Positions 1 to 47,773 of a stretch of 47,773 nucleotides of DNA are shown here, one piece after another. The stretch is from a phage. The first letter of the stretch is position 1. The number at the start of each line of letters is the position of its first letter. The stretch is from NCBI GenBank assembly GCA_036604865.1, contig GCA_036604865.1_4856.1, one strand, 5' to 3'. The position numbers were made by a program, and so were the translations under genes. The notes under the pieces were generated by a model. The model saw only the letters and a list, made by a program, of their open reading frames with translations, did not search any database and was not told where the DNA came from.

Positions 1-72
1 CGTAGCTTAATTGGTTAAAGCAACCGACTCATAATCGGCTGATTGAAGGTTCAAATCCGTCCGTGTCCACCA
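1..72 (+). tRNA. 3-prime 72 nt (including CCA) of the tRNA(CAU) whose full copy lies at 47642-47718; truncated by the window start
   Basis: Bases 1-127 are identical to 47647-47773; T-loop ggttcaaatcc and acceptor 3-prime strand cgtgtcc followed by acca are visible. Confidence 0.6.
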
Positions 73-77
73 AATTA

Positions 78-107
78 AAAGCCGCTTTATGCGGCTTTAT
101 TTATTTC
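78..107. terminator. rho-independent terminator after tRNA (hairpin agccgc-tttat-gcggct followed by T-rich run); also closes minus gene 101-475
   Basis: GC stem 80-96 followed by ttatttatttc; A-rich on the 5-prime side so it can act in both directions. Confidence 0.5.
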
Positions 108-475
108 ACGACCCGCAAAAGCAACTCATGCACAGGTCTTTTCTCTTCCGTTAACATCGGCCTACCGAGCGGCGCTTGCAACTGGATGTAGTTAACGCAT
201 GAATCAATCGGATGCGTCTTAATGTATTCGATAATCTCATTGGCTTTCGCATCGACATCAGCAACGTTGTACTGCCCATGTTTGCCAACAACATACAGCG
301 AGAAGTAGAAGTCACCACCGAGTCCATTCATAACCTGCGTGCCGCCATTGGTTTGCAGGACAATAAATTGCTCATTGCCATCTCCGGTGTCATTCCATAA
401 CTGCAACTGCGAAGTCCACCCATCATACAATCCGGCATCCTGAAGATATGCATCAACCAGTTCAAGTATATTCAC
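101..475 (-). CDS. putative tail terminator / tail completion protein (assigned by position only)
   Basis: 124-aa ORF, last minus-strand gene before the major tail gene across the window junction; no motif recognised. Confidence 0.4.
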   Translation of the reverse strand: MNILELVDAYLQDAGLYDGWTSQLQLWNDTGDGNEQFIVLQTNGGTQVMNGLGGDFYFSLYVVGKHGQYNVADVDAKANEIIEYIKTHPIDSCVNYIQLQAPLGRPMLTEEKRPVHELLLRVVK

Positions 476-870
476 AGTTTCATCTCCTTCTTAATTACGC
501 CATCAACCAGGTCTTTTGTGCGTTGCGCTGCTTTGGTCAGGAATTGTGGTTCACCACCCGGCGACCAGTGCGTGCCATTACCATTACTGCGTGGTTTACC
601 TGCAAGTTTACCGCTGGCATTGTGGACGTAAAGGGCATATTTCGCAGAGTAGCCAACCCTACCAGTGATTCGCGCCCCGCTAACTTCCACAGTATCAAAC
701 TGACTGTTAATCAGCGTTGATGTATCAATTGGCGTCAACGTGGCTGATTCGGTGCGGATGATGTATGTCGCCGATTTCAGAGCGCGAACAGCTTTCGTGG
801 CGATTATCTCATCCACAATCTGCGATGTTCTTTCTACGGCTTGCCGGATGCCACTTAATTTCGCTGGCAT
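472..870 (-). CDS. HK97 gp10-like neck / head-tail joining protein
   Basis: 132 aa; segment YALYVHNASGK...GEPQFLTKAA resembles the HK97 gp10 family signature; ATGA overlap with the downstream gene. Confidence 0.5.
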   Translation of the reverse strand: MPAKLSGIRQAVERTSQIVDEIIATKAVRALKSATYIIRTESATLTPIDTSTLINSQFDTVEVSGARITGRVGYSAKYALYVHNASGKLAGKPRSNGNGTHWSPGGEPQFLTKAAQRTKDLVDGVIKKEMKL

Positions 871-1217
871 TATGTCACCAGTGCGAAATCGGGCGGCTCA
901 TTTCTTTGAAAAGTGTTGCCATAGTTAATCACATTCAGAATCTGGTTTGCGCCAGCCGCCAGCGGGTCAACTTCTGCCACCGTGCCAATCATGATGTAAT
1001 CACCAACCTTCGCGCCAGTGTATTCTGTCCAGAAGGTATTCTTCTGCACAATCTCATTACCTTTCGCGTCGGTCGATATATCATCGTTAAAGCCATAATC
1101 GCACATGATGCTCACTGGCGCGTCAAAAGTAGGCTTTCCATACTTGTCCGTGCCGCTTTTGTGCCATATGGTGCATGGCTGCGTGTAGCTCCAGTTAGCC
1201 AGTGAAGTCATTTGCAT
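870..1217 (-). CDS. putative head closure / head-tail joining protein
   Basis: 115-aa ORF translationally coupled within the head-tail joining block; function by position. Confidence 0.4.
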   Translation of the reverse strand: MQMTSLANWSYTQPCTIWHKSGTDKYGKPTFDAPVSIMCDYGFNDDISTDAKGNEIVQKNTFWTEYTGAKVGDYIMIGTVAEVDPLAAGANQILNVINYGNTFQRNEPPDFALVT

Positions 1218-1600
1218 TTACTCCCACGCACAACCGCAAACCACGGCTTGCCGCTTCCGTCAGGGTCTTCAACCAAATCGCCAGTGCATCCGGCTGTATC
1301 CAGTAGTTTCATCTGATTGTACAACGCCACCCACGGCTTACTGCCATACGCGAATGATTGAGATGCGCCAGATGGTGCGCTCTGACTGGTAACGTAGCGA
1401 CCAGCGGTATTAGCGCTAATCAGGATTGAAGCCCACAACATGATCGCATTTTGTCGGCATTCATCGTTTGGATAGTTCAGCTCAAGGCATTCCTTGATTG
1501 ACTCCACAAGACACAGAATGCCAGACGCATCTGTTGTGGTGATAGTCATCCCGCGAGATGCCATCTGACTGACCAGTTCTTCAGGTGTTGGTGCTGTCAT
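1208..1600 (-). CDS. putative head-tail connector (adaptor) protein
   Basis: ORF track 1208-1636; internal Met (MTAPTPEEL...) at 1600 is the more likely start; position in joining block. Confidence 0.4.
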   Translation of the reverse strand: MTAPTPEELVSQMASRGMTITTTDASGILCLVESIKECLELNYPNDECRQNAIMLWASILISANTAGRYVTSQSAPSGASQSFAYGSKPWVALYNQMKLLDTAGCTGDLVEDPDGSGKPWFAVVRGSKCK

Positions 1601-1865
1601 TTCTCTTTGACTCCCGGACTTTCCACCACATTTCAAATAGATTCTTTATTACCAGAGACAGCGCACCTAGGATTGACGCTACTGCCGCCCACTCTGTCAG
1701 GCTGTGTGGAATCATGGCCTCAAAATAAGATTGCGTGACAGGTGTTTGCTCTGCGACTTTCAGACCAATGCCAGTGCCAATAGAAGCATACCCAGCCTTA
1801 TCAATCACCTGTCCTGTCGTCCCGCTTATAACTTGCTCTGCGGCCTGTCTTAGTGTTTCGTTCAT
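1581..1865 (-). CDS. hypothetical protein with C-terminal hydrophobic helix
   Basis: 94-aa ORF; hydrophobic stretch WAAVASILGALSLVIKNLF; weak ribosome-binding site. Confidence 0.35.
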   Translation of the reverse strand: MNETLRQAAEQVISGTTGQVIDKAGYASIGTGIGLKVAEQTPVTQSYFEAMIPHSLTEWAAVASILGALSLVIKNLFEMWWKVRESKRNDSTNT

Positions 1866-1897
1866 TGCGAGTCTCGCTGATAATATGTTTCCAGCAC

Positions 1898-2338
1898 TTA
1901 TAGATTTGAATCAGCGAAAAAACGATGGCAACCACGCCAAGAATAATGTCCAATTTCGCCACCCCATTTAAAAGTGATGGAAAGGATGAACAGATGGATG
2001 CCGATAATAATAAATGCGTACTGCGCATGAAGCGGCGTTTCTACAGGCGTGATAAATTCCCATACGAATGACTCTATCGCTACCAGCCATTCGTAAAGGC
2101 TCATCGTCAGCACGCAGAGCGCCATCTTTGTACTTTTGCGCAGCGCAATAGCCGGAAACGACCAGACCATAGACTGCGCAAGGTAATACAGATATTCGGC
2201 GGGAAATGAATCAACAAGCACCCATCCAAGATACACAGACATCACCATTGCCGGAATGAACACCAGAAACGCGACCATGCCTGTGCAGGCAAAACCAAGC
2301 ACATACATGATCATGATGGCAACGTCTGCGCCGAACAT
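1898..2338 (-). CDS. multi-pass integral membrane protein, function unknown
   Basis: 146 aa with at least four hydrophobic helices; start codon overlaps stop of upstream small ORF (TAATG). Confidence 0.5.
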   Translation of the reverse strand: MFGADVAIMIMYVLGFACTGMVAFLVFIPAMVMSVYLGWVLVDSFPAEYLYYLAQSMVWSFPAIALRKSTKMALCVLTMSLYEWLVAIESFVWEFITPVETPLHAQYAFIIIGIHLFILSITFKWGGEIGHYSWRGCHRFFADSNL

Positions 2339-2457
2339 TATTTTTTACCGCGCGATGGTGAACGGGTGGAGCCGTTTGGCTTCACTGCGCCAGTTTTGCC
2401 GCCAGTTTTGGTATTGCCAGTAGCGCGTGAGCGAGACGGACCGTTTGTTGAACCCAT
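2338..2457 (-). CDS. small basic protein (39 aa)
   Basis: Not in ORF track (<60 aa); strong SD caggagatttaaacATG; MGSTNGPSRSRATGNTKTGGK...; coupled to the membrane protein gene. Confidence 0.35.
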   Translation of the reverse strand: MGSTNGPSRSRATGNTKTGGKTGAVKPNGSTRSPSRGKK

Positions 2458-2504
2458 GTTTAAATCTCCTGTTGTTTGATTAGCATGATTTTAGCATATT
2501 CCTG

Positions 2505-2533
2505 TTGACGTAGATTGATGGGGCGTTTATAGT
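2505..2533 (+). promoter_or_regulatory. sigma70-type promoter TTGACG-17-TATAGT with TAGATTG motif abutting the -35 hexamer
   Basis: ttgacg at 2505-2510, 17-nt spacer, tatagt at 2528-2533; lies upstream of the plus-strand cassette 2575-4458. Confidence 0.55.
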
Positions 2534-2574
2534 TAGTGACGTAGAAACAACAATAAATGTTAGAGGTGATGAAA

Positions 2575-2748
2575 ATGGAAGGTGAAACAGAAGTTGTGGT
2601 TGTTGATGTTTTTTATCAAGCATCAGACGAAGGCATTCCAGCTCGCTGGTGCTGCGAGTTTATTCGCGATGGATGGACTGATTGTGAATATTTTGATAAC
2701 TCAGAAGATGCATATAACTATGCTTACTCACATGGATTTCAAGGATAA
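2575..2748 (+). CDS. small acidic Cys-containing protein
   Basis: ORF track 2557-2748; ATG at 2575 is best placed after SD agagg; first gene of the plus cassette. Confidence 0.45.
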   Translation: MEGETEVVVVDVFYQASDEGIPARWCCEFIRDGWTDCEYFDNSEDAYNYAYSHGFQG

Positions 2749-2751
2749 ACA

Positions 2752-3561
2752 ATGAAAACACTCAGCAAAATCTATTCAGACAAAGAAACGCGCAACGGCA
2801 TCGCTGTTAACAAAACCTATCTCGTGCCAGTGGAGCAAATATATCTGGAGCCGGGATACAACATCCGTGAAGCAGATGAGCAGCATGTGGAATATTTCGC
2901 GCAGTGCTGGGAATCAGGTCAGCCATTGCCAGCATTAACAGTTATTCCAGATGAGAAGGGAATCCGCATTCTTGATGGGCAGCATCGCTATCTCGGCGCA
3001 CTGCGTGCCATTGAGCGTGGCGCGCCAATCGCTCGCATTGAGTGTAAGGATTTCACTGGAGATGAGGCGGATAAAATTGCCTTCATGGTGTCATCCAGTC
3101 AGGGCAAGCAGCTTGACCCGTTTGAACGTGCAAAGGCTTACACGAGACTGAAAGGCTTTGGCTGGACGAATGAAGAAATCGCCAAGAAGGTGGGTCGTTC
3201 AGTATCTGACGTGCAGATGCATCTGTCACTGGGTGATGTGCCTGCGGAAGTAAAAGCGCGAATCAGTGCCGGGCAAATCAGCTATGCAAATGCCGTAGCA
3301 GTAACGCGTGAACATGGCGATGATGCGGTAAAAGTTATCGACGAGGCAGTCGAAGAGGCCAAAGCACAAGGCAAGGATAAGGTCACTGCAAAAGTGCTCA
3401 AGTCGAAAAAGATTAAGCCAGTAGACCGCCTGATTGAGTTATTGAAGCCAGCCGACCATGTAATTCTCCCCGCTGGTCATGTAGTGGCTGAGGACGAGGA
3501 ATTTATTCAGATTCCTGTTGCTGATATTCACGAGGTTATGGCAATTCTGGAGAAGATGTGA
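2752..3561 (+). CDS. ParB-like nuclease domain protein
   Basis: 269 aa; ILDGQHRYLGALRA matches the ParB N-terminal domain core (DGxHR); SD aagga upstream. Confidence 0.6.
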   Translation: MKTLSKIYSDKETRNGIAVNKTYLVPVEQIYLEPGYNIREADEQHVEYFAQCWESGQPLPALTVIPDEKGIRILDGQHRYLGALRAIERGAPIARIECKDFTGDEADKIAFMVSSSQGKQLDPFERAKAYTRLKGFGWTNEEIAKKVGRSVSDVQMHLSLGDVPAEVKARISAGQISYANAVAVTREHGDDAVKVIDEAVEEAKAQGKDKVTAKVLKSKKIKPVDRLIELLKPADHVILPAGHVVAEDEEFIQIPVADIHEVMAILEKM

Positions 3562-3752
3562 TGAGCAAGTATGAAGAGTTGGACTTGAAGATATTGCAAA
3601 TGCTTTCTGTTAAACCAACCCCTGTTTTTGATATATGGCTTAAGTTTCGTGATGATGTTAGAAACATTACGGTTATTGATCGGAGGATGCAGGTGCTGAA
3701 AAAGAAAGGTTTTGTGTACAACGTTCGTGGATGTGGTTGGGTTAAGCTATGA
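3558..3752 (+). CDS. hypothetical small protein
   Basis: 64-aa ORF with ATGA overlaps to both neighbouring genes. Confidence 0.45.
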   Translation: MMSKYEELDLKILQMLSVKPTPVFDIWLKFRDDVRNITVIDRRMQVLKKKGFVYNVRGCGWVKL

Positions 3753-3922
3753 CACCAGAACAATTCATCGAAAAACAACTTCGTGCCAAGCTGCCTGAAA
3801 TCGACCAGATGGCAATTGATGCGGCAATTCAGTATTACAAGCGCAATCAGAGCGCAAAGAAGGGTGGCATTTTTGAAGAATGCCTGAAGGTTGCAAAGCA
3901 ACACATGATTAAGGTGAAGTGA
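3749..3922 (+). CDS. hypothetical small protein (57 aa)
   Basis: Not in ORF track; fills the gap between 3752 and 3922 with start/stop overlaps on both sides; MTPEQFIEKQLRAK... Confidence 0.35.
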   Translation: MTPEQFIEKQLRAKLPEIDQMAIDAAIQYYKRNQSAKKGGIFEECLKVAKQHMIKVK

Positions 3923-4458
3923 TGAAACTAAAAATCAGCAAACTATTACTTGAATCAGCGTTAATATTTCAGGCGCGCAACGATATTCGTTACTATCTGA
4001 ACGGTATCTGCTTTATGCCTGATGGTCGCATTGCATCAACTGACGGTCATCGCGCATTTATTGGTTGCAGCCATGACAATACGCTGACAAAAAATGTGAT
4101 TATCAAGATTGGCAAATCTCCAACAAAACGCTATGACTACGCCATCATTGACACCAAGTCGAAAATTGCAACGTATCATGATGAAGCTGGCGTGATGGTT
4201 GGCGATGGTATCAGCGAAGAGATTGATGGCCGATTCCCTGACATTGACCGCGTGATACCAAAAGAAACGAAAGCAGCAGAGGAAATAGGATTCAATGCTA
4301 GCTACCTTGTTGATATTGAGAAAGTGGCGAAGCTGTTTAATCCTAAATTCTGTGGTGTCAAATTTGAACTGAATGGGAATACAAATGCCGCAGTTTGCTG
4401 TCTTAGCTCGCCATCTGGAGAGACTGCGAAGATTGTTGTTATGCCTATGCGTCTGTAG
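3922..4458 (+). CDS. hypothetical protein
   Basis: ORF track 3919-4458; ATG at 3922 overlaps the previous stop (TGATG); no domain recognised. Confidence 0.5.
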   Translation: MKLKISKLLLESALIFQARNDIRYYLNGICFMPDGRIASTDGHRAFIGCSHDNTLTKNVIIKIGKSPTKRYDYAIIDTKSKIATYHDEAGVMVGDGISEEIDGRFPDIDRVIPKETKAAEEIGFNASYLVDIEKVAKLFNPKFCGVKFELNGNTNAAVCCLSSPSGETAKIVVMPMRL

Positions 4459-4464
4459 CAATCA

Positions 4465-4490
4465 AAAGCCCCATCACGGGGCTTTTCTTT
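4465..4490. terminator. bidirectional rho-independent terminator (agcccc-atcac-ggggct plus T-run)
   Basis: Hairpin 4467-4483 flanked by A-run and T-run, between convergent genes ending at 4458 and 4493. Confidence 0.55.
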
Positions 4491-4492
4491 TA

Positions 4493-5323
4493 TCACGCCA
4501 GATAAGTATCATCCTCAAACCATGACACATATGCATTGATATTCTGCACCGAAGTATCCAGTGATGTTATGCGAAGCAAATACGTCGTATTTGGTGCCAT
4601 GATAATCTGCTCGCCGAGCTTCGCCTGCGAGTTACCCTGACCCTGATTCGATGCGTTGCCCTCACTGTACGTCGCCGCCACCGTCAGTTGCCCAATACTT
4701 GTGATCGTAGAGCCAGTCAGAAGCTGTGCCGTAACTGCCTGCGGCGTTATATCGTTTGGATTGTTAATCTCCGCCGCCGTACCGCCGGTGGCAACTGCGC
4801 CGCGATAAATTGACGCAACAACACCTTTCCCTGTATAACCAATGATGCGCTGGTTAAATATCACCTGTTTTGTTCCGGTGATAAAGATGCTGTCAAGGTT
4901 TGAGCTGCCAGCAACATCAGTTACTCTGCGCGATGCAGTGAATAGCTTTCCTTGCTTGTTAGCAAACTCTGCATAGGACTGCGCGACAACCTGACTTGAT
5001 GGTACTGATGTGGCAGATCGCCATACCAGGACTTTCAGGGATGCAATGCCAGCTGGTATTTGTGACTTAATCACCTTCAGTCGCAGCGCCACGCCATAAT
5101 AATTATTATTGTTGACGTCAATCCAGAAATCACCGGATGCAAACGGCGATACCATTACGGAAACGGAGCCGCTTGTTAATGGCTCATAGCCACCGGAAGA
5201 ATTTAGCGGCACAATTTGTACCTGCAATGCTGACCAGTCAGCTGACATGGTTTCGCTAAGCAAAACCTCTCCGTCATCCGGAGTTGCGTTTATTTCGTAC
5301 CTGACAGCCATAGAAACCCCCAA
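4493..5323 (-). CDS. putative virion structural protein
   Basis: 276-aa Ser/Thr/Gly/Val-rich ORF downstream of the capsid gene block; no catalytic motif. Confidence 0.45.
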   Translation of the reverse strand: MGVSMAVRYEINATPDDGEVLLSETMSADWSALQVQIVPLNSSGGYEPLTSGSVSVMVSPFASGDFWIDVNNNNYYGVALRLKVIKSQIPAGIASLKVLVWRSATSVPSSQVVAQSYAEFANKQGKLFTASRRVTDVAGSSNLDSIFITGTKQVIFNQRIIGYTGKGVVASIYRGAVATGGTAAEINNPNDITPQAVTAQLLTGSTITSIGQLTVAATYSEGNASNQGQGNSQAKLGEQIIMAPNTTYLLRITSLDTSVQNINAYVSWFEDDTYLA

Positions 5324-5348
5324 TAAAAAACCCGCATAATGCGGGTTC
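5321..5348 (-). terminator. rho-independent terminator on minus strand (cccgca-taa-tgcggg then T-run)
   Basis: Read on the minus strand the hairpin is followed by ttttttatt; lies between genes 5352-5549 and 4493-5323. Confidence 0.45.
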
Positions 5349-5351
5349 AGT

Positions 5352-5549
5352 TTACTCTGCTTTCTTTTTCTTTGTCGTCTTTTGTTGTGGGGTTGCTACT
5401 TCGAAAGACTTTTCCAGTTCTGGCATGACGCGCAGCTTTGACATCAGATGATCAGCAGGCTCCGTGATAACCTCGCCAAGCTGTAACTCACGAATCTTGC
5501 CTTTCTCTTTCACAAAGATTCCGCGTGCGATTACTTCGTATTTAGCCAT
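5352..5549 (-). CDS. hypothetical small protein with Lys-rich C-terminus
   Basis: 65-aa ORF in ORF track. Confidence 0.4.
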   Translation of the reverse strand: MAKYEVIARGIFVKEKGKIRELQLGEVITEPADHLMSKLRVMPELEKSFEVATPQQKTTKKKKAE

Positions 5550-5636
5550 TTAAATATCCCCATGAGTTAATGCTGGTTAATTGTAGCACACTAGTTACTA
5601 TCGTGGTAATATAAAACCAAATTAGGAGTGACTTTT

Positions 5637-6443
5637 ATGAAAACAAGAAAAGAAGCCGCGCAAGAAGCAAGGGTTGCTGGACTGAAGCAATTTGTGTGTG
5701 AATGGATTCCATGCTCCGTATGTGGTGGAACTGTGTTTTTTACAGCATCAGGCGGATGCAAGCATTGCGTATACGAAAGAACGAGAGCAAGAAGATCTAC
5801 TGCTGAATACAAAGAAAAGATGAAGCAGAAAAACAAAGAAGAGTGGTTAAAAAATAAAAACAACCCAGAATTCAAGGCTATTAAGAAAGAAAGAGATAGG
5901 GAGTTTCACAAGAAATACAAAAAAAGATTAAGCTCAGACATAAAAAAGATGGAGGAATTTCTCAGAAGAAGAAGGGATGCGTACCGTAAATGGTATTACT
6001 CTGAGAAAGGCAACAAAAAGGCTCTGGATAACGTCAAGCAATGGCAAAAGAAACACCCCCACCACGTGTTCCTAAGGAAGATGCTTGAAAGAATTGATGT
6101 GAGGTTGTCTGACGTTGCCATTGATAAAACCGTTGATGATGTGCTTGGTTATACAAAAAGTGATTTTATAAAACACATAGAGTCAACTATGGAGCCATGG
6201 ATGAGCTTTGATAATCGTAGTTGCTGGCATATAGATCACATACTTCCAGTGGACTGGTTTGTAAAAAACAACCTTGTCTACCCAGAACTGGTGAATTCAC
6301 TACATAACCTCAAAGCTGAGCCAGCAGAGTTCAACTGGAAGAAAAACAGGAAGTGGCTGCGCAAGGATATGACGCAATGGGAATTCTGCTACATGCTGCA
6401 ATATATGGTGTATGGTGAAATCAGGTATAAAGAAGGGGGCTAA
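5637..6443 (+). CDS. HNH homing endonuclease
   Basis: HNH core CWHIDHILPVDWF; N-terminal Cys cluster; ATG at 5637 after SD aggag; lone plus-strand gene inside the head block. Confidence 0.65.
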   Translation: MKTRKEAAQEARVAGLKQFVCEWIPCSVCGGTVFFTASGGCKHCVYERTRARRSTAEYKEKMKQKNKEEWLKNKNNPEFKAIKKERDREFHKKYKKRLSSDIKKMEEFLRRRRDAYRKWYYSEKGNKKALDNVKQWQKKHPHHVFLRKMLERIDVRLSDVAIDKTVDDVLGYTKSDFIKHIESTMEPWMSFDNRSCWHIDHILPVDWFVKNNLVYPELVNSLHNLKAEPAEFNWKKNRKWLRKDMTQWEFCYMLQYMVYGEIRYKEGG

Positions 6444-6454
6444 TACCCCCTTTA
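6431..6454. terminator. bidirectional terminator (ggggg-ctaata-ccccc)
   Basis: Hairpin 6435-6450 between convergent HNH and capsid genes. Confidence 0.5.
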
Positions 6455-6463
6455 AATTACATC

Positions 6464-7537
6464 TTAAGCCAATGGTGTTTGCGTCCCGTAACCATTAAAC
6501 ACTTTTGACTTCCCTGCAAAATCGCGTCTCACCTGAAGACCAAAAGCTGACCATACCATAAAGTTAAAGTTATCGTGCGGATTGTCACGGGCTGCCGCAT
6601 AGGTGGAAACAGGCTGAGCAACACGCGGACGGATGTACATGTCGTTGCGAACATAGCCAACGAAATGGTTGCCAGTCAGCAGGAAGTTGGTGCCAATCTT
6701 GCCGATGCGACCATTGCCGAACTGAGTGATGTACTGCTCAACCGTGCCGCCTTTGAAGCCAGCTGCATCAGAATACGGACGCATGAAGCTGCGACGTACT
6801 GCCGGGGAAACCCACAGAGTCACCTGCTCAAATACGTTCTGCGCATCCATAATAGCCTGGAAATCCTGATTGAAGAAGGTCACGATTTCGTCTGGCGTTG
6901 CGGTTTGCAGGTCGATATTCAGGCCGCCGGAAGCATTCAGGTTGACCTGAATAGTGTTCGGGTGGTTGGTGATACCGTAGCCAGTGTAAACGCCGTTCAC
7001 GTTCAGAGTCTGGTCGCCGGTCAGCAGATACTGCGCCATGTCAGAACGCAGGTTGAAGGTGACGTTGGCCTGATCGTCCAGCAGTGGGTCGAAGCCTTCA
7101 GACTGCATACCCAGCAGTTCGCGCCATTCGCGGCTGTAGCCAGTCTTGAAGATTGGAATCACATCGCCAGTGTAATCGTAGCGAGTTTTATCCAAATCTT
7201 CCGGTTCCTGACCAGACAGGGTGCGGACGACCTTACCAGCATCGGAAGCAATGCGGCTGATCGCCACAGTCTTACCGATATTGATGTTTGCCGCGATACC
7301 CATCAGGTCAGCCATCATATCCTGACCAGCTTCGTTGCGGAAAACGCGGGTGGTGACGTTGTCCACGTCGCGCCAGTAATCTTTCGTTACCAGCGCGGTG
7401 GCGTTAACACCGTAGGTTTTTGCCAGTTCGGCTTCTGCATTGCAGAACACTTTGCGGTCGATGGTCAGATGTTTCCACTGGTCAGCCACCACTGCGGAGT
7501 TGGCTACCAGGTCTTTGGTAAAAATAATCTTTTCCAT
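6464..7537 (-). CDS. major capsid protein
   Basis: 357-aa ORF with SD ggag, directly downstream of scaffold-like and decoration-like genes; size and position typical of HK97-fold capsid proteins. Confidence 0.6.
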   Translation of the reverse strand: MEKIIFTKDLVANSAVVADQWKHLTIDRKVFCNAEAELAKTYGVNATALVTKDYWRDVDNVTTRVFRNEAGQDMMADLMGIAANINIGKTVAISRIASDAGKVVRTLSGQEPEDLDKTRYDYTGDVIPIFKTGYSREWRELLGMQSEGFDPLLDDQANVTFNLRSDMAQYLLTGDQTLNVNGVYTGYGITNHPNTIQVNLNASGGLNIDLQTATPDEIVTFFNQDFQAIMDAQNVFEQVTLWVSPAVRRSFMRPYSDAAGFKGGTVEQYITQFGNGRIGKIGTNFLLTGNHFVGYVRNDMYIRPRVAQPVSTYAAARDNPHDNFNFMVWSAFGLQVRRDFAGKSKVFNGYGTQTPLA

Positions 7538-7539
7538 TA

Positions 7540-9419
<1,880 letters not shown>

Positions 9420-9435
9420 GGTTAACTCTCCACGG

Positions 9436-9558
9436 TTAGTTTGTGGTCGAATTATAACACAGGGAGATATAGCACCATGAGGCGGTAGCCAGTGCAAACA
9501 ATGGTGAGTCTGTGAGCGCGTATAGCGTGAGAAAGTAAGTGATAGGGATTATATTCAT
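9436..9558 (-). CDS. small hydrophobic peptide (40 aa)
   Basis: Not in ORF track; SD aggagg six nt before ATG; MNIIPITYFLTLYALTDSPLFALATASWCY... Confidence 0.25.
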   Translation of the reverse strand: MNIIPITYFLTLYALTDSPLFALATASWCYISLCYNSTTN

Positions 9559-9611
9559 GGGCTACCTCCTGATTAAATGATAGCAGCCCATGATGAACAA
9601 AAGATATACGG

Positions 9612-9760
9612 TGTTAGTCTGAAATCACATCATCCATGAATGCGAGCGCAGCACCTGACAGGCAGAACAGCGCGCCATAGCAAATCATCTGGTACAGAGT
9701 ATCAGCCTCAAATACCCTTGCGAATGCGTAGGCTGATAGTATCCACAGTAATGGAATCAT
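9612..9760 (-). CDS. small membrane protein (48 aa)
   Basis: Not in ORF track; ATGA overlap with gene 9757-9945; MIPLLWILSAYAFARVF... with a second hydrophobic segment. Confidence 0.3.
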
Positions 9761-9945
9761 GATCTACCCCTGTTTTCTTTGTAGAGTGCGTCGCAGATTT
9801 TTTGATACTCCCTCTGAAACCAGTCTATGTTCCTGTTGTAATCACTGCCTATTGCCTCAATCTTCTTTGTCGCCATTGCGCTTGCTGCATTAATCAATGC
9901 AACCTGAACCTCAATAGGCAGTTCTGGAAATTTTGGGCTGCTCAT
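9757..9945 (-). CDS. hypothetical small protein
   Basis: 62-aa ORF in ORF track; coupled to upstream gene. Confidence 0.4.
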   Translation of the reverse strand: MSSPKFPELPIEVQVALINAASAMATKKIEAIGSDYNRNIDWFQREYQKICDALYKENRGRS

Positions 9946-10268
9946 AACCCTGCCTCCTGCTTTGCGCGGTGAACGTATGACATAAACTTGCCAATCGGCA
10001 TCTCCTTGCGGATTTGCGCCAGAATAGCGCCGTGCAGCATCCTTTCTTCGCCAAAATACAGCTTATCAAGACGGGTTTTAATAAGTGCTCGCGTGCGCTT
10101 CATGTGGTCGCGTGCCTTAAGTGCTTTCTCATGCCATACGCGATCATTCTTCTTATCAGCATACTGCAGTTGACGATCGACAGTTTCGATTTCAAACGCC
10201 AGCTGCACGTCGTAATCTTCAAGCTGAATGATGTCTGCCTTCATAATGTCATTTAATTGGATAATCAT
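9942..10268 (-). CDS. hypothetical protein
   Basis: 108-aa ORF, charged, no motif recognised. Confidence 0.45.
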   Translation of the reverse strand: MIIQLNDIMKADIIQLEDYDVQLAFEIETVDRQLQYADKKNDRVWHEKALKARDHMKRTRALIKTRLDKLYFGEERMLHGAILAQIRKEMPIGKFMSYVHRAKQEAGL

Positions 10269-10516
10269 TTGCTTAACTCCTTAATGACTTCTCTTGCATA
10301 GCGCTGCGCATCACCGTAAGCGTTTGGTGTATATCGTGATGTCTCGTGACCAGCAAACCAACAATTTACAAGTAATTCTTTGATTTCCTGCTCTGTCAAT
10401 TTAATCATTTTGATTTCCTCCACTATCCACCCCATCTTTCTACGGTTACTGGCGATAAACTCATCCGATGTAATAAACAGAGTTCTGCCTGATTTATGCT
10501 TAATAGCCCATCTCAT
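10265..10516 (-). CDS. hypothetical protein
   Basis: 83-aa ORF; ATGA overlap with downstream gene. Confidence 0.45.
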   Translation of the reverse strand: MRWAIKHKSGRTLFITSDEFIASNRRKMGWIVEEIKMIKLTEQEIKELLVNCWFAGHETSRYTPNAYGDAQRYAREVIKELSK

Positions 10517-10676
10517 TTAGTACGTCCTCAGCAAGTTTGCGGAACATGATTTGCACTCTTGCCACCTTGCGCCACTCAGTCTCGGTGAGAATCACATCTT
10601 CCTGCTTCGGCATTCCCGACATTTCGCATGGCGGTAGCAGCTCATACTCTTGTTTCTTGCGTTTGGCTTTCCCCAT
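10500..10676 (-). CDS. hypothetical small basic protein (58 aa)
   Basis: Not in ORF track; MGKAKRKKQEYELLPPCEMSG...; SD aagggg; overlaps both neighbours, so uncertain. Confidence 0.25.
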   Translation of the reverse strand: MGKAKRKKQEYELLPPCEMSGMPKQEDVILTETEWRKVARVQIMFRKLAEDVLNEMGY

Positions 10677-11130
10677 GATGACCCCTTACATTGCGAAGCA
10701 GTGAATTGAACAGGTTGTTCACATTTACTTCATGCTCCTGCCATGAGTAACGCCACAGCTTCTTGTGGTGGTCATAGCTTCGCGTCACATCGCCGTTATG
10801 AAACATAATGCGAATGCGGCTTTTCACGATTCGGTAATCAATGCCAGTTGCGGCGCTGATTTCTTTCACTTCTGCGCCAGCACTATCAAGCAAATGGCAC
10901 TTAATCGCATCATCAATGCCTGCCGCATCATCAGAGACGAAATACTTATACTGCCATTTTCCACCGCGAATCACTGACTTCTCGCGGCGAATGAAGCCAA
11001 GTGCAAGCATCTCATGCAGACGATGCGTTGTAGTGCTTGAATGCTTTCCGCCGCAATTCTTCTCAATGTATGCGCGCGTTGCTCCTGGGTGATTCATAAT
11101 CACGCGCATTATTTGCGATTTATAGTCCAT
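10642..11130 (-). CDS. putative DNA-binding protein (winged-helix-like)
   Basis: 162 aa; two helix-turn-helix-like segments (IMRVIMNHPGATRAYI... and EISAATGIDYRIVKSRI...); inference from pattern. Confidence 0.4.
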   Translation of the reverse strand: MDYKSQIMRVIMNHPGATRAYIEKNCGGKHSSTTTHRLHEMLALGFIRREKSVIRGGKWQYKYFVSDDAAGIDDAIKCHLLDSAGAEVKEISAATGIDYRIVKSRIRIMFHNGDVTRSYDHHKKLWRYSWQEHEVNVNNLFNSLLRNVRGHHGESQTQETRV

Positions 11131-11377
11131 AATCGCGCTCCTCTGCTGCCTGATTGAAGTCGTCTGCGGTGTAGAGGTGTCCGTTGCGGGTATTCCATCT
11201 CTTTACGGCGTTTTCCCGTAAGCTCCAGTAGTCAGTTCCATTTCCACACATCGCACAGGCAACAAAAAATACACCTCCTTGTATATCGCTATAAGCCTCA
11301 TTTTCTCCGCAAAACGGACACTCCAGCAACCCTTCGTCGTTCATCATCGGCATATGTGGTGCGCTCATTTTACCCAC
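11120..11377 (-). CDS. Lar-like restriction alleviation protein (zinc ribbon)
   Basis: LECPFCG...CAMCG...AVKRWNTR matches the Lar family pattern CPFCG...C..CG...A..WN.R. Confidence 0.5.
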   Translation of the reverse strand: MGKMSAPHMPMMNDEGLLECPFCGENEAYSDIQGGVFFVACAMCGNGTDYWSLRENAVKRWNTRNGHLYTADDFNQAAEERDYGL

Positions 11378-11559
11378 TCCCCAAGATTGTTAAATTTAGG
11401 TGTATTGCCAGACCAGTCGATAACATCCTTCTGCTGACTGCGCTTGCGTTGCAGTCGGTTACGCACTTCTCGCAATTCGCACTCCAGCCATTCGCGAGTG
11501 CGTTCAACTTCATTTAGTCGCTGGATTAGCGATTCTTCGTACAGTTCGTCATGCGCCAT
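11365..11559 (-). CDS. hypothetical small protein
   Basis: 64-aa ORF, charged and helical-looking. Confidence 0.4.
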   Translation of the reverse strand: MAHDELYEESLIQRLNEVERTREWLECELREVRNRLQRKRSQQKDVIDWSGNTPKFNNLGEWVK

Positions 11560-11619
11560 TTATAATTTCTCCCGTAGAATTTGATAACAACGTGCTCAAC
11601 GCACAGATAACCTTCATCT

Positions 11620-11817
11620 TCAACCGTTACTGGTTGAACTATAAACCACCGCAGATATAAGTTCGTCAGCCTTTTCACGACCTGCAACCTCCGCCTCAAG
11701 CGCCAGTGAACACATGGCAGTTTCCACAAACTTAATGGTATCCTCGCGAACGTTAAGGATTTCCATAACCTCGCGAACCTCCTTCTGGTATCTCGCTGCT
11801 ATTTCTTTGTATCGCAT
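11620..11817 (-). CDS. hypothetical small protein
   Basis: ORF track 11620-11847; Met at 11817 follows SD aaggtga and leaves the promoter motif outside the CDS. Confidence 0.4.
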   Translation of the reverse strand: MRYKEIAARYQKEVREVMEILNVREDTIKFVETAMCSLALEAEVAGREKADELISAVVYSSTSNG

Positions 11818-11844
11818 TTCCACATCACCTTTTTCGTTGTGGTA

Positions 11845-11890
11845 CAATCTACGTCAATAAGTATTGACTAAATGATGTAGATTGGTCAAC
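11845..11890. promoter_or_regulatory. divergent regulatory region with TTGACGTAGATTG motif (minus orientation) and TTGACT plus GATGTAGATTG (plus orientation)
   Basis: caatctacgtcaa at 11845-11857 is the reverse complement of the motif at 2505 and 14624; promoter geometry here is not canonical. Confidence 0.4.
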
Positions 11891-11917
11891 AATAATTTTC
11901 GAGAAGGAGTAGTAAAT

Positions 11918-12112
11918 ATGCCAAGACCACGACGCGAGCCGATGGACATTATCACCAGCATTGTGGAGAAGCGGCAGCCGCTGACACTCCGTGATGTTCG
12001 CTACTTTGCCCGTTGCTATGTGGCACTGGCTGATATGCCGAAAGATGAGATGTACGATTTGATTCGTGAGAATTTTGATGTTGATGCAAATAATCGGGTG
12101 ACGATGAAATGA
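11918..12112 (+). CDS. hypothetical small protein
   Basis: ORF track 11882-12112; ATG at 11918 has SD aaggag eight nt upstream. Confidence 0.45.
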   Translation: MPRPRREPMDIITSIVEKRQPLTLRDVRYFARCYVALADMPKDEMYDLIRENFDVDANNRVTMK

Positions 12113-12693
12113 AAAAGTGGAAATATCTGAAAGGTTGTGAGGATGATTTTGCTGGCCATAACGCGGCTTATCTTGTAGTTAAGTCAGGAAGGACTGGTGA
12201 TATTTTCTATCTAAGCAAATATTATGCTGGTCGCATTGAAGTGATTGAGGGTTGCGGGGATGTAGTCATTGCATACCGCGAGCCAATTGCCGACGAACAA
12301 GACCTCAACGAATGCATTGGCGCACCGGAAGCCGATGTGAAGCGAGGTGGTTTTATTCCCAACACCACATTTGTTGGCGATTTCCTGCCTGAAGGATATC
12401 CGACTTTTGGACACACTAATTGCCGATGCAAGTCAGCTAAAGTTGGCGAGATTCACATTGACGGGAAACGTGATAAGGCGAAACTTGCAAACAAATACCT
12501 GCACGAGATTAAGCCGGGTTTATTTGTTGACGTGTACGACGTGCTTATGGCATGGAATGTCACCAACCCTGCATTGCAGCACTTAATCAAGAAGGCATTA
12601 CAGGCTGGCGAACGCGGACATAAATCACGCGAACAGGATTTGCAAGACATCATTGACAGCGCAATTCGCGCAAAAGAACTGGAGAGTAAGTAA
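12109..12693 (+). CDS. hypothetical protein
   Basis: 194-aa ORF with ATGA overlaps to both neighbours; no domain recognised. Confidence 0.5.
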   Translation: MKKWKYLKGCEDDFAGHNAAYLVVKSGRTGDIFYLSKYYAGRIEVIEGCGDVVIAYREPIADEQDLNECIGAPEADVKRGGFIPNTTFVGDFLPEGYPTFGHTNCRCKSAKVGEIHIDGKRDKAKLANKYLHEIKPGLFVDVYDVLMAWNVTNPALQHLIKKALQAGERGHKSREQDLQDIIDSAIRAKELESK

Positions 12694-13001
12694 TGGCATT
12701 TTGCGACATCACCATCGCGCAACGAAACGCGAACTACACCAACATCGCTGACACTTCCGCACAACTGGTATCACTGAACAGCGACGGCAGCGCAGTGCTA
12801 AAAATCGGCACGGAAACCGCGCAATTCATCGTGCAGAACCTGTCGCAGGCAAACGCAAAGCAGGTGCTGATTAGCACGGGTAGCGTTCTTTTTCTTGCTG
12901 GCAATTACAATGCGCCGAACCTTGAGTGTTCGCTGGTGCGCATTGTTGAAACTACGGTTGAGGAATCTGCTGATGAACCAGCAACATCAACAGCAGAGTG
13001 A
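12693..13001 (+). CDS. hypothetical protein
   Basis: 102-aa ORF, start overlaps previous stop. Confidence 0.45.
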   Translation: MAFCDITIAQRNANYTNIADTSAQLVSLNSDGSAVLKIGTETAQFIVQNLSQANAKQVLISTGSVLFLAGNYNAPNLECSLVRIVETTVEESADEPATSTAE

Positions 13002-13128
13002 ATCGCCAAAGCCATCGGCATGGTGTGAGAAAATGGAACGCAACGCAAAGGATGGTGATGAAGCGTATGCTTATTTTCAGCTGAAGCAGATGTGGAAGCA
13101 GAGAGAAGAGTCGGAACACACCAGTTGA
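12973..13128 (+). CDS. hypothetical small Gln-rich protein
   Basis: ORF track 12895-13128; ATG at 12973 after SD gaggaa; overlaps the end of the previous gene. Confidence 0.3.
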   Translation: MNQQHQQQSESPKPSAWCEKMERNAKDGDEAYAYFQLKQMWKQREESEHTS

Positions 13129-13130
13129 AA

Positions 13131-13155
13131 CAAGCCCCTTATGGGGCTTTTTTAT
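13131..13155. terminator. rho-independent terminator (agcccc-ttat-ggggct then ttttttatt)
   Basis: Hairpin 13133-13148 and T-run; terminates the plus cassette; overlaps the 3-prime end of the spanin gene. Confidence 0.55.
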
Positions 13156-13630
13156 TGCGTAATGAGTCGTACTGAAGCTGACAACTCAATCCAGCGTTGT
13201 AATACCTGTCAGCTTCTTCCGCTGTTCGTCGATAAGCATCGTTGCTTTCTTCAAGCATCCCTCCAAGCATAATGATGACCTCGCGGGTTGTCTTGCCAGA
13301 TGACTCAGTTCCGGTATATTGGCTTGCGAGCTGGCGGATTCTATCGAGTTCCCCGCGCATCCGCTTAGCACTGGACTCAGCATTAACAGCATCATTACGC
13401 GCAGCATCAATCCTTTGTTGTGCGTCGGCCTGAATCTTTTGCAGTTCTGCATTGCGTCTTTGTTCCTCTTGTTCGTCTGCTGCCTTCCGTTCTGCGATGG
13501 CTTTTGCATATCCAGCGGCATATTGTTGCTCACCATAGCTGGATACCTTATTTGCTACCCACAATGCGCCAGCAGCAACAATTATAATAATTGCCAGTGG
13601 TCGCCAGTATTTAGCGAGAATCGACATCAT
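13139..13630 (-). CDS. i-spanin (Rz-like)
   Basis: N-terminal membrane anchor WRPLAIIIIVAAGALWVA then long coiled-coil; directly downstream of endolysin; contains an embedded lipoprotein ORF. Confidence 0.6.
   Translation of the reverse strand: MMSILAKYWRPLAIIIIVAAGALWVANKVSSYGEQQYAAGYAKAIAERKAADEQEEQRRNAELQKIQADAQQRIDAARNDAVNAESSAKRMRGELDRIRQLASQYTGTESSGKTTREVIIMLGGMLEESNDAYRRTAEEADRYYNAGLSCQLQYDSLRNKKAP
13186..13407 (-). CDS. o-spanin (Rz1-like lipoprotein) embedded in the i-spanin gene
   Basis: Alternate frame inside 13139-13630; signal peptide with lipobox LSGC (MLRVMMLLMLSPVLSGCAG); ORF track 13186-13536, start trimmed to Met at 13407. Confidence 0.55.
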   Translation of the reverse strand: MLRVMMLLMLSPVLSGCAGNSIESASSQANIPELSHLARQPARSSLCLEGCLKKATMLIDEQRKKLTGITTLD

Positions 13631-13850
13631 TGCGCAGCCTCCTGTTTTCCTTTCTCATGCCGTGCATTTTGCCGAACATTGATAACACGAGTACGGAATA
13701 GCTTATCCCTTTAACCACCGAATCTGGTATCTCGGATTTTAGGTCGTCTGGCATAAACATCCATACATGCGTCATGGAGTCAGGCCACAGCTCAAGGTAT
13801 GAGCAAAATGAAAGCCAGACACCAATGAACCAGTTGCTTAGCTTTTTCAT
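13611..13850 (-). CDS. putative holin-like membrane protein
   Basis: 79 aa; two hydrophobic segments and a basic C-terminal tail (KMHGMRKENRRLRND); sits between endolysin and spanin. Confidence 0.35.
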   Translation of the reverse strand: MKKLSNWFIGVWLSFCSYLELWPDSMTHVWMFMPDDLKSEIPDSVVKGISYSVLVLSMFGKMHGMRKENRRLRNDVDSR

Positions 13851-14311
13851 GCCACAGCTCCGCCAGCCTCTTTGTATACCTGAATCAGCTTATCCAGTTT
13901 CTGCTCATGCTGACCATAACCAGCGCCCGGTAATGAAGCCCAGCGGGAGCGGCATTTATGGATAGCACCAGCAATGCGACCAGCCTCAATATCAGCAGTG
14001 GCCTTGCATTCACGGATTAGCTGCATTGCAATGGCGTCCTGCGATGCGGGGGAGAAGTCAGGCAGGCGCAGTTGCTTTTTGTATGCATCATAAAACTTAG
14101 CCAGCACCTGATAGCGCCCGGCGGCGGTGGATTTGATGCCCAGCTTAGGCAGGCTAATCAGCTTGCGCGGGTGATCAGAATAGTCAGTAAACAGTGAGCC
14201 GCCGACAATCACATCATAACCATGATTATTGGTTTTCTGTCGCCCGTTATCAGTCCCCTCGCTGTACGCCAGCATATCCAGAAACGCCTTCATGTTTTTG
14301 CTAATAGCCAT
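13847..14311 (-). CDS. endolysin, lambda R-like lytic transglycosylase
   Basis: KAFLDMLAYSEGTDNGRQKTNNHGYDVIVGG...DYSDHPRK...WASLPGAGYGQ closely parallels phage lambda R including the catalytic Glu in SEGT; ORF track start trimmed to Met at 14311. Confidence 0.8.
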   Translation of the reverse strand: MAISKNMKAFLDMLAYSEGTDNGRQKTNNHGYDVIVGGSLFTDYSDHPRKLISLPKLGIKSTAAGRYQVLAKFYDAYKKQLRLPDFSPASQDAIAMQLIRECKATADIEAGRIAGAIHKCRSRWASLPGAGYGQHEQKLDKLIQVYKEAGGAVA

Positions 14312-14579
14312 ACCAGTAAACCTCTTTTTCAGCTTTGCGTTTTGCTTTGTTGTCGGTCTTCTCGCCCCACACAATAAAGTGCGCAACGGCACATGAGAAG
14401 CAGCGGAGATTGTGTTTCTTCAGGAGCGTTGACTTGCGGAACGTGTCAATGCCAATGTCAGTGGCAAGGCTTGTCAGCGCATCAAACTGATTCTGTGTTG
14501 TCTCGGTAGTGATGTAAGGCGATATATCAACGGCATCGGTGATTCCAAGCGTCTCCACGCCGCGTTGCGATAGTTTCAT
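14301..14579 (-). CDS. hypothetical protein upstream of endolysin
   Basis: 92-aa ORF with strong SD aggagg five nt before ATG; not obviously membrane-spanning. Confidence 0.45.
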   Translation of the reverse strand: MKLSQRGVETLGITDAVDISPYITTETTQNQFDALTSLATDIGIDTFRKSTLLKKHNLRCFSCAVAHFIVWGEKTDNKAKRKAEKEVYWYGY

Positions 14580-14623
14580 TCTGCCTCCTGTTCAAATAAT
14601 GATTAATTCTATCACAACAGGTA

Positions 14624-14652
14624 TTGACGTAGATTGAGTGGTGGTGCATAGT
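14624..14652 (+). promoter_or_regulatory. sigma70-type promoter TTGACG-17-CATAGT with TAGATTG abutting the -35
   Basis: ttgacg at 14624-14629, catagt at 14647-14652; same architecture as the promoter at 2505. Confidence 0.55.
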
Positions 14653-14680
14653 ATCTACATCAAATAGAGAGGTGGTAAAC

Positions 14681-14872
14681 ATGAGTACGCTTGAATTGGT
14701 TGAACGCTCGATAATTACGCTGTGGGTTCTTTCTTTGGCTTTTGGTTTGTGCGCGTTCTATAAACCATGGGCATGGCAAAGAAAAAGCTACTTCGCCATA
14801 ATTTACGGCCCATTCTGCGTTATGAGCATGATTGCGGCGCTATTCTTCGTTATTGATTTGGTGTGGTCATGA
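14681..14872 (+). CDS. small two-helix membrane protein
   Basis: ORF track 14672-14872; ATG at 14681 after SD agagaggtgg; two hydrophobic helices. Confidence 0.5.
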   Translation: MSTLELVERSIITLWVLSLAFGLCAFYKPWAWQRKSYFAIIYGPFCVMSMIAALFFVIDLVWS

Positions 14873-15015
14873 TGGTAATGGTCAAATTCAAAGAAAACGG
14901 ACGCTGCGGAATGTTCGGACTTGAGCAAATCAAAATCCGCCCATGCGGCAAGGTGGCTGCGCCATTTGGCCTGTTGCAGATGCGTGAATGCGAAATTATT
15001 GAATATATTAAGTGA
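14869..15015 (+). CDS. hypothetical small Cys-containing protein (48 aa)
   Basis: Not in ORF track; ATGA overlap with the previous gene; MMVMVKFKENGRCGMFG... Confidence 0.3.
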   Translation: MMVMVKFKENGRCGMFGLEQIKIRPCGKVAAPFGLLQMRECEIIEYIK

Positions 15016-15023
15016 GGTTGGTG

Positions 15024-15323
15024 ATGAAAGAATTTAAAGGTACGCATGGCCCGTGGAATTACTGCGCTGATGAGCCAGATTGGGTTACAGATAGCAATGA
15101 CAATATAGCTGTAGCAAGGGTCACTCGTTACAACGCGGATGCGGAAGCTCAACATGCAAACGCAAAATTAATCGCAGCATCACCGGAACTGCTCGCAGCA
15201 CTCCAGCAATTACTGGAAATCTACGACGACAACTCCGACAAAGTCTGGACAACATCAAGCAAGCGTCGCGCTCTGGGTAATGCGCGTGCGGCGGTTAATA
15301 AGGCATTGGGAGAAACAAAATGA
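15024..15323 (+). CDS. hypothetical protein
   Basis: ORF track 15012-15323; ATG at 15024 after SD gaggttggtg. Confidence 0.5.
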   Translation: MKEFKGTHGPWNYCADEPDWVTDSNDNIAVARVTRYNADAEAQHANAKLIAASPELLAALQQLLEIYDDNSDKVWTTSSKRRALGNARAAVNKALGETK

Positions 15324-15964
15324 AACTTATCGACTTGTTAGTTCAAGAATTGCCTAAGCGTGGCGGGTGGCCTAATGGTGCGGAATACTGTCATCTAACA
15401 CAATACGATCGCCACTGCTTAACCATTGTTTTTTCTCACAAGCAGGTTGGCACAGGAAATAATTCAACAATATCAAAGGAAGAAATGGTTTTTTCTGGTA
15501 TTGGTTACCTTGGCGATACATTGTATGGATGCATAGTTACAGCTAAAGAATACGAATCCGCACTCTCAGCATCGAAAAAGCCAACATGGAACGGAGAAGG
15601 TCTTCCTCCGGTTGGTGCAAAAGTAGAATTCTTCATTAATCCAAAGTTAAGATACCGCAATGCCTGGATTCCTGATGCCGGCACTGAAATGGAAGTTGTG
15701 GCGCACAAAACAACAACGGACGGGAACGATGTTGCTGTTTGCTATTGGGATGATGATGGCGCTGGTCGGTCATGCTGCTTCGTACCGGAAAGCCTAAAAC
15801 CACTACGCACAGAAGCAGATAAGAAACGAGATGCCGCGGCTGAGGCCATTGATCGGTATATGCCTGAATTTATCCCTGACACACCAAATGAGTATTATCA
15901 CGCAAAGAAAATTTACGACGCCATCGCAGCAGGCAAGATTCCCGGCGTGAAACTGGATGATTAA
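15320..15964 (+). CDS. hypothetical protein
   Basis: 214-aa ORF, ATGA overlap with the previous gene; no domain recognised. Confidence 0.5.
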   Translation: MKLIDLLVQELPKRGGWPNGAEYCHLTQYDRHCLTIVFSHKQVGTGNNSTISKEEMVFSGIGYLGDTLYGCIVTAKEYESALSASKKPTWNGEGLPPVGAKVEFFINPKLRYRNAWIPDAGTEMEVVAHKTTTDGNDVAVCYWDDDGAGRSCCFVPESLKPLRTEADKKRDAAAEAIDRYMPEFIPDTPNEYYHAKKIYDAIAAGKIPGVKLDD

Positions 15965-16040
15965 AACAATATTCAGCGTCGTAGAGATATTGTGCTACGC
16001 GATAATAATATTTGTTCTGTGTATGCTGATAAGATAAAAC

Positions 16041-16070
16041 CAAGCCCTCACTTCGAGGGCTTTTTGTTTG
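16041..16070. terminator. rho-independent terminator (gccctc-acttc-gagggc then tttttgtttg)
   Basis: Hairpin 16044-16060 and T-run after the plus cassette; overlaps the 3-prime end of minus gene 16048-16998. Confidence 0.5.
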
Positions 16071-16998
16071 CCGATTGCCATGCCTCACGCTGCTTATCAA
16101 GCCTTTCCTGCGATGACTCAAGAATGACTGGTTTTCCATCCATTAACAATGCTGGAGTTTGAGCGCAGTGGCAATTATATCTATTGCCATTCTCGCTATA
16201 GAACGTGTCAATCTCTTCTGGCGTGTAAAACCGCCCGTGTCTCGCCGCGTGAGTCTGGCGTGTTGTGCGCATTAATGCTGATTGCCACAACATCACTGTT
16301 TCAATACCTAATTCCTCGCGCGCCTCAATGACCTCCCGCCTGTTTGCCTGCCGCAGCGTTCCGGTTATTTCAGTCTGCGCTAACTGCTTCGCGTAACTGT
16401 GAGATACATCAACACGCTTGGCGATGTCAGCCTCAACATCACGAGGATTAGCACCACGAGCAATGCCTTCCATAATGACAGATGCCAGTTGCTGACGGGA
16501 ATAATCACTCAATCCGCGCCAGTCTGAGTAACCTTGCGTGTACGCCAGTTGCAGTCGACTCAGGTAAGGCTCACTGTAGAGTATTGCAGCAATCGGCCTC
16601 TGCTCGGCGTAAACCGGAGACAGACTTGACAGTTCTGAGTTTGCCTTCTGCGTTCCGGCCTGATACGCATCACCAATGAATACGTTAGCCCACATCATGC
16701 CGTGACCGAAATCATCACCTTCAAGCAGGATTTCATCAATCAGCGCCTGTAATTCATCCATGAAAGTGGCGGCCCGCGCACTGCTGAAGTCATAGAAATA
16801 CAGGCCACTTGATTCTGCATTAGCCTGACTACCAGGAATAGTGCGAAACAACTCAAGCGCACGACTCCTTAGTTGTTTGTATTTGCGCGTTATCACCTTA
16901 TCCATTTTCGAAAGGCGAGTCGCAGCGCCTAACGGGTCGGTAAGGCTCTGCGATATGCGCGGTTGCGGAAGTCTGGCGTTAAACCGGAGTATCTTCAT
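16048..16998 (-). CDS. head morphogenesis protein (SPP1 gp7 / Mu F-like minor head protein)
   Basis: 316-aa ORF in the conserved terminase-portal-head morphogenesis order; assignment from size, position and general resemblance. Confidence 0.5.
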   Translation of the reverse strand: MKILRFNARLPQPRISQSLTDPLGAATRLSKMDKVITRKYKQLRSRALELFRTIPGSQANAESSGLYFYDFSSARAATFMDELQALIDEILLEGDDFGHGMMWANVFIGDAYQAGTQKANSELSSLSPVYAEQRPIAAILYSEPYLSRLQLAYTQGYSDWRGLSDYSRQQLASVIMEGIARGANPRDVEADIAKRVDVSHSYAKQLAQTEITGTLRQANRREVIEAREELGIETVMLWQSALMRTTRQTHAARHGRFYTPEEIDTFYSENGNRYNCHCAQTPALLMDGKPVILESSQERLDKQREAWQSANKKPSK

Positions 16999-17899
16999 TT
17001 CCCTTTTCCTCCATGCTTTAAAACCAAATCAGCCGCCTCGTGGGTTGATATATTGAAAAATTCGCTCGCCCCATCAAATCCGGTTAATCCTGCATTTTTA
17101 TGTTTTATTTCTTTATGTATCATTGATTCAGCCCTTCTCGCGTCAGCCCATGATGGGAATGAGTGCTCAGCAACCACGGTAACAGTTTTCCCTGCTGATT
17201 TTGATATGCTCTTCATTCTTCTTTTGGTGTTGTTGCTTATCCCGATCTTGCACATGCCATCCATTTCAGCCACATATAAGTTTGCAGGCTTAAACCCATA
17301 AGCAGTGCATTTATTGCAACCTGATCCCCTTAAGTGTGAGTTTGGTGTCTGGTAAAAATCGCCATGGATATGACATGTTATACATACTTTCCTTGAGCTT
17401 TTCACATAATTAACTTCTCGTATGAGTATCTCTTCCCATGAATTGCTTTTGCTTTTGTTATGAATGATGCTTTATTGTCGCTGAATTTGTCGGACAGATG
17501 CTCAAGTTTGCACAAGGGGCAACCATTACCTGATAAATGGTTGGCTGGTTGCTGGGAAAAATCACCGTGCTTTTGGCATGTTATTACCACCTTTCGGTGA
17601 GTTCCGGTATATACGCACTTGTCATATGAATATTTATCACCATGGACCATTTTAGCCTTGGAGATAAATTCATCATTTGATGCCATCAATTTTCTTGCCC
17701 GAACATCTCTAGCGCAAAGTTCGCAGCCGTAGCCAGCGAGATGGCACTCCGCTTTTTGAGTAAAGTCGCCATGTTTTCTGCACGTTATTGTTACTTGATT
17801 CTTCGTTCCGGAGAATGCCAATTTATCATAAATGTACTTGTCACCATGTTTTTGCTTGGCGCGAGAAATGAAGTCTTCCGTGGTGAGTCTTTTAGCCAT
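16995..17899 (-). pseudogene. T5orf172 (GIY-YIG-like) domain protein with three N-terminal Cys/His repeats, split into two ORFs by a single-nucleotide frame change near 17403
   Basis: Repeats FI(S/T)(R/K)AK..HG.KY.Y.K....(11 aa)..ITC..HGDF.Q....HL.G.GC..C occur three times; the third spans the ORF junction with correct spacing only after a -1 shift at ATGTGAAAAG; C-terminal LYVAEMDGMCKIGISNN..RR resembles the T5orf172 core. Confidence 0.5.
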
Positions 17900-17993
17900 G
17901 ATTAACCCCGTAGTAGGTTCGTAGATTGAGGATGCAGCAGGGTGTCTACGTTCACCTTTTCGTCTGGCCGGACTAGCTGCACTTGTGATTATA

Positions 17994-19418
<1,425 letters not shown>

Positions 19419-19422
19419 TCAC

Positions 19423-19454
19423 CAATAAAAAATCCCATCACGTTGGATGGGATT
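19423..19454 (-). terminator. rho-independent terminator on minus strand (atcccatc-acgtt-gatgggat then T-run)
   Basis: Read on minus strand the hairpin 19432-19453 is followed by ttttttatt; located just upstream of the portal gene. Confidence 0.5.
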
Positions 19455-19488
19455 ATAACACGAGCTTGCAGTGGCTATGGTTGATGGC

Positions 19489-19722
19489 TTATTCTCTCCG
19501 TGATGGCATTGCAATCATCGGTTGCGTTTGTCTTTGCATGATAGATAATAGCTCACCCTTGTAATGTTCTGTAATTTCATTTTGCCCTTTCATGTAAATC
19601 AAGATGGCTTCCTGTTCAGTGACAATTCCTTGCTTAAACAAGGTTATTATTTTCCTTGCCATAGTATCGCAAAGAGACAATTCTTCAAGGTATTGAATCG
19701 GCGTTTCGCAGTTATCCATCAC
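19489..19722 (-). CDS. hypothetical small protein
   Basis: 77-aa ORF in ORF track. Confidence 0.4.
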   Translation of the reverse strand: MMDNCETPIQYLEELSLCDTMARKIITLFKQGIVTEQEAILIYMKGQNEITEHYKGELLSIMQRQTQPMIAMPSRRE

Positions 19723-19847
19723 TCCACCTTTTCCAGTTTATCAATAACAATATCGAACCCTTGTGATTGGAATCTGGCGGCATTCTCGTCCGCCATAAAT
19801 ACTTCGAAAGCATGAGCTGAGTTTGACGCAGCTATCACCATAGACAT
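19719..19847 (-). CDS. hypothetical small protein (42 aa)
   Basis: Not in ORF track; ATGA overlap with gene 19489-19722. Confidence 0.25.
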   Translation of the reverse strand: MSMVIAASNSAHAFEVFMADENAARFQSQGFDIVIDKLEKVE

Positions 19848-19902
19848 TTTGCGGCAACTTCACCACCACCAAGCACTTCAGCATGAATAAAATAAACGCT
19901 CA

Positions 19903-20094
19903 TCACTCAATCTCCTCACCATTAACCCAGCGCTGCAGGACTTCGATAAGCTGCGCGGCCTGATGTTTGTCGATGCCGATAGAGTTAACATCATCACCTT
20001 CACGGAATGAAGTGAGCATAATGATATTGTAATCACCAAAACTATCACTGACTTGCAGTTCATAGCAATTTTTCGTTTCATCAATAATCATCAC
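19903..20094 (-). CDS. hypothetical small acidic protein
   Basis: 63-aa ORF in ORF track. Confidence 0.4.
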   Translation of the reverse strand: MMIIDETKNCYELQVSDSFGDYNIIMLTSFREGDDVNSIGIDKHQAAQLIEVLQRWVNGEEIE

Positions 20095-20095
20095 A

Positions 20096-20302
20096 TCACC
20101 CTCTCAAAAAATCATTCTTGCAGCAGATACCCTTGTACCCACGCTTCTCTTGCAGGTTAACGAAAACATCATCCAGAACGCGCAGCAGGAAATCCTCGTC
20201 GATGTCATACCGACGGCAAATCACATCATCAGGCACACCAGCCCGCGCCAGTGAATAAACCTGCTCTTTTTCCTCCTGTGTGAATCCTGCATAGCTGCGC
20301 AT
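20096..20302 (-). CDS. hypothetical small protein
   Basis: ORF track 20096-20434; Met at 20302 (MRSYAGFTQEEKE...) keeps the promoter-motif cluster intergenic. Confidence 0.35.
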   Translation of the reverse strand: MRSYAGFTQEEKEQVYSLARAGVPDDVICRRYDIDEDFLLRVLDDVFVNLQEKRGYKGICCKNDFLRG

Positions 20303-20329
20303 AGTGATATCTCCGGTAAACCTGATGTA

Positions 20330-20430
20330 GATTATACTATGCGCTCGGTGTAGATTGGTCAAGTGTGGTGATGCGGATTTATCAACAATAATAAATGTTG
20401 ACGTAGATATGATGGTGATGTAGATTGTAA
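20330..20430. promoter_or_regulatory. cluster of four GTAGAT(T) motif copies including promoter TTGACG-17-TAGATT (20398-20426)
   Basis: gatgtagatta, ggtgtagattgg, gacgtagatat and gatgtagattgt lie within 100 bp; last two form a -35/-10 pair with 17-nt spacer. Confidence 0.5.
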
Positions 20431-20471
20431 TCATTGATGCAGCAATGGTGCTGCTGAAAAAAGAGGGCTGG

Positions 20472-21056
20472 ATGATGGGATGCGATATTCATTTATACAA
20501 AGAGAAAATGATTGATGGGAAATGGGTTTCCGCTGACACATGGGTTAAGGAAGATGACTGGGATGGCGCAGAATACTTTGAGGTGCCTTGGCGCGAAAGA
20601 TTCACCGATCGCAACTACAATCTCTTTGGCCTTTTGTGTGGCGGGGTTAGATCTGAGCATCCTTACTCATTCACCGAGCGTGGAATACCGTTTGATGTAT
20701 GCACAGAGATTGCAGAAAATATTAAACGCTGGGGTTGTGACGGCCATTCTCATAGCTATCTTTATCTGCATGAGTTGAAATGCATGTTGGAATTTCTTGA
20801 AACTGTCACGGTGAATGTTTCAGGAATGAAAGATAAAGACCAACTGGAAGAGCTGCGTAAGTCAATCGCAAGCGGCAACCCTGACTGGAAACTATTGTGG
20901 CCATACTGTGGATGGGCAAGCAGTGATGAACACGAAGAGTTCGACATTGATGTTCCAGCAAATGTAATGCTTGGCGATGGCCTTAAAAAAATCATCTCTG
21001 GATTTGATGGCATTGATGGCGAAAATCATCGAATCGTGTTCTGGTTCGATAACTAA
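20472..21056 (+). CDS. hypothetical protein (moron-like insert between terminase and portal genes)
   Basis: ORF track 20445-21056; ATG at 20472 after SD aaagaggg; own promoter and terminator; opposite strand to the structural genes. Confidence 0.5.
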   Translation: MMGCDIHLYKEKMIDGKWVSADTWVKEDDWDGAEYFEVPWRERFTDRNYNLFGLLCGGVRSEHPYSFTERGIPFDVCTEIAENIKRWGCDGHSHSYLYLHELKCMLEFLETVTVNVSGMKDKDQLEELRKSIASGNPDWKLLWPYCGWASSDEHEEFDIDVPANVMLGDGLKKIISGFDGIDGENHRIVFWFDN

Positions 21057-21061
21057 AAGAT

Positions 21062-21085
21062 AAAGCCCTCCAATGAGGGCTTTTC
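21062..21085. terminator. bidirectional rho-independent terminator (agccctc-caat-gagggct)
   Basis: Hairpin 21064-21082 with flanking A-run and T-run, between gene 20472-21056 and the terminase gene end. Confidence 0.55.
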
Positions 21086-22507
21086 TTATCTCCTGCGCCG
21101 GATTAGCATCCCGCTACCGCGCTGAACGATGTGGTCATTTAGTGCATAGCGAACCGCATCCCAGAAGTGGTTGAATGCGTCAACAATATCAGTCAGCACA
21201 TTCCCTGTCAGCTTATCAACCTTATAGCTGTACATTGCCGCTTCATTCTGCATTTCCTTGCATCGTTCGTGAATGATGATACTGTCGCATCCACGCAGCC
21301 ATGTCACACCATCCTCAACACTGCCAGGCCATTTTGTGCATGGATGAATATCAAAACCAGAGCGCTTGATGTGGCTGATGGTTTCAGGTCGAGCGCAGTC
21401 GGCATACCATCGTGCGCGCTTAGCCATCGGGAATGATTGCTCCATCGCAGCTGGTGTATCGGTAATCTCAAGCCCCACCTTGCCGTACTCGCGATTAATA
21501 TAAATGTTGCGCCGCCCACCTGGCAATTCTTCGATGTAAACCTCAACCATTGCGGTCGGATCAGTGGAAAACCCGAAGTCCATGCCGAAGTATGGACCAT
21601 GCCATTCAGGTTTGGCCTCAAAGTTATCAATGCGCCATTTGCCGCCGAAGACCTGCTCGTCACTGCGCTTGTTAAATTTTCCTTCCCAAATCCACATGTA
21701 ACGGTCGAAGTCGACGCGCTTCATCTTATCTTTTGAACGGATTAACTCCTCTGTCATCCATGGGTTATCGGTCCAGTTACACTCAATGATGAGTATTTCA
21801 TCATCCTCGTAAATTCCGTTTACCATTTTGTCGTGCCACGGAGCCACCCAGCGCGTCCATGTGGCGTCGGTTTCTTTGTTGGGGTTGAATGTCACCCATA
21901 TTTCAGCGCCGGGGTTGCGAACGGTAGGCTCAAGGATATCCCATGATGCCTGACTGACGTTTTCAGCCTCCTCAATCCATGCCTTCGTGATGCCAGCAAA
22001 ACCCTTAACACCTGTCACGTTGCGATAAAGACCACGGAAGCGGAACTTTGATTTCGTCTTTTTGTGGGTAATCTTGCCATCAATGCAACGATACTCTTTT
22101 GATTCTCCCTTGCGATCAATCTCGTCCACCAGCTCCTGATAGCTGGAATCTTCAATTGATTGCTGAATCTCGCGGAAGCACCCGATACGCTCGGATTTAA
22201 ATCTTGCCGACTCAGTGAGGATTGTCGACACTGTGCGAGTCTTTGCCGACCCGCGTCCACCATAAACAACCTTCCACGGCTTCGGATAAAGCAGTCGCTC
22301 AAGTTTTGCGGGAATCAGGTGGTCGGCATGAGTAGTTACATTGGTCACATCATCAACGCCAGTGGCAGTCATCCTTAACCGTTTAATGACGTTCTTTTGC
22401 ATGTCACAGATACCAAAGATGGCAGACCCTGCAACATCTGTCATTGCATCATCAATCTGCGCTTCCAGCTTTTCAATTGCCAATGCAGAGAGGCGTTTAC
22501 GAGCCAT
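21086..22507 (-). CDS. terminase large subunit
   Basis: Walker A VYGGRGSAKT near N-terminus; C-terminal nuclease-type motif GMDFGFSTDPTA; 473 aa. Confidence 0.85.
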   Translation of the reverse strand: MARKRLSALAIEKLEAQIDDAMTDVAGSAIFGICDMQKNVIKRLRMTATGVDDVTNVTTHADHLIPAKLERLLYPKPWKVVYGGRGSAKTRTVSTILTESARFKSERIGCFREIQQSIEDSSYQELVDEIDRKGESKEYRCIDGKITHKKTKSKFRFRGLYRNVTGVKGFAGITKAWIEEAENVSQASWDILEPTVRNPGAEIWVTFNPNKETDATWTRWVAPWHDKMVNGIYEDDEILIIECNWTDNPWMTEELIRSKDKMKRVDFDRYMWIWEGKFNKRSDEQVFGGKWRIDNFEAKPEWHGPYFGMDFGFSTDPTAMVEVYIEELPGGRRNIYINREYGKVGLEITDTPAAMEQSFPMAKRARWYADCARPETISHIKRSGFDIHPCTKWPGSVEDGVTWLRGCDSIIIHERCKEMQNEAAMYSYKVDKLTGNVLTDIVDAFNHFWDAVRYALNDHIVQRGSGMLIRRRR

Positions 22508-22643
22508 TGATTAGCCCCTGCAAAACAGTCATCACCTCTTCATCGGTCATTGCTTTATCAAATGTAACGCCGCGACTACTGCTGTTGCGTGGCAATAGCA
22601 CCTCATCACATTTTGATTTATAGTTATTTGCTTCATCATCCAT
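22497..22643 (-). CDS. hypothetical small protein between terminase subunits
   Basis: ORF track 22497-22748; internal Met at 22643 fits between the two terminase genes with short overlaps. Confidence 0.3.
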   Translation of the reverse strand: MDDEANNYKSKCDEVLLPRNSSSRGVTFDKAMTDEEVMTVLQGLINGS

Positions 22644-23055
22644 TCTGCTGCTCCAGTAATTTTTCCAGTCGCTCAAGGCGTGCTGCGAGTTCGGTAACTT
22701 CAGCAATATCAAGCCCAGTCCTGATAACCTCCGCAAATGTCTTTCCAATGTCCACAGGTATAACGCCAGCGGCTATACCACGAATAACGGCGTCAATCTT
22801 CTGAACCGGAGTTCCATCATCAGGAAAGTCCACTTCAAATACTGGAGCAACTGGCTTCGGTAGCGGGCTGAATCGAACGATAAGTTCCTTCATCATTGAG
22901 GTGTCACGTTCAATCATTGCCATCTCAACGATGGTGTCATAGAGCTTTTCTTCGCTAAACCCCTTTCTCTCAAGAGCCTCAACAAGCAACTTTCGCTTAT
23001 CTTTCCCGCGCTTGTTTTGTGGTTGATTTTCTTTACTGAATAGCTTTTTAGCCAT
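22636..23055 (-). CDS. putative terminase small subunit
   Basis: 139 aa immediately upstream of the large subunit; basic N-terminus KRGKDKRK; positional inference. Confidence 0.45.
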   Translation of the reverse strand: MAKKLFSKENQPQNKRGKDKRKLLVEALERKGFSEEKLYDTIVEMAMIERDTSMMKELIVRFSPLPKPVAPVFEVDFPDDGTPVQKIDAVIRGIAAGVIPVDIGKTFAEVIRTGLDIAEVTELAARLERLEKLLEQQNG

Positions 23056-23098
23056 AGATAAAACCTATCAATATTCCGCTTTTTTTCCGTTATTCGAT

Positions 23099-23128
23099 AT
23101 TGTAACAGATTCTACACCATGACGTTAA
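23099..23128 (-). promoter_or_regulatory. candidate promoter for the late operon (TTAACG-18-TACAAT on minus strand)
   Basis: Reverse complement of 23099-23128; spacer contains gtagaat; lies between an upstream terminator and the terminase small subunit start. Confidence 0.3.
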
Positions 23129-23130
23129 TG

Positions 23131-23160
23131 GCAAAAAAGAACCCGCACAAGGCGGGTTAA
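23131..23160 (-). terminator. rho-independent terminator on minus strand (aacccgc-acaag-gcgggtt then T-run) ending the early operon
   Basis: Read on minus strand the hairpin 23140-23158 is followed by cttttttg. Confidence 0.5.
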
Positions 23161-23202
23161 ATGCTGGGTGATGATATGAGTGAAGCAATGGTGGTTATGC
23201 GT

Positions 23203-23376
23203 TTATTGTACACCATCATTATCACGCTTGCCAGCATAGCACCATGCGTTTTCATTACGAGTCTGCACATGAACTATTTCAAGCGCATCAGGGAATGTCT
23301 TTGCGACCTTCGCGATGAAATCGTCCAGCTCGTGCTGCTTTGCGAGTTGCCAGACTTTCTGTTTAGTTGTTTGCAT
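23203..23376 (-). CDS. hypothetical small protein
   Basis: ORF track 23203-23442; Met at 23376 (MQTTKQKVWQ...) preferred; the plus-strand ORF 23161-23409 is Cys-rich and less credible. Confidence 0.35.
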   Translation of the reverse strand: MQTTKQKVWQLAKQHELDDFIAKVAKTFPDALEIVHVQTRNENAWCYAGKRDNDGVQ

Positions 23377-23542
23377 TTGCAAAAGCCCTCGTTGAGCACA
23401 TGCACTTAATGTTATGCACGCCATTGTCAGGCACAACCTCAATGTAATTACCTATCTGCACCATCATGTAATGACATGTCTTCATGCTGTTCCAGTGGCG
23501 TTCCCACATGTTTTGCATTGCGTCGCTGATGTCGTTAAACAT
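23363..23542 (-). CDS. hypothetical small protein (59 aa)
   Basis: Not in ORF track; starts immediately after the stop of gene 23535-23855; MFNDISDAMQNMWERHWNSMKTCHYMM... Confidence 0.3.
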   Translation of the reverse strand: MFNDISDAMQNMWERHWNSMKTCHYMMVQIGNYIEVVPDNGVHNIKCMCSTRAFANANN

Positions 23543-23855
23543 AATGCTGCCACTCCCTTTTAACCCATGCTACGCGATTCTTGTTGGTGTGAATTGTTCC
23601 GTTAATGCTTTCCATACAGTATGAGTTATCTGCGTTATTAAACGGGTAATCACTGCTGAGTCCGGCCTTAATGAATTGCGACTTCATTAACTGCAGCGCC
23701 ATATCCCTTTCCTGGAATCTGCAGCCTTTGTTTGTAAGGTATAAACGTAAAGAACCGCAAAGCCCGATGCGACGACTAAATGGCTCACCCTCTGGTGCGC
23801 CAGCATCAATCCAGTCGGAATATGCTTTATAAAACTCAGCTAATTTATTAAACAT
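23535..23855 (-). CDS. hypothetical protein
   Basis: 106-aa ORF in the minus-strand early cluster. Confidence 0.45.
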   Translation of the reverse strand: MFNKLAEFYKAYSDWIDAGAPEGEPFSRRIGLCGSLRLYLTNKGCRFQERDMALQLMKSQFIKAGLSSDYPFNNADNSYCMESINGTIHTNKNRVAWVKREWQHYV

Positions 23856-23976
23856 AATGTAAAACTCCTGCGATAGCTGCTACCAGTGACAGAACATAAA
23901 CAGCAATGAAGATTTTAGCGCCAGTGGTGTATCGGCGTCGTTGGTGTTTAGTAATCATCACTATCATCCTCATCAT
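23848..23976 (-). CDS. hypothetical small membrane protein
   Basis: ORF track 23848-24087 overlaps the upstream gene; start trimmed to MMRMIVMITK...; C-terminal hydrophobic helix. Confidence 0.3.
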   Translation of the reverse strand: MMRMIVMITKHQRRRYTTGAKIFIAVYVLSLVAAIAGVLHYV

Positions 23977-24334
23977 TGTATTCGATAAACTTTCCAAGTC
24001 GCTGCAACTCTGCGCCAGCCATAAAGTAACCAAGCGACTCTGCTCGCTCTGAGTCGATCTTAAATTCAGAAAGAGGATAACGCTCATAGAATTTGTTAAT
24101 CAAAAACGCCTGGTCGAATTTTGTTGCGTCATACTCTTCGTCGTCATTCTCTCGCCCGAGATATGAGAGCGATGTGACTGCCGCTGCAGTGAACCTGTCA
24201 CTGCCAATCAAACTCTTCAGCACCTCGACATCTTCTTGCGATTTAATTCTGAACGTCAACTGAGCTATGCCAGACACTGATGATGCACCGCCTGCAGATA
24301 ATGCGTTGTAGTGATAAATATATCTATTGCTCAT
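23948..24334 (-). CDS. hypothetical protein with acidic C-terminus
   Basis: 128-aa ORF in ORF track. Confidence 0.45.
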   Translation of the reverse strand: MSNRYIYHYNALSAGGASSVSGIAQLTFRIKSQEDVEVLKSLIGSDRFTAAAVTSLSYLGRENDDEEYDATKFDQAFLINKFYERYPLSEFKIDSERAESLGYFMAGAELQRLGKFIEYNDEDDSDDY

Positions 24335-24397
24335 CCATACATCTCCACTAAAGCGCGCGCCCCATAGAGCGCACTGATAATCAATATGAACTGGTAG

Positions 24398-24700
24398 CTA
24401 TTCACTTTTAGCCAGGCTTTCGAACTTCTGAGTGGTTGTATCAAACTCAAGCAACTTAACCACGTCATCAAACAGGACATAATCGCCACCAGAATCTTCA
24501 GTCATATCAGCGCCACAATCCTGACCGCAAGAGTCACAGCCACCCATATCAAGCTCGTATCGCTTTAGTTTTGCGATATTTGATAAATTCAGTGCCAGTA
24601 CAGCAAGGTCATAAACCTCTTCGGCGGTATAACCTGCACCATGCCCATACATTTCAATGCGAGATATAATTTCTTCTACTCGTTGTTTTGTGATTGTCAC
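24398..24700 (-). CDS. hypothetical protein with Cys cluster
   Basis: 100 aa; GGCDSCGQDCG suggests a metal-binding knuckle. Confidence 0.45.
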   Translation of the reverse strand: MTITKQRVEEIISRIEMYGHGAGYTAEEVYDLAVLALNLSNIAKLKRYELDMGGCDSCGQDCGADMTEDSGGDYVLFDDVVKLLEFDTTTQKFESLAKSE

Positions 24701-25182
24701 TTTTGCTCACCACTCTGTTCTTCCAGAAAAATACGCATAGCTTCAAGCATCTCTTCGGTGTCATACGGTGACAACCTGTCGCGTAGGATGTGTTCAATGC
24801 TGTTAATGAACTTGCGGATTGCTTTGCGTTCAATGTCGGCCAGGAAAGCATCGGTGGCTGGGATTGATAATCCACTTAAGGCCTCATCAACCATTGTGGT
24901 TATAGGGTTTGGATACTTATTGCCATTCCCGGTTGATGCGTAAAACCCTTTCATTATAGCTTCGTTACGGAACCCGGCAGAAGCGATTGCGTTGCAAGCC
25001 TCAAGAACGTTCTCAGACAGCACCGCTCTACTTAGATTCAGAATTGAGTTCTCCGCCGTAAGCGCAGCGCATTCGTATTCTAGTGCCGCATAGTCCTCGT
25101 AATTAACATAAGCACCATCGGTACACTCATCCCTAGACATGCCACCAAAAGCAGAAATGTCATAACGCTTAACTTCGCTCAT
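24697..25182 (-). CDS. hypothetical protein
   Basis: 161-aa ORF; ATGA overlaps with both neighbours. Confidence 0.5.
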   Translation of the reverse strand: MSEVKRYDISAFGGMSRDECTDGAYVNYEDYAALEYECAALTAENSILNLSRAVLSENVLEACNAIASAGFRNEAIMKGFYASTGNGNKYPNPITTMVDEALSGLSIPATDAFLADIERKAIRKFINSIEHILRDRLSPYDTEEMLEAMRIFLEEQSGEQK

Positions 25183-25412
25183 ACCATAATCCCTATAATT
25201 TCTTCGTAATAGCCATCTTCTTCAAACTCAATCTTTGCGATTGTGAGCGCATCCTCATCTGTGATGTCAATCGCTTTGAATTTGCATTTTGCCAGCACGA
25301 TGCAGCCGGAAACGATTAGCCACTTATTCCACCAGTACGCTCGCTTGATTGTCTTGCTTGAATACATTTTGTTCTGCACAAACAAGAACTCGTATGTTTT
25401 TACTTTTCCCAT
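25179..25412 (-). CDS. hypothetical small protein
   Basis: 77-aa ORF in ORF track. Confidence 0.45.
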   Translation of the reverse strand: MGKVKTYEFLFVQNKMYSSKTIKRAYWWNKWLIVSGCIVLAKCKFKAIDITDEDALTIAKIEFEEDGYYEEIIGIMV

Positions 25413-25448
25413 ATCATCACCATTAAAAATAAGAGAGCTGAATCGATA

Positions 25449-25631
25449 TCAGAATACGATAATCAACTCATCCATTACTCTTCGCTTACCTTCACCATTA
25501 AACACGCGCACAACGCGATTTACACGGATTGATTCCATTGCATTACGTGCTTGCTTGCTCATAAAATTCTGCGCGCCAACGTGACCGAGTTCTTGCTCAA
25601 GTTTCTCGCGACGATAGATAGTCTTTGCCAT
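25449..25631 (-). CDS. hypothetical small basic protein
   Basis: 60-aa ORF in ORF track. Confidence 0.4.
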   Translation of the reverse strand: MAKTIYRREKLEQELGHVGAQNFMSKQARNAMESIRVNRVVRVFNGEGKRRVMDELIIVF

Positions 25632-25715
25632 TTATTGCACCTCGTGAGAGTTAATGATTGCCTTAATGCGTCGACGATACCATTGCATGATGTGCTCGTT
25701 ATGCCAGTTGCTCAT
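25632..25715 (-). CDS. hypothetical small protein (27 aa)
   Basis: Not in ORF track; SD aggag six nt before ATG; stop abuts the next start; very short, so uncertain. Confidence 0.25.
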   Translation of the reverse strand: MSNWHNEHIMQWYRRRIKAIINSHEVQ

Positions 25716-25719
25716 TCTG

Positions 25720-25815
25720 TTACTCCTTATACCCTGACTTAGAAACTGCCACTGCGATAATGATGAATGCCACGATAAACAGACTGGCAATAAGTTCAAA
25801 TGCTGCGCCTGTCAT
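25720..25815 (-). CDS. small hydrophobic membrane peptide (31 aa)
   Basis: Not in ORF track; MTGAAFELIASLFIVAFIIIAVAVSKSGYKE; ATGA overlap with gene 25812-25997. Confidence 0.3.
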   Translation of the reverse strand: MTGAAFELIASLFIVAFIIIAVAVSKSGYKE

Positions 25816-25997
25816 TTCTTCGAAGCCTTATATTCATCTTCACTCATCGCATATGCCTCGCAAATCATGTTTGCCGCATCAATGATTGCATTTGAGCGCA
25901 TGTCAGCAGGCAGACTTGCAACCTGTTGTGACAATGCCATGCATATATCGCTGAACAACTTCATCTGGTCAATGTTGTACGTGCTTTCTTCTTTCAT
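25812..25997 (-). CDS. hypothetical small protein, first gene of the minus-strand early operon
   Basis: 61-aa ORF; SD gagggtga; directly downstream of the minus-strand promoter at 26028-26056. Confidence 0.45.
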   Translation of the reverse strand: MKEESTYNIDQMKLFSDICMALSQQVASLPADMRSNAIIDAANMICEAYAMSEDEYKASKK

Positions 25998-26027
25998 CTC
26001 TTCACCCTCGTTTGTTCCGATGAGTTC

Positions 26028-26056
26028 AATCTACATCAACGATGATTCTACGTCAA
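26028..26056 (-). promoter_or_regulatory. sigma70-type promoter on minus strand (TTGACG-17-TAGATT)
   Basis: Reverse complement gives ttgacg (26051-26056), 17-nt spacer, tagatt (26028-26033); opening matches cctgttgacgtaga as at 2501. Confidence 0.5.
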
Positions 26057-26077
26057 CAGGAATGCGTTAAAAACGTG

Positions 26078-26366
26078 CTCGTGGGGTAAATTTTTGCCCG
26101 TGGGGCAGGTCGTGGGGCAGGTCGGTTGCCCCACGTTTTTCATCGTAAATCATTGATTTGAATGTTTTTATTTTTCGTGGGTAAAAAGGGGCAGATTTCA
26201 TACCCATCCCCTTATAAGTATATTCAAATAATCCATTTGTTAATATTATGTTAATTACTATCTATAATATGAATAATAATATTACCCATTAACCCAAATA
26301 ATAATAATTTTATTATATTACATATACTTAGATGAATGTTTCGTGGGGCAGGTTGGTTGCCCCACG
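26078..26366. repeat. iteron-like direct repeats CGTGGGG(C/T)A with inverted CCCCACG copies flanking a ~150-bp AT-rich stretch
   Basis: cgtggggcaggt is tandemly duplicated at 26099-26122 and recurs at 26342-26353, each followed by ttgccccacg; related copies at 26080 and 26176; centre is about 80 percent A+T. Confidence 0.5.
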
Positions 26367-26462
26367 TTAACCCAATTTACCCCTTTTGACGCTTTTTGTT
26401 GTGTTGCAATGCTGGGGAGTAAGTGGTAGTATTTTGGGGAAATAGTTGATTGGGGAGCGGAA

Positions 26463-26735
26463 ATGAGCAATCACGGTGTATTATTAAAGCGCAAATTAAA
26501 CAAACATGGTCGTGGTGCTGGGTGGGTTGCATCATCAAAATCAACCACTGGATACTACGGTGTTGATTACCACAAGGCATCAAAAAAATTCAGAGCGAGA
26601 GTGATGGTACTCAAGAAAAGATATGAGCTTGGTATGTTTGAAACGGCAGAGGAAGCAAACGCTGCTGTTTTGAGAGCCAAGGAATGGTTATCAGAGAATC
26701 CTCATGAGAAATTTGAAACAGAGTACGAGGTCTAA
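26463..26735 (+). CDS. AP2-domain DNA-binding protein
   Basis: GYYGVDYHKASKKFRARV...GMFETAEEANAAVLRAKEWL fits the AP2 fold pattern; first gene of the plus replication module. Confidence 0.55.
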   Translation: MSNHGVLLKRKLNKHGRGAGWVASSKSTTGYYGVDYHKASKKFRARVMVLKKRYELGMFETAEEANAAVLRAKEWLSENPHEKFETEYEV

Positions 26736-28289
26736 ATGATTACAGCTCAAGACATCTTCAACGAAGCAAGGGAATTAAAAGTATCTCCTGCTCGCGTTGC
26801 CTTCCATCATGGCATGACACCAAGCTCAAACATGTGGCTTGACATCAAGGAAGGTAAGGAGCGTGATGTAACGTACTCAGAAACAGAACTGACCAGTGAG
26901 CACCGGACTGATTTACTGTCTCGTTATGCAATCTCAGCTGCTCGCGCCGTTCAGTTCCCAATAAATACATCGTTCATGCATTTACTTGGGTGCGTTGCCA
27001 GCGCAATGACGAGAAACTTTAGCGTTGAGTATTACCATTCAGAGCTTCCAGTTTCTCTTTACGTGGTTACTTCTCAGCCTCCATCAGCTGGGAAAACCGC
27101 CATTAACTCAATGCACATGAATCCGGTGAAGATTGAATATGACAACCTTTCCAAAAAGATGGAAAAGCAGATCATAAAAATAAATCTTCGCATTGAAGAA
27201 CTGATGAAGGCATACAAAGAGGCCAGTAATCAGAATGCAAAGGCACTAATCGGCGACGATATTGCTCGGGAAAAGGAGAAGCTGGAAGAGCTTTATACGA
27301 TTACATATCCACTGACGGACGCAACTCCAGAGGCTGTTCAGCATCAGGCCATTCATGAAGGTGGTTTTTTTAATCTGATAAGTGACGAGGCAAGCGTTCT
27401 TAACACCTGCCTTGGCCTCTCTTACGGAAAAGAAGGTGGAAAGGCAAACGCCGAAGTCATCCTGAAGGGCTGGGATGGCGGATTCATTGGTTCTGCTCGT
27501 GTTGGTCGTGGCGTTTCATCTGGTTACGTGCTTGGAAACATAAGTGTGATTGCGCAGGATGAAAGTATTGATGCCATTCTTGCCGCTGGCGACAGGGGGA
27601 ACGGTCTTTCTGAACGTTTCCTGATGTTGCGAGAGCAATCGATGCTTGGCTATCGCGAACACTGGGACATGGTTAATGACTGCCCTGTAAGCAAGCCAAT
27701 GCCAGACAGCTTGAGGTCGGAATATGCAAGATTTATACATAATGTTGTGTCAGCAGAAAAAACAAAACTGACGCTTCACAATGACTCAGCAAGAATGATC
27801 GGCCTGTTACGAAATCAGTGGGAGAAAAACTTCCTTCCCGGCGGTAAGTGGGACCACGTTCTTCTTCGTGGTGCAATGGGTAAAGCTGATAAGCAAATAA
27901 TCCGCCTGGCAGCAATATTTCACGCTGCTGAAAACTGGTGCGATGGAGGAAGACGGTCAAAAATTATCGGTGAAAATGAAATTAGTCGCGCTATCAGTGT
28001 TTATGACGCACTGACAAAAACATTCACCGACGCCGTGGAATCAAATGGATATGCTGGCGAGCGTTCTGAATTTGATGTTGTTGCCGAAAAGCTACGCTCT
28101 GCCGCTCAGAAAGGAAAAACAAACGTAACGGTGAAGTGGCTTTATGATTCACTTAAAAACGTTCGACCATTCAAAGGGATACCTAAAATTTATGACCGAC
28201 TCAGATCAAGTGTATTGCCATCACTTGAAGAGGATGGTTACTGCGTTTTTATTGGTAATACTGTCCACATTAATCCGAGGTTGAAATGA
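26736..28289 (+). CDS. replication-module protein, possibly DUF3987-like helicase/primase-associated
   Basis: 517 aa; P-loop-like SQPPSAGKT; sits beside primase and helicase genes; family assignment from memory, unverified. Confidence 0.5.
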   Translation: MITAQDIFNEARELKVSPARVAFHHGMTPSSNMWLDIKEGKERDVTYSETELTSEHRTDLLSRYAISAARAVQFPINTSFMHLLGCVASAMTRNFSVEYYHSELPVSLYVVTSQPPSAGKTAINSMHMNPVKIEYDNLSKKMEKQIIKINLRIEELMKAYKEASNQNAKALIGDDIAREKEKLEELYTITYPLTDATPEAVQHQAIHEGGFFNLISDEASVLNTCLGLSYGKEGGKANAEVILKGWDGGFIGSARVGRGVSSGYVLGNISVIAQDESIDAILAAGDRGNGLSERFLMLREQSMLGYREHWDMVNDCPVSKPMPDSLRSEYARFIHNVVSAEKTKLTLHNDSARMIGLLRNQWEKNFLPGGKWDHVLLRGAMGKADKQIIRLAAIFHAAENWCDGGRRSKIIGENEISRAISVYDALTKTFTDAVESNGYAGERSEFDVVAEKLRSAAQKGKTNVTVKWLYDSLKNVRPFKGIPKIYDRLRSSVLPSLEEDGYCVFIGNTVHINPRLK

Positions 28290-28483
28290 TTCCAGAAGAT
28301 GATTGGTATGATGTTGAATGGTTTGATTGCTATCTGTGGCGTCCGCAGATAGGAAGAAATGTTATGGCATTGACTGTTGGTGGTGAAAGAATTCACGCAA
28401 TTTATGATGGTAATAAATTTTTATCATCAAATGATTTGGTTGAAATAATTCACGTTGCATATTGGTGTTATGAGGATGTTTGA
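28286..28483 (+). CDS. hypothetical small Trp-rich protein
   Basis: 65-aa ORF, ATGA overlap with the upstream gene. Confidence 0.4.
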   Translation: MIPEDDWYDVEWFDCYLWRPQIGRNVMALTVGGERIHAIYDGNKFLSSNDLVEIIHVAYWCYEDV

Positions 28484-28557
28484 AATGAGCAAAACACACG
28501 AACTAAAAATCTTACATGAACACTTCTGGCCTAAAGCGCCAGAGTTTAATGAATAAC

Positions 28558-28588
28558 AAAAACCCTCCATATGGAGGGTTTCTTTTAT
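28558..28588. terminator. bidirectional rho-independent terminator (accctcc-atat-ggagggt then T-run)
   Basis: Hairpin 28563-28579 between convergent genes. Confidence 0.55.
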
Positions 28589-29538
28589 CTGCTGACTGAC
28601 ATTTTTTCTATCAACTCGCCAGCGTCATAAATCTTTCTCCTGATTCGCTTCGCCATCATGATAGTGTCCGCATCATCAGGCAGCATCACCGGTAGTCCTG
28701 CGTTTTCCGCAGCGCAAAGTTCATCAAATTTATAATTAACTATGCAGCGCAATCTCGCTTTCACCTCATCGCTAACCGAGCGCACAACCTCCCACATGTT
28801 TTCTGGCGACCAGCAGCACCATACGTGAGCGCCAGTGAAGTAATGGCACTTCCACGCGTCGGCATAATCAGATACCAGGTAAATGAACTTCCCGTTATCT
28901 TCTCCGATTGGGCTTATCGCGCCGCGCGTGAGTTTGCCGTTGATGGCTGAGTCCTTGTTGTACCCTGCGCGGAAAAACGTTTTGAATGAATCACCATCCA
29001 TGCCAATGAATGCCACGTTGCACGGCTTCATTGTGTCAGCTCGCATCATCTCAACCGCAATAAGCTCTCCAGATTTACCTCTGGCAACATTAACGTCGCA
29101 ACCAATACCATTTATCAACGTCCACTCATTCATCTCGACACGCGTCGTTTTAGCCATGATTGCGGCGACTTCCTGTTCGGTGATGAAGTCATCGTTGTAA
29201 TTTATCTTCGGCATCTCCTTCCTGATTGCCTCCAGCTTTTCGCATGGGTGCATGTTCAGGAATCCTCCCAGCGCCTCCAGTGCTTCAGGAAAGCTCATGC
29301 CTGAAAGTTTCATCAGCCAGTTCATGCCGCTGCCGGAGCCGCACTGATTGCAGATTGCACCGCCATCGCCTTTTGTTTCTAAGTTGTCATCAAAGCGATA
29401 TCTGTCTGTTCCACCACAACTTGGACATGGCTGGTGCTTACCATTGAAAACTCTGCTATCCACATTGACGATAGACATGATGGCGGCCTGCCAATTTCCG
29501 AGCATTTTTGGCTCAATGTCTTTCCAGTCGTATCTCAT
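28585..29538 (-). CDS. DNA primase (zinc ribbon plus TOPRIM-like)
   Basis: C4 zinc ribbon HQPCPSCGGTDRYRF...CNQCGSG then acidic motifs (FIGMDGD); ORF track begins with TTG at 29601, Met at 29538 preferred. Confidence 0.6.
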   Translation of the reverse strand: MRYDWKDIEPKMLGNWQAAIMSIVNVDSRVFNGKHQPCPSCGGTDRYRFDDNLETKGDGGAICNQCGSGSGMNWLMKLSGMSFPEALEALGGFLNMHPCEKLEAIRKEMPKINYNDDFITEQEVAAIMAKTTRVEMNEWTLINGIGCDVNVARGKSGELIAVEMMRADTMKPCNVAFIGMDGDSFKTFFRAGYNKDSAINGKLTRGAISPIGEDNGKFIYLVSDYADAWKCHYFTGAHVWCCWSPENMWEVVRSVSDEVKARLRCIVNYKFDELCAAENAGLPVMLPDDADTIMMAKRIRRKIYDAGELIEKMSVSR

Positions 29539-29613
29539 AAATTGACCCTTGATTGTTGGTGTAGATTGAGTATAAGCTAACTGACGTAGAAACATCAACA
29601 AAGGTTAGTTGCT

Positions 29614-31539
29614 ATGACGCATAAAATAGACAAGATGATTTCAGAGATTGACATTAACTTACTGAAATCCTGCTTGGATACTGGTGATATCGAGCCAAGA
29701 CCCTATCAGTGGTTGATATATAAGTTAACTGGTGATGTGATTCGTCATTATGTTGGCCCGAGCTATGTAACGGCAAGTGTAGGTAGTGGAAAGTCACTGA
29801 TGATTGCCATGATAGCAAAGCGTTTTCAGGAAATGGGATATTCAGGGATGATTTTATCAAGACAGGGAGAAATAGTGGAGCAGGATGCGGAAGAGCTATG
29901 GTCGCTTGGTGTTAGAAACTCGCTATTCAGTGCTTCGTTGGGTAGGAAAAGTTCTACTTATCCAATAATCTGTGGTTCTGAGGGTACTGTTATAAATGCT
30001 TTGTTTGATAAAAAGGATGAGTCAGGGAATGTTATTGCAAAAGGTGCGCTCTCTGACTTTTGCCCAAGATTCCTGCTTATCGATGAAAATCATATGGTTA
30101 ATGACATTGATGTTGTTAATAATGGTGATACGCAGTATGCAGTGATAATTAATGAGCTAATGAAAAGGTGCAAAGATAAGCACGGCCATGAGTTGAGAAT
30201 AATAGGTTATACAGGCTCACCGTTTCGCGGAACTACATCAATAAAAGGCGCTTTCTGGAAGAAGGAGATTATCAACATAGACACCAAATACATGGTTGAA
30301 AACGGTTTTCTTGTGCCAACAATTTTTGGTCTTCATGATGTTGATAGTCTGCATTATGACCTTTCAGATTTTCATGGTTCAGATGTTGATGGCACTCAGG
30401 ACTTTACCTCCGAGCAGCTCAAGCAGATGCAAAAAGAAATTCTTGAGCAAGGTACGTTGACGCAGAAAATCATGCTCAAGGTTATGGAGTTGACTAAAAA
30501 CAGAAACGGCGTACTGATTACATGTGCTGGTAAAAAACATTGTCAGGAGGCGGCAAAATACCTACCAGAAGGGAGTTATTCAATAGTTACAGAAGATATG
30601 GGGTCAAAAGCCAGAAGGAAGGCTCTAAAAGATGCATACACCGGGCGCAAAAAATTCACATTCCAGATAGCCGCCCTTACCACTGGCGTAAATATACCGT
30701 TATGGGATACGAGCTGCATATTACGAAAAATAATGTCGCTCACCCTTCTTGTTCAGTTGCTTGGTCGCGGAATGCGCCTGCTGAAGAAAGAGCAAATTGA
30801 TGCCGGGTATCATAAAGAAGACCATTTGGTTCTTGATTTCTCTGGCACGATGTTTGAGCTTGGTCAGTTATATGAAGACCCAATTCTGGAAGAAGCTGAA
30901 GCGCAGCGTTCAAAACGCATTGGTGAACAGGTTCCGTGTCCGAAATGTGGAACAATGAACAGCCCATATGCGCGCCGCTGCATTGGCAAAGATGCATTGT
31001 CGACAGATGGTAGATGCGAAGAGTTTTTCAGTTACATTCGCTGTGGATTTGACAAGCACGGAATCCGTATTTTTGATGATGGCTGCGGCACTAAAAACGA
31101 CCCTACAGCTCGCTATTGCAGACATTGCGATCACGTTTTGCGTGACCCGAATGCGGCACTGAATGAGCGTGCGTATACAGATAATGAGTGGGCTGATGTT
31201 ATGGATTTCAAAGTCCAGTTAACGAAGGATGGAGATGGGATTTTGTATCGCTACTGGATTAATCGTTGTGATGGCAAAGAGGGATGGGCTAATGAGGTTT
31301 TCTATCCATACGGCGGCGCAACTCACATGAAAAACATGTTCAAGGCGAAGGCCATCTTCCCTCACCTTGATGATAAATCAATGGCTGGGAGAATCCTGAA
31401 ATGCCAGAACGCAAAACAATTCATGATGTATGCGGGGTTAATTAAAGCGCCAAAACGCATCACGCATCGGATTAATGATAAAGGTCGCGACATTATCCAC
31501 AGAAAAGAATTTAAAGGAGAACAAAGTGAAGCAGCTTGA
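29614..31539 (+). CDS. superfamily 2 DNA helicase (DExH-type)
   Basis: Walker A ASVGSGKS, motif II LLIDENH, C-terminal Cys-rich zinc-finger-like region; 641 aa. Confidence 0.75.
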   Translation: MTHKIDKMISEIDINLLKSCLDTGDIEPRPYQWLIYKLTGDVIRHYVGPSYVTASVGSGKSLMIAMIAKRFQEMGYSGMILSRQGEIVEQDAEELWSLGVRNSLFSASLGRKSSTYPIICGSEGTVINALFDKKDESGNVIAKGALSDFCPRFLLIDENHMVNDIDVVNNGDTQYAVIINELMKRCKDKHGHELRIIGYTGSPFRGTTSIKGAFWKKEIINIDTKYMVENGFLVPTIFGLHDVDSLHYDLSDFHGSDVDGTQDFTSEQLKQMQKEILEQGTLTQKIMLKVMELTKNRNGVLITCAGKKHCQEAAKYLPEGSYSIVTEDMGSKARRKALKDAYTGRKKFTFQIAALTTGVNIPLWDTSCILRKIMSLTLLVQLLGRGMRLLKKEQIDAGYHKEDHLVLDFSGTMFELGQLYEDPILEEAEAQRSKRIGEQVPCPKCGTMNSPYARRCIGKDALSTDGRCEEFFSYIRCGFDKHGIRIFDDGCGTKNDPTARYCRHCDHVLRDPNAALNERAYTDNEWADVMDFKVQLTKDGDGILYRYWINRCDGKEGWANEVFYPYGGATHMKNMFKAKAIFPHLDDKSMAGRILKCQNAKQFMMYAGLIKAPKRITHRINDKGRDIIHRKEFKGEQSEAA

Positions 31540-31942
31540 CAGCGGTATATGGGTATTTGATAGCGGTTATCGTGGTGAGTGTCCGAAAGAAGAGACTGAG
31601 CAGATGATGTACGGTTGCTGGATGGACTATCAATTCCCAAATGCAATATGGTTTCACGTTCCAAACGAGACGGGAACAAAAAGCGGACCTCAGTTCGTTC
31701 TTAAACGCCAGAAAATGGGCGTAAAACGAGGCGTTAGCGATGTAATCATACTAAGTAATGGTGTAGCTCATTGCGGAGCAGTAATGGAGCTTAAGCGAGC
31801 TGACAGAACAAAATCAAAGGTATCAAAAGAGCAAGCTACGTTTCTTGAGAAGGTGGCTGATCAAGGAAAGTTCGCGGCCATAGCCTACGGCGCTGAGCAA
31901 TTAAAAAAAGCTACACTTTTCTATTTTGGAGTTGACAAGTAA
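31526..31942 (+). CDS. VRR-NUC domain nuclease
   Basis: PD-(D/E)xK-type core GVSDVIIL...MELK; GTG start at 31526 after SD aggag (ORF track 31475-31942). Confidence 0.55.
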   Translation: MKQLDSGIWVFDSGYRGECPKEETEQMMYGCWMDYQFPNAIWFHVPNETGTKSGPQFVLKRQKMGVKRGVSDVIILSNGVAHCGAVMELKRADRTKSKVSKEQATFLEKVADQGKFAAIAYGAEQLKKATLFYFGVDK

Positions 31943-31984
31943 ATCATACCACTTTACAATCCAATCATACCAAAGAGGTGTCGC

Positions 31985-32488
31985 ATGGATAAAGAATATG
32001 TAGATGAATGGCTTGTTGTTAATGCGGATGAGGGCACTGTTTTTTGGCGAAAGAGTAGAGGGCTAGCGAAAGCAGGTAATTCTGCAATACATAAACATGA
32101 AATCACTTCCAGAGGAGGAGCGAAATACAAAGTTATATCATTCGGAAGGAGACAGTGGTTATTACATAGATTTATCTGGACGTATGTTAACGGTGAAATA
32201 CCTGATGGAATGGTTATCGATCACATTGATGGAGACACAAGCAATAATTCAATAAAAAACTTAAGAATTGCCAGTAGGTCTGAGAGTTCATTTAACAAAG
32301 GGATGTTTAAAAATAACACATCTGGCGTAAAGGGTGTTTATTGGGATAAGAGAAATAAGAAGTGGATGGCGTACGGAAGAATAAATGGAAGGATGAAAAA
32401 TCTTGGAAGGTATTCCTCAATTGAGGATGCTAGAAATGCCGCAGATACATTCAGGCGAGTTAATTTTAAGGAATTTTACAGGCGGTGA
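31985..32488 (+). CDS. HNH homing endonuclease with AP2 DNA-binding domain
   Basis: HNH_3-type motif VIDHIDGDTSNNSIKNLR followed by AP2-like GVKGVYWDKRNKKWMAYGRINGRMKNLGRYSSIEDARNAA. Confidence 0.65.
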   Translation: MDKEYVDEWLVVNADEGTVFWRKSRGLAKAGNSAIHKHEITSRGGAKYKVISFGRRQWLLHRFIWTYVNGEIPDGMVIDHIDGDTSNNSIKNLRIASRSESSFNKGMFKNNTSGVKGVYWDKRNKKWMAYGRINGRMKNLGRYSSIEDARNAADTFRRVNFKEFYRR

Positions 32489-32491
32489 ATA

Positions 32492-33430
32492 ATGAGAGTT
32501 TATTTTAACAATGAATTAAGCAATCATGATTACCACGCCGACACAGAGCACATTAATGGTTCTGGTTTGTGGAACATTTATGACAGATGTCCCGCAGCTT
32601 GGCGCTACAAAGACGAAGAAGATGAGCAATCAAAAGCTCTTGTCTTCGGAACTGGCAGCCATACAGCCCTGCTTGAACCTGAGCGTTTTGATGATGAATA
32701 TGCTCGTATGCCAACCAAAGAAGATTTTGGTGATGACCTGCTTGTTACTGTAAGCGATATGAACTCATGGGCGAAAGAGCGTGGCATCAAGGGACTTTCA
32801 GGGAAGTCGAAATCTGAGGTAATCAAAATCATTCAGGCGACTGGCGAACAGGTGAAGATTTACGATGTTATCCGTGAAGAAGCTGAAAAAGCCGCAGCGG
32901 GAAAGAAAATGCTGGAAGGTGGTGATTATGACGCCATTCAGCAAATGCGTGCTGTAATCCACGCAAACAGCTATTACAGCAGTCTTCTTGCTGGTGCTTA
33001 TGCTGAGGTGTCAATTCTTGGTGAGCTTAATGGAGAGAAAGCAAAGGTTCGTTTTGACTGTCTGACAAAAGGTGGTGACATCATTGACTACAAGACAGCG
33101 GTTAGCGCCAAGCCTGATGAGTTTTTCCGACATGCTGCGCGACTTGGCTACTTTATGAAAATGGCGATGCAACACGATATGTTTGTTGCAGCATATGGTC
33201 ACGCGCCGCGTTCGGTAAATCTTTTAGTTCAGGAAAAGAAAGCTCCATTCATTCCTGCGTTAATTCGATTAACGGAAGAGCAATTGCATATAGGTCGAAT
33301 TCAGTTGAATGGTGCTATGGAAATTTACAAGGCGTGCAAAAAAGCCAATTCATGGCCGGGTTACTCAATGGGTAATCCCGTCATCGAAATGGAAACGCCT
33401 GAATGGTTCAAGAAGCAATTTAATTTATAA
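32492..33430 (+). CDS. PD-(D/E)xK recombination exonuclease (RecE-like)
   Basis: ALVFGTGSHTALLEPERF and DCLTKGGDIIDYKT motifs; adjacent to recombination ATPase and SSB. Confidence 0.55.
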   Translation: MRVYFNNELSNHDYHADTEHINGSGLWNIYDRCPAAWRYKDEEDEQSKALVFGTGSHTALLEPERFDDEYARMPTKEDFGDDLLVTVSDMNSWAKERGIKGLSGKSKSEVIKIIQATGEQVKIYDVIREEAEKAAAGKKMLEGGDYDAIQQMRAVIHANSYYSSLLAGAYAEVSILGELNGEKAKVRFDCLTKGGDIIDYKTAVSAKPDEFFRHAARLGYFMKMAMQHDMFVAAYGHAPRSVNLLVQEKKAPFIPALIRLTEEQLHIGRIQLNGAMEIYKACKKANSWPGYSMGNPVIEMETPEWFKKQFNL

Positions 33431-33447
33431 TTAGTGAGGTGATGCAA

Positions 33448-34488
33448 ATGGGTATTCTTAATATTAAACCAGCAGAGCGTTCCGGTTCTCGCGTGGTCAT
33501 CGGTATCTCAGGTCAGTCTGGTAGCGGAAAAACATATAGCGCACTTAAGCTGGCGCGAGGCATGGTTGATTCACCAGAAGAAATCGGATTCCTTGACACT
33601 GAGAATGGTCGCGGTCGCCTGTACTCAAACATCCTTGATGGTAAATTCCTGCACGCTGACATGTATGCACCATTCAGCCCTGCACGTTACCGTCAGGCCA
33701 TTGAAGAATTTCAGGCTGCAGGAGTTAAGGTTCTCGTTATTGATTCAGGTTCACACGAATGGGAAGGGGAAGGCAGTTGCACGGAGATTGCTGAAAAGCC
33801 ACTGCTTAACGGAAAAAAGATGGCTGACTGGAAGCGCGCCAAAGCTGAACACAAGAAGTTCATGAACGCCATGCTGCAAAGCAATATGCATATCATTGTC
33901 TGTCTTCGCGCTCGCCAGAAAACTGACTTCGCAAACCCGAAGGAACCTGTATCACTTGGATTGCAGCCAGTGTGCGAGAAAGATTTCATGTTCGAGATGA
34001 CCGTGAGCATGATGATGCACGATGGAGGCAAAATTCAGGAGTTCACCAAACTACCAGAAGAACTACGCCCAATCTTCTTTGAGTCTGGTCGTGAAAGTGT
34101 TCGTCATGGATACATTGGCGAGGCTCACGGTCGCGGACTCATCAAATGGGTGGACTCTGGCGTTAAAGTTGACGAAGAGTTTGAATCATGGCGATCACGA
34201 CTTCAGCTTTCAGCCGCAAAAGGCATGGAAGGCTTGAAGGAAGAAGCAAAATCAATACCTGACAACCTGAAAGATAAGATTCGCGCAATCTGGCCTTCTC
34301 TGGCCGCTTCTGCTGCAGAATACGATCGCATTGAGTCTTTCATCAATGATGAGCAATTATCTCCTGTGGTAATAACTCCGCAGGATAAATTCAACCCTGC
34401 AAAACTGGCTAAACCACAACATCATCAGCCAGAACAGCAGGAAGAAACAAAAACCGAACATAAACCAACTCCAATTGAAGGATTTTAA
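33448..34488 (+). CDS. RecA-like recombination ATPase (Sak4-like)
   Basis: Walker A GISGQSGSGKT, Walker B LVIDS; ATG at 33448 after SD tgagg (ORF track 33439). Confidence 0.55.
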   Translation: MGILNIKPAERSGSRVVIGISGQSGSGKTYSALKLARGMVDSPEEIGFLDTENGRGRLYSNILDGKFLHADMYAPFSPARYRQAIEEFQAAGVKVLVIDSGSHEWEGEGSCTEIAEKPLLNGKKMADWKRAKAEHKKFMNAMLQSNMHIIVCLRARQKTDFANPKEPVSLGLQPVCEKDFMFEMTVSMMMHDGGKIQEFTKLPEELRPIFFESGRESVRHGYIGEAHGRGLIKWVDSGVKVDEEFESWRSRLQLSAAKGMEGLKEEAKSIPDNLKDKIRAIWPSLAASAAEYDRIESFINDEQLSPVVITPQDKFNPAKLAKPQHHQPEQQEETKTEHKPTPIEGF

Positions 34489-34491
34489 TAA

Positions 34492-34986
34492 ATGGCACGC
34501 GGCGTAAATAAAGTAATTATTGTCGGCACTCTCGGTAACGACCCTGAAGTTAAATATTCTGCATCAGGATCTGCAATTGCTAATCTTTCTGTTGCAACAT
34601 CTGAGCAGTGGAAAGATAAACAAACAGGAGAAAAGAAAGAACAGACTGAATGGCATCGCGTAGTCATCTTCGGGAAACTTGCAGAAGTTGCAGGAGAATA
34701 CCTTCGAAAAGGTTCGCAGGTTTACATCGAAGGACAACTTCGCACTCGTAAATGGTCTGACAGCAACGGCATTGACCGATATACAACGGAGATTGTCATT
34801 CCGCAGATGGATGGCGTAATGCAGATGCTTGGCGGTAAGCGTGATGATTCTGGTCAGCAACAACACCAGCAATCAGGACAACAACCGCAACGACAGCAAC
34901 GACAGCAACAGCAGCCACCAAAACAACAAATCCCACAAGGAGGCAATGAGCCTCCGATGGACTTCGACGATTCAATACCATTCTGA
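34492..34986 (+). CDS. ssb: single-stranded DNA-binding protein
   Basis: OB-fold N-terminus [16 protein letters not shown]...[14 protein letters not shown], Gln-rich linker, acidic tail DFDDSIPF. Confidence 0.9.
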
Positions 34987-35236
34987 TGATAAAACTAACC
35001 CCGCCGAAGCGGGGTTGTGTCACTTACTTACCCGCAATTCCCACCAGTAAAGTTTCGAGGGATTCAATCGTTACTCCAGTCTGACTAGAAGCAGCTCACC
35101 TGATTCATTCATAATATTACCGTAGTTGTAAAGTTAGGAACCCAAATAGGGTCGTATCATAAGATGACTCTTAGATAATACTTAGCATGATGGAGTACAC
35201 CCAGACATAGTGTCTGGTATTACCTGCGAGGTAACT

Positions 35237-35812
35237 ATGTCTATCAAAGATATTTTCCAGAGTGGTAAGGATGTTGTATGTAAAATGAAGGGTGGTTTGC
35301 TGGTCGTGGGGAGTTATGGGGAACGAATAGTTTCTGCTAATAGCATCTCAGAGATTCCTCCAGAACTTCTACCTTTCCCGCCAACAGAGTTAGAAGATAC
35401 TTTCCTCCTGGATTTGTATGCATGGACGGGGAACCAAGCAGTAAATGATCAGTCTTGGTTCAATTACTTTTCATTACCAGGGATATCTAAATCACCTGGG
35501 GGTACAGCAGCTTTAACTATTGAGGAGGGTAATCTTAAGTTCCCTGTTAGAACCAGGAACACCCAAGTGATGTTCAGTGTTCGTATCTCAGGAACTATTG
35601 CAGGAGGTGCTGGTACAGCAAGAGAATGGAGAACACAAGCAAGACGAACCAATGGAACTACGGTAGTGGGTTCAGGCGCTAGTGTTAAAGTACAGGGTAC
35701 GGACATTGCTAACAGAGATAACGTATTAGCTACTTACACACTTGGTTCAACGGACCATTTCATGGTAGATGGTATTCAGTTAGGTATGTTTATAATATCT
35801 CTGGGTAAGTAA
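35237..35812 (+). CDS. hypothetical protein
   Basis: ORF track 35210-35812; likely start MSIKDIFQ at 35237; convergent with the tailspike gene; no motif recognised. Confidence 0.45.
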   Translation: MSIKDIFQSGKDVVCKMKGGLLVVGSYGERIVSANSISEIPPELLPFPPTELEDTFLLDLYAWTGNQAVNDQSWFNYFSLPGISKSPGGTAALTIEEGNLKFPVRTRNTQVMFSVRISGTIAGGAGTAREWRTQARRTNGTTVVGSGASVKVQGTDIANRDNVLATYTLGSTDHFMVDGIQLGMFIISLGK

Positions 35813-35865
35813 TCACCTTAACAGCAGTATCTATTAGGGTAATGCAAACGGTAAACGCTATATAA

Positions 35866-35900
35866 GAAAAGGCCCCGTGAGGGGCCTTAGTTATTTTTAT
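35866..35900. terminator. bidirectional rho-independent terminator (aggcccc-gtga-ggggcct, T-runs on both sides)
   Basis: Hairpin 35870-35887 between convergent genes ending at 35812 and 35903. Confidence 0.55.
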
Positions 35901-35902
35901 TT

Positions 35903-38275
35903 CTACCCCCTATCCGCCCACCAACCAGTACTCGTTCTGTAAAGCATAATAGCCGCCGCCGAAAGCGTCTTATTAACGCGGATGCGTCTTTCAATAGGTA
36001 TTGATGTACTCTCCTGCAAGGTAATCGGCTGAGAAGACGTAGTGCTGACTAATAATACTTTATCCGCATTACCCGTTATCTCATTCAGGGTCATGCTAGC
36101 GCTTAGATAATAAATACCTGCGTTGTTTGAGTTTATGAATGTTGTTGGAGTTGAAACGGTTAGTGTCACTGCCGAGGTTGAGAGCTGCACTGCCGAGCCG
36201 AAAATGTTGGCTTTGAGCGTACGAGAATCTGAATTCCAGAACAGACTCAATTGAGGGATGTCATAAGAAGCACATAAAGCATTTTCCTGTGAACCAATAA
36301 CCGACGGTAACTTCCCCCAACTTTTTGCATAGTTACTAACGCCAGAAAATGCCCCGATAGCCCGGTGTTTAACCCTCAAGAAATTGAAAGTGTTTTGGCC
36401 TTCTGTGATAGACATAAAACCACCAGAACCAACTGGGGTTATTGTGCTGTACCCCGTATAGAGTCCTGGGTCATCAAACATAGTTCCTGTGAACTCAGTC
36501 CAGGAAACCCCGTTATTAGTTGAAACCCATGTCCTTAAATCATTTCTGAATCGATAGTCGTGGTTGTCACCTGTCGGCGCAGTTACGAGCAACACATCAC
36601 GGGAGTCACCATTAGACATTGATGAATATAAGCACATGCCCGCTTTACAATTCGTGGTGTCAATAGATGACTGATAAATCCAATTTACGGAGTCAAAACT
36701 TCGATAGACACGCTGCCGCCCTTTTGTGACGCTGGTGTCGTCGTTATAATAATCACGGATTAGCGCCAGAAGAGATCCATCCCCAAGCTGGGTTATCTGT
36801 AGTTCACCAGCCCCGTTAGACCCTTCTGTCCCACCAGCCAGGATGAGTTGACGATTGTATTTGAAAGTCCCATCGGCGTTTTCAGAAACACGGATATAGC
36901 CGTGATAGAAAACGCCACCATTGAGAATCCAGGCATAAGGGACAAGAAGGTCTCCGTCTCCGGTTACGCAGAGAGGAGATGGAGAGAACCAGGCAGAAGT
37001 AGCATTTTCGGGCTTAACTGAGGTGGTAATATTTACCGGGTTAGTCCATTGGGTGCCGTAGTTATCGCTATAGGTCATCCAGTTCTGGAAAGTAGTGTTA
37101 GGGTCGAAACCAGTAGAGCCATGTCCTACCCCTACCCTGCCGCGCGCGGTGGTATAGAAACACCAGATGCGTCCCCTTTTGTGGTCAAAAGCAAAGCATG
37201 GTTCTGCTGCTTGCTGCTCCCCTTCTGTTGAAATAACAATTGGCGGGTCAAAAGATAGATTGTTGTTTGAGTTTCTAATCTCTATTCTTGACGTTTGGTT
37301 CGCATCTTGACCGGGGTCAAAAGATGTACCAACCAGCACTGTGTACATAAGAAAAACGCGGTTGTTAAATGAGGTGTGAACCATCGACGGCTCTCGATAG
37401 AACTCACCAGTATTTGCGGTGATAGTAGTGTAATTATCTGAATACAAGATGCCACCAGTATTTTTATTAATATATACTGGAAGATTTTTTTGGACTGAGT
37501 CCTGCCCGACGGGTAGAATTTTTACCGTGCCTGACCCGGTGATAGTGACTTCACCATCTGTGGTGTATGTCGGGGCGAGATTTGACTCAATTTTATAAGT
37601 ACCAGTGGGGATTAGAGCCCCGCCAGCCTGGATAAATGCTGCGGTAGAATCGGCAACGCCTGTCCTGTCAGCCCCAAAATCGATCACATTAAACGGTGAG
37701 GTAGCCTTTATCGCTGACATGGCAGAAGGTGAGTCGATCAATATCCGCCACTGCGTACCGCCACCAGTAGTTACCGTATCCCCTGCCTTAAGGGTTACCG
37801 TCTGACCGCTAGATGTAGTCCCGGTAAAAATGTCACCTACGGTATTGAATGTTAATCCAGAAAGAGAACCCAGCTGTCCACGTAATGCTGCATCACCAAC
37901 ACCAATCCACGCACCAACACCAATACCACCAGATGTTTCTGGAGTTGATCCGGCAGGAACAGTTTTAGGAAACTCACCGTCCCAGCGGTAATACTCTCCA
38001 TTGGTTTCATCCTGCAAAACATGATTTGGAAGAGTTAATTCATTGTTAGGAAGTGGCGCGCCAAGCTGAAAGCTCTTTAAAGTGATATATCCATAGTTGC
38101 GGATAGCTTCTTCTGCTGTGTACTGAAATCCAGCAATTGTCCAGCGGCGAACTCCGAACCTGTCGGTGTAGTAATGCGCGTCAGATGTCACTACCTCGTC
38201 GATTTTCCCTGCATTAAATTTAAGGTCGCGCGGGTCTTCTGATGGGATTGGTTTATTGGTTGGTGTGGTAGCCAT
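35903..38275 (-). CDS. tailspike / tail fibre protein with Asp-box (BNR) repeats, probable glycan hydrolase
   Basis: 790 aa, last gene of the tail operon; degenerate Asp boxes YSDNYGTQW and STNNGVSWT; SD aggag before ATG. Confidence 0.6.
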   Translation of the reverse strand: MATTPTNKPIPSEDPRDLKFNAGKIDEVVTSDAHYYTDRFGVRRWTIAGFQYTAEEAIRNYGYITLKSFQLGAPLPNNELTLPNHVLQDETNGEYYRWDGEFPKTVPAGSTPETSGGIGVGAWIGVGDAALRGQLGSLSGLTFNTVGDIFTGTTSSGQTVTLKAGDTVTTGGGTQWRILIDSPSAMSAIKATSPFNVIDFGADRTGVADSTAAFIQAGGALIPTGTYKIESNLAPTYTTDGEVTITGSGTVKILPVGQDSVQKNLPVYINKNTGGILYSDNYTTITANTGEFYREPSMVHTSFNNRVFLMYTVLVGTSFDPGQDANQTSRIEIRNSNNNLSFDPPIVISTEGEQQAAEPCFAFDHKRGRIWCFYTTARGRVGVGHGSTGFDPNTTFQNWMTYSDNYGTQWTNPVNITTSVKPENATSAWFSPSPLCVTGDGDLLVPYAWILNGGVFYHGYIRVSENADGTFKYNRQLILAGGTEGSNGAGELQITQLGDGSLLALIRDYYNDDTSVTKGRQRVYRSFDSVNWIYQSSIDTTNCKAGMCLYSSMSNGDSRDVLLVTAPTGDNHDYRFRNDLRTWVSTNNGVSWTEFTGTMFDDPGLYTGYSTITPVGSGGFMSITEGQNTFNFLRVKHRAIGAFSGVSNYAKSWGKLPSVIGSQENALCASYDIPQLSLFWNSDSRTLKANIFGSAVQLSTSAVTLTVSTPTTFINSNNAGIYYLSASMTLNEITGNADKVLLVSTTSSQPITLQESTSIPIERRIRVNKTLSAAAIMLYRTSTGWWADRG

Positions 38276-38314
38276 TATAATAAATGCTCCTTTGTGAATT
38301 TGATGTATATTGTA

Positions 38315-42115
<3,801 letters not shown>

Positions 42116-42116
<1 letters not shown>

Positions 42117-44491
42117 TATTCGGTTGCTCTCCTGTTGGTGTTGTAGTTTCTTGAGATGGCTTGCCCTATTGGGCCATTTTCCGAAATATCACTAACAATA
42201 GTCTCAATCGTCACGCTGCCGTCACCGTTATCTCTGGCGCTACTGCTAACCTGCGCTGAGCTGTTATTGATGACGTTATTATAAACCACAACGCCACTGC
42301 CACTTCCGGTAATGTCTTTGTTGCTGATAACTGAGCCATCGTTACCGGGAATCATATACTGGCGACCGTTGGAAGCATGGAATATTTCAGGCAAGCCATT
42401 TTCTCCCACTTCGTACATGCTTCCGGCGCTAACAGGGCCACCATTTTTACGCTTGCCAGCAATACCCATCGCCAGTGCTCCGAGAACGGCACCTACCCCA
42501 ATTGCAGCTGCCCCGCCGAATGATCCGATTGATGCTACGATTGCCGCAGGAGTCCATGCCGCCGTGGTGGTGGCTGCCGCAGCAGTGGATGCTGCTGTTG
42601 TGGTTGCCAGTCCTGCCGTTTGCGCCGCCGTTGTGGTTGCCGTTGCCGAAACCTGCGCAGTCTGTCCCATAACAGCAGATTTAACCCACTGCACACCCAT
42701 TTCGACGAAACTATTTACTAGAGAGTTGAGTACCGTAGAGCCGAGACTGCGCATGGCATCCTGAACGCTCATTGTGCCTGTCAATAATCCGGTTATGCTG
42801 TTTGATGCCGTGCTCATTGCCGAATCAAGAGCGGTGCCGAACAGTTGCGCGCCGAGGCTTTGTTGCTGCCACTCAGCCCACATGGCGTCCATTCGCTGCT
42901 GGCGATATTGCGCTTCAATTGCTGCGCGAGTCTGCTCAATCTCTGTTATTTTTTGCGGATATGCTGTGGCGTATGCGTCAAGGTCATCCATGCGCTGCTG
43001 GTATTCACTATCAATGCCAGTTGTTGGCGACGCAATGCCGCGCAATCCCTGATATGACTTTTCTACGCGCTGCTTTTCCTTCTCCGCTTCTGCCTGCTCC
43101 TTCAGTGCATTTTTCTGGTCCCAAATCTTCGCAGCGTACTCGCCAGCAAGTTTTATCTGCTCCTGAGTGGCTGCTTTACCAAGCGATTGCTGCGCGTTGA
43201 GAATGGCTTGCTCGCGGGATAGTTCGCTGGTAGATGTTGCATTGAGCATGGTTTGCTGGCGTAATTTCTCCAGCTTTTCAGCAACTGACTCAGCTTGTCG
43301 TTCTTCGGCGCTTTTGCCTTTTCCTTTGCCTTTTTTGTCTTTGGTTGGTGCTTGTGCAATCTTCAGGTGTTTTGTTGCTTCAGCCTGTTTCTTTGTCTGC
43401 TCGTAACCTTCTTTTGACGCCTTAACGAATCGCTCGACTTGATCGTTATATTGTTTTTGCTTTTCAATATCGTCATCACCAAAAAGCGCATCAACTCCCA
43501 TTTGCGCCCATGCGCCCGGGTTTAATTTCGAGATAACCGTGGCGAGAGATAAAATCTTATCGCTTGTGCTGGTTGATTTATCACCGAGGAAATCAATGTA
43601 TTTTGCCAGCTGGTCGATAATCTCTACTGCTGTTTTTGATGCGCCAGTGGCATCGTTAACGGCAACTACAAGTTTGGAGAATGAAACCTCGAGAGAGCCG
43701 ACAGCCTGATCCATTGTGCGAGGAAGCTTTTCGAACTCAGCATTGACGACGCTTGTTCTGTCCTGAATGGCATTCAGTGCATCTTCTGCCGTCAGTTTTC
43801 CGTCAAGCATTCTGGCCCGAAGTTCACCCATTGAAATGCCAAGTCCAGCCGCAATCTGGCGCGCAAGTTCAGGCATCTGTTCAAGGATTGAGTTAAATTC
43901 TTCTGCACGTACTGTGCCTGATGCGATTGACTGACCAAACTGGCGCAGTGCGTTAGCCATTTCTTCGGTTGATGACCCGCCGATTCGACCTATTTTTTGC
44001 AGGGTATCTGTAAGGTTCAGAACCTGCGCATTTGTCGCGCCAGCCTCTTTCAGTGATGACGTCAATGTTTCCCACAACTTCGTGGTGTCGCTGAGGCTTG
44101 CGCCAGTGGTTGATGCGATATTTGCCAGTGTGCTGAATGTTTCGTTCGCGGTTTTTGCGTCAGTTGACAGGCGAGCAATCCTTGCCTGAAGCTGTGTCAT
44201 GTTATCGGCAACCTCAAGGAATCTCTTTCCCCATTCGATAATCAGTGATACTGATATTGCTCCAGCAAGAGCCGTCATCTGCGTTTTTAAACCAGAAACA
44301 GAGCCAGATAGTCCGCCGAATGTTTTGCCGGTTTTCTTTGCTGCGTTATCAACGCCATTAAGTGTATCGGTTGCTGACGTTCCTGATTTAACGAATCTTC
44401 CAAATTCATCTCGCGCGCGTTGCGTGCCTTTTTTTAGCCCCTCAACATCCATCCCGACTTCATAGACAATTCCGCCGACTTCTTCAGCCAT
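42116..44491 (-). CDS. tail tape measure protein
   Basis: 791 aa, long coiled-coil-like Ala/Gln/Glu-rich regions and Ala/Thr-rich low-complexity C-terminal part; position between chaperone and minor tail genes. Confidence 0.7.
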
Positions 44492-45207
44492 TATGTATTC
44501 CTCGCTTTTTTCGCTTTGCGTTCAGCCAGTTCCTTCATGCGCTCGCGGTCTGCTTTGGCCTGATCATACTCTGCTGCGCGCTCTTCTTTTGTTAACCCTT
44601 TCGGCTCTGGATATTTATTCTTAATCATCATCTGAAACTCTGTCATGGACAAGTTTTCAGCCTCATCGCGCGTCATGTCGAAATGCGTGCGTGCTGAGAT
44701 GATGTATTGCGACGCATGAAATTCGTTTGTGGTTTTCTTGCCCTGCTCTTCCAGTCGCTCAGGCACTTTGAGTGGAGACTTGCCAATGATGCCATGCTGC
44801 ATCAGGTTGCGCGCAATAATAATAATGTCGCTCACTGGCATTACTCCAGGAACATATCTCACACCGCGCGGTGTTGGCTTCCAGCTACCAATCAACACAG
44901 AAATATCATCTTCACAGCATGACTGCATGACAATATAGGCTGCACTCAGCACATGGCGACCATACACGGGCTTACTGATAGTCTTCATAACCTGCATCTG
45001 CGCACCAAATGGCAGGTATTCTACGTGCTGCAACGGTGCAACATAATCAATGCCATTGAGTCTGGCGTACACCTCAACAATTTCCTTTGGTGTGCCAATT
45101 TCATTCATTGCGCGGAATGATGGCTTAAAGAAAAAACTCCTGTCAGAAAGCGAGATGCGCATCTCCCCGATTTCTGTTAGTGGCGTGCGATTGCTCATGT
45201 TTTGCAT
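44491..45207 (-). CDS. putative tail assembly chaperone
   Basis: 238-aa ORF immediately upstream of tape measure gene (TAATG overlap); basic C-terminus; positional inference. Confidence 0.4.
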   Translation of the reverse strand: MQNMSNRTPLTEIGEMRISLSDRSFFFKPSFRAMNEIGTPKEIVEVYARLNGIDYVAPLQHVEYLPFGAQMQVMKTISKPVYGRHVLSAAYIVMQSCCEDDISVLIGSWKPTPRGVRYVPGVMPVSDIIIIARNLMQHGIIGKSPLKVPERLEEQGKKTTNEFHASQYIISARTHFDMTRDEAENLSMTEFQMMIKNKYPEPKGLTKEERAAEYDQAKADRERMKELAERKAKKARNT

Positions 45208-45247
45208 CCTGAATTTGACTGATGTTGATTATATCATCTCAGTGGTG

Positions 45248-45276
45248 TTGACACCTGCGAGGTGGTGATGTAGATT
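45248..45276 (+). promoter_or_regulatory. sigma70-type promoter TTGACA-17-TAGATT
   Basis: Consensus -35 ttgaca at 45248-45253, 17-nt spacer ending gtgatg, -10 tagatt at 45271-45276; 35 nt upstream of gene 45312. Confidence 0.6.
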
Positions 45277-45311
45277 CAAGTCATCGAAACGAGTGATGAA
45301 TGAGGTGAGTT

Positions 45312-45506
45312 ATGGATGTTGTTATTTTGTTGTTTTTTGTTGGATTAGTGATATTTGCTTATCTTCTCCCATCATTTGTGGCATTGCAAAGAAAGCACAC
45401 AAACACGACAGCAATCTGTGTACTGAATATTCTTGTCGGGTGGAGCTTTATTGGGTGGGTTGCAGCACTTGTCTGGGCATTAGTTAACAGTGGCGACAAA
45501 AAATGA
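45312..45506 (+). CDS. superinfection immunity (Imm-like) membrane protein
   Basis: YLLPSFVALQRKHTNTTAICVLNILVGWSFIGWVAALVWAL matches the superinfection-immunity family signature (LPS..A..R.H.N...I..LN.L.GW..IGW..AL.WAL). Confidence 0.6.
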   Translation: MDVVILLFFVGLVIFAYLLPSFVALQRKHTNTTAICVLNILVGWSFIGWVAALVWALVNSGDKK

Positions 45507-45646
45507 ACGAACAAACAAAAGCCGACCTGATTTTCTATACTGAACTGTATGTTGATGCAGGTTACGATTACGAAGAAGCCGAGCAGATGGCGAAAGACTT
45601 GCTTCGTGTGATTGGCGTGATTTTTGACGAGGATAAAGTGATATGA
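45503..45646 (+). CDS. hypothetical small acidic protein (47 aa)
   Basis: Not in ORF track; ATGA overlaps with both neighbouring genes. Confidence 0.35.
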   Translation: MNEQTKADLIFYTELYVDAGYDYEEAEQMAKDLLRVIGVIFDEDKVI

Positions 45647-45996
45647 AAAATTATGAAGATATGAGTGATTCACAAATAGCGCAAAAGGTTTTCTTTTTTG
45701 TGAGTGGCAATCTTTGCCCAAAAGGAGGGTTGGCTCATATCAGTTCAGATGGCTTTTTCTTTTTTGATGACAAGAACATTAAGCGAAAGTTTGACCCATG
45801 CAATAATCCAGAGGATGCCGGTCCTATTATTATTGAAAACAGAATTGGCACCATTCCAGCACCAGATAATGGATTATGGAAAGCCGCACACAGAAAGGTT
45901 GGCAACGATGATACGCCATACCATTTTACTCAAGATAAAAATCCACTCCGCGCCGCCATGATTGTCTTCCTTAAAATGAATGAGGATAAATTATGA
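45643..45996 (+). CDS. hypothetical protein
   Basis: 117-aa ORF in the plus cassette inside the tail module. Confidence 0.5.
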   Translation: MKNYEDMSDSQIAQKVFFFVSGNLCPKGGLAHISSDGFFFFDDKNIKRKFDPCNNPEDAGPIIIENRIGTIPAPDNGLWKAAHRKVGNDDTPYHFTQDKNPLRAAMIVFLKMNEDKL

Positions 45997-46202
45997 GCCA
46001 GTTGATTAAGTGCAGTGAGAGGATGCCACCAAAAATGACAGGGGTTATTGTAGCTACAGAGTTTGGTCATCGAGGCGACTGGCGGATGAAGTGGGCTACT
46101 TATATCCCGGGGCATCCTGACGCTGATGACGGGTGGATAATTCCAGGCGCTTCGTGGAAGCCATCTCACTGGATGCCTCCGCCTAAGCCACCGCAAGAAT
46201 AA
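45993..46202 (+). CDS. DUF551-like phage protein
   Basis: CSERMPPKM...W...HWMPPPKPP resembles the DUF551 pattern (Trp-rich, C-terminal HWMPLPxPP). Confidence 0.5.
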   Translation: MSQLIKCSERMPPKMTGVIVATEFGHRGDWRMKWATYIPGHPDADDGWIIPGASWKPSHWMPPPKPPQE

Positions 46203-46203
46203 A

Positions 46204-46231
46204 ACAAAGCCCCTTTCGGGGCTTTTTCTTT
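46204..46231. terminator. bidirectional rho-independent terminator (agcccc-tttc-ggggct then T-run)
   Basis: Hairpin 46208-46223 between the plus cassette and the major tail gene end. Confidence 0.55.
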
Positions 46232-46232
46232 A

Positions 46233-46949
46233 TCAGGATACGGTGCAAGCCGTGCTGATGATAATTTCAGGGTCAGTAGATGAATCCGTTACTGTGACGG
46301 TGTACACACCAGCGGTAGGACTTGTCAGCGTTGCACCAGATTCACCACCAACAACTACGCCATCTTTGCGCCACACGTAGGTGTAAGGAGAGACGCCTCC
46401 TTCAACAGCGACAGTTAACGGACTGCCGGTGCTGCCAGTTGGCGATAAGTCGGTAGTAAATTTTAGAGGCTCAAGGCTTTCGACGGTGACGCTGTCAGAA
46501 TCGTAAACCTTAAACTCAAGGCTGCCGGTTACGATGTCGTTCGTGCCACCTTCGTAGCTGATACTGGTGATGTTGCAATACGCAGTAACGATAGTGGCGC
46601 CAGTTACCTCACGCACCCACAATGAAGGCTGGCGACGTGCTTTAAGTTCAGTGGTGTAAATCTCAACCAGGCGATGGAAGCCAAATTCATCGCTCGGGTC
46701 ATTCTTGCGGATTTCAACCTCTGCGCTGATGGTCATATCAGAGCTGGTAACGAGAGTGGAAACAAAGCCGCCAGTGGTATCAGCTTCCGACGTAGTGGTC
46801 TGCGGCGAGTAGTCAACGCCTTTACTGGTGGTTGAGCCTAAATACTTCCAGTCTCCCGCCTCTGGAACTGCGTCACCACATCCCTCAGCAAGGAACAGTC
46901 GGGTCATGCGACCGACCAGAACACCTTTATCATTTGCACAAATAGCCAT
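46233..46949 (-). CDS. major tail protein with C-terminal Ig-like domain
   Basis: 238 aa with SD ggaga; C-terminal Thr/Val/Ser-rich beta-type segment TVAVEGGVSPYTYVWRKDG...TVTVTD resembles Big_2-type Ig domains on lambda V-like proteins. Confidence 0.65.
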   Translation of the reverse strand: MAICANDKGVLVGRMTRLFLAEGCGDAVPEAGDWKYLGSTTSKGVDYSPQTTTSEADTTGGFVSTLVTSSDMTISAEVEIRKNDPSDEFGFHRLVEIYTTELKARRQPSLWVREVTGATIVTAYCNITSISYEGGTNDIVTGSLEFKVYDSDSVTVESLEPLKFTTDLSPTGSTGSPLTVAVEGGVSPYTYVWRKDGVVVGGESGATLTSPTAGVYTVTVTDSSTDPEIIISTACTVS

Positions 46950-47000
46950 TTCGATCTCCGAATTGTGTTAGCTGCTAACGTGGTGATTATATCACAGGTG

Positions 47001-47029
47001 TTGACAGTGATTATTTTGTGGTGTAGATT
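47001..47029 (+). promoter_or_regulatory. sigma70-type promoter TTGACA-17-TAGATT driving the non-coding region and tRNA
   Basis: ttgaca at 47001-47006, 17-nt spacer ending gtggtg, tagatt at 47024-47029. Confidence 0.55.
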
Positions 47030-47641
47030 GTATTTCAGATAGTTTTCGTGAGCGACTTTGCGGACTTTTTAGAAACTGACCACAAAGATAAATGCAAACG
47101 ATGATGTTGTTCTGATGGCGGCGTAACAGCCTGTAAGTCAGCAAGGTCTTCCGATTCCTTGTAAACAAATTCGGCGCAGTGGCCCGCTGTGATTAATAAT
47201 GGGCACGCAACAAGCCCAGACGATATCTGAGTGGCTTAAAAAACAGATGGGAGCCGGTGGAATCCCGGCAAGTGGGTCTCATGTACCGAATGAACACATG
47301 ATGACGCGGGGAAAGAACCGTGACAGGAGGGAAGTAGACCCCGCGAACGCAACAGGTAAGAGCATTGGCGCATATAAGTGGAACTCGAACCCATTGCGCA
47401 GGCGACACAGACGTGTGTTTCAGTGCTCTTTCCGTTGTGGTAATGCGGCTATGCGCACGCGGCAAGGTAAAAACGCACTCCATTTGAATGTTGCCTGCTG
47501 GCTTTACCGACCAGCAATCTGGAGGCACCAGAGCCACAACACTTAACATCCAGCATTATCGCAATCATATGTAGGGGTATGTATGGGTTACGGGGCTGGA
47601 TGTTAAGAAAGCACGCTGGCAATGCTTAAACCAGCACTTAT

Positions 47642-47718
47642 GGACGCGTAGCTTAATTGGTTAAAGCAACCGACTCATAATCGGCTGATTGAAGGTTCAA
47701 ATCCGTCCGTGTCCACCA
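47642..47718 (+). tRNA. tRNA with anticodon CAU (Met, or Ile if lysidine-modified), CCA encoded
   Basis: Cloverleaf: 7-bp acceptor stem with one G-U, D arm gctt/aagc, anticodon loop cuCAUaa, T loop ttcaaat, one A-G mismatch in T stem, discriminator A plus CCA. Confidence 0.75.
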
Positions 47719-47773
47719 AATTAAAAGCCGCTTTATGCGGCTTTATTTATTTCACGACCCGCAAAAGCAACTC
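47647..47773. repeat. 127-bp direct repeat of window positions 1-127 (genome closure overlap or terminal redundancy)
   Basis: Exact identity read from the sequence: cgtagcttaattggttaaagc...cgcaaaagcaactc at both ends. Confidence 0.9.
47724..47753. terminator. rho-independent terminator after the tRNA (same element as 78-107)
   Basis: Identical sequence to 78-107 within the terminal repeat. Confidence 0.5.

Follow-up and report, generated by a model that had tools for sequence, protein, structure and literature searches.

A recurrent GTAGA box within predicted promoters of non-structural genes in a Skatevirus-group phage and its relatives

A short, asymmetric sequence of 11-13 bp (TGAYGTAGATT), which we call the GTAGA box, is built into almost every promoter of non-structural genes in a virulent enterobacterial phage and in its relatives, and it belongs to a well-known type of phage control element. 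On balance, we favor the interpretation that the box serves as a cis-acting operator within core σ70 promoters, through which a binding protein would shut off the whole promoter class.

Results

Genome and motif definition

The window, that is, the whole stretch of 47,773 nucleotides analyzed, represents a complete, circularized 47.6-kb genome of the Skatevirus group, 10.5% of which is intergenic. Members of this group were isolated and characterized in BASEL as small siphoviruses, with lysogeny not reported (10.1101/2024.09.12.612763), and neither an integrase nor a CI-like repressor turned up in the annotated relatives or in the approximately 40 proteins scanned.

The preliminary description reported a recurring TAGATTG/GTAGATT motif that was intergenic or at a gene 5′ end in every instance. 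Its recurrence exceeds background: the 8-mer GTAGATTG occurs 10 times against 1.37 expected, a count reached in 0 of 100 shuffles, and all 10 copies are intergenic (p ~1.6e-10, given the intergenic share of the genome), with 13 copies of GTAGATT against 4.5 expected. TAGATTG taken alone (11 versus 6.7 expected) is not significant, and since GTAGATT at 15218 (minus strand) and TAGATTG at 37256 lie within coding DNA, the intergenic restriction holds for the 8-mer only. The positions listed there were recovered with two exceptions, as the copy assigned to 20337 is GTAGATTA at 20327-20334 and the reverse copy assigned to 26026 lies at 26027-34. GTAGAT(T) shows the strongest intergenic enrichment of all words, whether k is 6, 7 or 8. 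The element is wider than the core first noticed, with approximately 13 informative bp and the consensus TGRYGTAGAWW(S)A (TGAYGTAGAWW(S)A by information content), and it has no dyad symmetry. TGRYGTAGA is present in 17 copies against ~1 expected, and the exact 11-mer box in 16 copies, 16/16 of them intergenic, distributed across ten regulatory regions.

Box-bearing promoters

All exact boxes lie within -35 to +8 of a predicted σ70-type promoter, where they overlap the -35 element, form the -10 element (TAGATT), fill the spacer or cover +1; in 9 of the 16, the box itself supplies one hexamer. At P2505 (-35 TTGACG at 2505-2510, -10 TATAGT at 2528-2533), the box TGACGTAGATT (2506-2516, plus strand) overlaps the -35, and a second plus-strand box, TGACGTAGAAA (2537-2547), which is conserved in the Klebsiella phage, spans approximately -4 to +8; the downstream unit (2575-4458) includes the ParB-like and RusA genes. 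At P14624 (TTGACG-17-CATAGT, 14624-14652), which precedes the unit 14681-15964, TGACGTAGATT (14625-14635, plus strand) again overlaps the -35, and the inverted box TGATGTAGATA (14652-14662, minus strand) lies over approximately +1.

In a further group, the box forms the -10. P20398 (TTGACG-17-TAGATT, 20398-20426, plus strand), located ahead of the lineage-specific ORF 20445-21056, carries TGACGTAGATA (20399-20409) on the -35 and TGATGTAGATT (20416-20426) as the -10. The minus-strand promoter P26056 (TTGACG-17-TAGATT, 26028-26056) has TGACGTAGAAT (26045-26055) on the -35 and TGATGTAGATT (26028-26038) as the -10; it drives the small ORFs of a leftward operon running from 25997 to 23203, and it is conserved in swi2, Bas78 and SB28. 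Single boxes form the -10 of two plus-strand TTGACA-17-TAGATT promoters: TGATGTAGATT (45266-45276) in P45248 (45248-45276), which leads to 45312-46202, and TGGTGTAGATT (47019-47029) in P47001 (47001-47029), with tRNA-Met (47642-47718) downstream. Both arrangements proposed earlier, the motif abutting the -35 at 2505 and 14624 and the motif as the -10 of TTGAC(A/G)-17-TAGATT, are exact in the sequence: TTGACGTAGA occurs five times against 0.05 expected, at 2505, 11857(-), 14624, 20398 and 26056(-), and TTGACR-N17-TAGATT four times against 0.00 expected, at 20398, 26056(-), 45248 and 47001.

The leftward promoter P11889 (TTGACC-18-AATACT, 11860-11889, minus strand) carries TGACGTAGATT (11846-11856, minus strand) at approximately -3 to +8, and TGATGTAGATT (11873-11883, plus strand) occupies the spacers of both P11889 and the opposing P11864 (TTGACT-18-AACAAT, 11864-11893, plus strand). 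Two plus-strand boxes, TGATGTAGATT (20323-20333) and cGGTGTAGATT (20346-20356), are inverted relative to the leftward P20362 (TTGACC-17-TAGTAT, 20334-20362, minus strand), one in its spacer and one at approximately -6 to +5; with those of P20398 they make up four boxes in 20323-20426, the cluster already described at 20330-20430. The primase and helicase promoters diverge and their -10s overlap, and the plus-strand boxes TGGTGTAGATT (29557-29567) and TGACGTAGAAA (29582-29592) lie on either side of these -10s; the primase promoter is TTGATG-18-TATACT (29569-29598, minus strand), and the helicase promoter has TTGATT at 29549-29554 followed by a weak -10, either TATAAG or TAAGCT. A minus-strand box, TGGTGTAGAAT (23109-23119), fills the spacer of an internal promoter at 23099-23128, which reads TTAACG-18-TACAAT, carries a TG extension and follows a terminator (23140-23158); this promoter leads to a putative terminase small subunit (TerS) gene and to the terminase large subunit (TerL) gene. 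The only pair outside any -35/-10 promoter consists of two degenerate inverted cores at 17921-17949, GTAGATTG (17921-17928, plus strand) and GTAGA (17945-17949, minus strand), located in a leader between an extended -10 promoter (17988-17996) and the HNH gene (17402-17899). The non-canonical geometry ascribed to three regions persists at 17922, but at 11845-11890 and 29562 the boxes fall inside predicted σ70 promoters when the other strand is taken into account.

Between 9 and 10 of 12 σ70 positions are matched at P2505, P11864, P11889(-), P14624, P20362(-), P20398, P23128(-), P26056(-), P29598(-), P45248 and P47001; a generic genome-wide σ70 scan did not exceed chance. The genes downstream of box promoters are non-structural.

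Geometry of the boxes

Measured from TTGAC, boxes start at +1 (26 cases), +18 (16), +30-32 (10) and +7/9 (8). On five promoters, P2505, P14624, P11889(-), P20362(-) and P29598(-), a pair of boxes brackets the -10, at approximately -34/-30 to -24/-20 and approximately -6 to +8, and all four orientation combinations are found. The spacer boxes of P11889(-), P20362(-) and P29598(-) are inverted. Near +1, P2505 and P11889(-) carry co-directional boxes, and P14624, P20362(-) and P29598(-) carry inverted ones. Thus, boxes without a second role as a hexamer are found in either orientation at equivalent promoter positions. Because position within the polymerase footprint is kept and orientation is not, the geometry favors an operator over a promoter element. 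Its ability to double as a -35 (T-TGAC-G) or a -10 (TAGATT) means that operator and promoter may be encoded in the same bases. Where the box forms the -10, the upstream TGRYG (-17 to -13) is also conserved, the Klebsiella phage included, which in our view is not explained by σ70 contacts. The -35 elements of box promoters are already close to consensus and their spacers are 17 bp long, so that these promoters should fire without an activator.

A second promoter class

The structural and lysis operons carry predicted extended -10 promoters of the form TGnTAnAAT, 12 of whose 15 copies are intergenic (p = 6e-10). One of them, TGCTAAAAT (2488-2496, minus strand), faces the structural operon and is separated by only 8 bp from the P2505 -35; further minus-strand members are at 5580-5588, 9451-9459, 14606-14614, 17988-17996, 19452-19460, 23099-23107, 38309-38317, 40888-40896, 45228-45236 and 46986-46994. 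As a refinement of the preliminary description, the boxes single out just one promoter class, that of the non-structural genes. Some boxes also lie at -25 to -36 of divergent extended -10 promoters, such as the leftward ones at 2488 and 14606, and might hinder those promoters too; such an effect falls outside a simple "early off, late on" model. Distances from box to extended -10 vary (-17 to -27, -25 to -36, -40 to -50, -45 to -55, or box absent).

Conservation in relatives

TGRYGTAGA is present in 13-18 copies per genome, against ~1 expected, in the window, swi2, Bas78, ASO78B, SB28 and the Klebsiella phage VLCpiS13e; T1 has 0 copies of the box, and the myovirus ECO1230-10 has 3 copies of TGRYGTAGA against 0.5 expected. 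Across eight orthologous regulatory regions, identity between the window and the Klebsiella phage is 78% at box positions and 45% elsewhere (Fisher p = 7e-17). In relatives, the helicase promoter retains its box even though the box is shifted relative to the hexamers, tandem boxes 10 bp apart are found in swi2, SB28 and the Klebsiella phage, and inserted lineage-specific genes bring or acquire boxes. The ASO78B record annotates homologous sites as σ70 promoters, "TTGACA(N15-18)TATAAT with 2bp mismatch", and leaves the shared box, the extra conserved bases, the +1 and inverted copies and the second promoter class unrecognized.

Candidate binding proteins

The gene just downstream of P2505 encodes a ParB/KorB-like protein with HTH_ParB (2.5e-11) and KorB (7e-6) domain matches, annotated in some records as a transcriptional repressor. 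A deletion common to at least nine isolates, which are 93-100% identical across the junction, removes this gene. SB28, the member of this set that was examined, nevertheless has 15 boxes where 0.9 would be expected, among them the pair on the former ParB promoter. The other annotated regulator is MarR-like; Bas78 has no homologue of it (tblastn, E <= 1e-3) and still has 15 boxes. Both proteins are therefore dispensable for retention of the motif. The remaining candidate set comprises about twelve small, lineage-specific proteins common to all motif-bearing genomes, in which no recognizable DNA-binding domain was found. Of two that were modelled, one was predicted to form an acidic HTH-like bundle with weak fold matches only (E >= 0.27), and the other gave a confident fold for which no structural neighbor was found.

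Discussion

The suggestion that a regulator or host-factor site is overlaid on promoters is favored by our analysis: the box varies in promoter position and orientation and is conserved against a diverged background. A reading without any separate binder is that host RNA polymerase itself recognizes the box as a lineage-specific flavor of strong early promoter, much as phage T5 early promoters contain conserved non-hexamer blocks. The usable -35 core (TGAC) and -10 (TAGATT) within the box, the frequency with which it supplies a hexamer, the plain σ70 annotation in ASO78B and the candidate search that found no binder are all consistent with this. We nevertheless regard it as rather unlikely, given that the same 11-mer is kept at every promoter position and occurs inverted, in spacers, at +1 and as 10-bp tandems, for which, to our knowledge, σ70 makes no explanatory sequence-specific contacts, and that no polymerase contact is known for the conserved bases at -17 to -13 (before TAGATT) and -29 to -24 (after TTGAC). 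Alternatively, the phage may tune its early promoters by a host factor conserved in Escherichia, Shigella, Salmonella, Klebsiella and Citrobacter. That the hosts of motif-bearing phages span several enterobacterial genera, and that the presence/absence test leaves no phage candidate with a recognizable DNA-binding fold, would fit such a factor. Against it, we know of no enterobacterial transcription factor whose consensus the box resembles, although this is to be taken as a pointer only. This explanation is unlikely as well, because T1 and ECO1230-10 infect the same hosts without box enrichment and the motif tracks one phage lineage.

Positive control, in which the box would be bound by a phage activator or σ-remodelling protein at "middle" promoters or at the divergent extended -10 promoters, has precedents in T4 MotA/AsiA and in phi29 p4 and lambda CI, respectively. 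The two-class promoter layout, the centering of the -35-side box near -29 and its location at -25 to -36 of the leftward extended -10s at 2488 and 14606 agree with this model. Consensus -35 elements are already in place, however, boxes that form the -10 or lie over +1 cannot activate, distances to extended -10s are inconstant with some promoters box-free, and no MotA/AsiA match was found among the scanned proteins, so that we consider activation quite improbable. Least probable, and very doubtful indeed, is a regulon of the ParB/KorB-like protein, as with KorB on RK2: its domain matches, its gene behind a two-box promoter and the repressor annotation speak for it, whereas the boxes kept in SB28, the lack of a palindrome and an ECO1230-10 homologue (44% identity) without box enrichment speak against it.

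The operator interpretation can be compared with known systems. Mycobacteriophage L5 and its Cluster A relatives contain more than 20 asymmetric, ~13-bp sites in non-coding DNA, including promoter regions, that are recognized singly (PMC9283540). L5 is temperate, the binder is a 183-aa monomeric immunity repressor, and most sites are stoperators inside operons that are active in one orientation only. The window box is likewise multi-copy, asymmetric, ~13 bp long and non-palindromic, but it lies nearly always in core promoters rather than within operons and uses both orientations at equivalent positions, and an immunity-repressor gene is not evident among the annotated relatives or the ~40 proteins scanned. 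T1-like phages, the nearest outgroup by helicase (~45% identity), are also virulent enterobacterial siphophages with a private intergenic repeat, the 22-bp VWATAGCAYKWWTTGYTAAAAV, found mainly intergenically in 16-22 copies in T1 and Stevie (PMC4319613). That repeat has no sequence similarity to the GTAGA box. Its core, TAGCA...TGCTA, is palindromic, and the repeat includes TGCTAAAA, which resembles an extended -10; the T1-type repeat ATAGCAYKWWTTGYTAAAA had no match in the window at up to 3 mismatches.

The RK2 KorB regulon similarly reuses a single operator sequence at many promoters and differing distances, its ParB-family repressor acting at 12 operators in varied promoter positions, and the window encodes a protein with a KorB/ParB HTH. 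KorB operators are 13-bp palindromes, unlike the asymmetric box, which persists in phages without the ParB-like gene. Operators over early promoter cores, back-to-back divergent promoters and a second class without a -35 recall lambda Cro/CI and phi29 p4; those phages have one or two control regions, whereas here about ten promoters genome-wide share the box, and no constant activator geometry is seen at the late-type promoters. The T4 MotA-box stands at -30 in place of an absent -35, with its distance to the -10 fixed; the GTAGA box differs in that a consensus TTGAC -35 is present and the box position varies among -35, spacer, -10 and +1.

Under the operator interpretation, we infer that a sequence-specific protein, probably phage-encoded, would read one box per DNA-binding unit, and that occupancy of one or two boxes within -35 to +8 would exclude RNA polymerase. 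As the protein accumulates, the whole class of box promoters, presumably early in time, would be turned off together, including those for replication, recombination and small host-takeover ORFs, and the structural and lysis operons would be read from the separate class of extended -10 promoters, which do not require a -35. We propose more tentatively that this is a genome-wide switch of a virulent siphophage lineage, in which hexamers share bases with a box that is read singly by a small, lineage-restricted protein without a detectable HTH, and promoter competition governs the passage from early to late. DUF7540, DUF7334 and the 64-aa product of 11918-12112 are examples of such possible readers. 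If this is true, the back-to-back extended -10 and box promoters would constitute an early-to-late switch that operates by promoter competition.

Enrichment and extent of the GTAGA box

An unbiased k-mer screen of the window placed GTAGAT(T) first for intergenic enrichment at each of k = 6, 7 and 8. The 8-mer GTAGATTG occurs 10 times against 1.37 expected and GTAGATT 13 times against 4.5, which bears out the recurrence at operon starts noted in the preliminary description; TAGATTG by itself, also named there, is not significantly enriched. The claim that copies are intergenic or at gene 5' ends holds for the GTAGATTG 8-mers, 10/10 of which are intergenic (p about 1.6e-10) in a genome with an intergenic share of 10.5% by a crude gene call. 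The positions first reported were correct with two exceptions, the copy assigned to 20337 lying at 20327 and that at 26026 being off by one base. Both promoter geometries proposed for the motif were recovered above expectation: TTGACR-N17-TAGATT, in which it forms the -10, has 4 copies against 0.00 expected, and TTGACGTAGA, in which it abuts the -35, has 5 against 0.05.

Context alignment revealed two flavours, TGAC-GTAGA and TGRT-GTAGA, and TGRYGTAGA has 17 copies in the window against about 1 expected. When non-redundant sites of five genomes are aligned, about 13 positions prove informative, TGAYGTAGAWW(S)A, with no dyad symmetry and uninformative flanks; we refer to this element as the GTAGA box. 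The exact 11-mer TGRYGTAGAWW occurs 16 times in the window, always in intergenic sequence (16/16). Our site set comprises exact and one-mismatch matches to the consensus; iterative PWM refinement at a low threshold was discarded because it drifted to a generic coding-like GATGATGA pattern.

Placement of the box within predicted promoters

All exact boxes lie inside the core of a predicted σ70 promoter (P, named by window coordinate; (-), leftward). Measured from TTGAC over six genomes, the box starts at +1, overlapping the -35, in 26 cases; at +18, where it is itself the -10 TAGATT, in 16; at +30 to +32, over the +1, in 10; and at +7 or +9, in the spacer, in 8. Pairs of boxes bracket the -10 at P2505, P14624, P11889(-), P20362(-) and P29598(-), and 4/4 orientation combinations are represented among bracketing pairs. 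At P20398 and P26056(-) a pair occupies the -35 and the -10, and at P45248 and P47001 a lone box is the -10. The copies at 11845-11890 and 29562, previously described as non-canonical in geometry, occupy the spacer or the +1 of predicted opposite-strand promoters.

Orientation appears biased solely at boxes that also serve as a hexamer, since that role fixes their direction. The conserved feature is position within the polymerase footprint, which implies operator behaviour rather than a directional promoter element or an L5-type stoperator. The initial, hedged proposal of a regulator or host-factor site overlaid on promoters can thus be sharpened, as conserved position and free orientation favour the operator reading.

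The best σ70 match of the genome, TTGACA-17-TACAAT at 31932-31960 (11/12), is box-free. Stretches resembling CAACAATAA(T)AAATGTT adjoin boxes at 2548-2556, 11887-11895 and 20383-20391, and these three regulatory regions hold 3/4 exact copies of CAACAATAA; the one following the +1 box of P2505 shows no change in the Klebsiella phage. Either chance or a role as leader or UP-like element could account for it.

Conservation and turnover

Box enrichment is equal in five relatives, with 16 boxes against 1.1 expected in swi2, 15 against 1.1 in homologous regulatory regions of Klebsiella phage VLCpiS13e, and Bas78, SB28 and ASO78B likewise enriched. Across eight aligned regulatory regions of the window and the Klebsiella phage, identity is 78% at box positions and 45% elsewhere (p = 7e-17). 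Boxes shift position yet persist among relatives, in which the helicase promoter reads TTGACtgTGATGTAGAAT...TAATTT. Since spacers and flanks differ though the box is kept at shifting positions, we rejected an origin of the promoter family by simple duplication. Tandem boxes 10 bp apart stand in swi2, SB28 and the Klebsiella phage where the window has its box-free 31932 promoter; the HNH-AP2 gene downstream of 31932-31960 is only about 40% identical to the counterparts in these three phages, so promoter and gene were apparently swapped together.

Boxes also lie just upstream of genes inserted in single lineages, among them the SB28 anti-repressor, the SB28 homing endonuclease and window ORF 20445-21056. 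Relative to phage C1, lineage-specific insertions in the window comprise an endonuclease VII-like gene (5637-6443, plus strand), an HNH gene (17402-17899, minus), an HNH_3+AP2 homing endonuclease (31985-32488, plus) and this same ORF, phrog_10141 (20445-21056, plus). In the window as in its relatives, an inserted gene usually either follows closely on a box-bearing promoter or has boxes of its own.

Two promoter classes and transcription units

Box-bearing promoters drive genes for the primase and for ParB-like, RusA, Lar-like and MarR-like proteins, together with strings of small ORFs and the helicase-to-SSB recombination/replication operon. Each structural or lysis operon is instead preceded by an extended -10, TGnTAnAAT, without a -35. 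This word is intergenic in 12/15 copies (p = 6e-10), 11 of the 12 facing minus-strand late-type operons; the elements lie at 2488-2496, 5580-5588, 9451-9459, 14606-14614, 17988-17996, 19452-19460, 23099-23107, 38309-38317, 40888-40896, 45228-45236 and 46986-46994 on the minus strand and at 11840-11848 on the plus strand. The labels early and late are inferred from gene content alone. In divergent regions the two classes often stand back to back, and at P2505 only 8 bp separate the -35 from the TG of the leftward extended -10 promoter, so polymerase would be unable to hold both at once.

Strong intrinsic terminators of one family (AAAGCCCC...GGGGCTTT), often bidirectional, end almost every unit where convergent units meet (78-98, 4464-4486, 13132-13149, 16042-16062, 21062-21083, 28558-28583, 35869-35888 and 46206-46225). 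The early leftward operon and the helicase operon are separated by the largest intergenic region (25998-26462), which contains two nearly identical 28-nt GC-rich palindromes, TCGTGGGGCAGGTyGGTTGCCCCACGTT, at 26110-26137 and 26341-26368, 231 bp apart. Conserved in part in the Klebsiella phage, these palindromes may serve as terminators or belong to a replication origin.

Candidate binding proteins

Two annotated DNA-binding candidates are present, a ParB/KorB-HTH protein encoded directly downstream of P2505 and a MarR-like protein; Pfam, PHROGs and NCBIfam scans of about 40 proteins yielded no further regulators. The MarR-like protein was rejected as binder, given that Bas78 has no such gene and still carries 15 boxes. 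The ParB/KorB-like protein was rejected on similar grounds: SB28 keeps 15 boxes, two of them paired on what was the ParB promoter, and its ParB-like gene is a 40-aa remnant behind that intact two-box promoter (SB28 14380-14830; window 2752-3561). The deletion, which removes the gene and its neighbours, is common to at least nine Salmonella phage isolates, 93-100% identical across the junction, and this ParB-less clade has kept a small ORF downstream that is homologous to window 3749-3922.

About 12 small non-structural proteins are present in all six motif-bearing genomes and absent from T1 and the myovirus ECO1230-10, the filter we applied; none of them matches a DNA-binding family. The twelve candidate ORFs lie at 3749-3922, 9942-10268, 11120-11368, 11365-11559, 11918-12112, 15024-15323, 20096-20302, 22636-23055, 23203-23376, 25449-25631, 31526-31942 and 45503-45646. 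A 68-aa protein (20096-20302, minus strand; pI 5.0) is modelled by AF2 as an HTH-like bundle (pLDDT 82), and was judged unconvincing as binder for its weak Foldseek matches (E >= 0.27) and acidic putative recognition helix. The 60-aa DUF7540 protein (25449-25631, minus strand; pI 10.5) has a predicted beta-alpha-beta-beta fold (AF2 pLDDT 95) with no significant structural neighbour in the PDB. The contigs that carry DUF7540 homologues are all about 45-58 kb long, which matches the genome size of this phage group.

Mechanism and alternatives

We favour, with modest confidence, the reading of the box as a shared operator. A single protein would occupy the boxes, sterically exclude polymerase and so turn off the non-structural promoter class, and the box would be dual-coded with the -35 or the -10. 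That it is simply an intrinsic promoter element is unlikely, as inverted, tandem and +1 copies occur and bases that polymerase is not known to contact are conserved. A host-factor site is similarly unlikely. No DnaA-box, FNR/CRP, IHF or Fis site is known to fit the box. An activator or sigma-appropriation box seems still less probable, because consensus -35 elements are already present, boxes fall on the -10 and at +1, and late (extended -10) promoters show no constant box geometry. The RK2 KorB regulon is a close analogue of the box regulon, but the palindromy and ParB dependence of KorB operators are not found here, and a ParB/KorB regulon is very improbable.

The L5 operator/stoperator system (PMC9283540) is also among the closest analogues, although, unlike stoperators, the box is neither orientation-dependent nor located within operons. 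Another close analogue, different in sequence, is the T1/Stevie repeat, which its authors left unexplained (PMC4319613). T1, the nearest outgroup by helicase (about 45% identity), contains 22 copies of that repeat and no GTAGA boxes, and the window contains no T1 repeats. The repeat (22 sites, e.g. 4344-4362 and 36444-36462) has a palindromic core, TAGCA-N5-7-TGCTA, and ends in the extended -10-like TGCTAAAA; in T1, a gene annotated as a transcriptional regulator (ST23) also lies between those for primase and helicase. In the ASO78B record, the sites homologous to ours are labelled only as generic σ70 promoters.

Significance for the phage group

Bases 1-127 of the window exactly repeat 47647-47773, so it represents a circularised complete genome of true length 47,646 bp; the duplication presumably stems from overlapping ends in the assembly of a genome that is circularly permuted. 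A tRNA-Met gene (47642-47718) crosses the junction, about 600 nt downstream of P47001. The DNA is about 90% identical to siphophages of Salmonella, Escherichia, Shigella and Klebsiella classified as Deseoctovirus, Swiduovirus, Macdonaldcampvirus and others, which the BASEL authors group as 'Skatevirus and relatives' with Roufvirus as outgroup (10.1101/2024.09.12.612763). About 200 deposited genomes match the window.

Phages of this group are commonly isolated on Salmonella, E. coli, Shigella and Klebsiella, and several have been put forward as candidates for therapy or biocontrol (PMC12001532, PMC11769527). We found no publication on their gene regulation, and searches of the literature by motif string, by genus name and in the BASEL paper returned no description of the box. 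The GTAGA box is solid, conserved and useful for the phage group, if unsurprising in principle. The boxes define a putative regulon of about ten promoters and, with the second promoter class, provide a concrete, testable map of transcription units; they also suggest a compact promoter/operator module reusable in phage engineering. Considered alongside the private repeat of T1-like phages, the box suggests that small virulent siphophages may quite generally carry multi-copy control elements private to their lineage, a feature that has received little study.

Follow-up and report, generated by a model that had tools for sequence, protein, structure and literature searches.

Morons of lambdoid phages, a concept of Hendrix and Juhala, are genes situated between late genes and equipped with a promoter and a terminator of their own; they differ in composition, may be found in one relative and missing from another, and often act in host interaction. 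Plasmid RK2 encodes KorB, a global repressor of the ParB family. In T4-like phages, promoter-early stem-loop (PeSL) regulatory cassettes occur in hyperplastic regions. Conserved promoters of the sigma-70 type and stem-loop terminators recur there around small, non-essential and mostly unknown ORFs; it is in these regions that close relatives differ by insertions, deletions and replacements, and the repeats have been proposed to mediate modular shuffling (PMC2839356, PMC4122927). Here, we describe four plus-strand cassettes in a siphophage genome, which we consider, with a probability of about 60%, to be early-type transcription units in fixed slots that act as recombination-prone cargo bays with mosaic content.

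Plus-strand cassettes within the virion and lysis genes

The window, the whole stretch of 47,773 nucleotides that was analyzed, is the complete genome (~47.6 kb) of a virulent Skatevirus-like siphophage, ~90% identical to VSt472, Skate, Sf11 and Bas77-81. Four runs of plus-strand ORFs (C1-C4) lie antisense within its virion and lysis genes (Table 1), all of them where an earlier sequence-only reading had placed cassettes splitting a minus-strand late block. Positive GC skew coincides exactly with the four stretches, and the variable cassette genes are lower in GC (0.39-0.44 versus 0.48-0.52). The term "late block" oversimplifies the minus strand, some of which serves regulation or anti-restriction rather than structure: genes for a MarR-type regulator and a Lar-like protein lie in the block at 9614-11817. 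The list of interruptions was also incomplete, having overlooked an endonuclease VII/HNH-like gene, a homing-endonuclease-like insert and a tRNA-Met unit. The first of these is low in GC, sporadic (11/79 loci) and probably encodes a homing endonuclease.

Table 1 Coordinates of the cassettes, their genes and predicted regulatory elements, and other strand interruptions.
Feature	Position	Strand	Description
C1 ORF run	2575-4458	+	five ORFs
C2 ORF run	11918-13128	+	four ORFs
C3 ORF run	14681-15964	+	four ORFs, starting with a two-TM protein of 63 aa
C4 ORF run	20475-21056	+	single ORF
C1 bidirectional promoter region	2488-2548	both	from motif scan and conservation
c1a	2575-2748	+	57 aa, strongly acidic (pI 4.05, net charge -11); GC 0.40
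c1b	2752-3561	+	269 aa, predicted ParB/Noc/KorB-family DNA-binding protein; universal backbone gene
c1c	3558-3752	+	64 aa, basic, variable position; GC 0.39
c1d	3749-3922	+	57 aa, conserved backbone gene; 72/79 loci
c1e	3919-4458	+	179 aa, beta sliding clamp homologue; 55/79 loci
T1	4464-4486	both	AAAAGCCCC-ATCAC-GGGGCTTTT; plus strand strong, minus-strand U-tract weaker
C2 overlapping divergent promoters	11845-11893	both	serve C2 and the minus-strand block 9614-11817
c2a	11918-12112	+	64 aa, conserved first gene of C2; 63/70 loci
c2b	12109-12693	+	194 aa, mosaic protein; 59/63 loci
c2c and c2d	12693-13128	+	c2c 102 aa, acidic; c2d ~31 aa (13033-13128)
T2	13132-13149	both	AAGCCCC-TTAT-GGGGCTT; plus strand strong, minus-strand U-tract weaker
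C3/lysis-gene back-to-back promoters	14606-14660	both	conserved in all three identity tiers
c3a, c3b, c3c	14681-15323	+	63 aa, 48 aa, 103 aa
c3d	15320-15964	+	214 aa, last gene of C3; 57/66 loci
T3	16042-16062	both	bidirectional; overlaps last codons of MuF head-morphogenesis gene
C4/late-unit back-to-back promoters	20334-20426	both	from motif scan and relatives
c4	20475-21056	+	193 aa, net charge -17
T4	21062-21083	both	bidirectional; common to C4 and TerL
Endonuclease VII/HNH-like gene	5628-6443	+	271 aa, phrog_1035
MarR-like regulator	10642-11130	-	61/70 loci
Homing-endonuclease-like insert	16995-18058		
tRNA-Met unit	47001-47750	+	

Cassette gene products

As the sequence-only reading had anticipated, few products carry a recognizable motif. 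Searches of Pfam, PHROG, PDB and PADLOC left 12 of the 14 without an annotated function, since homology was limited to c1b (Pfam) and c1e (PDB beta-clamp); c1b alone exceeds a Pfam gathering score, and PADLOC returned nothing. The Pfam matches of c1b are HTH_ParB (2.5e-11) and KorB (7e-6), and those in the PDB are Spo0J (1.6e-12) and KorB (2.5e-3; 8qa8/8qa9). It is present in 79/79 loci, with 97-100% identity among close-tier and 80-82% among distant-tier relatives, and is better conserved than the MuF head-morphogenesis protein. c1e aligns to residues ~136-301 of the bacterial beta sliding clamp (DnaN; PDB phmmer, 4e-15), has a match to Pfam DNA_pol3_beta_3 below the cutoff and bears the PHROG label "RusA-like"; it is a clamp fragment rather than a full ring subunit.

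The variable first gene of C1, c1a, belongs to phrog_37822 (labeled as of unknown function) and occurs in 3/79 loci; relatives have an acidic anti-restriction protein at its position, and DNA methylases at that of c1c. c2b joins a conserved N-terminal domain to one of two alternative C-terminal domains, DUF6378 in most relatives and the other type, with a 51-aa insert, in the window. c2c and c2d are variable (27/70 and 21/70 loci, respectively). The two TM helices of c3a, a rare gene, agree with the two-helix membrane protein previously noted in C3. c3c has a variable N-terminus and a conserved C-terminus, and c3d is conserved across loci yet fast-evolving, with a structure model predicting an N-terminal alpha/beta domain, an SH3/Tudor-like barrel and C-terminal helices.

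Promoter regions and terminators

The cassette promoter regions are built on TTGAC and the 8-bp element GTAGATTG. Compared with 100 sequence shuffles, GTAGATTG has 10 copies versus 1.4 expected, as does TTGACGTAGATTG with up to two mismatches, counts reached in 0/100 shuffles in each case; a generic sigma-70 scan showed no enrichment (32 sites versus 29.4 expected from shuffles). The enrichment supports the TAGATTG-type promoters proposed at the cassette starts, except that the start given for C2, 11845, is a minus-strand copy of the motif.

On the plus strand, P_C1 reads TTGACG(2505)-TAGATTG-N10-TATAGT(2528-2533), i.e. TTGACG-N17-TATAGT, and is followed by GACGTAGAAAC in the 5' UTR (2538-2548); on the minus strand, CAATCTACGTCAA-N11-TGcTAAAAT (2517 to 2488) lies upstream of the gene starting at 2457. 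In 67/79 related loci, the P_C1 blocks are unchanged and the spacers differ. P_C2 (TTGACT(11864)-N18-AACAAT) overlaps the minus-strand TTGACCAATCTAC(11889)-N-AATACT(11860), with GTAGATTG in the shared spacer (11877-84) and an inverted copy in the minus-strand 5' UTR (11845-52), a layout kept even in relatives with 52% c2a identity. P_C3 is TTGACG(14624)-TAGATTG-N10-CATAGT-ATCTAC, i.e. TTGACG-N17-CATAGT, opposite CAATCTACGTCAA-N12-TGaTAGAAT (14636 to 14606) upstream of lysN. P_C4 is TTGACG(20398)-TAGATA-N11-TAGATT, i.e. TTGACG-N17-TAGATT; its minus-strand counterpart, TTGACCAATCTAC(20362)-N10-TAGTAT-AATCTAC, precedes the unit that begins with g20096 and extends via portal to MuF, and is conserved with or without the cassette. 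The 13-mer TTGACCAATCTAC has two exact late-strand copies (11889 and 20362). At each of the four cassette starts, the late strand likewise has a promoter-like site, and since these late-strand promoters combine near-consensus sigma-70 elements with the same 8-mer, promoter type alone cannot separate early from late. We infer transcription starts at ~2540, 11900, 14659 and 20433, with an uncertainty of a few bases.

Further members of this promoter family lie at 29542-29593 upstream of the helicase gene, where the GACGTAGAAAC 5' UTR is in common with C1, at 26056 upstream of the leftward small-ORF operon, at 45248 in the fifth cassette, C5, and at 47001 upstream of the tRNA-Met unit. Among ~140 loci in three identity tiers, the motif blocks are invariant between divergent relatives and the intervening spacers vary. 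At the opposite ends, the GC-hairpin terminators, each shared with a convergent late gene, form one paralogous family (AAGCCC[C/T]...) with energies between -12 and -13.7 kcal/mol. U-tracts are good on both strands for T3 and T4; for T1 and T2 the earlier description as strong bidirectional terminators is only partly right, because their minus-strand U-tracts are weaker. Paralogy links the promoters and terminators of C1-C3 with one another and with the helicase promoter, so these regulatory parts are elements of the phage backbone rather than imports that came with the cargo.

A possible, though tentative, alternative is that GTAGATTG is mainly an operator rather than a promoter or recombination element, through which a phage regulator, either the ParB/KorB-like c1b or the MarR-like protein, times the early-to-late switch; site orientation relative to the -35 would then separate cassette (forward) from late-strand (reverse) promoters. 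The 8-mer is conserved where RNA polymerase has no need of it (just after the -35, just after the -10 or at +1, and, in late-strand promoters of the extended -10 type, in place of the -35), and its orientation tracks promoter class. In favor of the candidates are, for c1b, its KorB-like HTH and PDB KorB match and, for the MarR-family regulator, its occurrence in 61/70 loci; co-occurrence cannot choose between them because both are present in all tiers. Against an operator, a palindrome of the ParB- or MarR-dimer type was not found, copy spacing is irregular (17, 17, 25 and 33 bp) and TAGATT could simply be a -10 hexamer. An operator role may coexist with the cargo-bay reading.

Conserved slots with mosaic content

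The slots are retained in ~140 related loci, down to 65% MuF identity; C1-C3 are filled in nearly all loci of the three tiers, with slot 3 collapsed in only 3/67. Alignment coverage is 4-44% inside the cassettes versus 100% for structural genes. The first gene of C1 switches directly 3' of the invariant P_C1 RBS, and gene families hop between slots: c3c occupies slot 3 in 18 loci and the upstream slot of C1 in 32, and c1c the C2 slot in 7 and the C1 slot in 7. A fixed backbone set (c1b, c1d, c1e, c2a, c2b and c3d) contrasts with accessory positions, held in the window by c1a, c1c, c2c, c2d, c3a-c and c4. The cassettes are more than accessory DNA, given that several of their genes are universal and under strong constraint.

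In relatives, the variable positions hold an anti-restriction protein (phrog_14587), Tad2-like PF11195, C5 and N6/N4 DNA methylases, and HNH proteins. The proposal that the cassettes are likely places for host-interaction or counter-defence functions is supported for variable positions and for the moron-like C4, but not for cassettes as wholes, since the slots and several of their genes are universal in the clade. The window's own cassette proteins matched no known anti-defence family in Pfam, PHROG and PADLOC-type searches; from what relatives carry, the window's own cargo may have a counter-defence role.

C4 differs. Its single ORF encodes 193 aa rather than the 195 first assigned, the start at 20475 being judged against 1170 homologues. 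The family is widespread and conserved, with invariant C3, D4, H6, E10, R46 and H91, and a known fold was not recognized. The gene, which has a lower GC, is present in 1/57 loci; between TerL and the next gene, cassette-free relatives have a gap of only 79-95 nt. Homologues occur in unrelated phages and prophages, both in prophage early-left regions and beside Tad3/Acb3 or a methylase; one adjoins Tad3, with Acb3 nearby. By these features, C4 is a true single-gene moron.

The fixed genes raise a second alternative, which we regard as unlikely: that the cassettes are core DNA-metabolism or partition operons, their unknowns ordinary replication accessories and their orientation a neutral historical inversion. 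It would account for a C1 backbone of ParB-family and beta-clamp-like proteins, the former extremely conserved, and for the clade-wide c2a, c2b and c3d. However, a scan of ten replication-region ORFs recognized no ParA-type partner, the clamp homologue is a mere fragment, c3d evolves fast, the DNA of the region varies most inside the cassettes and the same slots carry anti-defence cargo in relatives. The slots do contain conserved core genes, none with an established role in replication or morphogenesis. That all four are classical morons, independent recent horizontal insertions that each brought a promoter and terminator and have no shared logic, is improbable: C4 fits, but C1-C3 are filled nearly clade-wide and contain universal genes, and their regulatory elements are paralogues of one another and of the helicase-gene promoter.

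Under the cargo-bay reading, host sigma-70 RNA polymerase would drive the four units, whose early class is suggested by gene content and by promoter likeness to the helicase gene and leftward operon. Their antisense layout between virion and lysis segments is conserved across the whole Skatevirus/Roufvirus-like clade. Each slot opens with a compact bidirectional promoter region around GTAGATTG, abutting the TTGAC -35: the forward orientation (TTGACGTAGATTG) gives the cassette promoter, and on the other strand TTGACCAATCTAC or CAATCTACGTCAA-N11-12-TGnTAnAAT would restart the next late-strand segment. The shared hairpin terminator closes the slot. The promoter/5' UTR/RBS and terminator blocks may act as portable homology arms, a role suggested by their near invariance between genomes and paralogy between slots, and the breakpoints point to recombination swapping the genes between them. 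Backbone genes would likely serve DNA handling or host takeover, alongside a changing complement of small accessory genes of lower GC, which in relatives include known counter-defence genes.

Comparison with known systems

Like phage anti-defence islands (Tad2, Tad3, Acb3), the slots of relatives hold Tad2-like, anti-restriction and methylase genes, whereas the window's own cassette genes fall outside described anti-defence families. Lambdoid morons are well matched by C4, in contrast to the clade-wide multi-gene slots C1-C3 with their universal genes and backbone-derived regulatory elements; moron-type expression in the prophage state is inapplicable because the phage is virulent. As with RK2 KorB, a ParB-family HTH protein occurs with many promoters sharing a short element at variable positions, but a palindromic operator and a KorA-like partner were not found here, and we treat a link between c1b and GTAGATTG as a candidate hypothesis. 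We read the cassettes as analogous to the PeSL regions of T4: in both, repeated promoters and terminators surround small accessory ORFs, and variation between relatives is concentrated there. Unlike in PeSL regions, promoter and terminator stand at opposite ends of multi-gene units rather than in one short composite motif, and the units run against the structural and lysis genes of a small siphophage, among which they are embedded. In addition, the promoter regions work as bidirectional elements in layout, their second promoter-like site being placed to restart late-strand transcription, and every slot keeps fixed backbone genes.

Cassettes, promoters and terminators

Four plus-strand cassettes (C1-C4, encoding 14 products, c1a to c4) interrupt the minus strand that carries the virion and lysis genes (the late strand). 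On sequence evidence, they are best read as early-type transcription units that would belong to the phage backbone and double as cargo bays. All four ORF runs lie where the sequence-only reading had placed them, with positive GC skew over them. Membership in PHROG families, the strand skew and their conservation (37-99% identity) argue against chance ORFs. That reading also gave each cassette a promoter at its start and a strong bidirectional terminator at its end, and both proposals held in part. TTGACG-N17-(-10) promoters begin at exactly 2505, 14624 and 20398, whereas C2 has TTGACT-N18-AACAAT at 11864. The terminators closing C1-C4 (T1-T4) form GC hairpins (-12 to -13.7 kcal/mol) and share a single sequence family, AAGCCC[C/T]-loop-[A/G]GGGCTT. 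T3 and T4 have good U-tracts both ways, but T1 and T2 are clearly strong on the plus strand only. TAGATT does not serve as the -10 element throughout: C1 and C3 have it behind the -35, and their -10 is another hexamer, 17 nt on from the -35.

A generic sigma-70 scan was not enriched over shuffled sequence (32 sites found, 29.4 expected), and the promoter evidence therefore rests on the specific motif. The 8-mer GTAGATTG occurs 10 times in the window against 1.4 expected. TTGACGTAGATTG, with two mismatches or fewer, likewise has 10 copies against 1.4 expected, nearly always intergenic and adjoining a gene start. The promoter family comprises eight forward-orientation sites on cassette or early units and four late-strand sites with the same 8-mer.

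Positions of cassettes, promoter-family sites and other elements in the window
Feature	Position	Strand	Description
C1	2505-4490	+	c1a-c1e
c1e	3919-4458	+	179 aa
Endonuclease VII/HNH-like gene	5628-6443	+	phrog_1035; between capsid gene and 65-aa gene 5352-5549
Non-structural block	9614-11817	-	MarR-family regulator 10642-11130 (phrog_1687); Lar-like restriction-alleviation protein 11120-11377
C2	11845-13155	+	c2a-c2d
Endolysin	13847-14579	-	two overlapping ORFs, 14301-14579 and 13847-14392; Bas77 annotated likewise
C3	14624-16070	+	c3a-c3d
Spacer	15965-16041		between c3d stop codon and T3; about 80 nt, untranslated, conserved in close relatives
Two ORFs	16995-18058	-	between portal and MuF; T5orf172/MUG113 (GIY-YIG-like) and zinc-finger/DUF723 proteins
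C4	20398-21085	+	c4
Promoter-family site	26056		leftward operon of small ORFs
Non-coding region	26060-26460		400 bp between divergent early operons; iteron-like repeats GTGGGGCAGGT...
Promoter-family site	before helicase gene at 29614		GACGTAGAAAC 5'UTR common to helicase gene and C1
C5	45248-46231	+	superinfection-immunity membrane protein (PF14373), NinX-like and DUF551 proteins; promoter-family site at 45248
Promoter-family site	47001-47029	+	TTGACA-N17-TAGATT, TAGATTG-type; tRNA-Met unit
tRNA-Met	47642-47718	+	own terminator; promoter about 610 nt upstream

Related genomes and cassette turnover

The window represents an entire phage genome; its first 127 bases equal its last 127 (a circular assembly overlap), giving a unit length of about 47.65 kb. 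A search with region 2400-21200 gave matches in 213 phage records, the top ones at about 90% identity over 60-77% of the query. The best-matching phages are Salmonella VSt472 and Skate, Shigella Sf11 and DS8, and E. coli C1, swi2 and Bas77-81. According to the BASEL-II paper, Bas77-81 belong to a cluster of mainly genus Skatevirus and are virulent small siphoviruses of 46-48 kb; it makes no mention of an opposite-strand cassette architecture. The Skatevirus papers found by literature search describe neither these cassettes nor the promoter motif. The annotated Bas77 genome has opposite-strand gene groups at matching places with different content; its terminase and the next gene have nothing in between. 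Skatevirus-like phages are common and present in the BASEL reference collection, and their regulation and accessory genes are unstudied.

We compared two sets of IMG/VR loci, 69 around the MuF gene and 79 around the ParB-like gene (c1b), which fall into three tiers by MuF identity (91-98%, 76-78% and 64-66%). The cassette slots are kept in all three tiers, and the promoter blocks are invariant across loci while the spacers between them vary. Six genes form a backbone: c1b, found in all 79 loci at 97-100% identity in close and 80-82% in distant relatives, and conserved above MuF; c1d (72/79) and c1e (55/79); c2a (63/70) and the c2b family (59/63); and c3d (57/66). The remaining genes are variable cargo. 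Counts for c2c (22-27 loci), c3b (11-31) and c3c (13-18) depend on the method; c1a and c3a occur in 3 loci each and c4 in 1, where greedy ORF calling gave some spurious antisense ORFs in related loci and counts below about three are unreliable. Among close relatives, structural genes align in 100% of loci and cassette interiors in as few as 4-44%, and within C1, c1a aligns in 7%, c1c in 14%, and the ParB-like gene with c1d-c1e in 100%. GC content is 0.39-0.44 in variable genes, 0.45-0.49 in backbone cassette genes and 0.48-0.52 in structural genes.

The first gene directly after the invariant 5'UTR and RBS of the C1 promoter (P_C1) varies by genome. Families also hop between slots, that of c3c occurring in slot 3 and the C1 upstream slot and that of c1c in both the C2 and C1 slots. 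The c2b and c3c proteins are each mosaics of conserved and swapped domains; the C-terminal domain of c2b is DUF6378 in most relatives and a different helical domain in the window. C1-C3 slots are occupied in nearly all loci, and in relatives with no cassette at the C4 slot the gap measures 79-95 nt.

Cassette proteins and counter-defence cargo

The c1b product is a true ParB/Noc/KorB-family protein with a ParB-type HTH DNA-binding domain (PF17762, 2.5e-11; PF08535, 7e-6), matching Spo0J in the PDB at 1.6e-12 over residues 40-202. As to the family's N-terminal ParB/Srx domain, which bears an arginine-rich (GxxR) nucleotide-binding motif and CTPase activity, the Spo0J alignment of c1b begins at residue 40 and the protein has the sequence DGQHRYLGA, and Pfam gave no ParBc match at E<=0.01. 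We looked for a palindromic parS/OB site for c1b and identified none, and saw neither a KorA partner nor, in a scan of ten replication-region ORFs, a ParA-like ATPase. The c1e product aligns only to DnaN residues ~136-301 (E=4e-15) and, judged by this homology, is a beta sliding clamp fragment, not a three-domain ring subunit. A RusA Holliday-junction resolvase was rejected, as c1e has no RusA Pfam match and is homologous to DnaN instead; phrog_3007 and several GenBank records carry the mislabel "RusA-like Holliday junction resolvase". For c3d, a moderate-confidence model allowed only an SH3/Tudor-like barrel to be recognised. The other cassette proteins belong to PHROG families without assigned function, except c3a, which has no match. 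PDB sequence and profile searches with c4, c3d, c2b and c2a gave nothing significant, PADLOC on the window was empty, and Rfam matched the tRNA alone.

In general profile libraries, known anti-defence and anti-restriction families matched none of the 14 window cassette proteins, and matched only cargo of relatives. In those relatives, families assigned from representative proteins at variable positions include an acidic anti-restriction protein (phrog_14587) as first gene after P_C1 (11 loci), a Tad2-like Thoeris anti-defence domain in the C2 slot (6 loci), C5 and N6/N4 DNA methylases between the ParB-like gene and c1d (5 and 4 loci), HNH endonucleases in the C2 and C1 slots (6 loci), and a PNK/HAD-like protein in the C4 slot (15 loci). 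The proposal that the cassettes are counter-defence sites was thus right for the variable positions and wrong for the backbone, whose members are core genes of the clade. In the window, c1a occupies the first C1 position, where relatives carry the acidic anti-restriction protein, and is itself very acidic (pI 4.05); this acidity and position are suggestive of counter-defence but prove nothing. Homologues of c4 were examined in six genomic loci. Their settings include a lambdoid pL operon, immediately behind N; a site adjoining a CI-type repressor, a ParB-HTH gene and Lar; a site immediately ahead of Tad3 and close to Acb3; and one ahead of a C5 methylase. It is possible that c4, a widespread family of no known fold with neighbours such as Tad3/Acb3 and the lambdoid pL genes, and c1a are new counter-defence proteins.

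One of these loci (L151, 5001-9532, JGI contig Ga0395905_0000425) has the c4 homologue directly upstream of a Tad3-family gene, with YAcAr and Acb3-family genes within 4 kb after the latter. The locus resembles an anti-defence island; the 58.9-kb contig that carries it is from an unrelated phage.

Cargo slots marked by one promoter/terminator family offer a simple rule for nominating counter-defence candidates, here c1a, c3a-c and c4, and the conserved blocks are ready landing pads for phage engineering.

Bidirectional promoter nodes and timing

On the late strand, the 8-mer adjoins TTGAC in the opposite orientation. TTGACCAATCTAC occurs as an exact 13-mer twice on the minus strand, at 20362 and 11889, with a -10 17-18 nt further, and these copies are predicted to drive the g20096-portal-MuF unit and the non-structural block, respectively. 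The lysis genes and the minus-strand gene that starts at 2457 are preceded on the late strand by CAATCTACGTCAA-N11-12-TGnTA(G/A)AAT, in which the 8-mer takes the -35 position of an extended -10 site; this site lies on DNA that, read on the opposite strand, is the cassette's TTGACGTAGATTG. At C2 the plus- and minus-strand promoters overlap fully, the -35 of one coinciding with the other's -10. Each cassette would thus have a bidirectional promoter node at one end and a convergent terminator at the other, and, given the late-strand sites at the nodes, the late region is apparently divided into several segments with promoters of their own. The late block of the sequence-only reading was too simple: the minus strand is also interrupted elsewhere, and the block at 9614-11817 is not structural. 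As this block has its own TTGACCAATCTAC promoter and non-structural genes, strand does not equal expression class.

We call the cassettes early-type because their promoter resembles those of the helicase gene and the leftward operon, and because of their gene content; the timing is inferred from sequence. A bolder proposal, attractive but in our view improbable, is that GTAGATTG is an operator for a global regulator encoded by the phage, most plausibly c1b or else the MarR-like protein. The orientation of this site beside the -35 would set early (cassette) or late (virion/lysis) behaviour of a strand-switch promoter. If true, the entire temporal programme of a virulent siphophage would be governed, via bidirectional nodes, by a single protein acting at a single short site. 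Resemblance of GACGTAGAAAC to a parS half-site was considered and dropped as too loose. Nodes sharing an 8-mer provide a testable model of divergent early and late transcription in a small virulent phage that encodes no RNA polymerase.

Other elements

The gene at 5628-6443, a late-strand interruption absent from the sequence-only list, is found in 11 of 79 related loci, has a GC content of 0.40 and is probably a homing endonuclease. The pair at 16995-18058 (about 10 of 70 loci) looks like a homing-endonuclease insertion; its second ORF shares 64 nt with the 3' end of the portal gene. The tRNA-Met unit (47001-47750), a sixth plus-strand unit, lies between tail genes and has no clear protein gene between promoter and tRNA. 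The region 26060-26460 is a candidate replication origin; its iteron-like repeats, among them the inverted repeat GTGGGGCAGGTnGGTTGCCCCAC (~26118-26140 and 26343-26368), lie on both sides of a very AT-rich stretch. The two-ORF endolysin may reflect a split gene or a frameshift. The spacer before T3 contains CGTAGAGAT and an AT-rich inverted repeat, and may encode a small RNA or act as a promoter. Genes of the kinds found in C5 (superinfection immunity, NinX-like, DUF551) are typical of the early and nin regions of temperate phages.

Comparison with known cassette systems

Our preferred reading of the cassettes as backbone units with cargo bays draws on two ideas: the moron, a full fit for C4, and the PeSL cassettes of T4-like phages, in which promoter and stem-loop terminator are fused in a short composite motif (PMC2839356, PMC4122927). 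As expected of PeSLs, the window has many near-identical dispersed sigma-70-like promoter copies, and breakpoints of gene gain, loss and replacement lie at the repeats, as seen in the first-gene change at P_C1, the coverage profiles and the slot hopping. At sequence level, the cassettes have, as morons do, their own promoter upstream and terminator downstream. Unlike in PeSLs, these two are unfused: every unit has them at its two ends, separated by 0.7-2 kb. Presence or absence of C4 is polymorphic as in morons, whereas the slots of C1-C3 are filled in nearly all loci. The window units differ from both morons and PeSLs in being multi-gene and antisense within late genes, in having bidirectional promoter nodes, and in keeping fixed genes in each slot.

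Follow-up and report, generated by a model that had tools for sequence, protein, structure and literature searches.

A predicted orphan ParB-family DNA-binding protein encoded in a five-gene cassette of a lytic enterobacterial siphophage

What does a ParB-like protein do in a phage that encodes no ParA? The question is raised by a gene in contig GCA_036604865.1_4856.1 (NCBI GenBank assembly GCA_036604865.1), a stretch of 47,773 nucleotides that was analysed at its full length and is called the window here. The ends of the window are identical (positions 1-127 and 47647-47773), and it is therefore a whole circularised genome. It is the complete genome, of ~47.6 kb, of a lytic siphophage resembling Escherichia phage C1 and Skatevirus.

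The gene, its cassette and the domains of its product

The open reading frame is a real gene. Its product matches PHROG 1033 (E = 9e-91), its homologues are 37-99% identical, and tblastn located the gene in 316 phage records. It is translationally coupled on both sides: 3 nt separate the upstream stop codon from its ATG, and the start codon of the following gene overlaps its TGA. The 269-aa frame and the ParB motif described in the first-pass annotation of this DNA are both confirmed, the motif ILDGQHRYLGALRA occupying residues 73-86 in the ORF listing. The product is a genuine though divergent DNA-binding protein of the ParB family, an orphan without ParA; its kind is known, but the protein itself is uncharacterised.

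The gene belongs to a five-gene cassette that is bracketed by a sigma-70-type promoter and a terminator and runs antisense to the structural genes (Table 1). The promoter is kept in Klebsiella phage ZCKP8 although the flanks cannot be aligned, and 26 consecutive bases of the leader are invariant in the window, C1 and ZCKP8. The leader box recurs once, at 29582-29617, where it precedes the helicase gene. Matches to the sigma-70 consensus are not enriched in the cassette region. From this host-type promoter the ParB-like gene is probably expressed early in infection. The last cassette gene encodes a short sliding-clamp-like protein, which was found in 238 phage records and also matches, more weakly, the Pfam DNA_pol3_beta domains and phrog_947 (processivity factor). 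None of the five cassette proteins matched a PADLOC defence model.

Table 1. Features of the cassette and of the ParB-like protein (window coordinates)
Feature	Position	Strand	Remarks
Sigma-70-type cassette promoter, TTGACG-17-TATAGT	2505..2533	+	10/12 consensus matches; TTGACGTAGATT promoter family of the lineage
Leader/operator-like box TGACGTAGAAACAACAATAAATGTTA	2537..2562	+	conserved
First cassette gene, 63 aa	2557..2748	+	phrog_37822, E = 2.2e-16
ParB-like protein gene	2752..3561	+	ATG start, 269 aa
Flexible conserved N-terminal peptide, residues 1-21	2752..2814	+	M.TL.Q.Y..K.T..GI.V.K; pLDDT about 70
ParB/Srx-fold N-domain, residues 22-120	2815..3111	+	fold and profile alignment to solved ParBs; nucleotide binding predicted
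Box I equivalent GYNIR, residues 35-39	2854..2868	+	aligns to QPR of ParB box I, with one-residue ambiguity
Box II equivalent DGQHR, residues 75-79	2974..2988	+	GxxR with G-x-H-R pattern; aligns to GERR of solved ParBs
Box III equivalent SSSQGK, residues 114-119	3091..3108	+	in place of ENLQRE
HTH_ParB DNA-binding domain, residues 120-202	3109..3357	+	PF17762, E = 2.5e-11; KorB PF08535, E = 7.2e-6
Lys-rich linker with conserved GKxKVT motif, residues 207-222	3370..3417	+	pLDDT dip
Family-specific C-terminal α-β-β-α module, residues 223-269	3418..3558	+	predicted structure
Cassette gene, 64 aa, variable slot	3558..3752	+	phrog_7185, E = 1.6e-21
Cassette gene, 57 aa	3749..3922	+	phrog_4439, E = 5.3e-23; ZCKP8 homologue 75% identical
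Short sliding-clamp-like protein, 179 aa, conserved last gene	3919..4458	+	phrog_3007, 3.6e-62
Hairpin terminator closing the cassette	4464..4486	+	9-bp stem, then T-run; terminator family D2

The ParB N-terminal core that the first-pass annotation had proposed is borne out both by the fold and by a profile alignment with ParBs of solved structure; it is a divergent core, and Pfam ParB_N (PF02195) gave no match to the protein even at E <= 10. The remainder, previously described as a helical C-terminal region, is more than that: residues 120-202 constitute an HTH_ParB domain and residues 223-268 an α-β-β-α module. The HTH_ParB domain scores 44.1 bits with PF17762 (cut-off 22.6), is carried by 115 of 122 distant representatives and has structural matches to the DNA-binding domains of KorB and ParB. 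In the N-terminal peptide, no variation is seen at Y8 and little or none at K21; in the linker, K210 and T212 are invariant in the close-homologue alignment (A1) and are retained in 88/122 and 93/122 distant representatives, respectively. The C-terminal module presumably mediates dimerisation or protein interaction. A fold search with this module alone gave no significant match, and none to a known dimerisation domain; it differs from chromosomal ParB/Spo0J in not being recognisable as the ParB dimerisation domain.

The slot directly downstream of the ParB-like gene varies among relatives, being filled by a methyltransferase or phrog_6115 among others, and the same cassette in relatives carries anti-restriction or methylase genes, in keeping with an early unit. 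The ParB-like protein might be a targeting or activating subunit that brings a methyltransferase or a similar enzyme to DNA, as ParB-methyltransferase fusions possibly do and as the 5mYOX-associated phage ParBs do. A DNA methyltransferase gene lies immediately downstream in C1 and several relatives (C1 gp23 matches phrog_67, a DNA methyltransferase family, from profile position 121), fusions of the ParB fold with methyltransferases are common in phages, and phage ParBs activate T-dioxygenases. However, no methyltransferase is present in the cassette of the window, none was found elsewhere in Pfam scans of 26 ORFs, and no partner gene common to all carriers was seen among the immediate neighbours in nine contexts; phrog_6115 is the only cross-lineage neighbour link and is absent from the window. 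The 5mYOX-associated phage ParBs are likewise orphan ParB-like phage proteins, whose N-domain is divergent and whose C-terminal domain serves dimerisation, but they lack the DNA-binding HTH that the present protein has and activate an adjacent dioxygenase, an enzyme that does not occur in the window. A role as such a subunit is considered very improbable.

The nucleotide pocket and the proposed mechanism

The motifs of the N-domain were counted in 120 close homologues and in 122 distant representatives with 22-44% identity, and the variant motifs hold across both sets. The most conserved N-domain residues among the 122 representatives are N37 (121/122) and R39 (119/122) in box I and G76 (121/122) and R79 (120/122) in box II. 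The box II pattern [DE]G[QH]HR occurs in 118 of the 120 homologues, as DGQHR in 75 and as DGHHR in 42, whereas a Glu at the position of the GERR Glu is found in 9/122 representatives only. Box III reads SSQG in 95, TSEG in 16 and SNNS in seven of the 120 homologues; profile alignment to 6sdk places S114 (Thr in most members) at E111 and S115 at N112.

Chromosomal ParB/Spo0J proteins carry GERRxRA and ENLQR where the present protein has GQHRyLG and SSSQG, and the residues for hydrolysis and Mg binding are lost. The minimal GxxR motif is present, and G76 and R79 alone are kept from the GERRxRA patch, with Glu replaced by Gln or His, the first Arg by His and the third by Leu. The canonical arginine patch is thus not kept, two of its three arginines being lost together with the acidic residues of boxes II and III. 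The key arginine, on whose conservation the first-pass assignment had been made to depend, is present and essentially invariant: R79 corresponds to R80 of B. subtilis, R104 of C. crescentus and R108 of ToxB. From this pattern we infer nucleotide binding through R79 and the conserved GxxR pocket. The N-domain could also be a non-hydrolysing or even ligand-free module, because the Mg-coordinating Glu of box III is absent.

The same box II pattern is found in the CDI toxin ToxB, in which G105-N106-H107-R108 corresponds to G76-Q77-H78-R79. As in the present protein, the position of the GERR Glu is not acidic in ToxB, DndB (DGQHR), GmrS/DUF262 (DGQQR) and sulfiredoxin (GCHR), and their box III is lost or divergent; unlike it, they lack HTH_ParB and are enzymes or regulators of other architectures. 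Among proteins with signatures of the G-x-H-R type, including DGQHR of DndB-like proteins and GCHR of Srx, ATP is the sole nucleotide that ToxB (G-N-H-R) binds and hydrolyses, and it is also the one used by Srx; a DndB-like protein binds GTP as well as ATP. Profile traces of these families in the ParB-like protein are weak (DGQHR, E = 5.5e-3; DndB, E = 0.076), with scores far below the cut-offs (TIGR03187, 16.5 versus 58.85; PF14072 DndB, 12.5 versus 29.1), and GmrSD_N matches only four of the 122 relatives. The nucleotide specificity of ParB folds is not reliably predictable from sequence, and a ParB-fold survey saw no NTP binding in vitro for 17 of the 28 proteins that it purified. The supplements of the PNAS 2025 ParB-fold survey make no mention of a close relative among the proteins tested.

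A prediction made in 2012 treated the DGHHR motif of ParB-fold toxins as a nuclease site that binds metal, and the historical Pfam name also points to a nuclease, in which case the N-domain would cleave DNA, for example that of the host or of competing elements. Nevertheless, PF02195 is unmatched, the protein shows no nuclease motif, no HNH or other nuclease domain was detected in it or its 122 relatives, and the conserved residues map to a phosphate-binding pocket. The ParB-fold CDI toxins studied experimentally, DGHHR-type toxins included, have since been reported as ATPases. The label of nuclease domain given in the first-pass annotation is not supported by these results, and a nuclease function is extremely unlikely.

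The preferred reading, to which a probability of about 0.5 is assigned, is that of an orphan, ParA-independent, nucleotide-gated DNA clamp or regulator, expressed early and resembling KorB or HerB. The HTH domain would bind DNA and the C-terminal module would hold two subunits together, while the N-domain would bind a nucleoside triphosphate through the GxxR pocket formed by N37, R39, G76 and R79. Binding of the NTP would drive one N-domain against the other, and the dimer could then clamp, slide along or bridge DNA. The nucleotide is more likely to be ATP than CTP, because box II is of the G-x-H-R type and lacks the acidic residues of canonical CTPases, and turnover would probably be slow or absent. 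The output would be a modulation of DNA transactions, namely of how host or phage DNA is transcribed or organised, from which the phage profits although it is not essential. This would resemble the action of KorB on RK2 or of HerB/YfjB on the F plasmid, and would involve neither chromosome or plasmid partition nor DNA cleavage.

ParA, parS and candidate binding sites

A deviant Walker A motif (KGGxGK[ST]) is absent from all six frames of the complete genome. The P-loop ORFs of the genome are a helicase, an AAA_24 protein and a third that matches only DUF2514, none of which is ParA, and no ParA was annotated or called near the gene in the stretches examined from eight further carriers and one deletion variant. 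The earlier observation that no partner ParA is present therefore holds in a stronger form, and it supports the accompanying suggestion that the stand-alone protein has a role other than classical partitioning. The ParA-interaction motif LG[KR]GL is also absent from the protein, from the N-terminus of all 120 homologues and from the first 40 residues of all 122 representatives.

No canonical parS was found in the genome with up to three mismatches, and searches for the known sites parS, Noc NBS, KorB OB and F sopC with mismatches gave nothing better than chance. Recurrent near-palindromes of 14-18 bp, sought de novo, formed no cluster above those of shuffled genomes. No perfect palindrome tracks the carriers when these are compared with the deletion variant, the conserved ones being located in conserved structural genes. 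The parS-like repeat that the first-pass annotation had suggested looking for was thus not found, while a single-copy parS of unfamiliar sequence could still be present. The iterons GTGGGGCA and the palindromes at 26080-26400 were rejected as a ParB site, being lineage-specific and adjoining initiator genes.

In lacking ParA, LG[KR]GL and parS, the protein differs from the chromosomal ParB/Spo0J proteins of T. thermophilus (1vz0), B. subtilis (6sdk), M. xanthus (7bnk) and C. crescentus (6t1f/7bm8); with the canonical ParB of ParABS systems (TIGR00180 / PF02195 + PF17762 + PF23552) it shares the N-terminal fold and HTH_ParB. Many records annotate the gene as a ParB-like partition protein, the protein has the three-part ParB layout, and for Serratia phage Eta a ParB-like partition with a host ATPase in place of ParA has been suggested. 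By this precedent the protein would partition a plasmid-like carrier state (pseudolysogeny). Its score with TIGR00180 (parB_part) is, however, 36.9 bits against a cut-off of 58.45 (nucleoid_noc, 37.2 against 315), none of the three partition elements searched for above was found, some homologues occur in phages that integrate by means of their own integrase, and the lineage has been described as strictly lytic and without lysogeny genes. A search of the literature on Vi II-E1 and ParB found nothing. Partition is very unlikely indeed.

The promoter and leader words TGACGTAGA were tried as parS or as an operator and rejected, as distant carriers do not have them, whereas Klebsiella phage VLCpiS13a, which lacks the protein, does; for the same reasons they are best read as a promoter consensus of the lineage. 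These words would be the binding sites if the protein were a KorB-like repressor that shuts off or times early promoters, including its own. The TGTTGACGTAGATTG-type words, to which the cassette promoter word belongs, are enriched (11 matches against 1.66 expected) and sit at operon boundaries. The TGACGTAGA copy at the -35 element and that of the leader box lie 31 bp from each other as direct repeats, one on either side of the -10 element of the cassette; the 26-nt leader is perfectly conserved in ZCKP8, and KorB, a structural neighbour, binds operators at promoters. The words are nevertheless direct repeats and not the palindromes expected for an HTH dimer of the ParB type, and they overlap the -35 and -10 hexamers, as a promoter consensus would. 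VLCpiS13a, without the N-domain and HTH, retains six such promoters and a near-intact leader, and the lineage has other putative regulators, such as MarR-type proteins. Repression through these words is therefore unlikely.

Distribution, genomic settings and related systems

Within the lineage, 192 records carry the ParB-like gene and 203 carry the lineage capsid protein. The cassette gene is consequently not accessory in the sense of sporadic, as the first-pass annotation might imply; it is near-core in the lineage, yet dispensable. In VLCpiS13a it is reduced to a remnant encoding 60 C-terminal amino acids, a viable natural deletion in which the N-domain and the HTH are gone. It follows that any role of the protein is auxiliary and that the gene is dispensable for plaque formation.

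Homologues occur in lytic phages and in the early operons (pR, pL) of integrating lambdoid prophages. Several of these settings suggest an organiser that works with the replisome or in the area of the phage origin, for example one that loads or organises replicating DNA jointly with the co-transcribed clamp-like protein. An O-like initiator or DnaD-like loader and lambda P follow immediately downstream of the gene in Morganella prophages, and in ECOO78-type phages and a phage-like 10.9 kb plasmid record of Klebsiella pneumoniae it adjoins a module of helicase, PD-(D/E)XK, AAA_24 and SSB genes. In the window it shares the cassette, and by prediction the transcript, with the clamp-like gene, and an origin-like region contains two 23-bp palindromic units. 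In other prophages, however, the gene is located in the pL operon, far from replication genes; the clamp-like gene is missing from many carriers; and for the GTGGGGCA iterons a simpler explanation is that they serve the AP2 or DUF3987 initiator proteins encoded next to them. In view also of its dispensability, a replication organiser is quite unlikely.

The clamp or regulator preferred here would belong with the orphan NTP-switch proteins (KorB, HerB, BisD and VirB), which combine a ParB-fold N-domain with an HTH on a mobile element without ParA, a combination that is found in the window. KorB of RK2 and Noc have canonical CTP motifs and defined palindromic sites (OB and NBS, respectively), and neither type of site is present in the window; KorB also has KorA and IncC as partners, of which no counterpart was seen among the neighbours of the ParB-like gene. 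HerB/YfjB, from the leading region of the F plasmid, is an orphan ParB-like protein that is ParA-independent and made immediately on entry. It binds the host chromosome without a parS consensus and helps the element to establish (bioRxiv 10.64898/2026.07.07.736705). HerB/YfjB appears to be the closest functional analogue, the two proteins being likened through their shared ParB core alone; HerB is much larger and has its own D4 dimerisation dome; its box II Arg is canonical, its box III retains the Glu, and it binds CTPγS. ParT of SCP2 is a ParB-like HTH protein that loads and diffuses on DNA without CTP; it has no apparent CTPase domain and acts with ParA and an 18-bp parS, whereas the present protein keeps the pocket and has neither partner.

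The clade of three-domain HTH-ParB proteins comprises about 790 cluster representatives. As a doubtful extension of the preferred reading, the clade might be a discrete one whose G-x-H-R pocket makes its members DNA clamps gated by ATP and not by CTP, deployed from early operons by enterobacterial phages, lytic as well as temperate, to reprogram or organise the DNA of host or phage; they would be a phage counterpart of HerB, with the present protein as the founding example. The clade, which surveys seeded on PF02195 will have missed, offers a tractable ParB test case, in which the full DNA-binding layout is kept and box II is patterned as in ParB folds that bind ATP.

Nearly two hundred sequenced lytic phages of Salmonella, Escherichia, Klebsiella and Shigella carry the gene, and several of them have been proposed for biocontrol. 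The label of partition protein wrongly hints at a plasmid-prophage lifestyle, and the evidence against a partition system (no ParA, parS or ParA-binding peptide, and one lineage member without the gene) matters for safety annotation. The sibling phages VLCpiS13b, with an intact ParB-like gene, and VLCpiS13a, with the deletion, form a natural pair that suits phenotype comparison.

The ParB-like gene and the fold of its product

The ParB-like open reading frame begins with ATG, encodes 269 aa and carries ILDGQHRYLGALRA at residues 73-86, exactly as in the first-pass annotation, and is a genuine gene. Its product matches PHROG 1033 (E = 9e-91). Homologues with 37% to 99% identity were found in a collection of 5.8 billion proteins, and the gene was located in 316 phage records by tblastn. 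The gene itself is already known, as many GenBank records carry it under the label 'ParB-like partition protein'. The new contributions are evidence that this label misleads, a definition of the variant motifs of the clade, an early-operon distribution across lytic and temperate phages, and a natural deletion variant.

At ~93% identity, the window resembles Escherichia phage C1 (Deseoctovirus) as well as many lytic siphophages of Salmonella, Shigella and Klebsiella, among them Vi II-E1 and members assigned to Skatevirus. Its two ends are 100% identical over 127 nt, and it therefore represents a complete circularised genome of ~47.6 kb (about 47,646 bp). The repeat reflects either circular permutation or assembly overlap, and a tRNA-Met gene straddles the junction.

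Pfam matches of the protein are limited to HTH_ParB (residues 120-202, E = 2.5e-11) and KorB. With the threshold relaxed to E <= 10, PF02195 (ParB_N) still gave no match to the isolated N-domain or to any of three diverse members of the family, and the only trace in the relaxed N-domain search was DndB (E = 0.076) over the DGQHR stretch. The family profile (residues 27-183) aligns with solved chromosomal ParBs, Noc and KorB, including Spo0J 1vz0 (E = 1.9e-16), M. xanthus 7bnk and B. subtilis 6sdk. The AlphaFold2 model is confident (pLDDT 86.9) and retrieved ParB, Noc and KorB in Foldseek at about 1e-8, with the best superpositions on 6t1f and 8qa9, which are open DNA-bound forms. KorB and Noc are close structural neighbours. 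Two short stretches outside the known domains are also conserved: an N-terminal peptide (M.TL.Q.Y..K.T..GI.V.K, Y8 invariant) and, after the HTH, a GKxKVT motif, of which K210 and T212 are kept in ~75% of distant relatives. These may be interaction or DNA-contact elements.

Motif states were read from alignments to 6sdk, 7bnk and 1vz0. Box II, canonically GERRxRA (G101-E102-R103-R104 in C. crescentus ParB; ToxB preprint), reads G76-Q77-H78-R79-Y-L-G. The nucleotide-binding arginine (R80 in B. subtilis, R94 in the F-plasmid protein HerB, R108 in the CDI toxin ToxB) is kept as R79, the glutamate of GERR (the residue changed in structure 7o0n, M. xanthus E93A) is Q here and H in most family members, and the remaining two arginines are H78 and L81. 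Box III, canonically ENLQR, reads SSSQG, and B. subtilis E111 aligns with S114; E111 equals C. crescentus E135 by sequence correspondence, the residue with which the Mg-coordinating E130 of HerB is compared. Box I (QPR) is probably N37-I38-R39, the alignment being ambiguous by one residue. The form [DE]G[QH]HR occurs in 118/120 homologues, and box III as SSQG, TSEG or SNNS also in 118/120; the variant motifs are thus not peculiar to the window phage. When 1.84 billion proteins were searched exhaustively with a profile of just the N-domain, only 787 cluster representatives were recovered, and 122 of these (22-44% identity) formed the set of distant relatives. Each of N37, R39, G76 and R79 is found in 119-121 of the 122 and HTH_ParB in 115, whereas Glu at the GERR position is found in only 9 and PF02195 detects only 6. 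Selection has thus preserved the phosphate-binding pocket and discarded the canonical hydrolysis residues.

Partition features and proposed nucleotide-gated DNA binding

The first-pass annotation's view that no ParA partner is encoded was borne out and, the genome being complete, holds genome-wide. A deviant Walker A motif is absent from all frames of the window, and the P-loop open reading frames encode a helicase, an AAA_24 protein and a third protein matching only DUF2514. ParA, integrase, repressor and methyltransferase were not detected in a Pfam scan of 26 window open reading frames. The N-terminal LG[KR]GL ParA-interaction peptide was found in none of the 120 homologues and 122 distant representatives, and the TIGR00180 score falls under the cut-off. 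The search for a parS-like repeat suggested by the first-pass annotation gave no result: the window contains no canonical parS, Noc NBS, KorB OB or sopC-type site and no recurrent near-palindromes above shuffled controls, and none of its individual palindromes shows a distribution matching that of the gene. The protein is a member of the ParB superfamily that fails as a canonical partition ParB, because of the sub-cut-off TIGR00180 score, the non-canonical boxes II and III, and the lack of ParA, ParA-interaction peptide and parS. Partition of a carrier state lacks every partition-specific feature. A role as methylase cofactor cannot apply to this genome, where the 26 scanned reading frames showed no methyltransferase. 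The nuclease function suggested by the first-pass annotation has no support, and the DGHHR toxins behind the idea have since been reported as ATPases.

The protein is best read as a nucleotide-gated dimer that binds DNA independently of ParA, of the same kind as KorB, Noc or HerB. The closest functional precedent is HerB (YfjB), a ParB-like orphan expressed immediately upon F-plasmid entry into the cell. HerB forms nucleoid foci dependent on its own HTH and box II Arg, occupies numerous sites on the chromosome that share no parS consensus, and reprograms transcription in the host (bioRxiv 10.64898/2026.07.07.736705). The phage protein may bind either phage or host DNA. Its G-x-H-R box II is common to ATP-linked ParB folds, and ATP rather than CTP is therefore predicted as its nucleotide. 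ToxB (G-N-H-R) binds and hydrolyses ATP only (ToxB preprint), a DndB-like protein (family signature DGQHR) binds ATP and GTP, and sulfiredoxin (GCHR) uses ATP. This is a prediction only, since specificity is not reliably read from sequence and many ParB-fold proteins bind nothing in vitro (PNAS 2025 survey); it is specific and cheaply testable. Because its seeds were PF02195 and TIGR00180, the survey has probably sampled this clade too thinly. ParT, the ParB-like protein of SCP2, shows ParB-like loading and diffusion on DNA without nucleotide.

Cassette, promoters and the deletion variant

The gene is the second of five in a tightly packed cassette lying antisense between structural-gene blocks (63 aa, ParB-like, 64 aa, 57 aa, and a 179-aa sliding-clamp-like protein). 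Across relatives, the genes for the ParB-like and clamp-like proteins stay in place as anchors, and those preceding or separating them differ: C1 has a split DNA methyltransferase, Klebsiella phage ZCKP8 has phrog_6115, and KFSST1 has an anti-restriction gene. No cassette protein matched a PADLOC defence model. The conserved last gene encodes a protein weakly similar to DNA polymerase III beta clamp domains and roughly half as long as a bacterial clamp.

The ParB-like gene was found in 192 records at >= 80% identity, versus 203 with the lineage capsid protein at >= 60%. It is near-core in the lineage yet dispensable, because the viable Klebsiella phage VLCpiS13a has, at this locus, just an open reading frame for the C-terminal module. 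There, a natural deletion takes the upstream gene and the ParB-like N-domain and HTH, leaving 60 aa directly behind the cassette ribosome-binding site. The full gene is present in VLCpiS13b, a similarly named relative.

Coordinates of features (window, unless another element is named)
Feature	Position	Detail
ParB-like gene	2752..3561 (+)	
N-terminal peptide	2752-2814	residues 1-21
GKDKVT	3370-3387	
Sigma-70-type promoter	2505-2533	10/12 consensus matches; cassette start
Leader, 26 nt	2537-2562	
Leader box	2537-2562; 29582-29617	TGACGTAGAAACA[AT]CAACAAA..GTTAG
Clamp-like gene	3919-4458	
Hairpin terminator	4464-4486	cassette end
TGTTGACGTAGATTG promoters	2503, 11845(-), 14622, 20396, 20413, 26027(-), 26044(-), 29554, 45263	tandem at 20396/20413, 26027/26044
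Origin-like region	26080-26400	
23-bp units	26112; 26343	GTGGGGCA-N7-TGCCCCAC
AP2-domain gene	26463-26735	
DUF3987 primase/helicase gene	26736-28289	
Endonuclease-like gene	5628-6443	phrog_1035
tRNA-Met gene	47642-47718	
End repeat	1-127 = 47647-47773	
phrog_6115, ZCKP8 (L006)	21652-21999 (-)	
phrog_6115, Chimaeribacter prophage (L005)	9015-9374	
Homologue, plasmid Rts1 (L008)	5815-6882	IncT
Remnant, VLCpiS13a (L011)	7618-7800 (-)	

Among non-coding features, the word TTGACGTAGATT stands out most. The form TGACGTAGA has 8 copies in the window and 7 in ZCKP8 versus 0.36 expected, and marks the -35 elements of divergent operons. The promoter family TGTTGACGTAGATTG (11 copies versus 1.7 expected) is lineage-specific and also occurs in ZCKP8 and VLCpiS13a; its -35 (TTGACGTAGAT) and -10 (GATGTAGATTG) regions are alike, which gives tandem copies spaced by 17 bp. 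A second TTGACGTAGATT copy just downstream of the cassette -10 element opens the leader, which is perfectly conserved in ZCKP8 although its flanks are unalignable. The leader box follows both the cassette promoter and the promoter upstream of the helicase gene, and may serve as an operator or as an RNA element.

That the protein represses the phage's own promoters in the manner of KorB is an attractive explanation. TTGACGTAGATT looks like an operator, but the word is absent from distant carriers. The repressor reading is weakened by the deletion phage VLCpiS13a, which retains six such promoters and a near-intact leader. TTGACGTAGATT is therefore best read as a lineage promoter consensus, possibly bound by another regulator.

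The origin-like region lies upstream of the AP2-domain and DUF3987 genes and has an AT-rich stretch bordered by CGTGGGGCAGGT iterons and by two palindromic units of 23 bp; GTGGGGCA also occurs thrice beside the ZCKP8 DUF3987 gene. The GTGGGGCA iterons were rejected as a candidate site, being specific to the lineage and adjoining initiator genes.

Genomic contexts in other elements

More distant family members (40-50% identity) are found in early operons of integrating lambdoid prophages. In Morganella the gene has cII on one side and the genes for the O-like initiator and P on the other. It lies just past N in the pL operon in Chimaeribacter, and after a DUF2303 gene in the pL region of Serratia phage OS31 and a Klebsiella plasmid-borne prophage. 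In ECOO78-type myophages it adjoins a module of SSB, AAA_24, PD-(D/E)XK and helicase genes. None of these contexts contains ParA, several contain integrases, and no neighbour gene common to all examined contexts was found. A replication-linked role is suggested by some contexts but contradicted by others.

A tblastn search gave 1,014 plasmid records with homologues (~30-45% identity), mostly conjugative plasmids; that of Rts1 is 32% identical over 93% of the length. In the examples viewed, they are annotated as hypothetical with no ParA annotated beside them. The phrog_6115 gene (weak zinc-ribbon match) lies immediately downstream of the ParB-like gene in lytic ZCKP8 and in the Chimaeribacter prophage, the two copies being 75% identical, which suggests either that the pair moves as a small two-gene unit or that this slot has undergone repeated exchange; the window has no copy. 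A further feature of the window is a gene of low GC (0.39, against a genome value of 0.46) for an endonuclease VII / HNH-like product. It lies on the opposite strand amid capsid-region genes, has no counterpart at the same position in C1, and looks like a homing-endonuclease insertion.

Follow-up and report, generated by a model that had tools for sequence, protein, structure and literature searches.

The phage genome examined here holds three freestanding endonuclease gene cassettes, HEG1, HEG2 and HEG3, which belong to three nuclease lineages, sit each at a junction of conserved, essential genes and are predicted to be of the homing type, a reading to which we give a probability of about 85%. 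HEG1–HEG3 are ordinary freestanding homing endonuclease genes of a known kind. Each of them shows a presence/absence polymorphism at one site among close relatives, with base-precise breakpoints. The window, the whole stretch of 47,773 nucleotides that was analysed, has an exact 127-nt overlap of its ends, which indicates a circular assembly. The genome is a complete one of about 47.6 kb from a Skatevirus-like siphophage, and its nearest relatives are 88–92% identical over at most 72% of the query.

An earlier note had proposed three endonuclease-type genes and a stand-alone AP2 gene, and all four are present at the coordinates listed below. Profile searches confirmed the motifs of HEG2 and HEG3, and those of HEG1 solely through a remote profile and structure. 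Comparison with endonuclease-free relatives found none of the three genes fixed, and alignment to naturally empty sites gives clean breakpoints for all three. The other ORFs tested in the phage genome yielded no further endonuclease domains. The ORF at 765–1205 on the plus strand was rejected as a homologue of the swi2 HNH protein gp86, as swi2 12824–13537 has no counterpart and the ORF has no Pfam match.

None of the examined relatives carries all three genes. HEG1 and HEG3 occur without HEG2 in sal3, HEG1 and HEG2 without HEG3 in VSt472, and HEG2 without HEG1 in NX263. Endonuclease genes at other sites number at least seven in sal3 and four in swi2.

The features at the HEG1 site are as follows.
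5551–6434, plus strand: HEG1 cassette, the DNA missing from empty-site relatives (alignments with empty and occupied relatives)
5604–5612, plus strand: extended -10-like box TGGTAATAT, upstream of HEG1 (read from sequence)
5637–6443, plus strand: HEG1 ORF of 268 aa, with the RBS AGGAG at 5625–5629
6435–6450, no strand assigned: GGGGGCTAATACCCCC hairpin (GGGGG/CCCCC) directly after HEG1, with the HEG1 stop codon in its loop
6452–6551, minus strand: 3′ end of the major capsid gene travelling with HEG1, a putative co-conversion tract

The HEG1 protein consists of an N-terminal CxxC...CxxC zinc ribbon, basic helical repeats at about residues 56–140 and a C-terminal HNH domain of the H-N-N beta-beta-alpha-metal type (WHIDH at 197–201, N224 and N233). 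By sequence it matches nothing in Pfam, NCBIfam or PDB; its PHROG match is 1035, 'endonuclease VII' (E=1.4e-24). A profile built from its family reaches 7,334 proteins, and Pfam HNH PF01844 is matched by 19 of 84 sampled profile-linked relatives (best E=1.7e-4). Residues D200, H201, N224, N233 and K236 are invariant across 84 family sequences.

The AF2 model used was made from the 84-sequence alignment (pLDDT 94.6) and replaced an earlier one from 14 sequences with a weak C-terminal domain (pLDDT 66). Its predicted strands at 197–201 and 225–229 and helix at 230–236 make up the beta-beta-alpha unit, and the structural matches are viral HNH and intron-encoded endonucleases. The remote profile, the invariant D-H…N…N and the model of pLDDT 94.6 place the HEG1 protein, as predicted, in the HNH superfamily. 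They bear out what had been proposed for 5637–6443, an HNH endonuclease between capsid-region genes.

Among the matches listed in the phage collection, every close HEG1 homologue is annotated 'hypothetical protein'; the family could now be annotated as HNH-type homing endonucleases. The STPR DNA-binding repeat is a tandem 23-residue repeat with conserved Glu1, Thr/Ser2 and Arg9 (PMC4856987). HEG1 may stand for an HNH family that has escaped annotation and recognises DNA through helical repeats of an STPR-like type, known until now mostly from animals.

The HEG1 cassette stands in for about 21 nt of the 43-bp spacer that separates a 65-aa gene from the major capsid gene, with breakpoints at 5550/5551 and about 6434 and with both flanking ORFs still open. 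The alignment compares swi2, C1 and NX263 as empty sites, which have the 43-bp spacer and no HEG1, with ZCEC08, sal3 and VSt472 as occupied ones; the blastn gap of the genome against swi2 spans 5551–6473. HEG1 is found in about 10 of the 201 matching records. With it the neighbouring genes acquire a new RBS region and hairpin, and the GGGGGCTAATACCCCC hairpin stands where empty sites have a GGGGCTTTCGCCCC hairpin.

The earlier note regarded HEG1 as flanked by terminators and recently inserted, and each claim stands in part. A hairpin does lie directly downstream, but the terminator scan did not call it at 6435–6450. The sole terminator from the scan is at 5348–5328 on the minus strand, past the 65-aa gene and about 290 nt upstream of the HEG1 start. 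For the family a recent insertion is not borne out, as homologues with just 58–77% protein identity occupy the exact same site beside the major head gene in other phages. The allele exchange nevertheless looks recent, because the ORF is 97–98% identical to those of ZCEC08 and sal3 and the adjacent DNA 88–91%.

Against ZCEC08 and sal3, identity is 96.8–98.3% in the HEG1 ORF, 94–98% in the 108 bp next to it and 98–100% at 6452–6551 in the capsid 3′ end. Past 6452–6551 it is 82% in the next 50 bp and, past the 108 bp, 90–91% in the next 100 bp of the capsid gene; it is 88–89% in the 65-aa gene. The same capsid segment, 6452–6551, is only 46–78% identical to HEG-less alleles and to the diverged VSt472 allele. 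The block extends to one side only: it takes in the ORF and some 100 bp at the capsid 3′ end, with the left flank not raised. As aligned, it looks like a co-conversion block, and the capsid 3′ end at 6452–6551 is a candidate region for a HEG1 cleavage or immunity site.

The HEG2 site has the following features.
16995–17899, minus strand: HEG2, a frameshifted T5orf172-type endonuclease gene (Pfam and alignment with intact orthologues)
17415–17416, minus strand: 1-nt deletion in HEG2, AAA to AA (GAGAAAG to GAGAAG), from ortholog alignment
17919–17983, minus strand: int-alpA-type three-way-junction RNA motif in the HEG2 5′ leader (Rfam RF02996 and covariation)
17988–17996, minus strand: extended -10-like box TGATATAAT, overlapping the portal stop, 5 nt upstream of the RNA motif
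17994–18041, minus strand: replacement C-terminal tail of the portal gene (15 codons and stop), from the HEG2 cassette, against the empty sites of Bas81 and Segz_1

The C-terminal ORF of HEG2 (16995–17405) matches T5orf172 (E=1.7e-11, 45 bits against a cut-off of 20) and MUG113 (E=7e-11), and the N-terminal fragment (17402–17899, 165 aa) has DUF723/DUF4379-like zinc-ribbon repeats. The deletion was read against the intact 906-nt (301-aa) genes of BS5, VSt472 and Seszw_1, with YX3973 also aligned. It creates a stop at 17402–17404 ahead of the catalytic domain, and the single intact frame is lost. A frameshifted T5orf172-type gene had been claimed here, and both parts of the claim hold, with the domain above its cut-off and a single A missing relative to the three intact genes.

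The frameshift could be a sequencing or assembly artefact, the real phage encoding an intact 301-aa endonuclease, although we consider this unlikely. Only one base is changed, within a short stretch of A's, the closely alignable natural orthologues examined (Seszw_1, BS5 and VSt472) are all intact there, and the truncated product has no other record in public assemblies. However, a run of just three A's is untypical of error-prone homopolymers, and the exact 127-nt terminal overlap would point to short-read de Bruijn assembly. Moreover, the YX3973 orthologue is likewise split into two ORFs, through an in-frame TGA that replaces a cysteine codon, and decay of homing endonuclease genes is common. 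With a genuine frameshift, HEG2 would have entered the decay phase of the homing cycle.

The HEG2 breakpoints are at 18041/18042 on the left and at 16998, and the flanking ORFs are still open. The HEG2 stop overlaps the head-morphogenesis start (ATGA), an overlap that the cassette restores. The gene is present in Seszw_1, BS5, VSt472 and NX263 and absent from Bas81, Segz_1, Sf11 and INT55, all with the same portal allele. Comparison of its flanks with the empty sites of Bas81 and Segz_1 gave no clear co-conversion tract.

The positions of two cassettes suggest another explanation, namely that one or more of the nucleases have been domesticated as a packaging HNH partner of terminase or portal, a weapon aimed at co-infecting phages or satellites, or an AP2 regulator. 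HEG2 is flanked by the portal and head-morphogenesis genes, HEG1 adjoins the capsid gene, HNH proteins beside packaging genes are essential in some cos phages, and homing endonucleases can mediate exclusion between phages. Domestication is nonetheless very improbable, for most relatives lack each gene and yet are viable isolates. Besides, HEG2 is of the T5orf172 type, not HNH, is frameshifted here, and its orthologue is missing from engineered seszw mutants that are viable (PMC9825161).

The HEG2 leader aligns to the full model of the int-alpA RNA motif (RF02996; Weinberg et al. 2017, PMC5737381), sharing its three-way junction and, at the junction, the conserved bases CUAG / CGAAAAG / CCUG. 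Its score of 29.8 bits is below the gathering threshold of 35.8 (E=1e-4 locally and 0.027 for the whole genome), and five of 15 loci with the same leader type elsewhere score 38.9–49.7 bits against that threshold. Rfam types RF02996 as an sRNA, whereas the HEG2 leader is promoter-proximal and upstream of a start codon. A hammerhead-type ribozyme was rejected by inspection, as the junctions do not fit CUGANGA/GAAA. A search of the phage genome found no second leader copy and no int-alpA match near HEG1 or HEG3.

The three-way junction is supported by compensatory changes in P1 and P2. P1 shows 15 distinct stems and a mean of 3.1 nested pairs, versus 0.7 when shuffled (1000 shuffles, maximum 1.46), and P2 shows 31 distinct stems and a mean of 3.2, versus 0.6 (1000 shuffles, maximum 1.19); P0 is uninformative since it was fixed by the search pattern. 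The single-sequence folding energy is not better than that of shuffles (z=0.16). Covariation is the one support for the predicted leader structure. The leader also contains a small hairpin that covers the Shine-Dalgarno region.

At least four nuclease families include endonuclease genes preceded by this leader type. Its copies are promoter-proximal and 13–40 nt upstream of start codons, mostly of endonuclease genes, and TAnnnT stands at most 22 nt upstream in 45 of 48 distinct copies. The leader may be common to HNH_3 (with NUMOD4 or AP2), T5orf172, HNH/HNH_5 and GIY-YIG genes and move between sites and phages. That it is a portable leader of homing endonuclease genes across nuclease families and, separately, that HEG1 founds an STPR-like-repeat HNH family are proposals that we put forward jointly and tentatively, at rather less than even odds.

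The HEG3 site has three features.
31930–32491, plus strand: HEG3 cassette (sal3 occupied versus Bas81 empty)
31932–31960, plus strand: promoter-like TTGACA - 17 nt - TACAAT in the cassette (read from sequence)
31985–32488, plus strand: HEG3 ORF of 167 aa, HNH_3 (VIDHIDGD...N...NL) and AP2 (Pfam)

Both domains of HEG3 exceed the curated Pfam cut-offs, HNH_3 with 67.1 bits against 24.8 (E=1e-18) and AP2 with 35.1 bits against 33.3 (E=1.7e-8), in agreement with the HNH-AP2 fusion previously proposed. The protein also matches PHROG 99 (2.5e-53). The cassette, with breakpoints at 31929/31930 and 32491, replaces the last codons of a VRR-NUC-like gene by codons of its own with a stop, and runs up to just before the exonuclease VIII ATG; the flanking ORFs are still open. 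The HEG3 allele is shared only with phage 64795_sal3 (87% DNA identity). At least four states exist at this site: occupied in sal3, empty in Bas81, a 177-nt ORF in swi2, LPST10 and LPSTLL, and another HNH gene in HC6.

The fourth gene of the earlier note is of a different nature.
26463–26735, plus strand: stand-alone AP2-like DNA-binding protein of 90 aa (Pfam, PHROG)

This protein scores 20.4 bits for Pfam AP2 (E=6.7e-4), below the cut-off of 33.3, and has a full-length match to PHROG 35306 (1e-56). It resembles the AP2 part of HNH-AP2 PHROGs (1.7e-13) and weakly that of HEG3 (E=0.001), and its counterpart in phage Akira is annotated 'AP2 domain'. BLASTP shows that swi2 gp22 and sal3 gp68, considered as orthologues, are unrelated. 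The replication module exists as non-homologous alleles among the relatives, and the AP2-like gene is the first gene of an AP2 and DUF3987-helicase allele. The plus-strand AP2-like gene is where it was said to be, but it is no homing endonuclease; it is a DNA-binding component of the replication module outside the homing system and should not count as a mobile endonuclease.

The homing reading implies the following course. Each cassette would carry its own promoter, as the boxes suggest, and upon mixed infection the enzymes of HEG1 and HEG3 would cut the HEG-less allele near the insertion site, the HEG1 cut falling probably in the capsid 3′ end or the spacer. Through recombinational repair, the recipient would then acquire the cassette together with part of its flanking DNA. 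Such cutting and repair copying would account for the patchy distribution and for the high-identity block around HEG1.

These phages are mosaic throughout, and numerous indels and allele swaps in them involve no endonuclease gene, so the cassettes, too, could be moved by general recombination. They would then be passive accessory genes, shuffled by homologous or illegitimate recombination and not by their own endonuclease activity. In keeping with this, nuclease-free indels and allele replacements against swi2 and sal3 are many (4493–5323, 20425–21062 and the whole replication module at 26063–28515), and HEG2 lacks a co-conversion tract. However, all three cassettes have nuclease domains and a promoter-like box of their own and sit exactly at gene junctions, and in relatives members of these endonuclease families stand at several further gene junctions. 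Diverged HEG1 alleles (58–77% identity) hold the same site, and a high-identity block is centred on HEG1. We therefore regard passive shuffling as improbable and homing as the better account.

Freestanding homing endonuclease genes are known to make phage genomes mosaic, and little changes through the finding of HEG1–HEG3 as given. Base-level maps of the three insertion sites now provide both empty and occupied alleles on which cleavage and homing could be assayed. The shared leader RNA is the more interesting lead and, if confirmed, would tie an orphan motif to the expression of selfish endonuclease genes. RF02996, typed as an sRNA, would gain a cis-acting context, and these genes would have a common post-transcriptional control or mRNA-stabilising device.

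Each nuclease has known relatives. HEG1 resembles the PF01844-like 'H-N-N' variants of the HNH superfamily in its invariant D-H...N...N...K and predicted beta-beta-alpha unit. HEG2 matches both T5orf172 and MUG113 endonucleases (GIY-YIG-related; PHROG 681) in its C-terminal domain, and its N-terminus has tandem zinc-ribbon modules of about 65 aa as in the paralogues swi2 gp06, sal3 gp05 and gp51, and Skate gp09; unlike those endonucleases, it has a frameshift that cuts the gene in two upstream of the catalytic domain. HEG3 has both domains of the HNH_3 and AP2 phage endonucleases (PF13392 and PF00847; PHROG 99) and the canonical DH...N...NL motif, but unlike many of them it is short (167 aa) and lacks a NUMOD4 N-terminus. 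In the papers found, freestanding homing endonuclease genes are mentioned for Jerseyvirus phages and Gordonclarkvirinae, not specifically for the Skatevirus-like group (PMC8425127, PMC11990801).

Compared with the T-even freestanding genes (seg and mob; SegB-G, MobE and I-TevIII-like HNH), HEG1–HEG3 differ in their small Skatevirus-like siphophage hosts and in their nuclease lineages. T4 homing endonuclease genes are under translational control by a hairpin, which the Shine-Dalgarno hairpin of the HEG2 leader resembles. Like the T-even genes, HEG1–HEG3 are intergenic between conserved genes and patchy among close relatives. Their promoter-like boxes would correspond to the own promoters of the T-even genes, and the HEG1 block is a putative parallel to the co-conversion of flanking markers.

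The earlier note read homing-endonuclease-type genes as scattered through core modules, and this interpretation holds. Three freestanding cassettes, here called HEG1, HEG2 and HEG3, have occupied and empty sites in relatives, and comparison with endonuclease-free relatives yields natural empty sites and breakpoints for each of them. Profile search bears out HEG3 (HNH_3 and AP2) and HEG2 (T5orf172) directly, and HEG1 is reached through PHROG 1035, relatives matching PF01844 and structure. The genes and the leader elements discussed below are as follows.

5637-6443, plus strand: HEG1, HNH-type gene
16995-17899, minus strand: HEG2, frameshifted T5orf172-type gene
17919-17983, minus strand: three-way-junction RNA, the HEG2 5′ leader, int-alpA type
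17988-17996, minus strand: promoter-like box, extended −10
26463-26735, plus strand: stand-alone AP2-like (AP2-only) gene
31932-31960: promoter-like TTGACA-17-TACAAT, within the HEG3 cassette
31985-32488, plus strand: HEG3, HNH-AP2 gene
47642-47718: tRNA-Met, the sole tRNA in the window, spanning the circle junction and partly duplicated at the window start
Further leader copies in comparison loci: L019 3376-3481 and 27221-27261; L001 6182-6222; loci L024-L133

Matches to the 47,773-bp window come from small Salmonella, Escherichia, Shigella and Klebsiella siphophages. Phages swi2, C1 and Sf11 match best, with 88-92% identity over no more than 72% of its first 25 kb; they belong to the 'Skatevirus and relatives' cluster of the BASEL collection paper (PMC11990801). 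Positions 1-127 and 47647-47773 are identical, and this exact 127-nt terminal overlap shows that the assembly closes into a circle of about 47.6 kb.

HEG3 is the clearest of the three. Both its HNH_3 (E=1e-18) and AP2 (E=1.7e-8) matches lie above the curated Pfam cut-offs, PHROG 99 'HNH endonuclease' matches it at 2.5e-53, and it retains the full motif VIDHIDGD…N…NL. Of the 170 phage records matched, phage 64795_sal3 (sal3) alone has the same gene, with 87% DNA identity. The site is the junction of a VRR-NUC-like gene and the exonuclease VIII gene, and it occurs in at least four states among relatives.

States of the HEG3 site
Empty, ~37-bp spacer: Bas81
177-nt ORF: swi2, LPST10, LPSTLL
HNH-AP2 gene (HEG3): window, sal3
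Different HNH-type gene, 567 nt: HC6, Bas77-79

The left breakpoint (31929/31930) falls within the final codons of the VRR-NUC gene, for which the cassette supplies a new ending (…GVDK*), and the right one is directly 5′ of the exoVIII ATG. The alternative HNH-type gene of HC6 (L017 858-1424) and Bas77-79 reads IDYINGVRDDN against IDHIDGD in HEG3. Its catalytic His thus appears to be Tyr, so it may be an inactive or diverged endonuclease.

In HEG2, T5orf172 and MUG113 match the C-terminal ORF, and the N-terminal part contains tandem zinc-ribbon modules (HGDKY…C..HG.F.Q….HL.G.GC..C). The orthologues of Seszw_1, BS5 and VSt472 are single 906-nt ORFs. In the window one A of GAGAAAG is missing (17415-17416), and a stop at 17402-17404 precedes the catalytic domain. 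A look-up found no record of the truncated product in other assemblies, so the frameshift is either private to the window phage or an error. The orthologue of Klebsiella phage YX3973 is likewise annotated as two ORFs, with an in-frame TGA where others have TGC (Cys); it is an independent instance of decay at this insertion site.

Natural HEG2-empty sites, with no endonuclease gene, are found in Bas81, Segz_1, Sf11, INT55, SB28 and KFSST1. These six phages carry the window's portal allele, at 90-100% identity as far as the junction, and their portal and head-morphogenesis genes overlap. The insertion begins at 18041/18042, provides the portal gene with a new tail of 15 codons and a new stop, and ends in an ATGA overlap with the head-morphogenesis start at 16998. 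Engineered seszw genome-reduction mutants without the HEG2 orthologue are viable (PMC9825161), so the gene is dispensable there.

The ~100-nt leader that separates the portal stop from the HEG2 start is also found 5′ of T5orf172 paralogues inserted elsewhere. The full element precedes sal3 gp05 (86% identical), and only its first ~41 nt precede sal3 gp51 and swi2 gp06 (85-90%); overall it was found at 208 places in 124 phage records. It starts with an extended −10 box, TGATATAAT or TGGTACAAT, followed by the three-way junction, in which compensatory changes are visible. Rfam matches the HEG2 leader to int-alpA (RF02996) at 29.8 bits, below the gathering score of 35.8 (E=1e-4 locally, 0.027 over the whole window), and 5 of 15 related leader loci score above that threshold.

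A pattern scan of IMG/VR, biased by its fixed outer stem, returned 113 instances. A downstream ORF could be detected for 106 of them, and the leader lies 13-40 nt upstream of its start in all but one (247 nt in the exception). Of 48 distinct copies, 45 have TAnnnT no more than 22 nt upstream, and the distinct stems (P1, n=15; P2, n=31) are paired far better than shuffles. The downstream proteins fall into 36 clusters.

Protein clusters downstream of the leader (IMG/VR scan)
HNH_3: 16 (7 with NUMOD4, 6 with AP2)
T5orf172: 8
HNH: 3
HNH_5: 2
GIY-YIG: 1
Rest: a recurrent ~940-aa protein, a metallophosphatase and a few unknowns

At many insertion sites the gene behind the leader encodes an endonuclease, and at least four nuclease families are represented (HNH_3, T5orf172, HNH/HNH_5 and GIY-YIG). 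The 'classical' int-alpA subtype occurs on satellite-like contigs of ~16 kb, 5′ of non-endonuclease ORFs. The spacing, the −10-like boxes and the downstream gene types suggest that the motif acts as a 5′ leader, close to the promoter, of genes of mobile elements. Homing endonuclease genes from unrelated families appear to be strongly linked with one subtype, as far as a scan biased by the fixed outer stem can tell.

HEG1 is the only endonuclease assignment without direct confirmation by the profile libraries. It has no sequence match in Pfam, NCBIfam or PDB, and its only profile-library match is PHROG 1035 'endonuclease VII' (1.4e-24). The close family is small (15 clusters at 90% identity), and a profile built from it reaches 7,334 proteins (E≤1e-3). 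An alignment of 84 sequences gives the consensus WHIDHI.P…N.L.NLQPLW..DN..K and invariant C41, C44, D200, H201, N224, N233 and K236; Pfam HNH PF01844 matches 19 of the 84. The AF2 model from this alignment (pLDDT 94.6) has a β-β-α unit at residues 197-236. Foldseek against viral models returns proteins named 'intron encoded endonuclease', 'HNHc domain' and 'HNH endonuclease' (E 1e-8 to 1e-5), and the matches to solved HNH nucleases are weak. We accept HEG1 as a probable divergent H-N-N member of the HNH superfamily with a putative N-terminal zinc ribbon.

About 10 of 201 matching records carry HEG1. The empty sites of swi2, C1 and NX263 hold a 43-bp spacer with its own hairpin, and STGO-35-1 has an unrelated 348-nt gene there. 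Homologues in VSt472, BUCT610 and CF-SP1, with 58-77% protein identity, sit at precisely this position next to the major head gene. Such fidelity is typical of homing endonucleases, and it also implies that the family is old there.

The window's own allele seems to have been exchanged recently, because the ORF (96.8-98.3% identical to ZCEC08 and sal3) and the next 108 bp of hairpin and capsid 3′ end (94-98%) are more identical than the flanks, namely the neighbouring minus-strand 65-aa gene (88-89%) and, on the other side, the next 100 bp of the capsid gene (90-91%). The capsid 3′ end is only 46-78% identical between the window's allele group and both the HEG-less alleles and the diverged allele of VSt472; this sharp difference makes it an obvious candidate for the cleavage or immunity region of HEG1.

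HEG1 had been described as flanked by terminators, which stands only in part. A hairpin (6435-6450) lies directly 3′ of the ORF, with the HEG1 stop codon within its loop, but the terminator scan did not pass it. The terminator that the scan did call (5348-5328) belongs to the 65-aa gene and does not abut HEG1. The nearby 276-aa gene (4493-5323, minus strand), whose product has no assigned function, is likewise polymorphic in its presence. Phages swi2, C1 and STGO-35-1 have it; sal3, ZCEC08, VSt472 and NX263 lack it, and in these four a RusA-like gene abuts the 65-aa gene.

The AP2-only gene is AP2-like but scores below the Pfam cut-off, and it resembles the AP2 part of HNH-AP2 PHROG families. 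A DUF3987 helicase gene directly follows, and Akira, DS8, IME207, Vi II-E1 and C1 carry this pair at 95-97% identity. At the same position swi2 encodes gp22/gp21 and sal3 gp68/gp67, to which the pair shows no detectable similarity. Close relatives thus have non-homologous alleles of the replication-initiation module (26063-28515), which consists of a small protein and a large helicase or primase. The joint conservation of the pair, with unrelated proteins in swi2 and sal3, argues that the AP2-only gene is part of one module allele and not a homing endonuclease. Upstream of the pair, a 28-nt repeat with an internal palindrome (TCGTGGGGCAGGTYGGTTGCCCCACGTT) occurs twice (26110-26137 and 26341-26368); the same repeat is annotated in Vi II-E1 and may be an origin, operator or terminator.

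No other endonuclease domain was found in the remaining window ORFs. A lone plus-strand 203-aa ORF (20445-21056) among minus-strand genes adjoins the large terminase. It matches PHROG 10141 (unknown function), has no Pfam match and no counterpart in swi2 or sal3, and could be another mobile or accessory gene.

No relative examined carries all three cassettes together: sal3 combines HEG1 with HEG3, VSt472 combines HEG1 with HEG2, and NX263 carries HEG2 alone. Further endonuclease genes sit at other junctions of relatives, at least seven in sal3 and four in swi2. Judged from these sequence comparisons, HEG1-3 would be standard freestanding homing endonuclease genes in the usual cycle of gain, spread and decay, an ordinary case of their kind.

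Follow-up and report, generated by a model that had tools for sequence, protein, structure and literature searches.

Imm and Sp of phage T4 as well as gp15 of phage HK97 are small phage proteins of the inner membrane that serve in exclusion or takeover. Hok/Gef-type toxins and the lysis gene L of phage MS2 have their translation start hidden in a hairpin of the mRNA, and extended -10 promoters of the sigma-70 type (TGnTATAAT) do not need a -35 element. The two genes described here, A48 and B40, share some of their features with each of these systems. They encode hydrophobic proteins of 48 and 40 amino acids and are located in a stretch of DNA of 47,773 nucleotides (the window), which represents the essentially complete 47.8-kb genome of a Skatevirus-type siphophage.

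A48 and B40 are not new open reading frames (ORFs), and nothing sets them apart from the small membrane peptides already known to be encoded by phages. The same genes are present at the same place in Salmonella phage Skate (CPT_Skate_035 and CPT_Skate_036; MH321493) and in the Escherichia phage SusanneMuster, which is Bas79 of BASEL (Bas79_0034 and Bas79_0035; PQ850629); Bas79_0084 is likewise among the genes annotated in Bas79. In both records, proteins of 48 and 40 amino acids are deposited as coding sequences in a block that is approximately 95% identical in nucleotides, and for Skate even the ribosome-binding sites are annotated. The products are designated as 'hypothetical protein' only. 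Neither the hairpin nor the -10 element inside B40 is recorded there, nor that the two genes differ in dispensability, as reported in the present study. The two genes had been described as unannotated in the initial annotation, which is correct for the supplied track and for some records, but not for Skate and Bas79. Its remark that small phage peptides are often missed is well illustrated by B40, which has no PHROG and was skipped in ST1UNAM, IME207, seszw and VLCpiS13a. Overall, the finding is a sound correction of annotation of modest interest, supplemented by a regulatory anatomy.

The 355-nt block with A48 and B40 is matched by 150 phage records in GenBank with identities of 85-99.7%. These are mostly Salmonella phages, next to phages of E. 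coli and Shigella and one labelled as an Acinetobacter phage, and the nearest record is Salmonella phage vB_SenS_ST1UNAM. Skatevirus and its relatives constitute the BASEL cluster Bas77-81 with Roufvirus as the root (PMC11990801). We aligned the window with three records from GenBank and 33 loci from IMG/VR, which gave 37 sequences of the Skatevirus group in total. Since 62 ORFs of at least 20 amino acids overlap the 3.5-kb stretch around the locus, the existence of an ORF of 40 to 48 codons alone is no evidence for a gene; A48 and B40 stand above chance because they are conserved.

Both genes are encoded on the minus strand, at the positions for which the initial annotation had noted two short hydrophobic ORFs of this size. 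A48 (MIPLLWILSAYAFARVFEADTLYQMICYGALFCLSGAALAFMDDVISD) comprises 48 codons at positions 9614..9760 and has a GRAVY value of 1.11. Its ATG overlaps the stop codon of a 62-aa ORF (orf62, phrog_16865; 9757..9945, minus strand) as ATGA, and thus the overlap behind the suggested coupling to the upstream gene is indeed found. This neighbor is an optional insert between a 108-aa ORF and A48 and it is missing from most relatives, where the A48 start codon directly follows AGGAGGC(A/T)GGGTT or several other contexts. B40 (MNIIPITYFLTLYALTDSPLFALATASWCYISLCYNSTTN) comprises 40 codons at positions 9436..9558 (minus strand) and has a GRAVY value of 0.74. Its Shine-Dalgarno sequence AGGAGG (9564-9569, minus strand) is followed by five nucleotides (TAGCC) and then by the ATG at 9558. 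This sequence is kept in the relatives, with ST1UNAM (AGGCGG) as the exception. A gap of 16 nt separates the stop codon of B40 from the downstream ATG (9419), with which the gene for a prohead protease/scaffold-type protein of 470 amino acids begins (DUF2213, phrog_760; 8007..9419, minus strand), and the ribosome-binding site of the protease gene, GGAG, lies inside this gap. The protease gene, whose assignment agrees with the annotation of relatives, opens the head operon and is followed by those of the decoration protein and the major capsid protein.

Among the 37 sequences, the pN/pS ratios in the proposed frames (Nei-Gojobori) are 0.115 for A48 (pS 0.35) and 0.104 for B40 (pS 0.15), and the minimum numbers of substitutions at the three codon positions are 22/12/66 and 7/6/24, respectively. 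For both ORFs, four of the five other frames gave pN/pS values of 1.1-7.8. The fifth frame, which is antisense and shares the third positions, gave 0.19-0.24, and such a low ratio is an expected artefact in a frame of this kind. A48 is intact in 36 of the 37 close relatives and in 63 of 69 loci with a match in a wider set, and the full 40 codons of B40 are also present in 36 of 37. The initial annotation had proposed conservation of the frames in relatives as a check, and this is what we observed, with purifying selection (pN/pS 0.10-0.12) and with start and stop codons kept. Across lineages, synonymous sites are saturated (pS 0.55-0.95) compared with a pN of 0.28-0.48, and the two genes retain 48 and 40 codons even between lineages whose peptides are no more than about 45-63% identical, with identical residues encoded by different codons. 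B40 has exactly 40 codons in six lineages, in which its conserved residues likewise use different synonymous codons, and pN is lower than pS in all ten cross-lineage pairs.

A48 matches the profile HMM of phrog_18423, a PHROG listed as being of unknown function, with residues 1-48 on positions 1-48 of 48 (E 7.5e-37). Its invariant signature consists of Y11, R15, A19-D20, Y28-G29, F32, A37, F41, D43 and S47-D48. The AF2 model (pLDDT 87) shows a helix from residue 2 to 16, the loop FEADT and a second helix from 22 to 47; the C-terminus is acidic (DDVISD) and the net charge is -4. The Kyte-Doolittle maximum over 19 residues of the second helix ranges from 1.64 to 2.61 across the family, and by this hydrophobicity score the helix clearly appears to be of transmembrane grade. 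A48 has no match in Pfam and NCBIfam, and none was obtained in a Foldseek comparison of its model with the PDB. For B40, there was no significant profile match in PHROGs, Pfam and NCBIfam. The residues kept are F9, L12, S18, L20, A24, W28, Y35 and N36, and the AF2 model, built from a shallow alignment (pLDDT 70), consists of a helix from 4 to 15, a turn and a helix from 19 to 38. Its 19-residue maximum is 1.26-2.19 across the family with 1.26 for the peptide of the window, so its hydrophobicity would be borderline in the window and strong elsewhere in the family. The B40 peptide of the window possesses no basic residues that could orient it, and B40 ends in NSTTN. A lipoprotein signal in B40 was considered and ruled out, as there is no lipobox. 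In both peptides, the predicted first helix is only 12-15 residues long and conserved positions are spaced three to four residues apart, which suggests that they lie on one face of a helix.

Word-indexed searches for homologs yielded close relatives only, and a profile-based scan of viral contigs for A48 gave no new lineages. An exhaustive profile search in 1.84 billion representatives identified three distant A48 homologs at the same position (P0144, P0145 and P0146; 48-49 amino acids, 48-52% identity), which match phrog_18423 at E 5e-10 to 2e-12. Their contigs and contigs that we reached via proteases with 80% identity share one layout, which is found in L042-L047: an ORF of 48 or 49 codons, 53-64 nt, an ORF of 40 codons, 15-16 nt, and then the protease, decoration and capsid genes. 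In lineages with a protease of 65% identity, there is a hydrophobic A-like ORF for 49-53 amino acids, a spacer of 60-65 nt and a hydrophobic B-like ORF for 41-48 amino acids, which is followed by 15-38 nt to the protease start. No comparable upstream ORF was detected in the scan of the relatives L097-L133, whose proteases are approximately 40% identical, and the module therefore appears to be confined to the Skate/Roufvirus-type supergroup. A scan of genome contigs gave a single phage-like contig, in a Pantoea assembly, and thus no prophage copies. In the 33 IMG/VR loci, mosaic breakpoints are found at the A48 ATG and just 3' of the B40 stop codon, within CCGTGGAG, and the upstream contexts of the pair are of at least five kinds, next to two different protease N-termini on the other side. 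A48 and B40 therefore behave as a cassette. As judged from these comparisons, they seem to be an old two-gene module that directly precedes the gene of the prohead protease/scaffold protein in siphophages of the Skatevirus type and in phages related to these. We are rather confident that both are genuine, conserved genes for small hydrophobic proteins and that the module, the hairpin and the -10 element described in the following make up its architecture.

There are substantial differences between the two genes in regard to their dispensability. The Skatevirus seszw was used in a CRISPR-based genome reduction with cassettes designed per annotated gene (PMC9825161), and A48 is gene 11 of this phage. 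The viable and plaque-purified mutant seszw_200L carries an in-frame deletion of 45 nt in A48, by which residues 18-32 (15 codons) including three invariant positions are gone. The seszw isolate in which A48 is disrupted forms large plaques. Moreover, A48 is frameshifted in the relative L036, has decayed to a pseudogene (MIPVL*...) in both Klebsiella phage VLCpiS13a and L074, and is lacking in 25 loci of the Klebsiella type, in which B40 was kept. A48 is thus accessory and can be lost without loss of phage viability. B40 is intact in all these genomes and loci with lost or damaged A48, and of the 94 loci with a match, 90 contain it intact and at its expected length. The four exceptions represent three genomes, namely L077 (a metagenomic contig) with a frameshift, L073 with a lost stop codon, and Akira, which was fetched twice, with a replaced C-terminus. 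By this pattern of presence and absence, B40 is the core member of the pair and kept almost everywhere, whereas A48 was lost repeatedly. The sequence of B40 is unchanged in all listed mutants of seszw. However, the seszw annotation lacks B40, and as the cassettes followed the annotated genes, B40 was presumably never targeted in that study.

The translation start of B40 is surrounded by an RNA hairpin (9555..9593, minus strand) with the Shine-Dalgarno sequence in the loop and the 3' arm and the AUG in the stem. In the window, the hairpin has a folding energy of -20.4 kcal/mol (z -2.96 to -3.7) and AGGAGG is partly paired. Ten divergent versions, which differ in sequence and register, all fold with -15.4 to -24.8 kcal/mol (z -2.1 to -6.6). 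In the Skate clade, all substitutions in the arms preserve pairing, the stems of the Klebsiella-type loci and of L042 differ by a matched insertion of 2 nt in both arms, and in L090 and L091 an unrelated stem of 10 bp (AGGCUUUCAU/AUGAAAGCCU) also pairs the AUG. Altogether, a hairpin over the Shine-Dalgarno sequence and the AUG was found in 12 versions and in seven of eight lineages, with L093 and L094 as the only ones without it. Positions 9300-10000 gave no match in Rfam at E up to 1. A function of the hairpin as an intrinsic terminator was ruled out, as no U-tract is present 3' of it on either strand, and an RNase III site was dropped because the stem comprises only 11-15 bp. According to the computed structure, the hairpin probably throttles the translation of B40. 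There are 20 nt between the stop codon of A48 and the stem, which is also found where A48 is absent, and a coupling of B40 to an upstream terminating ribosome is therefore implausible. The strong ribosome-binding site attributed to B40 in the initial annotation thus holds in regard to the perfect AGGAGG and its spacing, but a perfect site does not imply strong translation here because AGGAGG and AUG are sequestered in a conserved hairpin.

At the other end of the gene, codons 34-36 of B40 (Cys-Tyr-Asn) coincide with an extended -10 element (TGTTATAAT; 9451..9459, minus strand), which is directed at the protease/scaffold gene and located 31 nt ahead of its ATG. The window contains five copies of TGNTATAAT compared with 1.67 expected, all of them on the minus strand, i.e. 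the gene strand. Four of these copies precede the protease/scaffold gene, the portal gene, the major tail gene and a tail gene for 238 amino acids, with 20-36 nt between copy and gene start, and the whole genome of Bas79 contains exactly these same four. In addition to the one at 9451, elements of this kind are located at 19452, 45228 and 46986. The form TG(T/G)TATAAT is kept without exception in 66 distinct sequence contexts from different lineages, and a change of the B40 cysteine to tryptophan retains TGN. The lineage with 65% identity possesses TGATACAAT or TGGTATACT at the matching position and distance from the protease. In Akira, a gene for a DUF559 endonuclease is inserted directly after the element, and a second TGATATAAT is found approximately 30 nt before the displaced protease start. 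A simple sigma-70 scan did not report the TGTTATAAT site, because there is no recognisable -35 element. On the basis of its conservation pattern and its match to the consensus, TGTTATAAT is probably the promoter of the head operon. This putative promoter would also explain why the last 16 codons of B40 hardly vary. Since these codons are nearly invariant and the synonymous diversity of B40 is lower than that of A48, part of the B40 conservation seems to be due to overlapping DNA and RNA signals and not to the peptide. In several lineages, a small second stem (CCAC/GTGG, CCACGG/CCGTGG or CCGCG/CGCGG) links the stretch from -10 to +1 with the GGAG of the protease. The idea that this stem hides the protease Shine-Dalgarno sequence on read-through transcripts only was left aside, since z values of -1 to -2.7 indicate a weak stem and two lineages lack it.

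Concerning the function of the module, A48 and B40 are each predicted to form a hydrophobic helix-turn-helix and would likely be inserted in the inner membrane of the host. They may represent the last cistrons of an upstream operon in which small accessory genes are grouped, with Lar-like and MarR/Ren-like proteins among the other products, and the transcripts of the head genes would begin inside B40. The B40 gene would then be built around two regulatory signals, the hairpin at its start, which may keep translation low, and the -10 element in its last codons. By analogy with other systems, a start locked in a conserved stem suggests the dose-limited expression of a membrane-active product. 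As the main explanation, we tentatively suggest a dose-limited and membrane-targeted effect on the host, which might consist in the exclusion of incoming phage DNA or in the modulation of a membrane protein or the membrane potential; it is a possibility that we regard as somewhat unlikely in this specific form. Takeover or exclusion is compatible with the accessory nature of A48 and with the Lar-like and MarR/Ren-like neighborhood. The four alternatives, in which B40 is a coupling ORF or a regulatory by-product or in which the peptides are holin-like or a type I toxin, rank below it.

It is unlikely that B40 is mainly a cis-acting leader or coupling ORF, for which the sequence of the peptide would be secondary. 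The hairpin would then limit the entry of ribosomes on read-through transcripts, and the ribosomes terminating 16 nt before the protease ATG would set the early level of the protease/scaffold protein, while transcripts from the internal promoter would escape this control. The position of the B40 stop codon fits well, as it is found 15-16 nt before the protease in Skate-type and Klebsiella-type phages, in L042-L047 and in L093/94, and about 38 nt before it in L090/91. The conserved hairpin at the start, the retention of B40 where A48 was lost and the small stem that ties the -10/+1 stretch to the protease GGAG in several lineages also argue for it. However, a pure leader ORF would lack both the purifying selection at the peptide level and the conserved hydrophobic two-helix pattern, and the second stem is weak and missing in two lineages.

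We also consider a more elaborate version of a membrane effect, in which B40 would be a dosage-gated membrane effector fused to a switch between accessory and head genes. A hairpin-limited trickle of B40 would be made from read-through transcripts only, and firing of the promoter would give transcripts without B40, so that the peptide would be made only in a defined period preceding head assembly and would act as a timing or checkpoint device. If true, the near-universal presence of B40 and the repeated loss of A48 would reflect this timing role. We regard it as quite unlikely.

Class II holins and pinholins have two transmembrane domains, and A48 and/or B40 might therefore be thought of as lysis-timing factors of the holin, antiholin or pinholin type, since they are small, have two hydrophobic helices and seem to be tightly limited in expression, as expected for membrane-active proteins. 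This is very unlikely. The known holins with two transmembrane domains comprise approximately 65-95 amino acids, and with 40-48 amino acids A48 and B40 are well below this size. The genome also possesses its own lysis cassette with holin, endolysin and spanin (Bas79_0016-0019), which is located about 4 kb from the locus, and A48 and B40 are placed outside of it between accessory and head genes. In addition, the C-terminus of A48 is acidic and not basic, the seszw mutant with disrupted A48 forms large plaques, and there is no similarity to holin families in PHROGs, Pfam and NCBIfam.

Another explanation would be that B40 is no functional protein at all and that the region is kept for the head-operon promoter and the hairpin, with an incidental open frame. 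Several observations point in this direction: there is almost no variation in the 3' third of B40, whichever codon position is considered, the pS values are low with 0.15 for the Skate clade and 0.04 for the Klebsiella-type clade, TGNTATAAT determines the residues C/W-Y-N, the hairpin encloses the start codon, and most gene callers pass over B40, for which no PHROG exists. Nevertheless, codons 2-24, which lie outside of both signals, contain 17 synonymous compared with 13 amino acid variants, and the excess at third positions is seen over the whole ORF. Six lineages keep the 40 codons and the position of start and stop at a pS of 0.67-0.90 and a pN of 0.28-0.48, and F9, L12, S18, L20, A24 and W28 are encoded by different codons. 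In L090/91, the hydrophobic B-like ORF persists, although the -10 element is found at or after its stop codon and not inside. The view that B40 is regulatory DNA only is thus contradicted by codon-level evidence outside both signals, as read from the alignments, and we consider it highly improbable.

Finally, B40 might be a toxin in a pair resembling type I toxin-antitoxin systems, with silencing through antisense RNA and mRNA folding, but this is extremely improbable. B40 does have the size and hydrophobicity of such a toxin, a sequestered Shine-Dalgarno sequence and AUG, comparable to the toxin start that is sequestered by folding in hok-type mRNAs, and a weak promoter-like site on the opposite strand, from which transcription would cross the start region (GTGAGA-17-TATATT, 9527-9555, 9/12 matches). 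However, sites of this kind are at chance level (three found, 4.7 expected), the antisense -10 reads TATGTT in most relatives, where codon 2 is AAC, there is no antitoxin or sRNA match in Rfam, and the phage is virulent, with no chromosomal or plasmid copies and one phage-like contig in the scan. The antisense promoter at 9527-9555 was rejected as being at chance level and not conserved.

Next to A48 and B40, a similar hydrophobic peptide of 31 amino acids had been noticed at positions 25720-25815, and it proved to be real. This peptide, C31 (MTGAAFELIASLFIVAFIIIAVAVSKSGYKE; 25720..25815, minus strand), has a GRAVY value of 1.41, appears to be a membrane-type peptide with a single pass and matches phrog_35977, which is listed as of unknown function, at E 9.8e-23. 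Its gene is ATGA-coupled to an upstream ORF for 61 amino acids (25812..25997). In a DNA search, the C31 region matched 155 phage records and most of the matches start at the C31 ATG, while the 61-aa ORF as query gave two loci only. C31 is intact in four genomes with different flanks and is labelled 'membrane protein' in seszw and Akira. As its 5' part is gone from many genome-reduced mutants of seszw, C31 is dispensable.

B40 is present in at least 66 distinct genome contexts in Skate-type phages of Salmonella, E. coli, Shigella and Klebsiella, and most pipelines skip it; several Skate-type phages are under development for biocontrol. The gene would also be an example of overlapping codes, with three codons fixed by the -10 element and the gene start fixed by an RNA stem. 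Since A48 was lost repeatedly and B40 almost never, a knock-out should preferably target B40. A simple transcription map would result for this group of phages if the four copies of TGNTATAAT are promoters of structural genes. The probable head-operon promoter in the 3' end of B40 had not been noted in the initial annotation, nor had the dispensability of A48 and the near-universal occurrence of B40.

In comparison with known systems, A48 and B40 resemble Imm and Sp of T4 and gp15 of HK97 as short membrane-type proteins encoded among phage accessory genes, and A48 shares with these proteins that it is dispensable in the laboratory. They differ from them, however, as Imm, Sp and gp15 are larger and show no homology to A48 or B40. 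With Hok/Gef-type type I toxins and with lysis gene L of MS2, B40 has in common that a small hydrophobic peptide has its ribosome-binding site and/or start codon folded into a stable and conserved stem. In contrast to these, there is no sequence similarity, two helices instead of one are predicted, and no antisense RNA is evident. The TGNTATAAT copy in B40 corresponds to extended -10 promoters in being a perfect match approximately 30 nt before the protease and in having no -35 element, and it is repeated before three structural blocks. Unlike the usual extended -10 element, it is located inside a coding frame, where three codons are fixed by it.

The extended -10 element TGNTATAAT lies on the minus strand upstream of three structural genes, namely at 19452-19460 before the portal gene (start 19415), at 45228-45236 before the gene for a 238-aa tail protein (start 45207) and at 46986-46994 before the major tail protein gene (start 46949), with distances of 20-36 nt to the respective starts. 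A further minus-strand copy, at 17988-17996, is located within a gene and is not conserved. The related phage Bas79 possesses the identical set of elements before its structural genes and no further copies. Judged from sequence, the elements in front of the portal, 238-aa tail and major tail protein genes are candidate promoters of the structural genes.

At the portal, a terminator-like hairpin with a T run (cccatccaacgtgatggg, about 19418-19451, minus strand) directly follows the -10 element on its 3' side and occupies the space right before the portal ATG. Such an arrangement of a promoter and an immediate terminator could point to control by antitermination; alternatively, the hairpin may do no more than end transcription of the operon upstream. 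That the structural genes depend on an essential activator in the form of the 162-aa MarR-like/Ren-like "transcription factor" (10642-11130, minus strand), which is encoded together with the small hydrophobic peptides A48 and B40 in the operon upstream of the protease/scaffold gene, is unlikely, since its counterpart, gene 7 of phage seszw, is missing from the viable genome-reduced mutant seszw_200L.

In divergent intergenic regions of the window, a second promoter-like motif, TTGAC(G/A)...TG(A)TGTAGATT, is repeated at seven or eight sites, on the plus strand at 2505, 11876, 14624, 20398, 29560, 45248 and 47001 and on the minus strand at 26028. The hexamer GTAGAT is present at its -35 as well as its -10 position. 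These sites look like a family of early promoters, which would perhaps share a common operator.

The seszw_200L mutant also lacks approximately 45 nt, and shows an additional 1-nt gap, close to the 5' end of its protease/scaffold gene (L049, MZ375333; 1796-3039). Partial loss of A48 and a deletion in the protease gene thus occur together in this genome, whose record annotates the protease gene as truncated. The protease change may be an in-frame deletion that the phage tolerates, or it may stem from a fault in the sequencing. The N-terminus of the protease/scaffold protein also differs among relatives: an optional extension of 44 aa (9288-9419, minus strand), which matches phrog_3684, is carried by the window and is missing from Skate, seszw and several others, and the junction is a GGAG common to both forms. 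Among bacterial genomes the protease has a single match, at 98% identity, on a 20-kb contig of a Pantoea eucrina assembly (L053, NZ_JAOBTT010000003.1); this contig is probably phage DNA carried over with the culture and not a prophage.

Downstream of C31, the gene of a 31-aa membrane-type peptide, there is a 28-codon ORF (MSNWHNEHIMQWYRRRIKAIINSHEVQ, 25632-25716, minus strand), the ribosome-binding site of which overlaps the C31 stop codon. DS8 has this ORF as well, whereas Bas79 lacks it and L038 carries a different sequence in its place; it may be a further small optional gene.

In ST1UNAM (L002), which at 99% identity is the closest relative, the AGGAGG before B40 (9564-9569 of the window) is replaced by AGGCGG, and the record annotates neither A48 nor B40. 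In some relatives, homing-endonuclease genes adjoin the A48-B40 module: an HNH gene is located directly upstream of A48 in Skate (L050, 412-918), and in Akira (L051/L019) the stretch downstream of B40, directly 3' of its -10 element, is occupied by an oppositely oriented DUF559 gene, which is followed by a bidirectional terminator-like hairpin.

Follow-up and report, generated by a model that had tools for sequence, protein, structure and literature searches.

The DNA analysed here (hereafter the window, 47,773 bp in length) comes from a Skatevirus/Macdonaldcampvirus-like Salmonella siphovirus, a member of a group whose hosts are Salmonella and E. coli. It is probably a complete phage genome that was opened at an arbitrary point, the genomes of relatives being 45–48 kb long. 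Plus-strand tRNA genes lie at both of its ends (1–69, with the 5′ end cut, and 47642–47715), and the window opens inside the former. On the minus strand, genes for the portal, a MuF-like head morphogenesis protein, and a lysis cassette are followed, past a short plus-strand group, by a block of small genes at 9614–11817 and then, in the same order, by genes for a 470-aa protein of PHROG 760, a decoration protein, and the major capsid protein. The best match to the block is found in Salmonella phage vB_SenS_ST1UNAM (91.5% identity); further relatives are Vi II-E1, VSt472, swi2, and the BASEL phages Bas77–80. The initial annotation had described a run of small minus-strand genes around a Lar-like open reading frame (ORF), and such a run is indeed present at 9614–11817. 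The genes and signals of this region are listed here, each with its basis in brackets:

9614..11817, minus strand: leftward block of nine small genes, including the Lar-like gene (ORF list, PHROG matches, and presence or absence in relatives)
10642..11130, minus strand: MarR-like or winged-helix-like protein of 162 aa, overlapping the stop region of the Lar-like gene (PHROG 1687)
11120..11368, minus strand: likely coding sequence of a Lar-family Cys4 zinc ribbon, 82 aa plus stop codon (ORF, HMM matches, and N-termini of homologues)
11365..11559, minus strand: 64-aa coiled-coil-like gene upstream of the Lar-like gene and ATGA-coupled to it (PHROG 15697, function unknown)
11818..11918, no strand assigned: divergent intergenic region of ~100 bp, likely the start of the leftward operon (sigma-70-like matches on both strands)

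The ORF first proposed for the Lar-like gene (11120–11377, minus strand, 85 aa from a GTG codon) exists, and its translation contains LECPFCG, CAMCG, and AVKRWNTR exactly as they had been quoted. Its length has to be revised, however: because all homologues in the subfamily alignment begin with M[ST]APHMP, the start is better placed at the ATG at 11368–11366, and the coding sequence is likely 11120–11368, encoding 82 aa rather than 85. A GGGGAG Shine–Dalgarno sequence precedes this ATG, which overlaps the stop codon of the upstream gene (ATGA), while the 3′ end of the Lar-like gene shares 11 nt with the start of the next gene (10642–11130). Paralogy through a second Lar copy in the window was rejected, since a six-frame HMM scan detects a single Lar domain.

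The product of the gene at 10642–11130 had been called ‘winged-helix-like’. Its PHROG, 1687, bears a MarR-family name (E 1.2e-57), whereas Pfam MarR_2 stays below threshold (E 0.013); residues 62–135, in the second half of the protein, are weakly similar to the Ren-like PHROG 142 (E 4.8e-7). In roughly half of the relatives, though not in the window, an additional gene of ~220 bp separates the 64-aa gene from the Lar-like gene; it is seen in L005, L007, L012, L014–L017, L021, L026, and L027 (at ~2784–3000), and in L001 as Bas80_0027 (8116–8337).

The earlier view of the block as an ‘anti-restriction / host-takeover island’ finds no support beyond the Lar-like gene, the other genes matching only PHROGs of unknown function apart from the MarR-like protein. 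‘Accessory block’ is a fair label for 9614–11817: the gene at 11620–11817 (65 aa) is present in 63% and the gene at 9757–9945 (62 aa) in 16% of the relatives in clade A (defined below). Early expression of the block is plausible because it begins at a divergent, sigma-70-like promoter region, and unproven because it continues on the same strand, without a predicted terminator, into the head genes. Sigma-70-like promoter matches in the scanned region, which are consensus matches only, number 21 against 15.6 ± 4.0 expected. No minus-strand terminator-like site is predicted between the block and the head genes, and the 190-bp gap between them holds a further small gene with a good Shine–Dalgarno sequence.

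Several other features of this part of the genome deserve record. Within the block, the 83-aa minus-strand ORF at 10265–10516 appears to be a small fused or chimeric gene peculiar to this genome: its halves match separate PHROGs (343/30984 and 20928), and positions 10271–10420, its N-terminal half, are 0% aligned in 19 of 19 close relatives. Adjoining the divergent promoter region, positions 11921–12010 are the most conserved DNA of the region (98–99% identity across clade A against ~90% for the backbone); they form the start of a plus-strand 63-aa gene (PHROG 14963) and could constitute a regulatory element. The 470-aa protein (8007–9419, minus strand), which adjoins the block downstream and is ‘hypothetical’ in most records, only faintly resembles a head maturation protease (E 6e-4); it lies upstream of the genes for the decoration and major capsid proteins, a place at which a scaffold or protease is expected. 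Left of the head genes, and all on the plus strand, are genes for a ParB-like protein (2752–3561), a RusA-like resolvase (3919–4458), and an endonuclease VII-like protein (5628–6443); in Bas80 a DNA methyltransferase gene adjoins the ParB-like gene, and none is evident at the matching site of the window.

Assignment to the Lar family

The Lar call made from the sequence was borne out by HMM search, in which Pfam PF14354 (Lar_restr_allev) scored above its gathering threshold (40.9 bits against 28.6; E 2.5e-10; profile positions 2–58 of 58). PHROG 599 (‘Lar-like restriction alleviation protein’) matched with E 1.6e-13, and NCBIfam TIGR03655 (anti_R_Lar) fell marginally short of its cutoff (38.3 bits against 39.6; E 1.2e-9; profile positions 1–55). 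BLASTP aligned the protein with E. coli K-12 Lar/RalR (b1348, translated from NC_000913) over 53 residues without gaps (E 3e-8, 30% identity), and the alignment keeps WNxR and the two CxxC pairs. The layout C17-x2-C20, C38-x2-C41, W58-N-T-R61 is that of the Lar-family motif, in which two CxxC knuckles spaced about 17–20 residues apart precede a C-terminal WNxR; among 109 subfamily members the four cysteines, W58, and R61 vary little or not at all. In an AF2 model (mean pLDDT 86.7, and >90 for residues 11–65), which has a β-hairpin at residues 25–38 and a helix at 51–58, the predicted fold is a zinc ribbon. Its best structural neighbours in BFVD (viral) are mostly Lar-named proteins (TM 0.5–0.6); we found no solved Lar structure for comparison, and the search of solved structures for homologues returned only generic zinc ribbons.

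A profile search of the wider family recovered 11,667 clusters at 50% identity (E ≤ 1e-3). Since matches outside this phage group span only positions ~9–65, the C-terminal tail appears to be specific to the subfamily. Many proteins of the wider family have two to five tandem Lar domains, those with two being typically ~110–130 aa long. K-12 Lar, of the Rac prophage, and the window protein are both small single-domain Cys4 zinc ribbons with CPFCG...CxxC...A-x3-WNxR at identical spacing; the window protein is longer than K-12 Lar by an N-terminal extension of 8 residues and a C-terminal tail of 20 residues. Their settings also differ, K-12 Lar adjoining recET in a lambdoid prophage and the window gene lying in a small-gene operon of a virulent-type siphovirus.

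On these comparisons the gene product is very probably a Lar-family protein. The assignment is correct but ordinary, because it is already in public annotation: dozens of related-phage records carry ‘Lar-like restriction alleviation protein’ for the orthologue, one naming it instead a primase-helicase zinc-binding domain. The ‘Lar-like’ labels of Skatevirus and Macdonaldcampvirus (PHROG 599) are the output of automated pipelines. Orthologues occupy the same position, between the 64-aa and MarR-like genes, in Vi II-E1, VSt472, Skate, LPSTLL, Bas77–80, and Klebsiella phage VLCpiS13.

A conserved frame around exchangeable core alleles

We compared 50 related IMG/VR loci, which fall into two backbone clades: clade A, with flanking proteins ~90% identical to those of the window, and clade B, with flanking proteins 37–49% identical. 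All 50 carry the Lar-like gene at the same position, as do ~150 GenBank phages. Along the protein, four segments can be distinguished:

11306..11350, minus strand: N-terminal frame, residues 7–21 (PMMNDEGLLECPFCG), with the first CxxC knuckle (amino acid identity of 85% across the two clades)
11198..11305, minus strand: hypervariable core, residues 22–57, with the β-hairpin, second CxxC, and helix; type 3 in the window (identity dip, pN/pS, and typing)
11159..11197, minus strand: C-terminal frame, residues 58–70 (WNTRNGHLYTADD), holding WNxR (amino acid identity of 90% across the two clades)
11123..11158, minus strand: clade-specific tail, residues 71–82, overlapping the start of the next gene (a helix predicted with low confidence; absent from K-12 Lar)

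Between the two frame segments, only C38 and C41 are fixed in the subfamily alignment, and core identity is ~30% both within and between clades. The DNA of 19 close relatives is 85–93% identical to the window on either side and drops to 54–66% only at 11201–11320, a dip confined to one intact ORF of constant length. In 20 clade A genomes, in which the neighbouring genes are ~90% identical, these neighbours have pN 0.05–0.07, pS 0.37–0.45, and pN/pS 0.10–0.18; the termini of the Lar-like gene are similar (pN 0.07–0.10, pS 0.43–0.46, pN/pS 0.17–0.21), and the core stands at pN 0.44, pS 0.72 (saturated), and pN/pS 0.61.

Clustering of 48 loci resolves the cores into ~17 discrete types that are ~30% identical to one another. 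The termini track the backbone clade, whereas two of the core types, 3 and 4, are shared by clades A and B. Two pairs of genomes illustrate this: L005 (clade A) and L010 (clade B) have core DNA that is 95% identical between termini that are 78% identical and flanks that barely align; for the window and L039, which share clade A, identity is 79% in the termini and 37% in the core. Taken over every pair, identity of the cores and identity of the termini are nearly uncorrelated (Spearman 0.11). Outside the window, the core of LPSTLL and CF-SP1 is 100% identical to that of the window. Within a core type, pN/pS is 0.23 in the core and 0.24 in the termini, and because these values are equal each core allele is functional. 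The comparisons thus show the core to consist of old, functional alleles whose recombination is independent of the genome backbone. Conservation in relatives, together with purifying selection (pN/pS of ~0.2 in the termini and the within-type core value just given), also marks the Lar-like ORF as a real gene rather than a chance reading frame.

Motif variants occur in both knuckles. In core type 5 (L016, L017, L018, L024, L027, and Bas80), MCECGC replaces the second CxxC, and in L027, L039, and several clade B loci the first knuckle reads CDNC or CAHC instead of CPFC.

Several origins and correlates of the core types were considered and set aside. Outside sources were rejected: tblastn searches with cores only return matches solely within the same phage group (genomes of ~45–49 kb; Salmonella, Escherichia, and Klebsiella hosts), and the DNA of the Lar-like gene has no match among 5,426 complete genomes of E. 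coli. Exchange of cassettes by a site-specific or repeat-mediated route was likewise rejected, only short chance repeats being present around the gene. Where core types differ, all four bases are involved, and the pattern of these differences gives no sign of a diversity-generating retroelement. Strict host-genus specificity does not hold, types 1 and 3 being found in phages of Salmonella and of E. coli or Klebsiella; nor is core type linked to the extra ~220-bp gene, with and without which types 1, 3, and 4 occur. Neither the literature searched nor the records of related phages describe a hypervariable Lar core, and as far as these searches reach this allelic-cassette architecture is undescribed.

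Restriction relief in the literature and in plating data

Lambda Ral, the proposed functional analogue of Lar from an unrelated sequence family, combines restriction alleviation with modification enhancement for type IA systems, and alleviation of the Ral/Lar type is partial by nature. Ral was the subject of Loenen and Murray (1986), as cited in PMC6158711; the latter still listed Lar in 2018 among anti-restriction–modification (R-M) proteins awaiting study (PMC6158711). According to the citations of King and Murray (1995) in PMC4041452 and PMC11482910, Rac prophage Lar relieves restriction by EcoKI and also promotes modification. In the literature searched, this K-12 protein is the sole functionally tested member of the family, and searches by Pfam identifier and by family name brought up no other functional study. 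In PhageMaP, conditional importance was found for a Lar-like gene of Bas63 on hosts whose type I systems are not intact; type IV systems were suggested as the target of this gene (PMC11482910).

Published tables give plating values of BASEL phages on hosts with plasmid-expressed R-M systems; the phages are not isogenic. Sites and efficiencies of plating (EOP) for the relatives and for two kagunaviruses are as follows:

Bas77: Lar by annotation; EcoKI, 1 site, EOP 0.04–0.1; EcoCFT_I, 2 sites, EOP 6e-4 to 1e-3
Bas78: EcoKI, 1 site, EOP 0.019–0.029; EcoCFT_I, 3 sites, EOP 2.3e-4 to 5.7e-4
Bas79: Lar by annotation; EcoKI, 1 site, EOP 0.03–0.1; EcoCFT_I, 3 sites, EOP 1.4e-4 to 5.7e-4
Bas80: Lar by annotation; EcoKI, 1 site, EOP 0.04–0.2; EcoCFT_I, 3 sites, EOP 2.2e-4 to 1.3e-3
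Bas75 (Kagunavirus): EcoKI, 6 sites; EcoCFT_I, 3 sites, EOP 8.6e-4 to 2.9e-3
Bas76 (Kagunavirus): no Lar domain in any frame; EcoKI, 3 sites; EcoCFT_I, 3 sites, EOP 3.7e-4 to 3.1e-3

The orthologue carriers Bas77, Bas79, and Bas80 are thus still restricted by both EcoKI and EcoCFT_I in the published platings, and against EcoCFT_I no benefit of the orthologue is visible relative to the Lar-less Bas76 at equal site number (three), in a comparison that is non-isogenic. The core of Bas80 is of type 5 and that of the window of type 3. Because of these plating data on relatives, our confidence that the window protein specifically alleviates type I restriction, a reading drawn from homology, stays tentative and somewhat below even.

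Site counts were also considered. The window contains four EcoKI sites against 7.0 ± 2.3 expected by shuffling, and avoidance of EcoKI sites was dropped as support for restriction relief, this difference not being significant. Bas77–80 have a single EcoKI site per ~46–47 kb, compared with the four of the window, a difference that may stem from depletion of sites in those members of the group that infect E. coli.

The ‘restriction alleviation’ label, then, goes back to one 1995 experiment on a protein 30% identical to this one, in a family of 11,667 clusters. Since that is one test and carriers of the orthologue remain sensitive to type I systems, a ‘Lar-like’ annotation is best read as the name of a fold and family rather than as a statement of established function.

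Possible functions of the framed core

Discrete, long-lived, recombining alleles are typical of host-driven diversifying or balancing selection, and the combination of a frame with an exchanged hypervariable core suggests that this small gene is under host-driven selection. We consider it reasonably probable that the window protein has some role in host interaction or anti-defence. The explanation that best joins the observations, to which we give about an even chance, is that of a Lar-family zinc ribbon of 82 aa, with a framed and exchangeable core, acting non-enzymatically as a small binding partner of a host protein. Such a protein would operate at the phage–defence interface; by homology to K-12 Lar it would most likely act on type I R-M enzymes, so that incoming DNA would be restricted less and modified more. 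The constrained frame (residues 7–21 and 58–70, with the zinc site and WNxR) would carry the common activity, while the 36-residue variable core would determine the host variant to which the protein binds, or would evade recognition by the host, its alleles being exchanged by recombination between phage genomes. A bolder form of this explanation, which we regard as possible though doubtful, is a modular anti-defence factor in which a fixed frame holds a 36-residue specificity cassette with at least 17 alleles maintained by host-driven balancing selection, each neutralising or evading a different defence variant. The balanced allele pool would then be that of the Skatevirus-like phages of Salmonella, E. 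coli, and Klebsiella, with alleles moving between deeply diverged phages.

The same fold and binding logic might serve another target, the protein countering a non-type-I defence (type IV, BREX, or other) or its core escaping a host system that senses it. Type I R-M families number only a handful, which ~17 core types exceed, and relatives bearing the orthologue are not visibly protected against either of two type I systems; the Bas63 gene, moreover, matters on hosts in which type I systems are not intact (PMC11482910). The sole tested family member nevertheless acts on EcoKI, and we judge a different target unlikely, if by no means negligible. More remote is a zinc-ribbon accessory of transcription or replication, associated with RNA polymerase or with a primase or helicase and perhaps working with the adjacent MarR-like regulator: the zinc-ribbon similarities that would point there are generic and below significance, and a partner of core machinery could hardly be expected to tolerate ~17 unrelated cores in genomes otherwise 90% identical, so that we hold this to be improbable. 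A RalR-like non-specific DNase or toxin that damages host DNA on behalf of the phage seems less probable still. [quoted passage not shown] The subfamily alignment contains no conserved catalytic residues beyond Cys4 and WNxR, and no nuclease-like fold appears among the structural matches. Unlike the K-12 RalR/RalA pair, the locus has no RalA-like small RNA in an Rfam scan: a RalA-like antitoxin or structured RNA in the block was rejected, nothing being found at 9400–12200 at E ≤ 1 (weak negative evidence, as RalA may lack an Rfam model), and Rfam returned two tRNAs only over the whole window.

A further alternative concerns the diversity of the core and is orthogonal to function. The frames might simply give relaxed phage recombinases the homology that they need, so that divergent cores drift in from a broad pool of genes without being selected. 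No segments other than the frames are conserved between the clades, so crossovers have no other place to occur; mosaicism is general in the block, and every core found lies within this phage group. On the other side, purifying selection on each core type is as strong as on the frames, equal-length replacement within one ORF is unlike the gain and loss of whole genes elsewhere in the block, and near-identical cores in barely aligning backbones suggest recent spread. We therefore regard core diversity without functional meaning as rather unlikely, while still giving it real weight. Under the preferred explanation, in which the protein binds a host factor through its core, core swaps between near-identical phages would offer a handle on what Lar proteins bind.

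The nearest likenesses to this architecture are found on the host side. The target-recognition domains of HsdS and the central region of type III mod genes likewise consist of conserved frames around a hypervariable centre that recombines as a unit, an example for mod being PMC1557822. Those modules serve DNA recognition by the host, whereas that of the window is the 36-residue core of a phage zinc ribbon, and the likeness is one of resemblance only. Should the modular reading prove true, the Lar-like factor would be the phage-side counterpart of specificity-domain swapping in host restriction enzymes.
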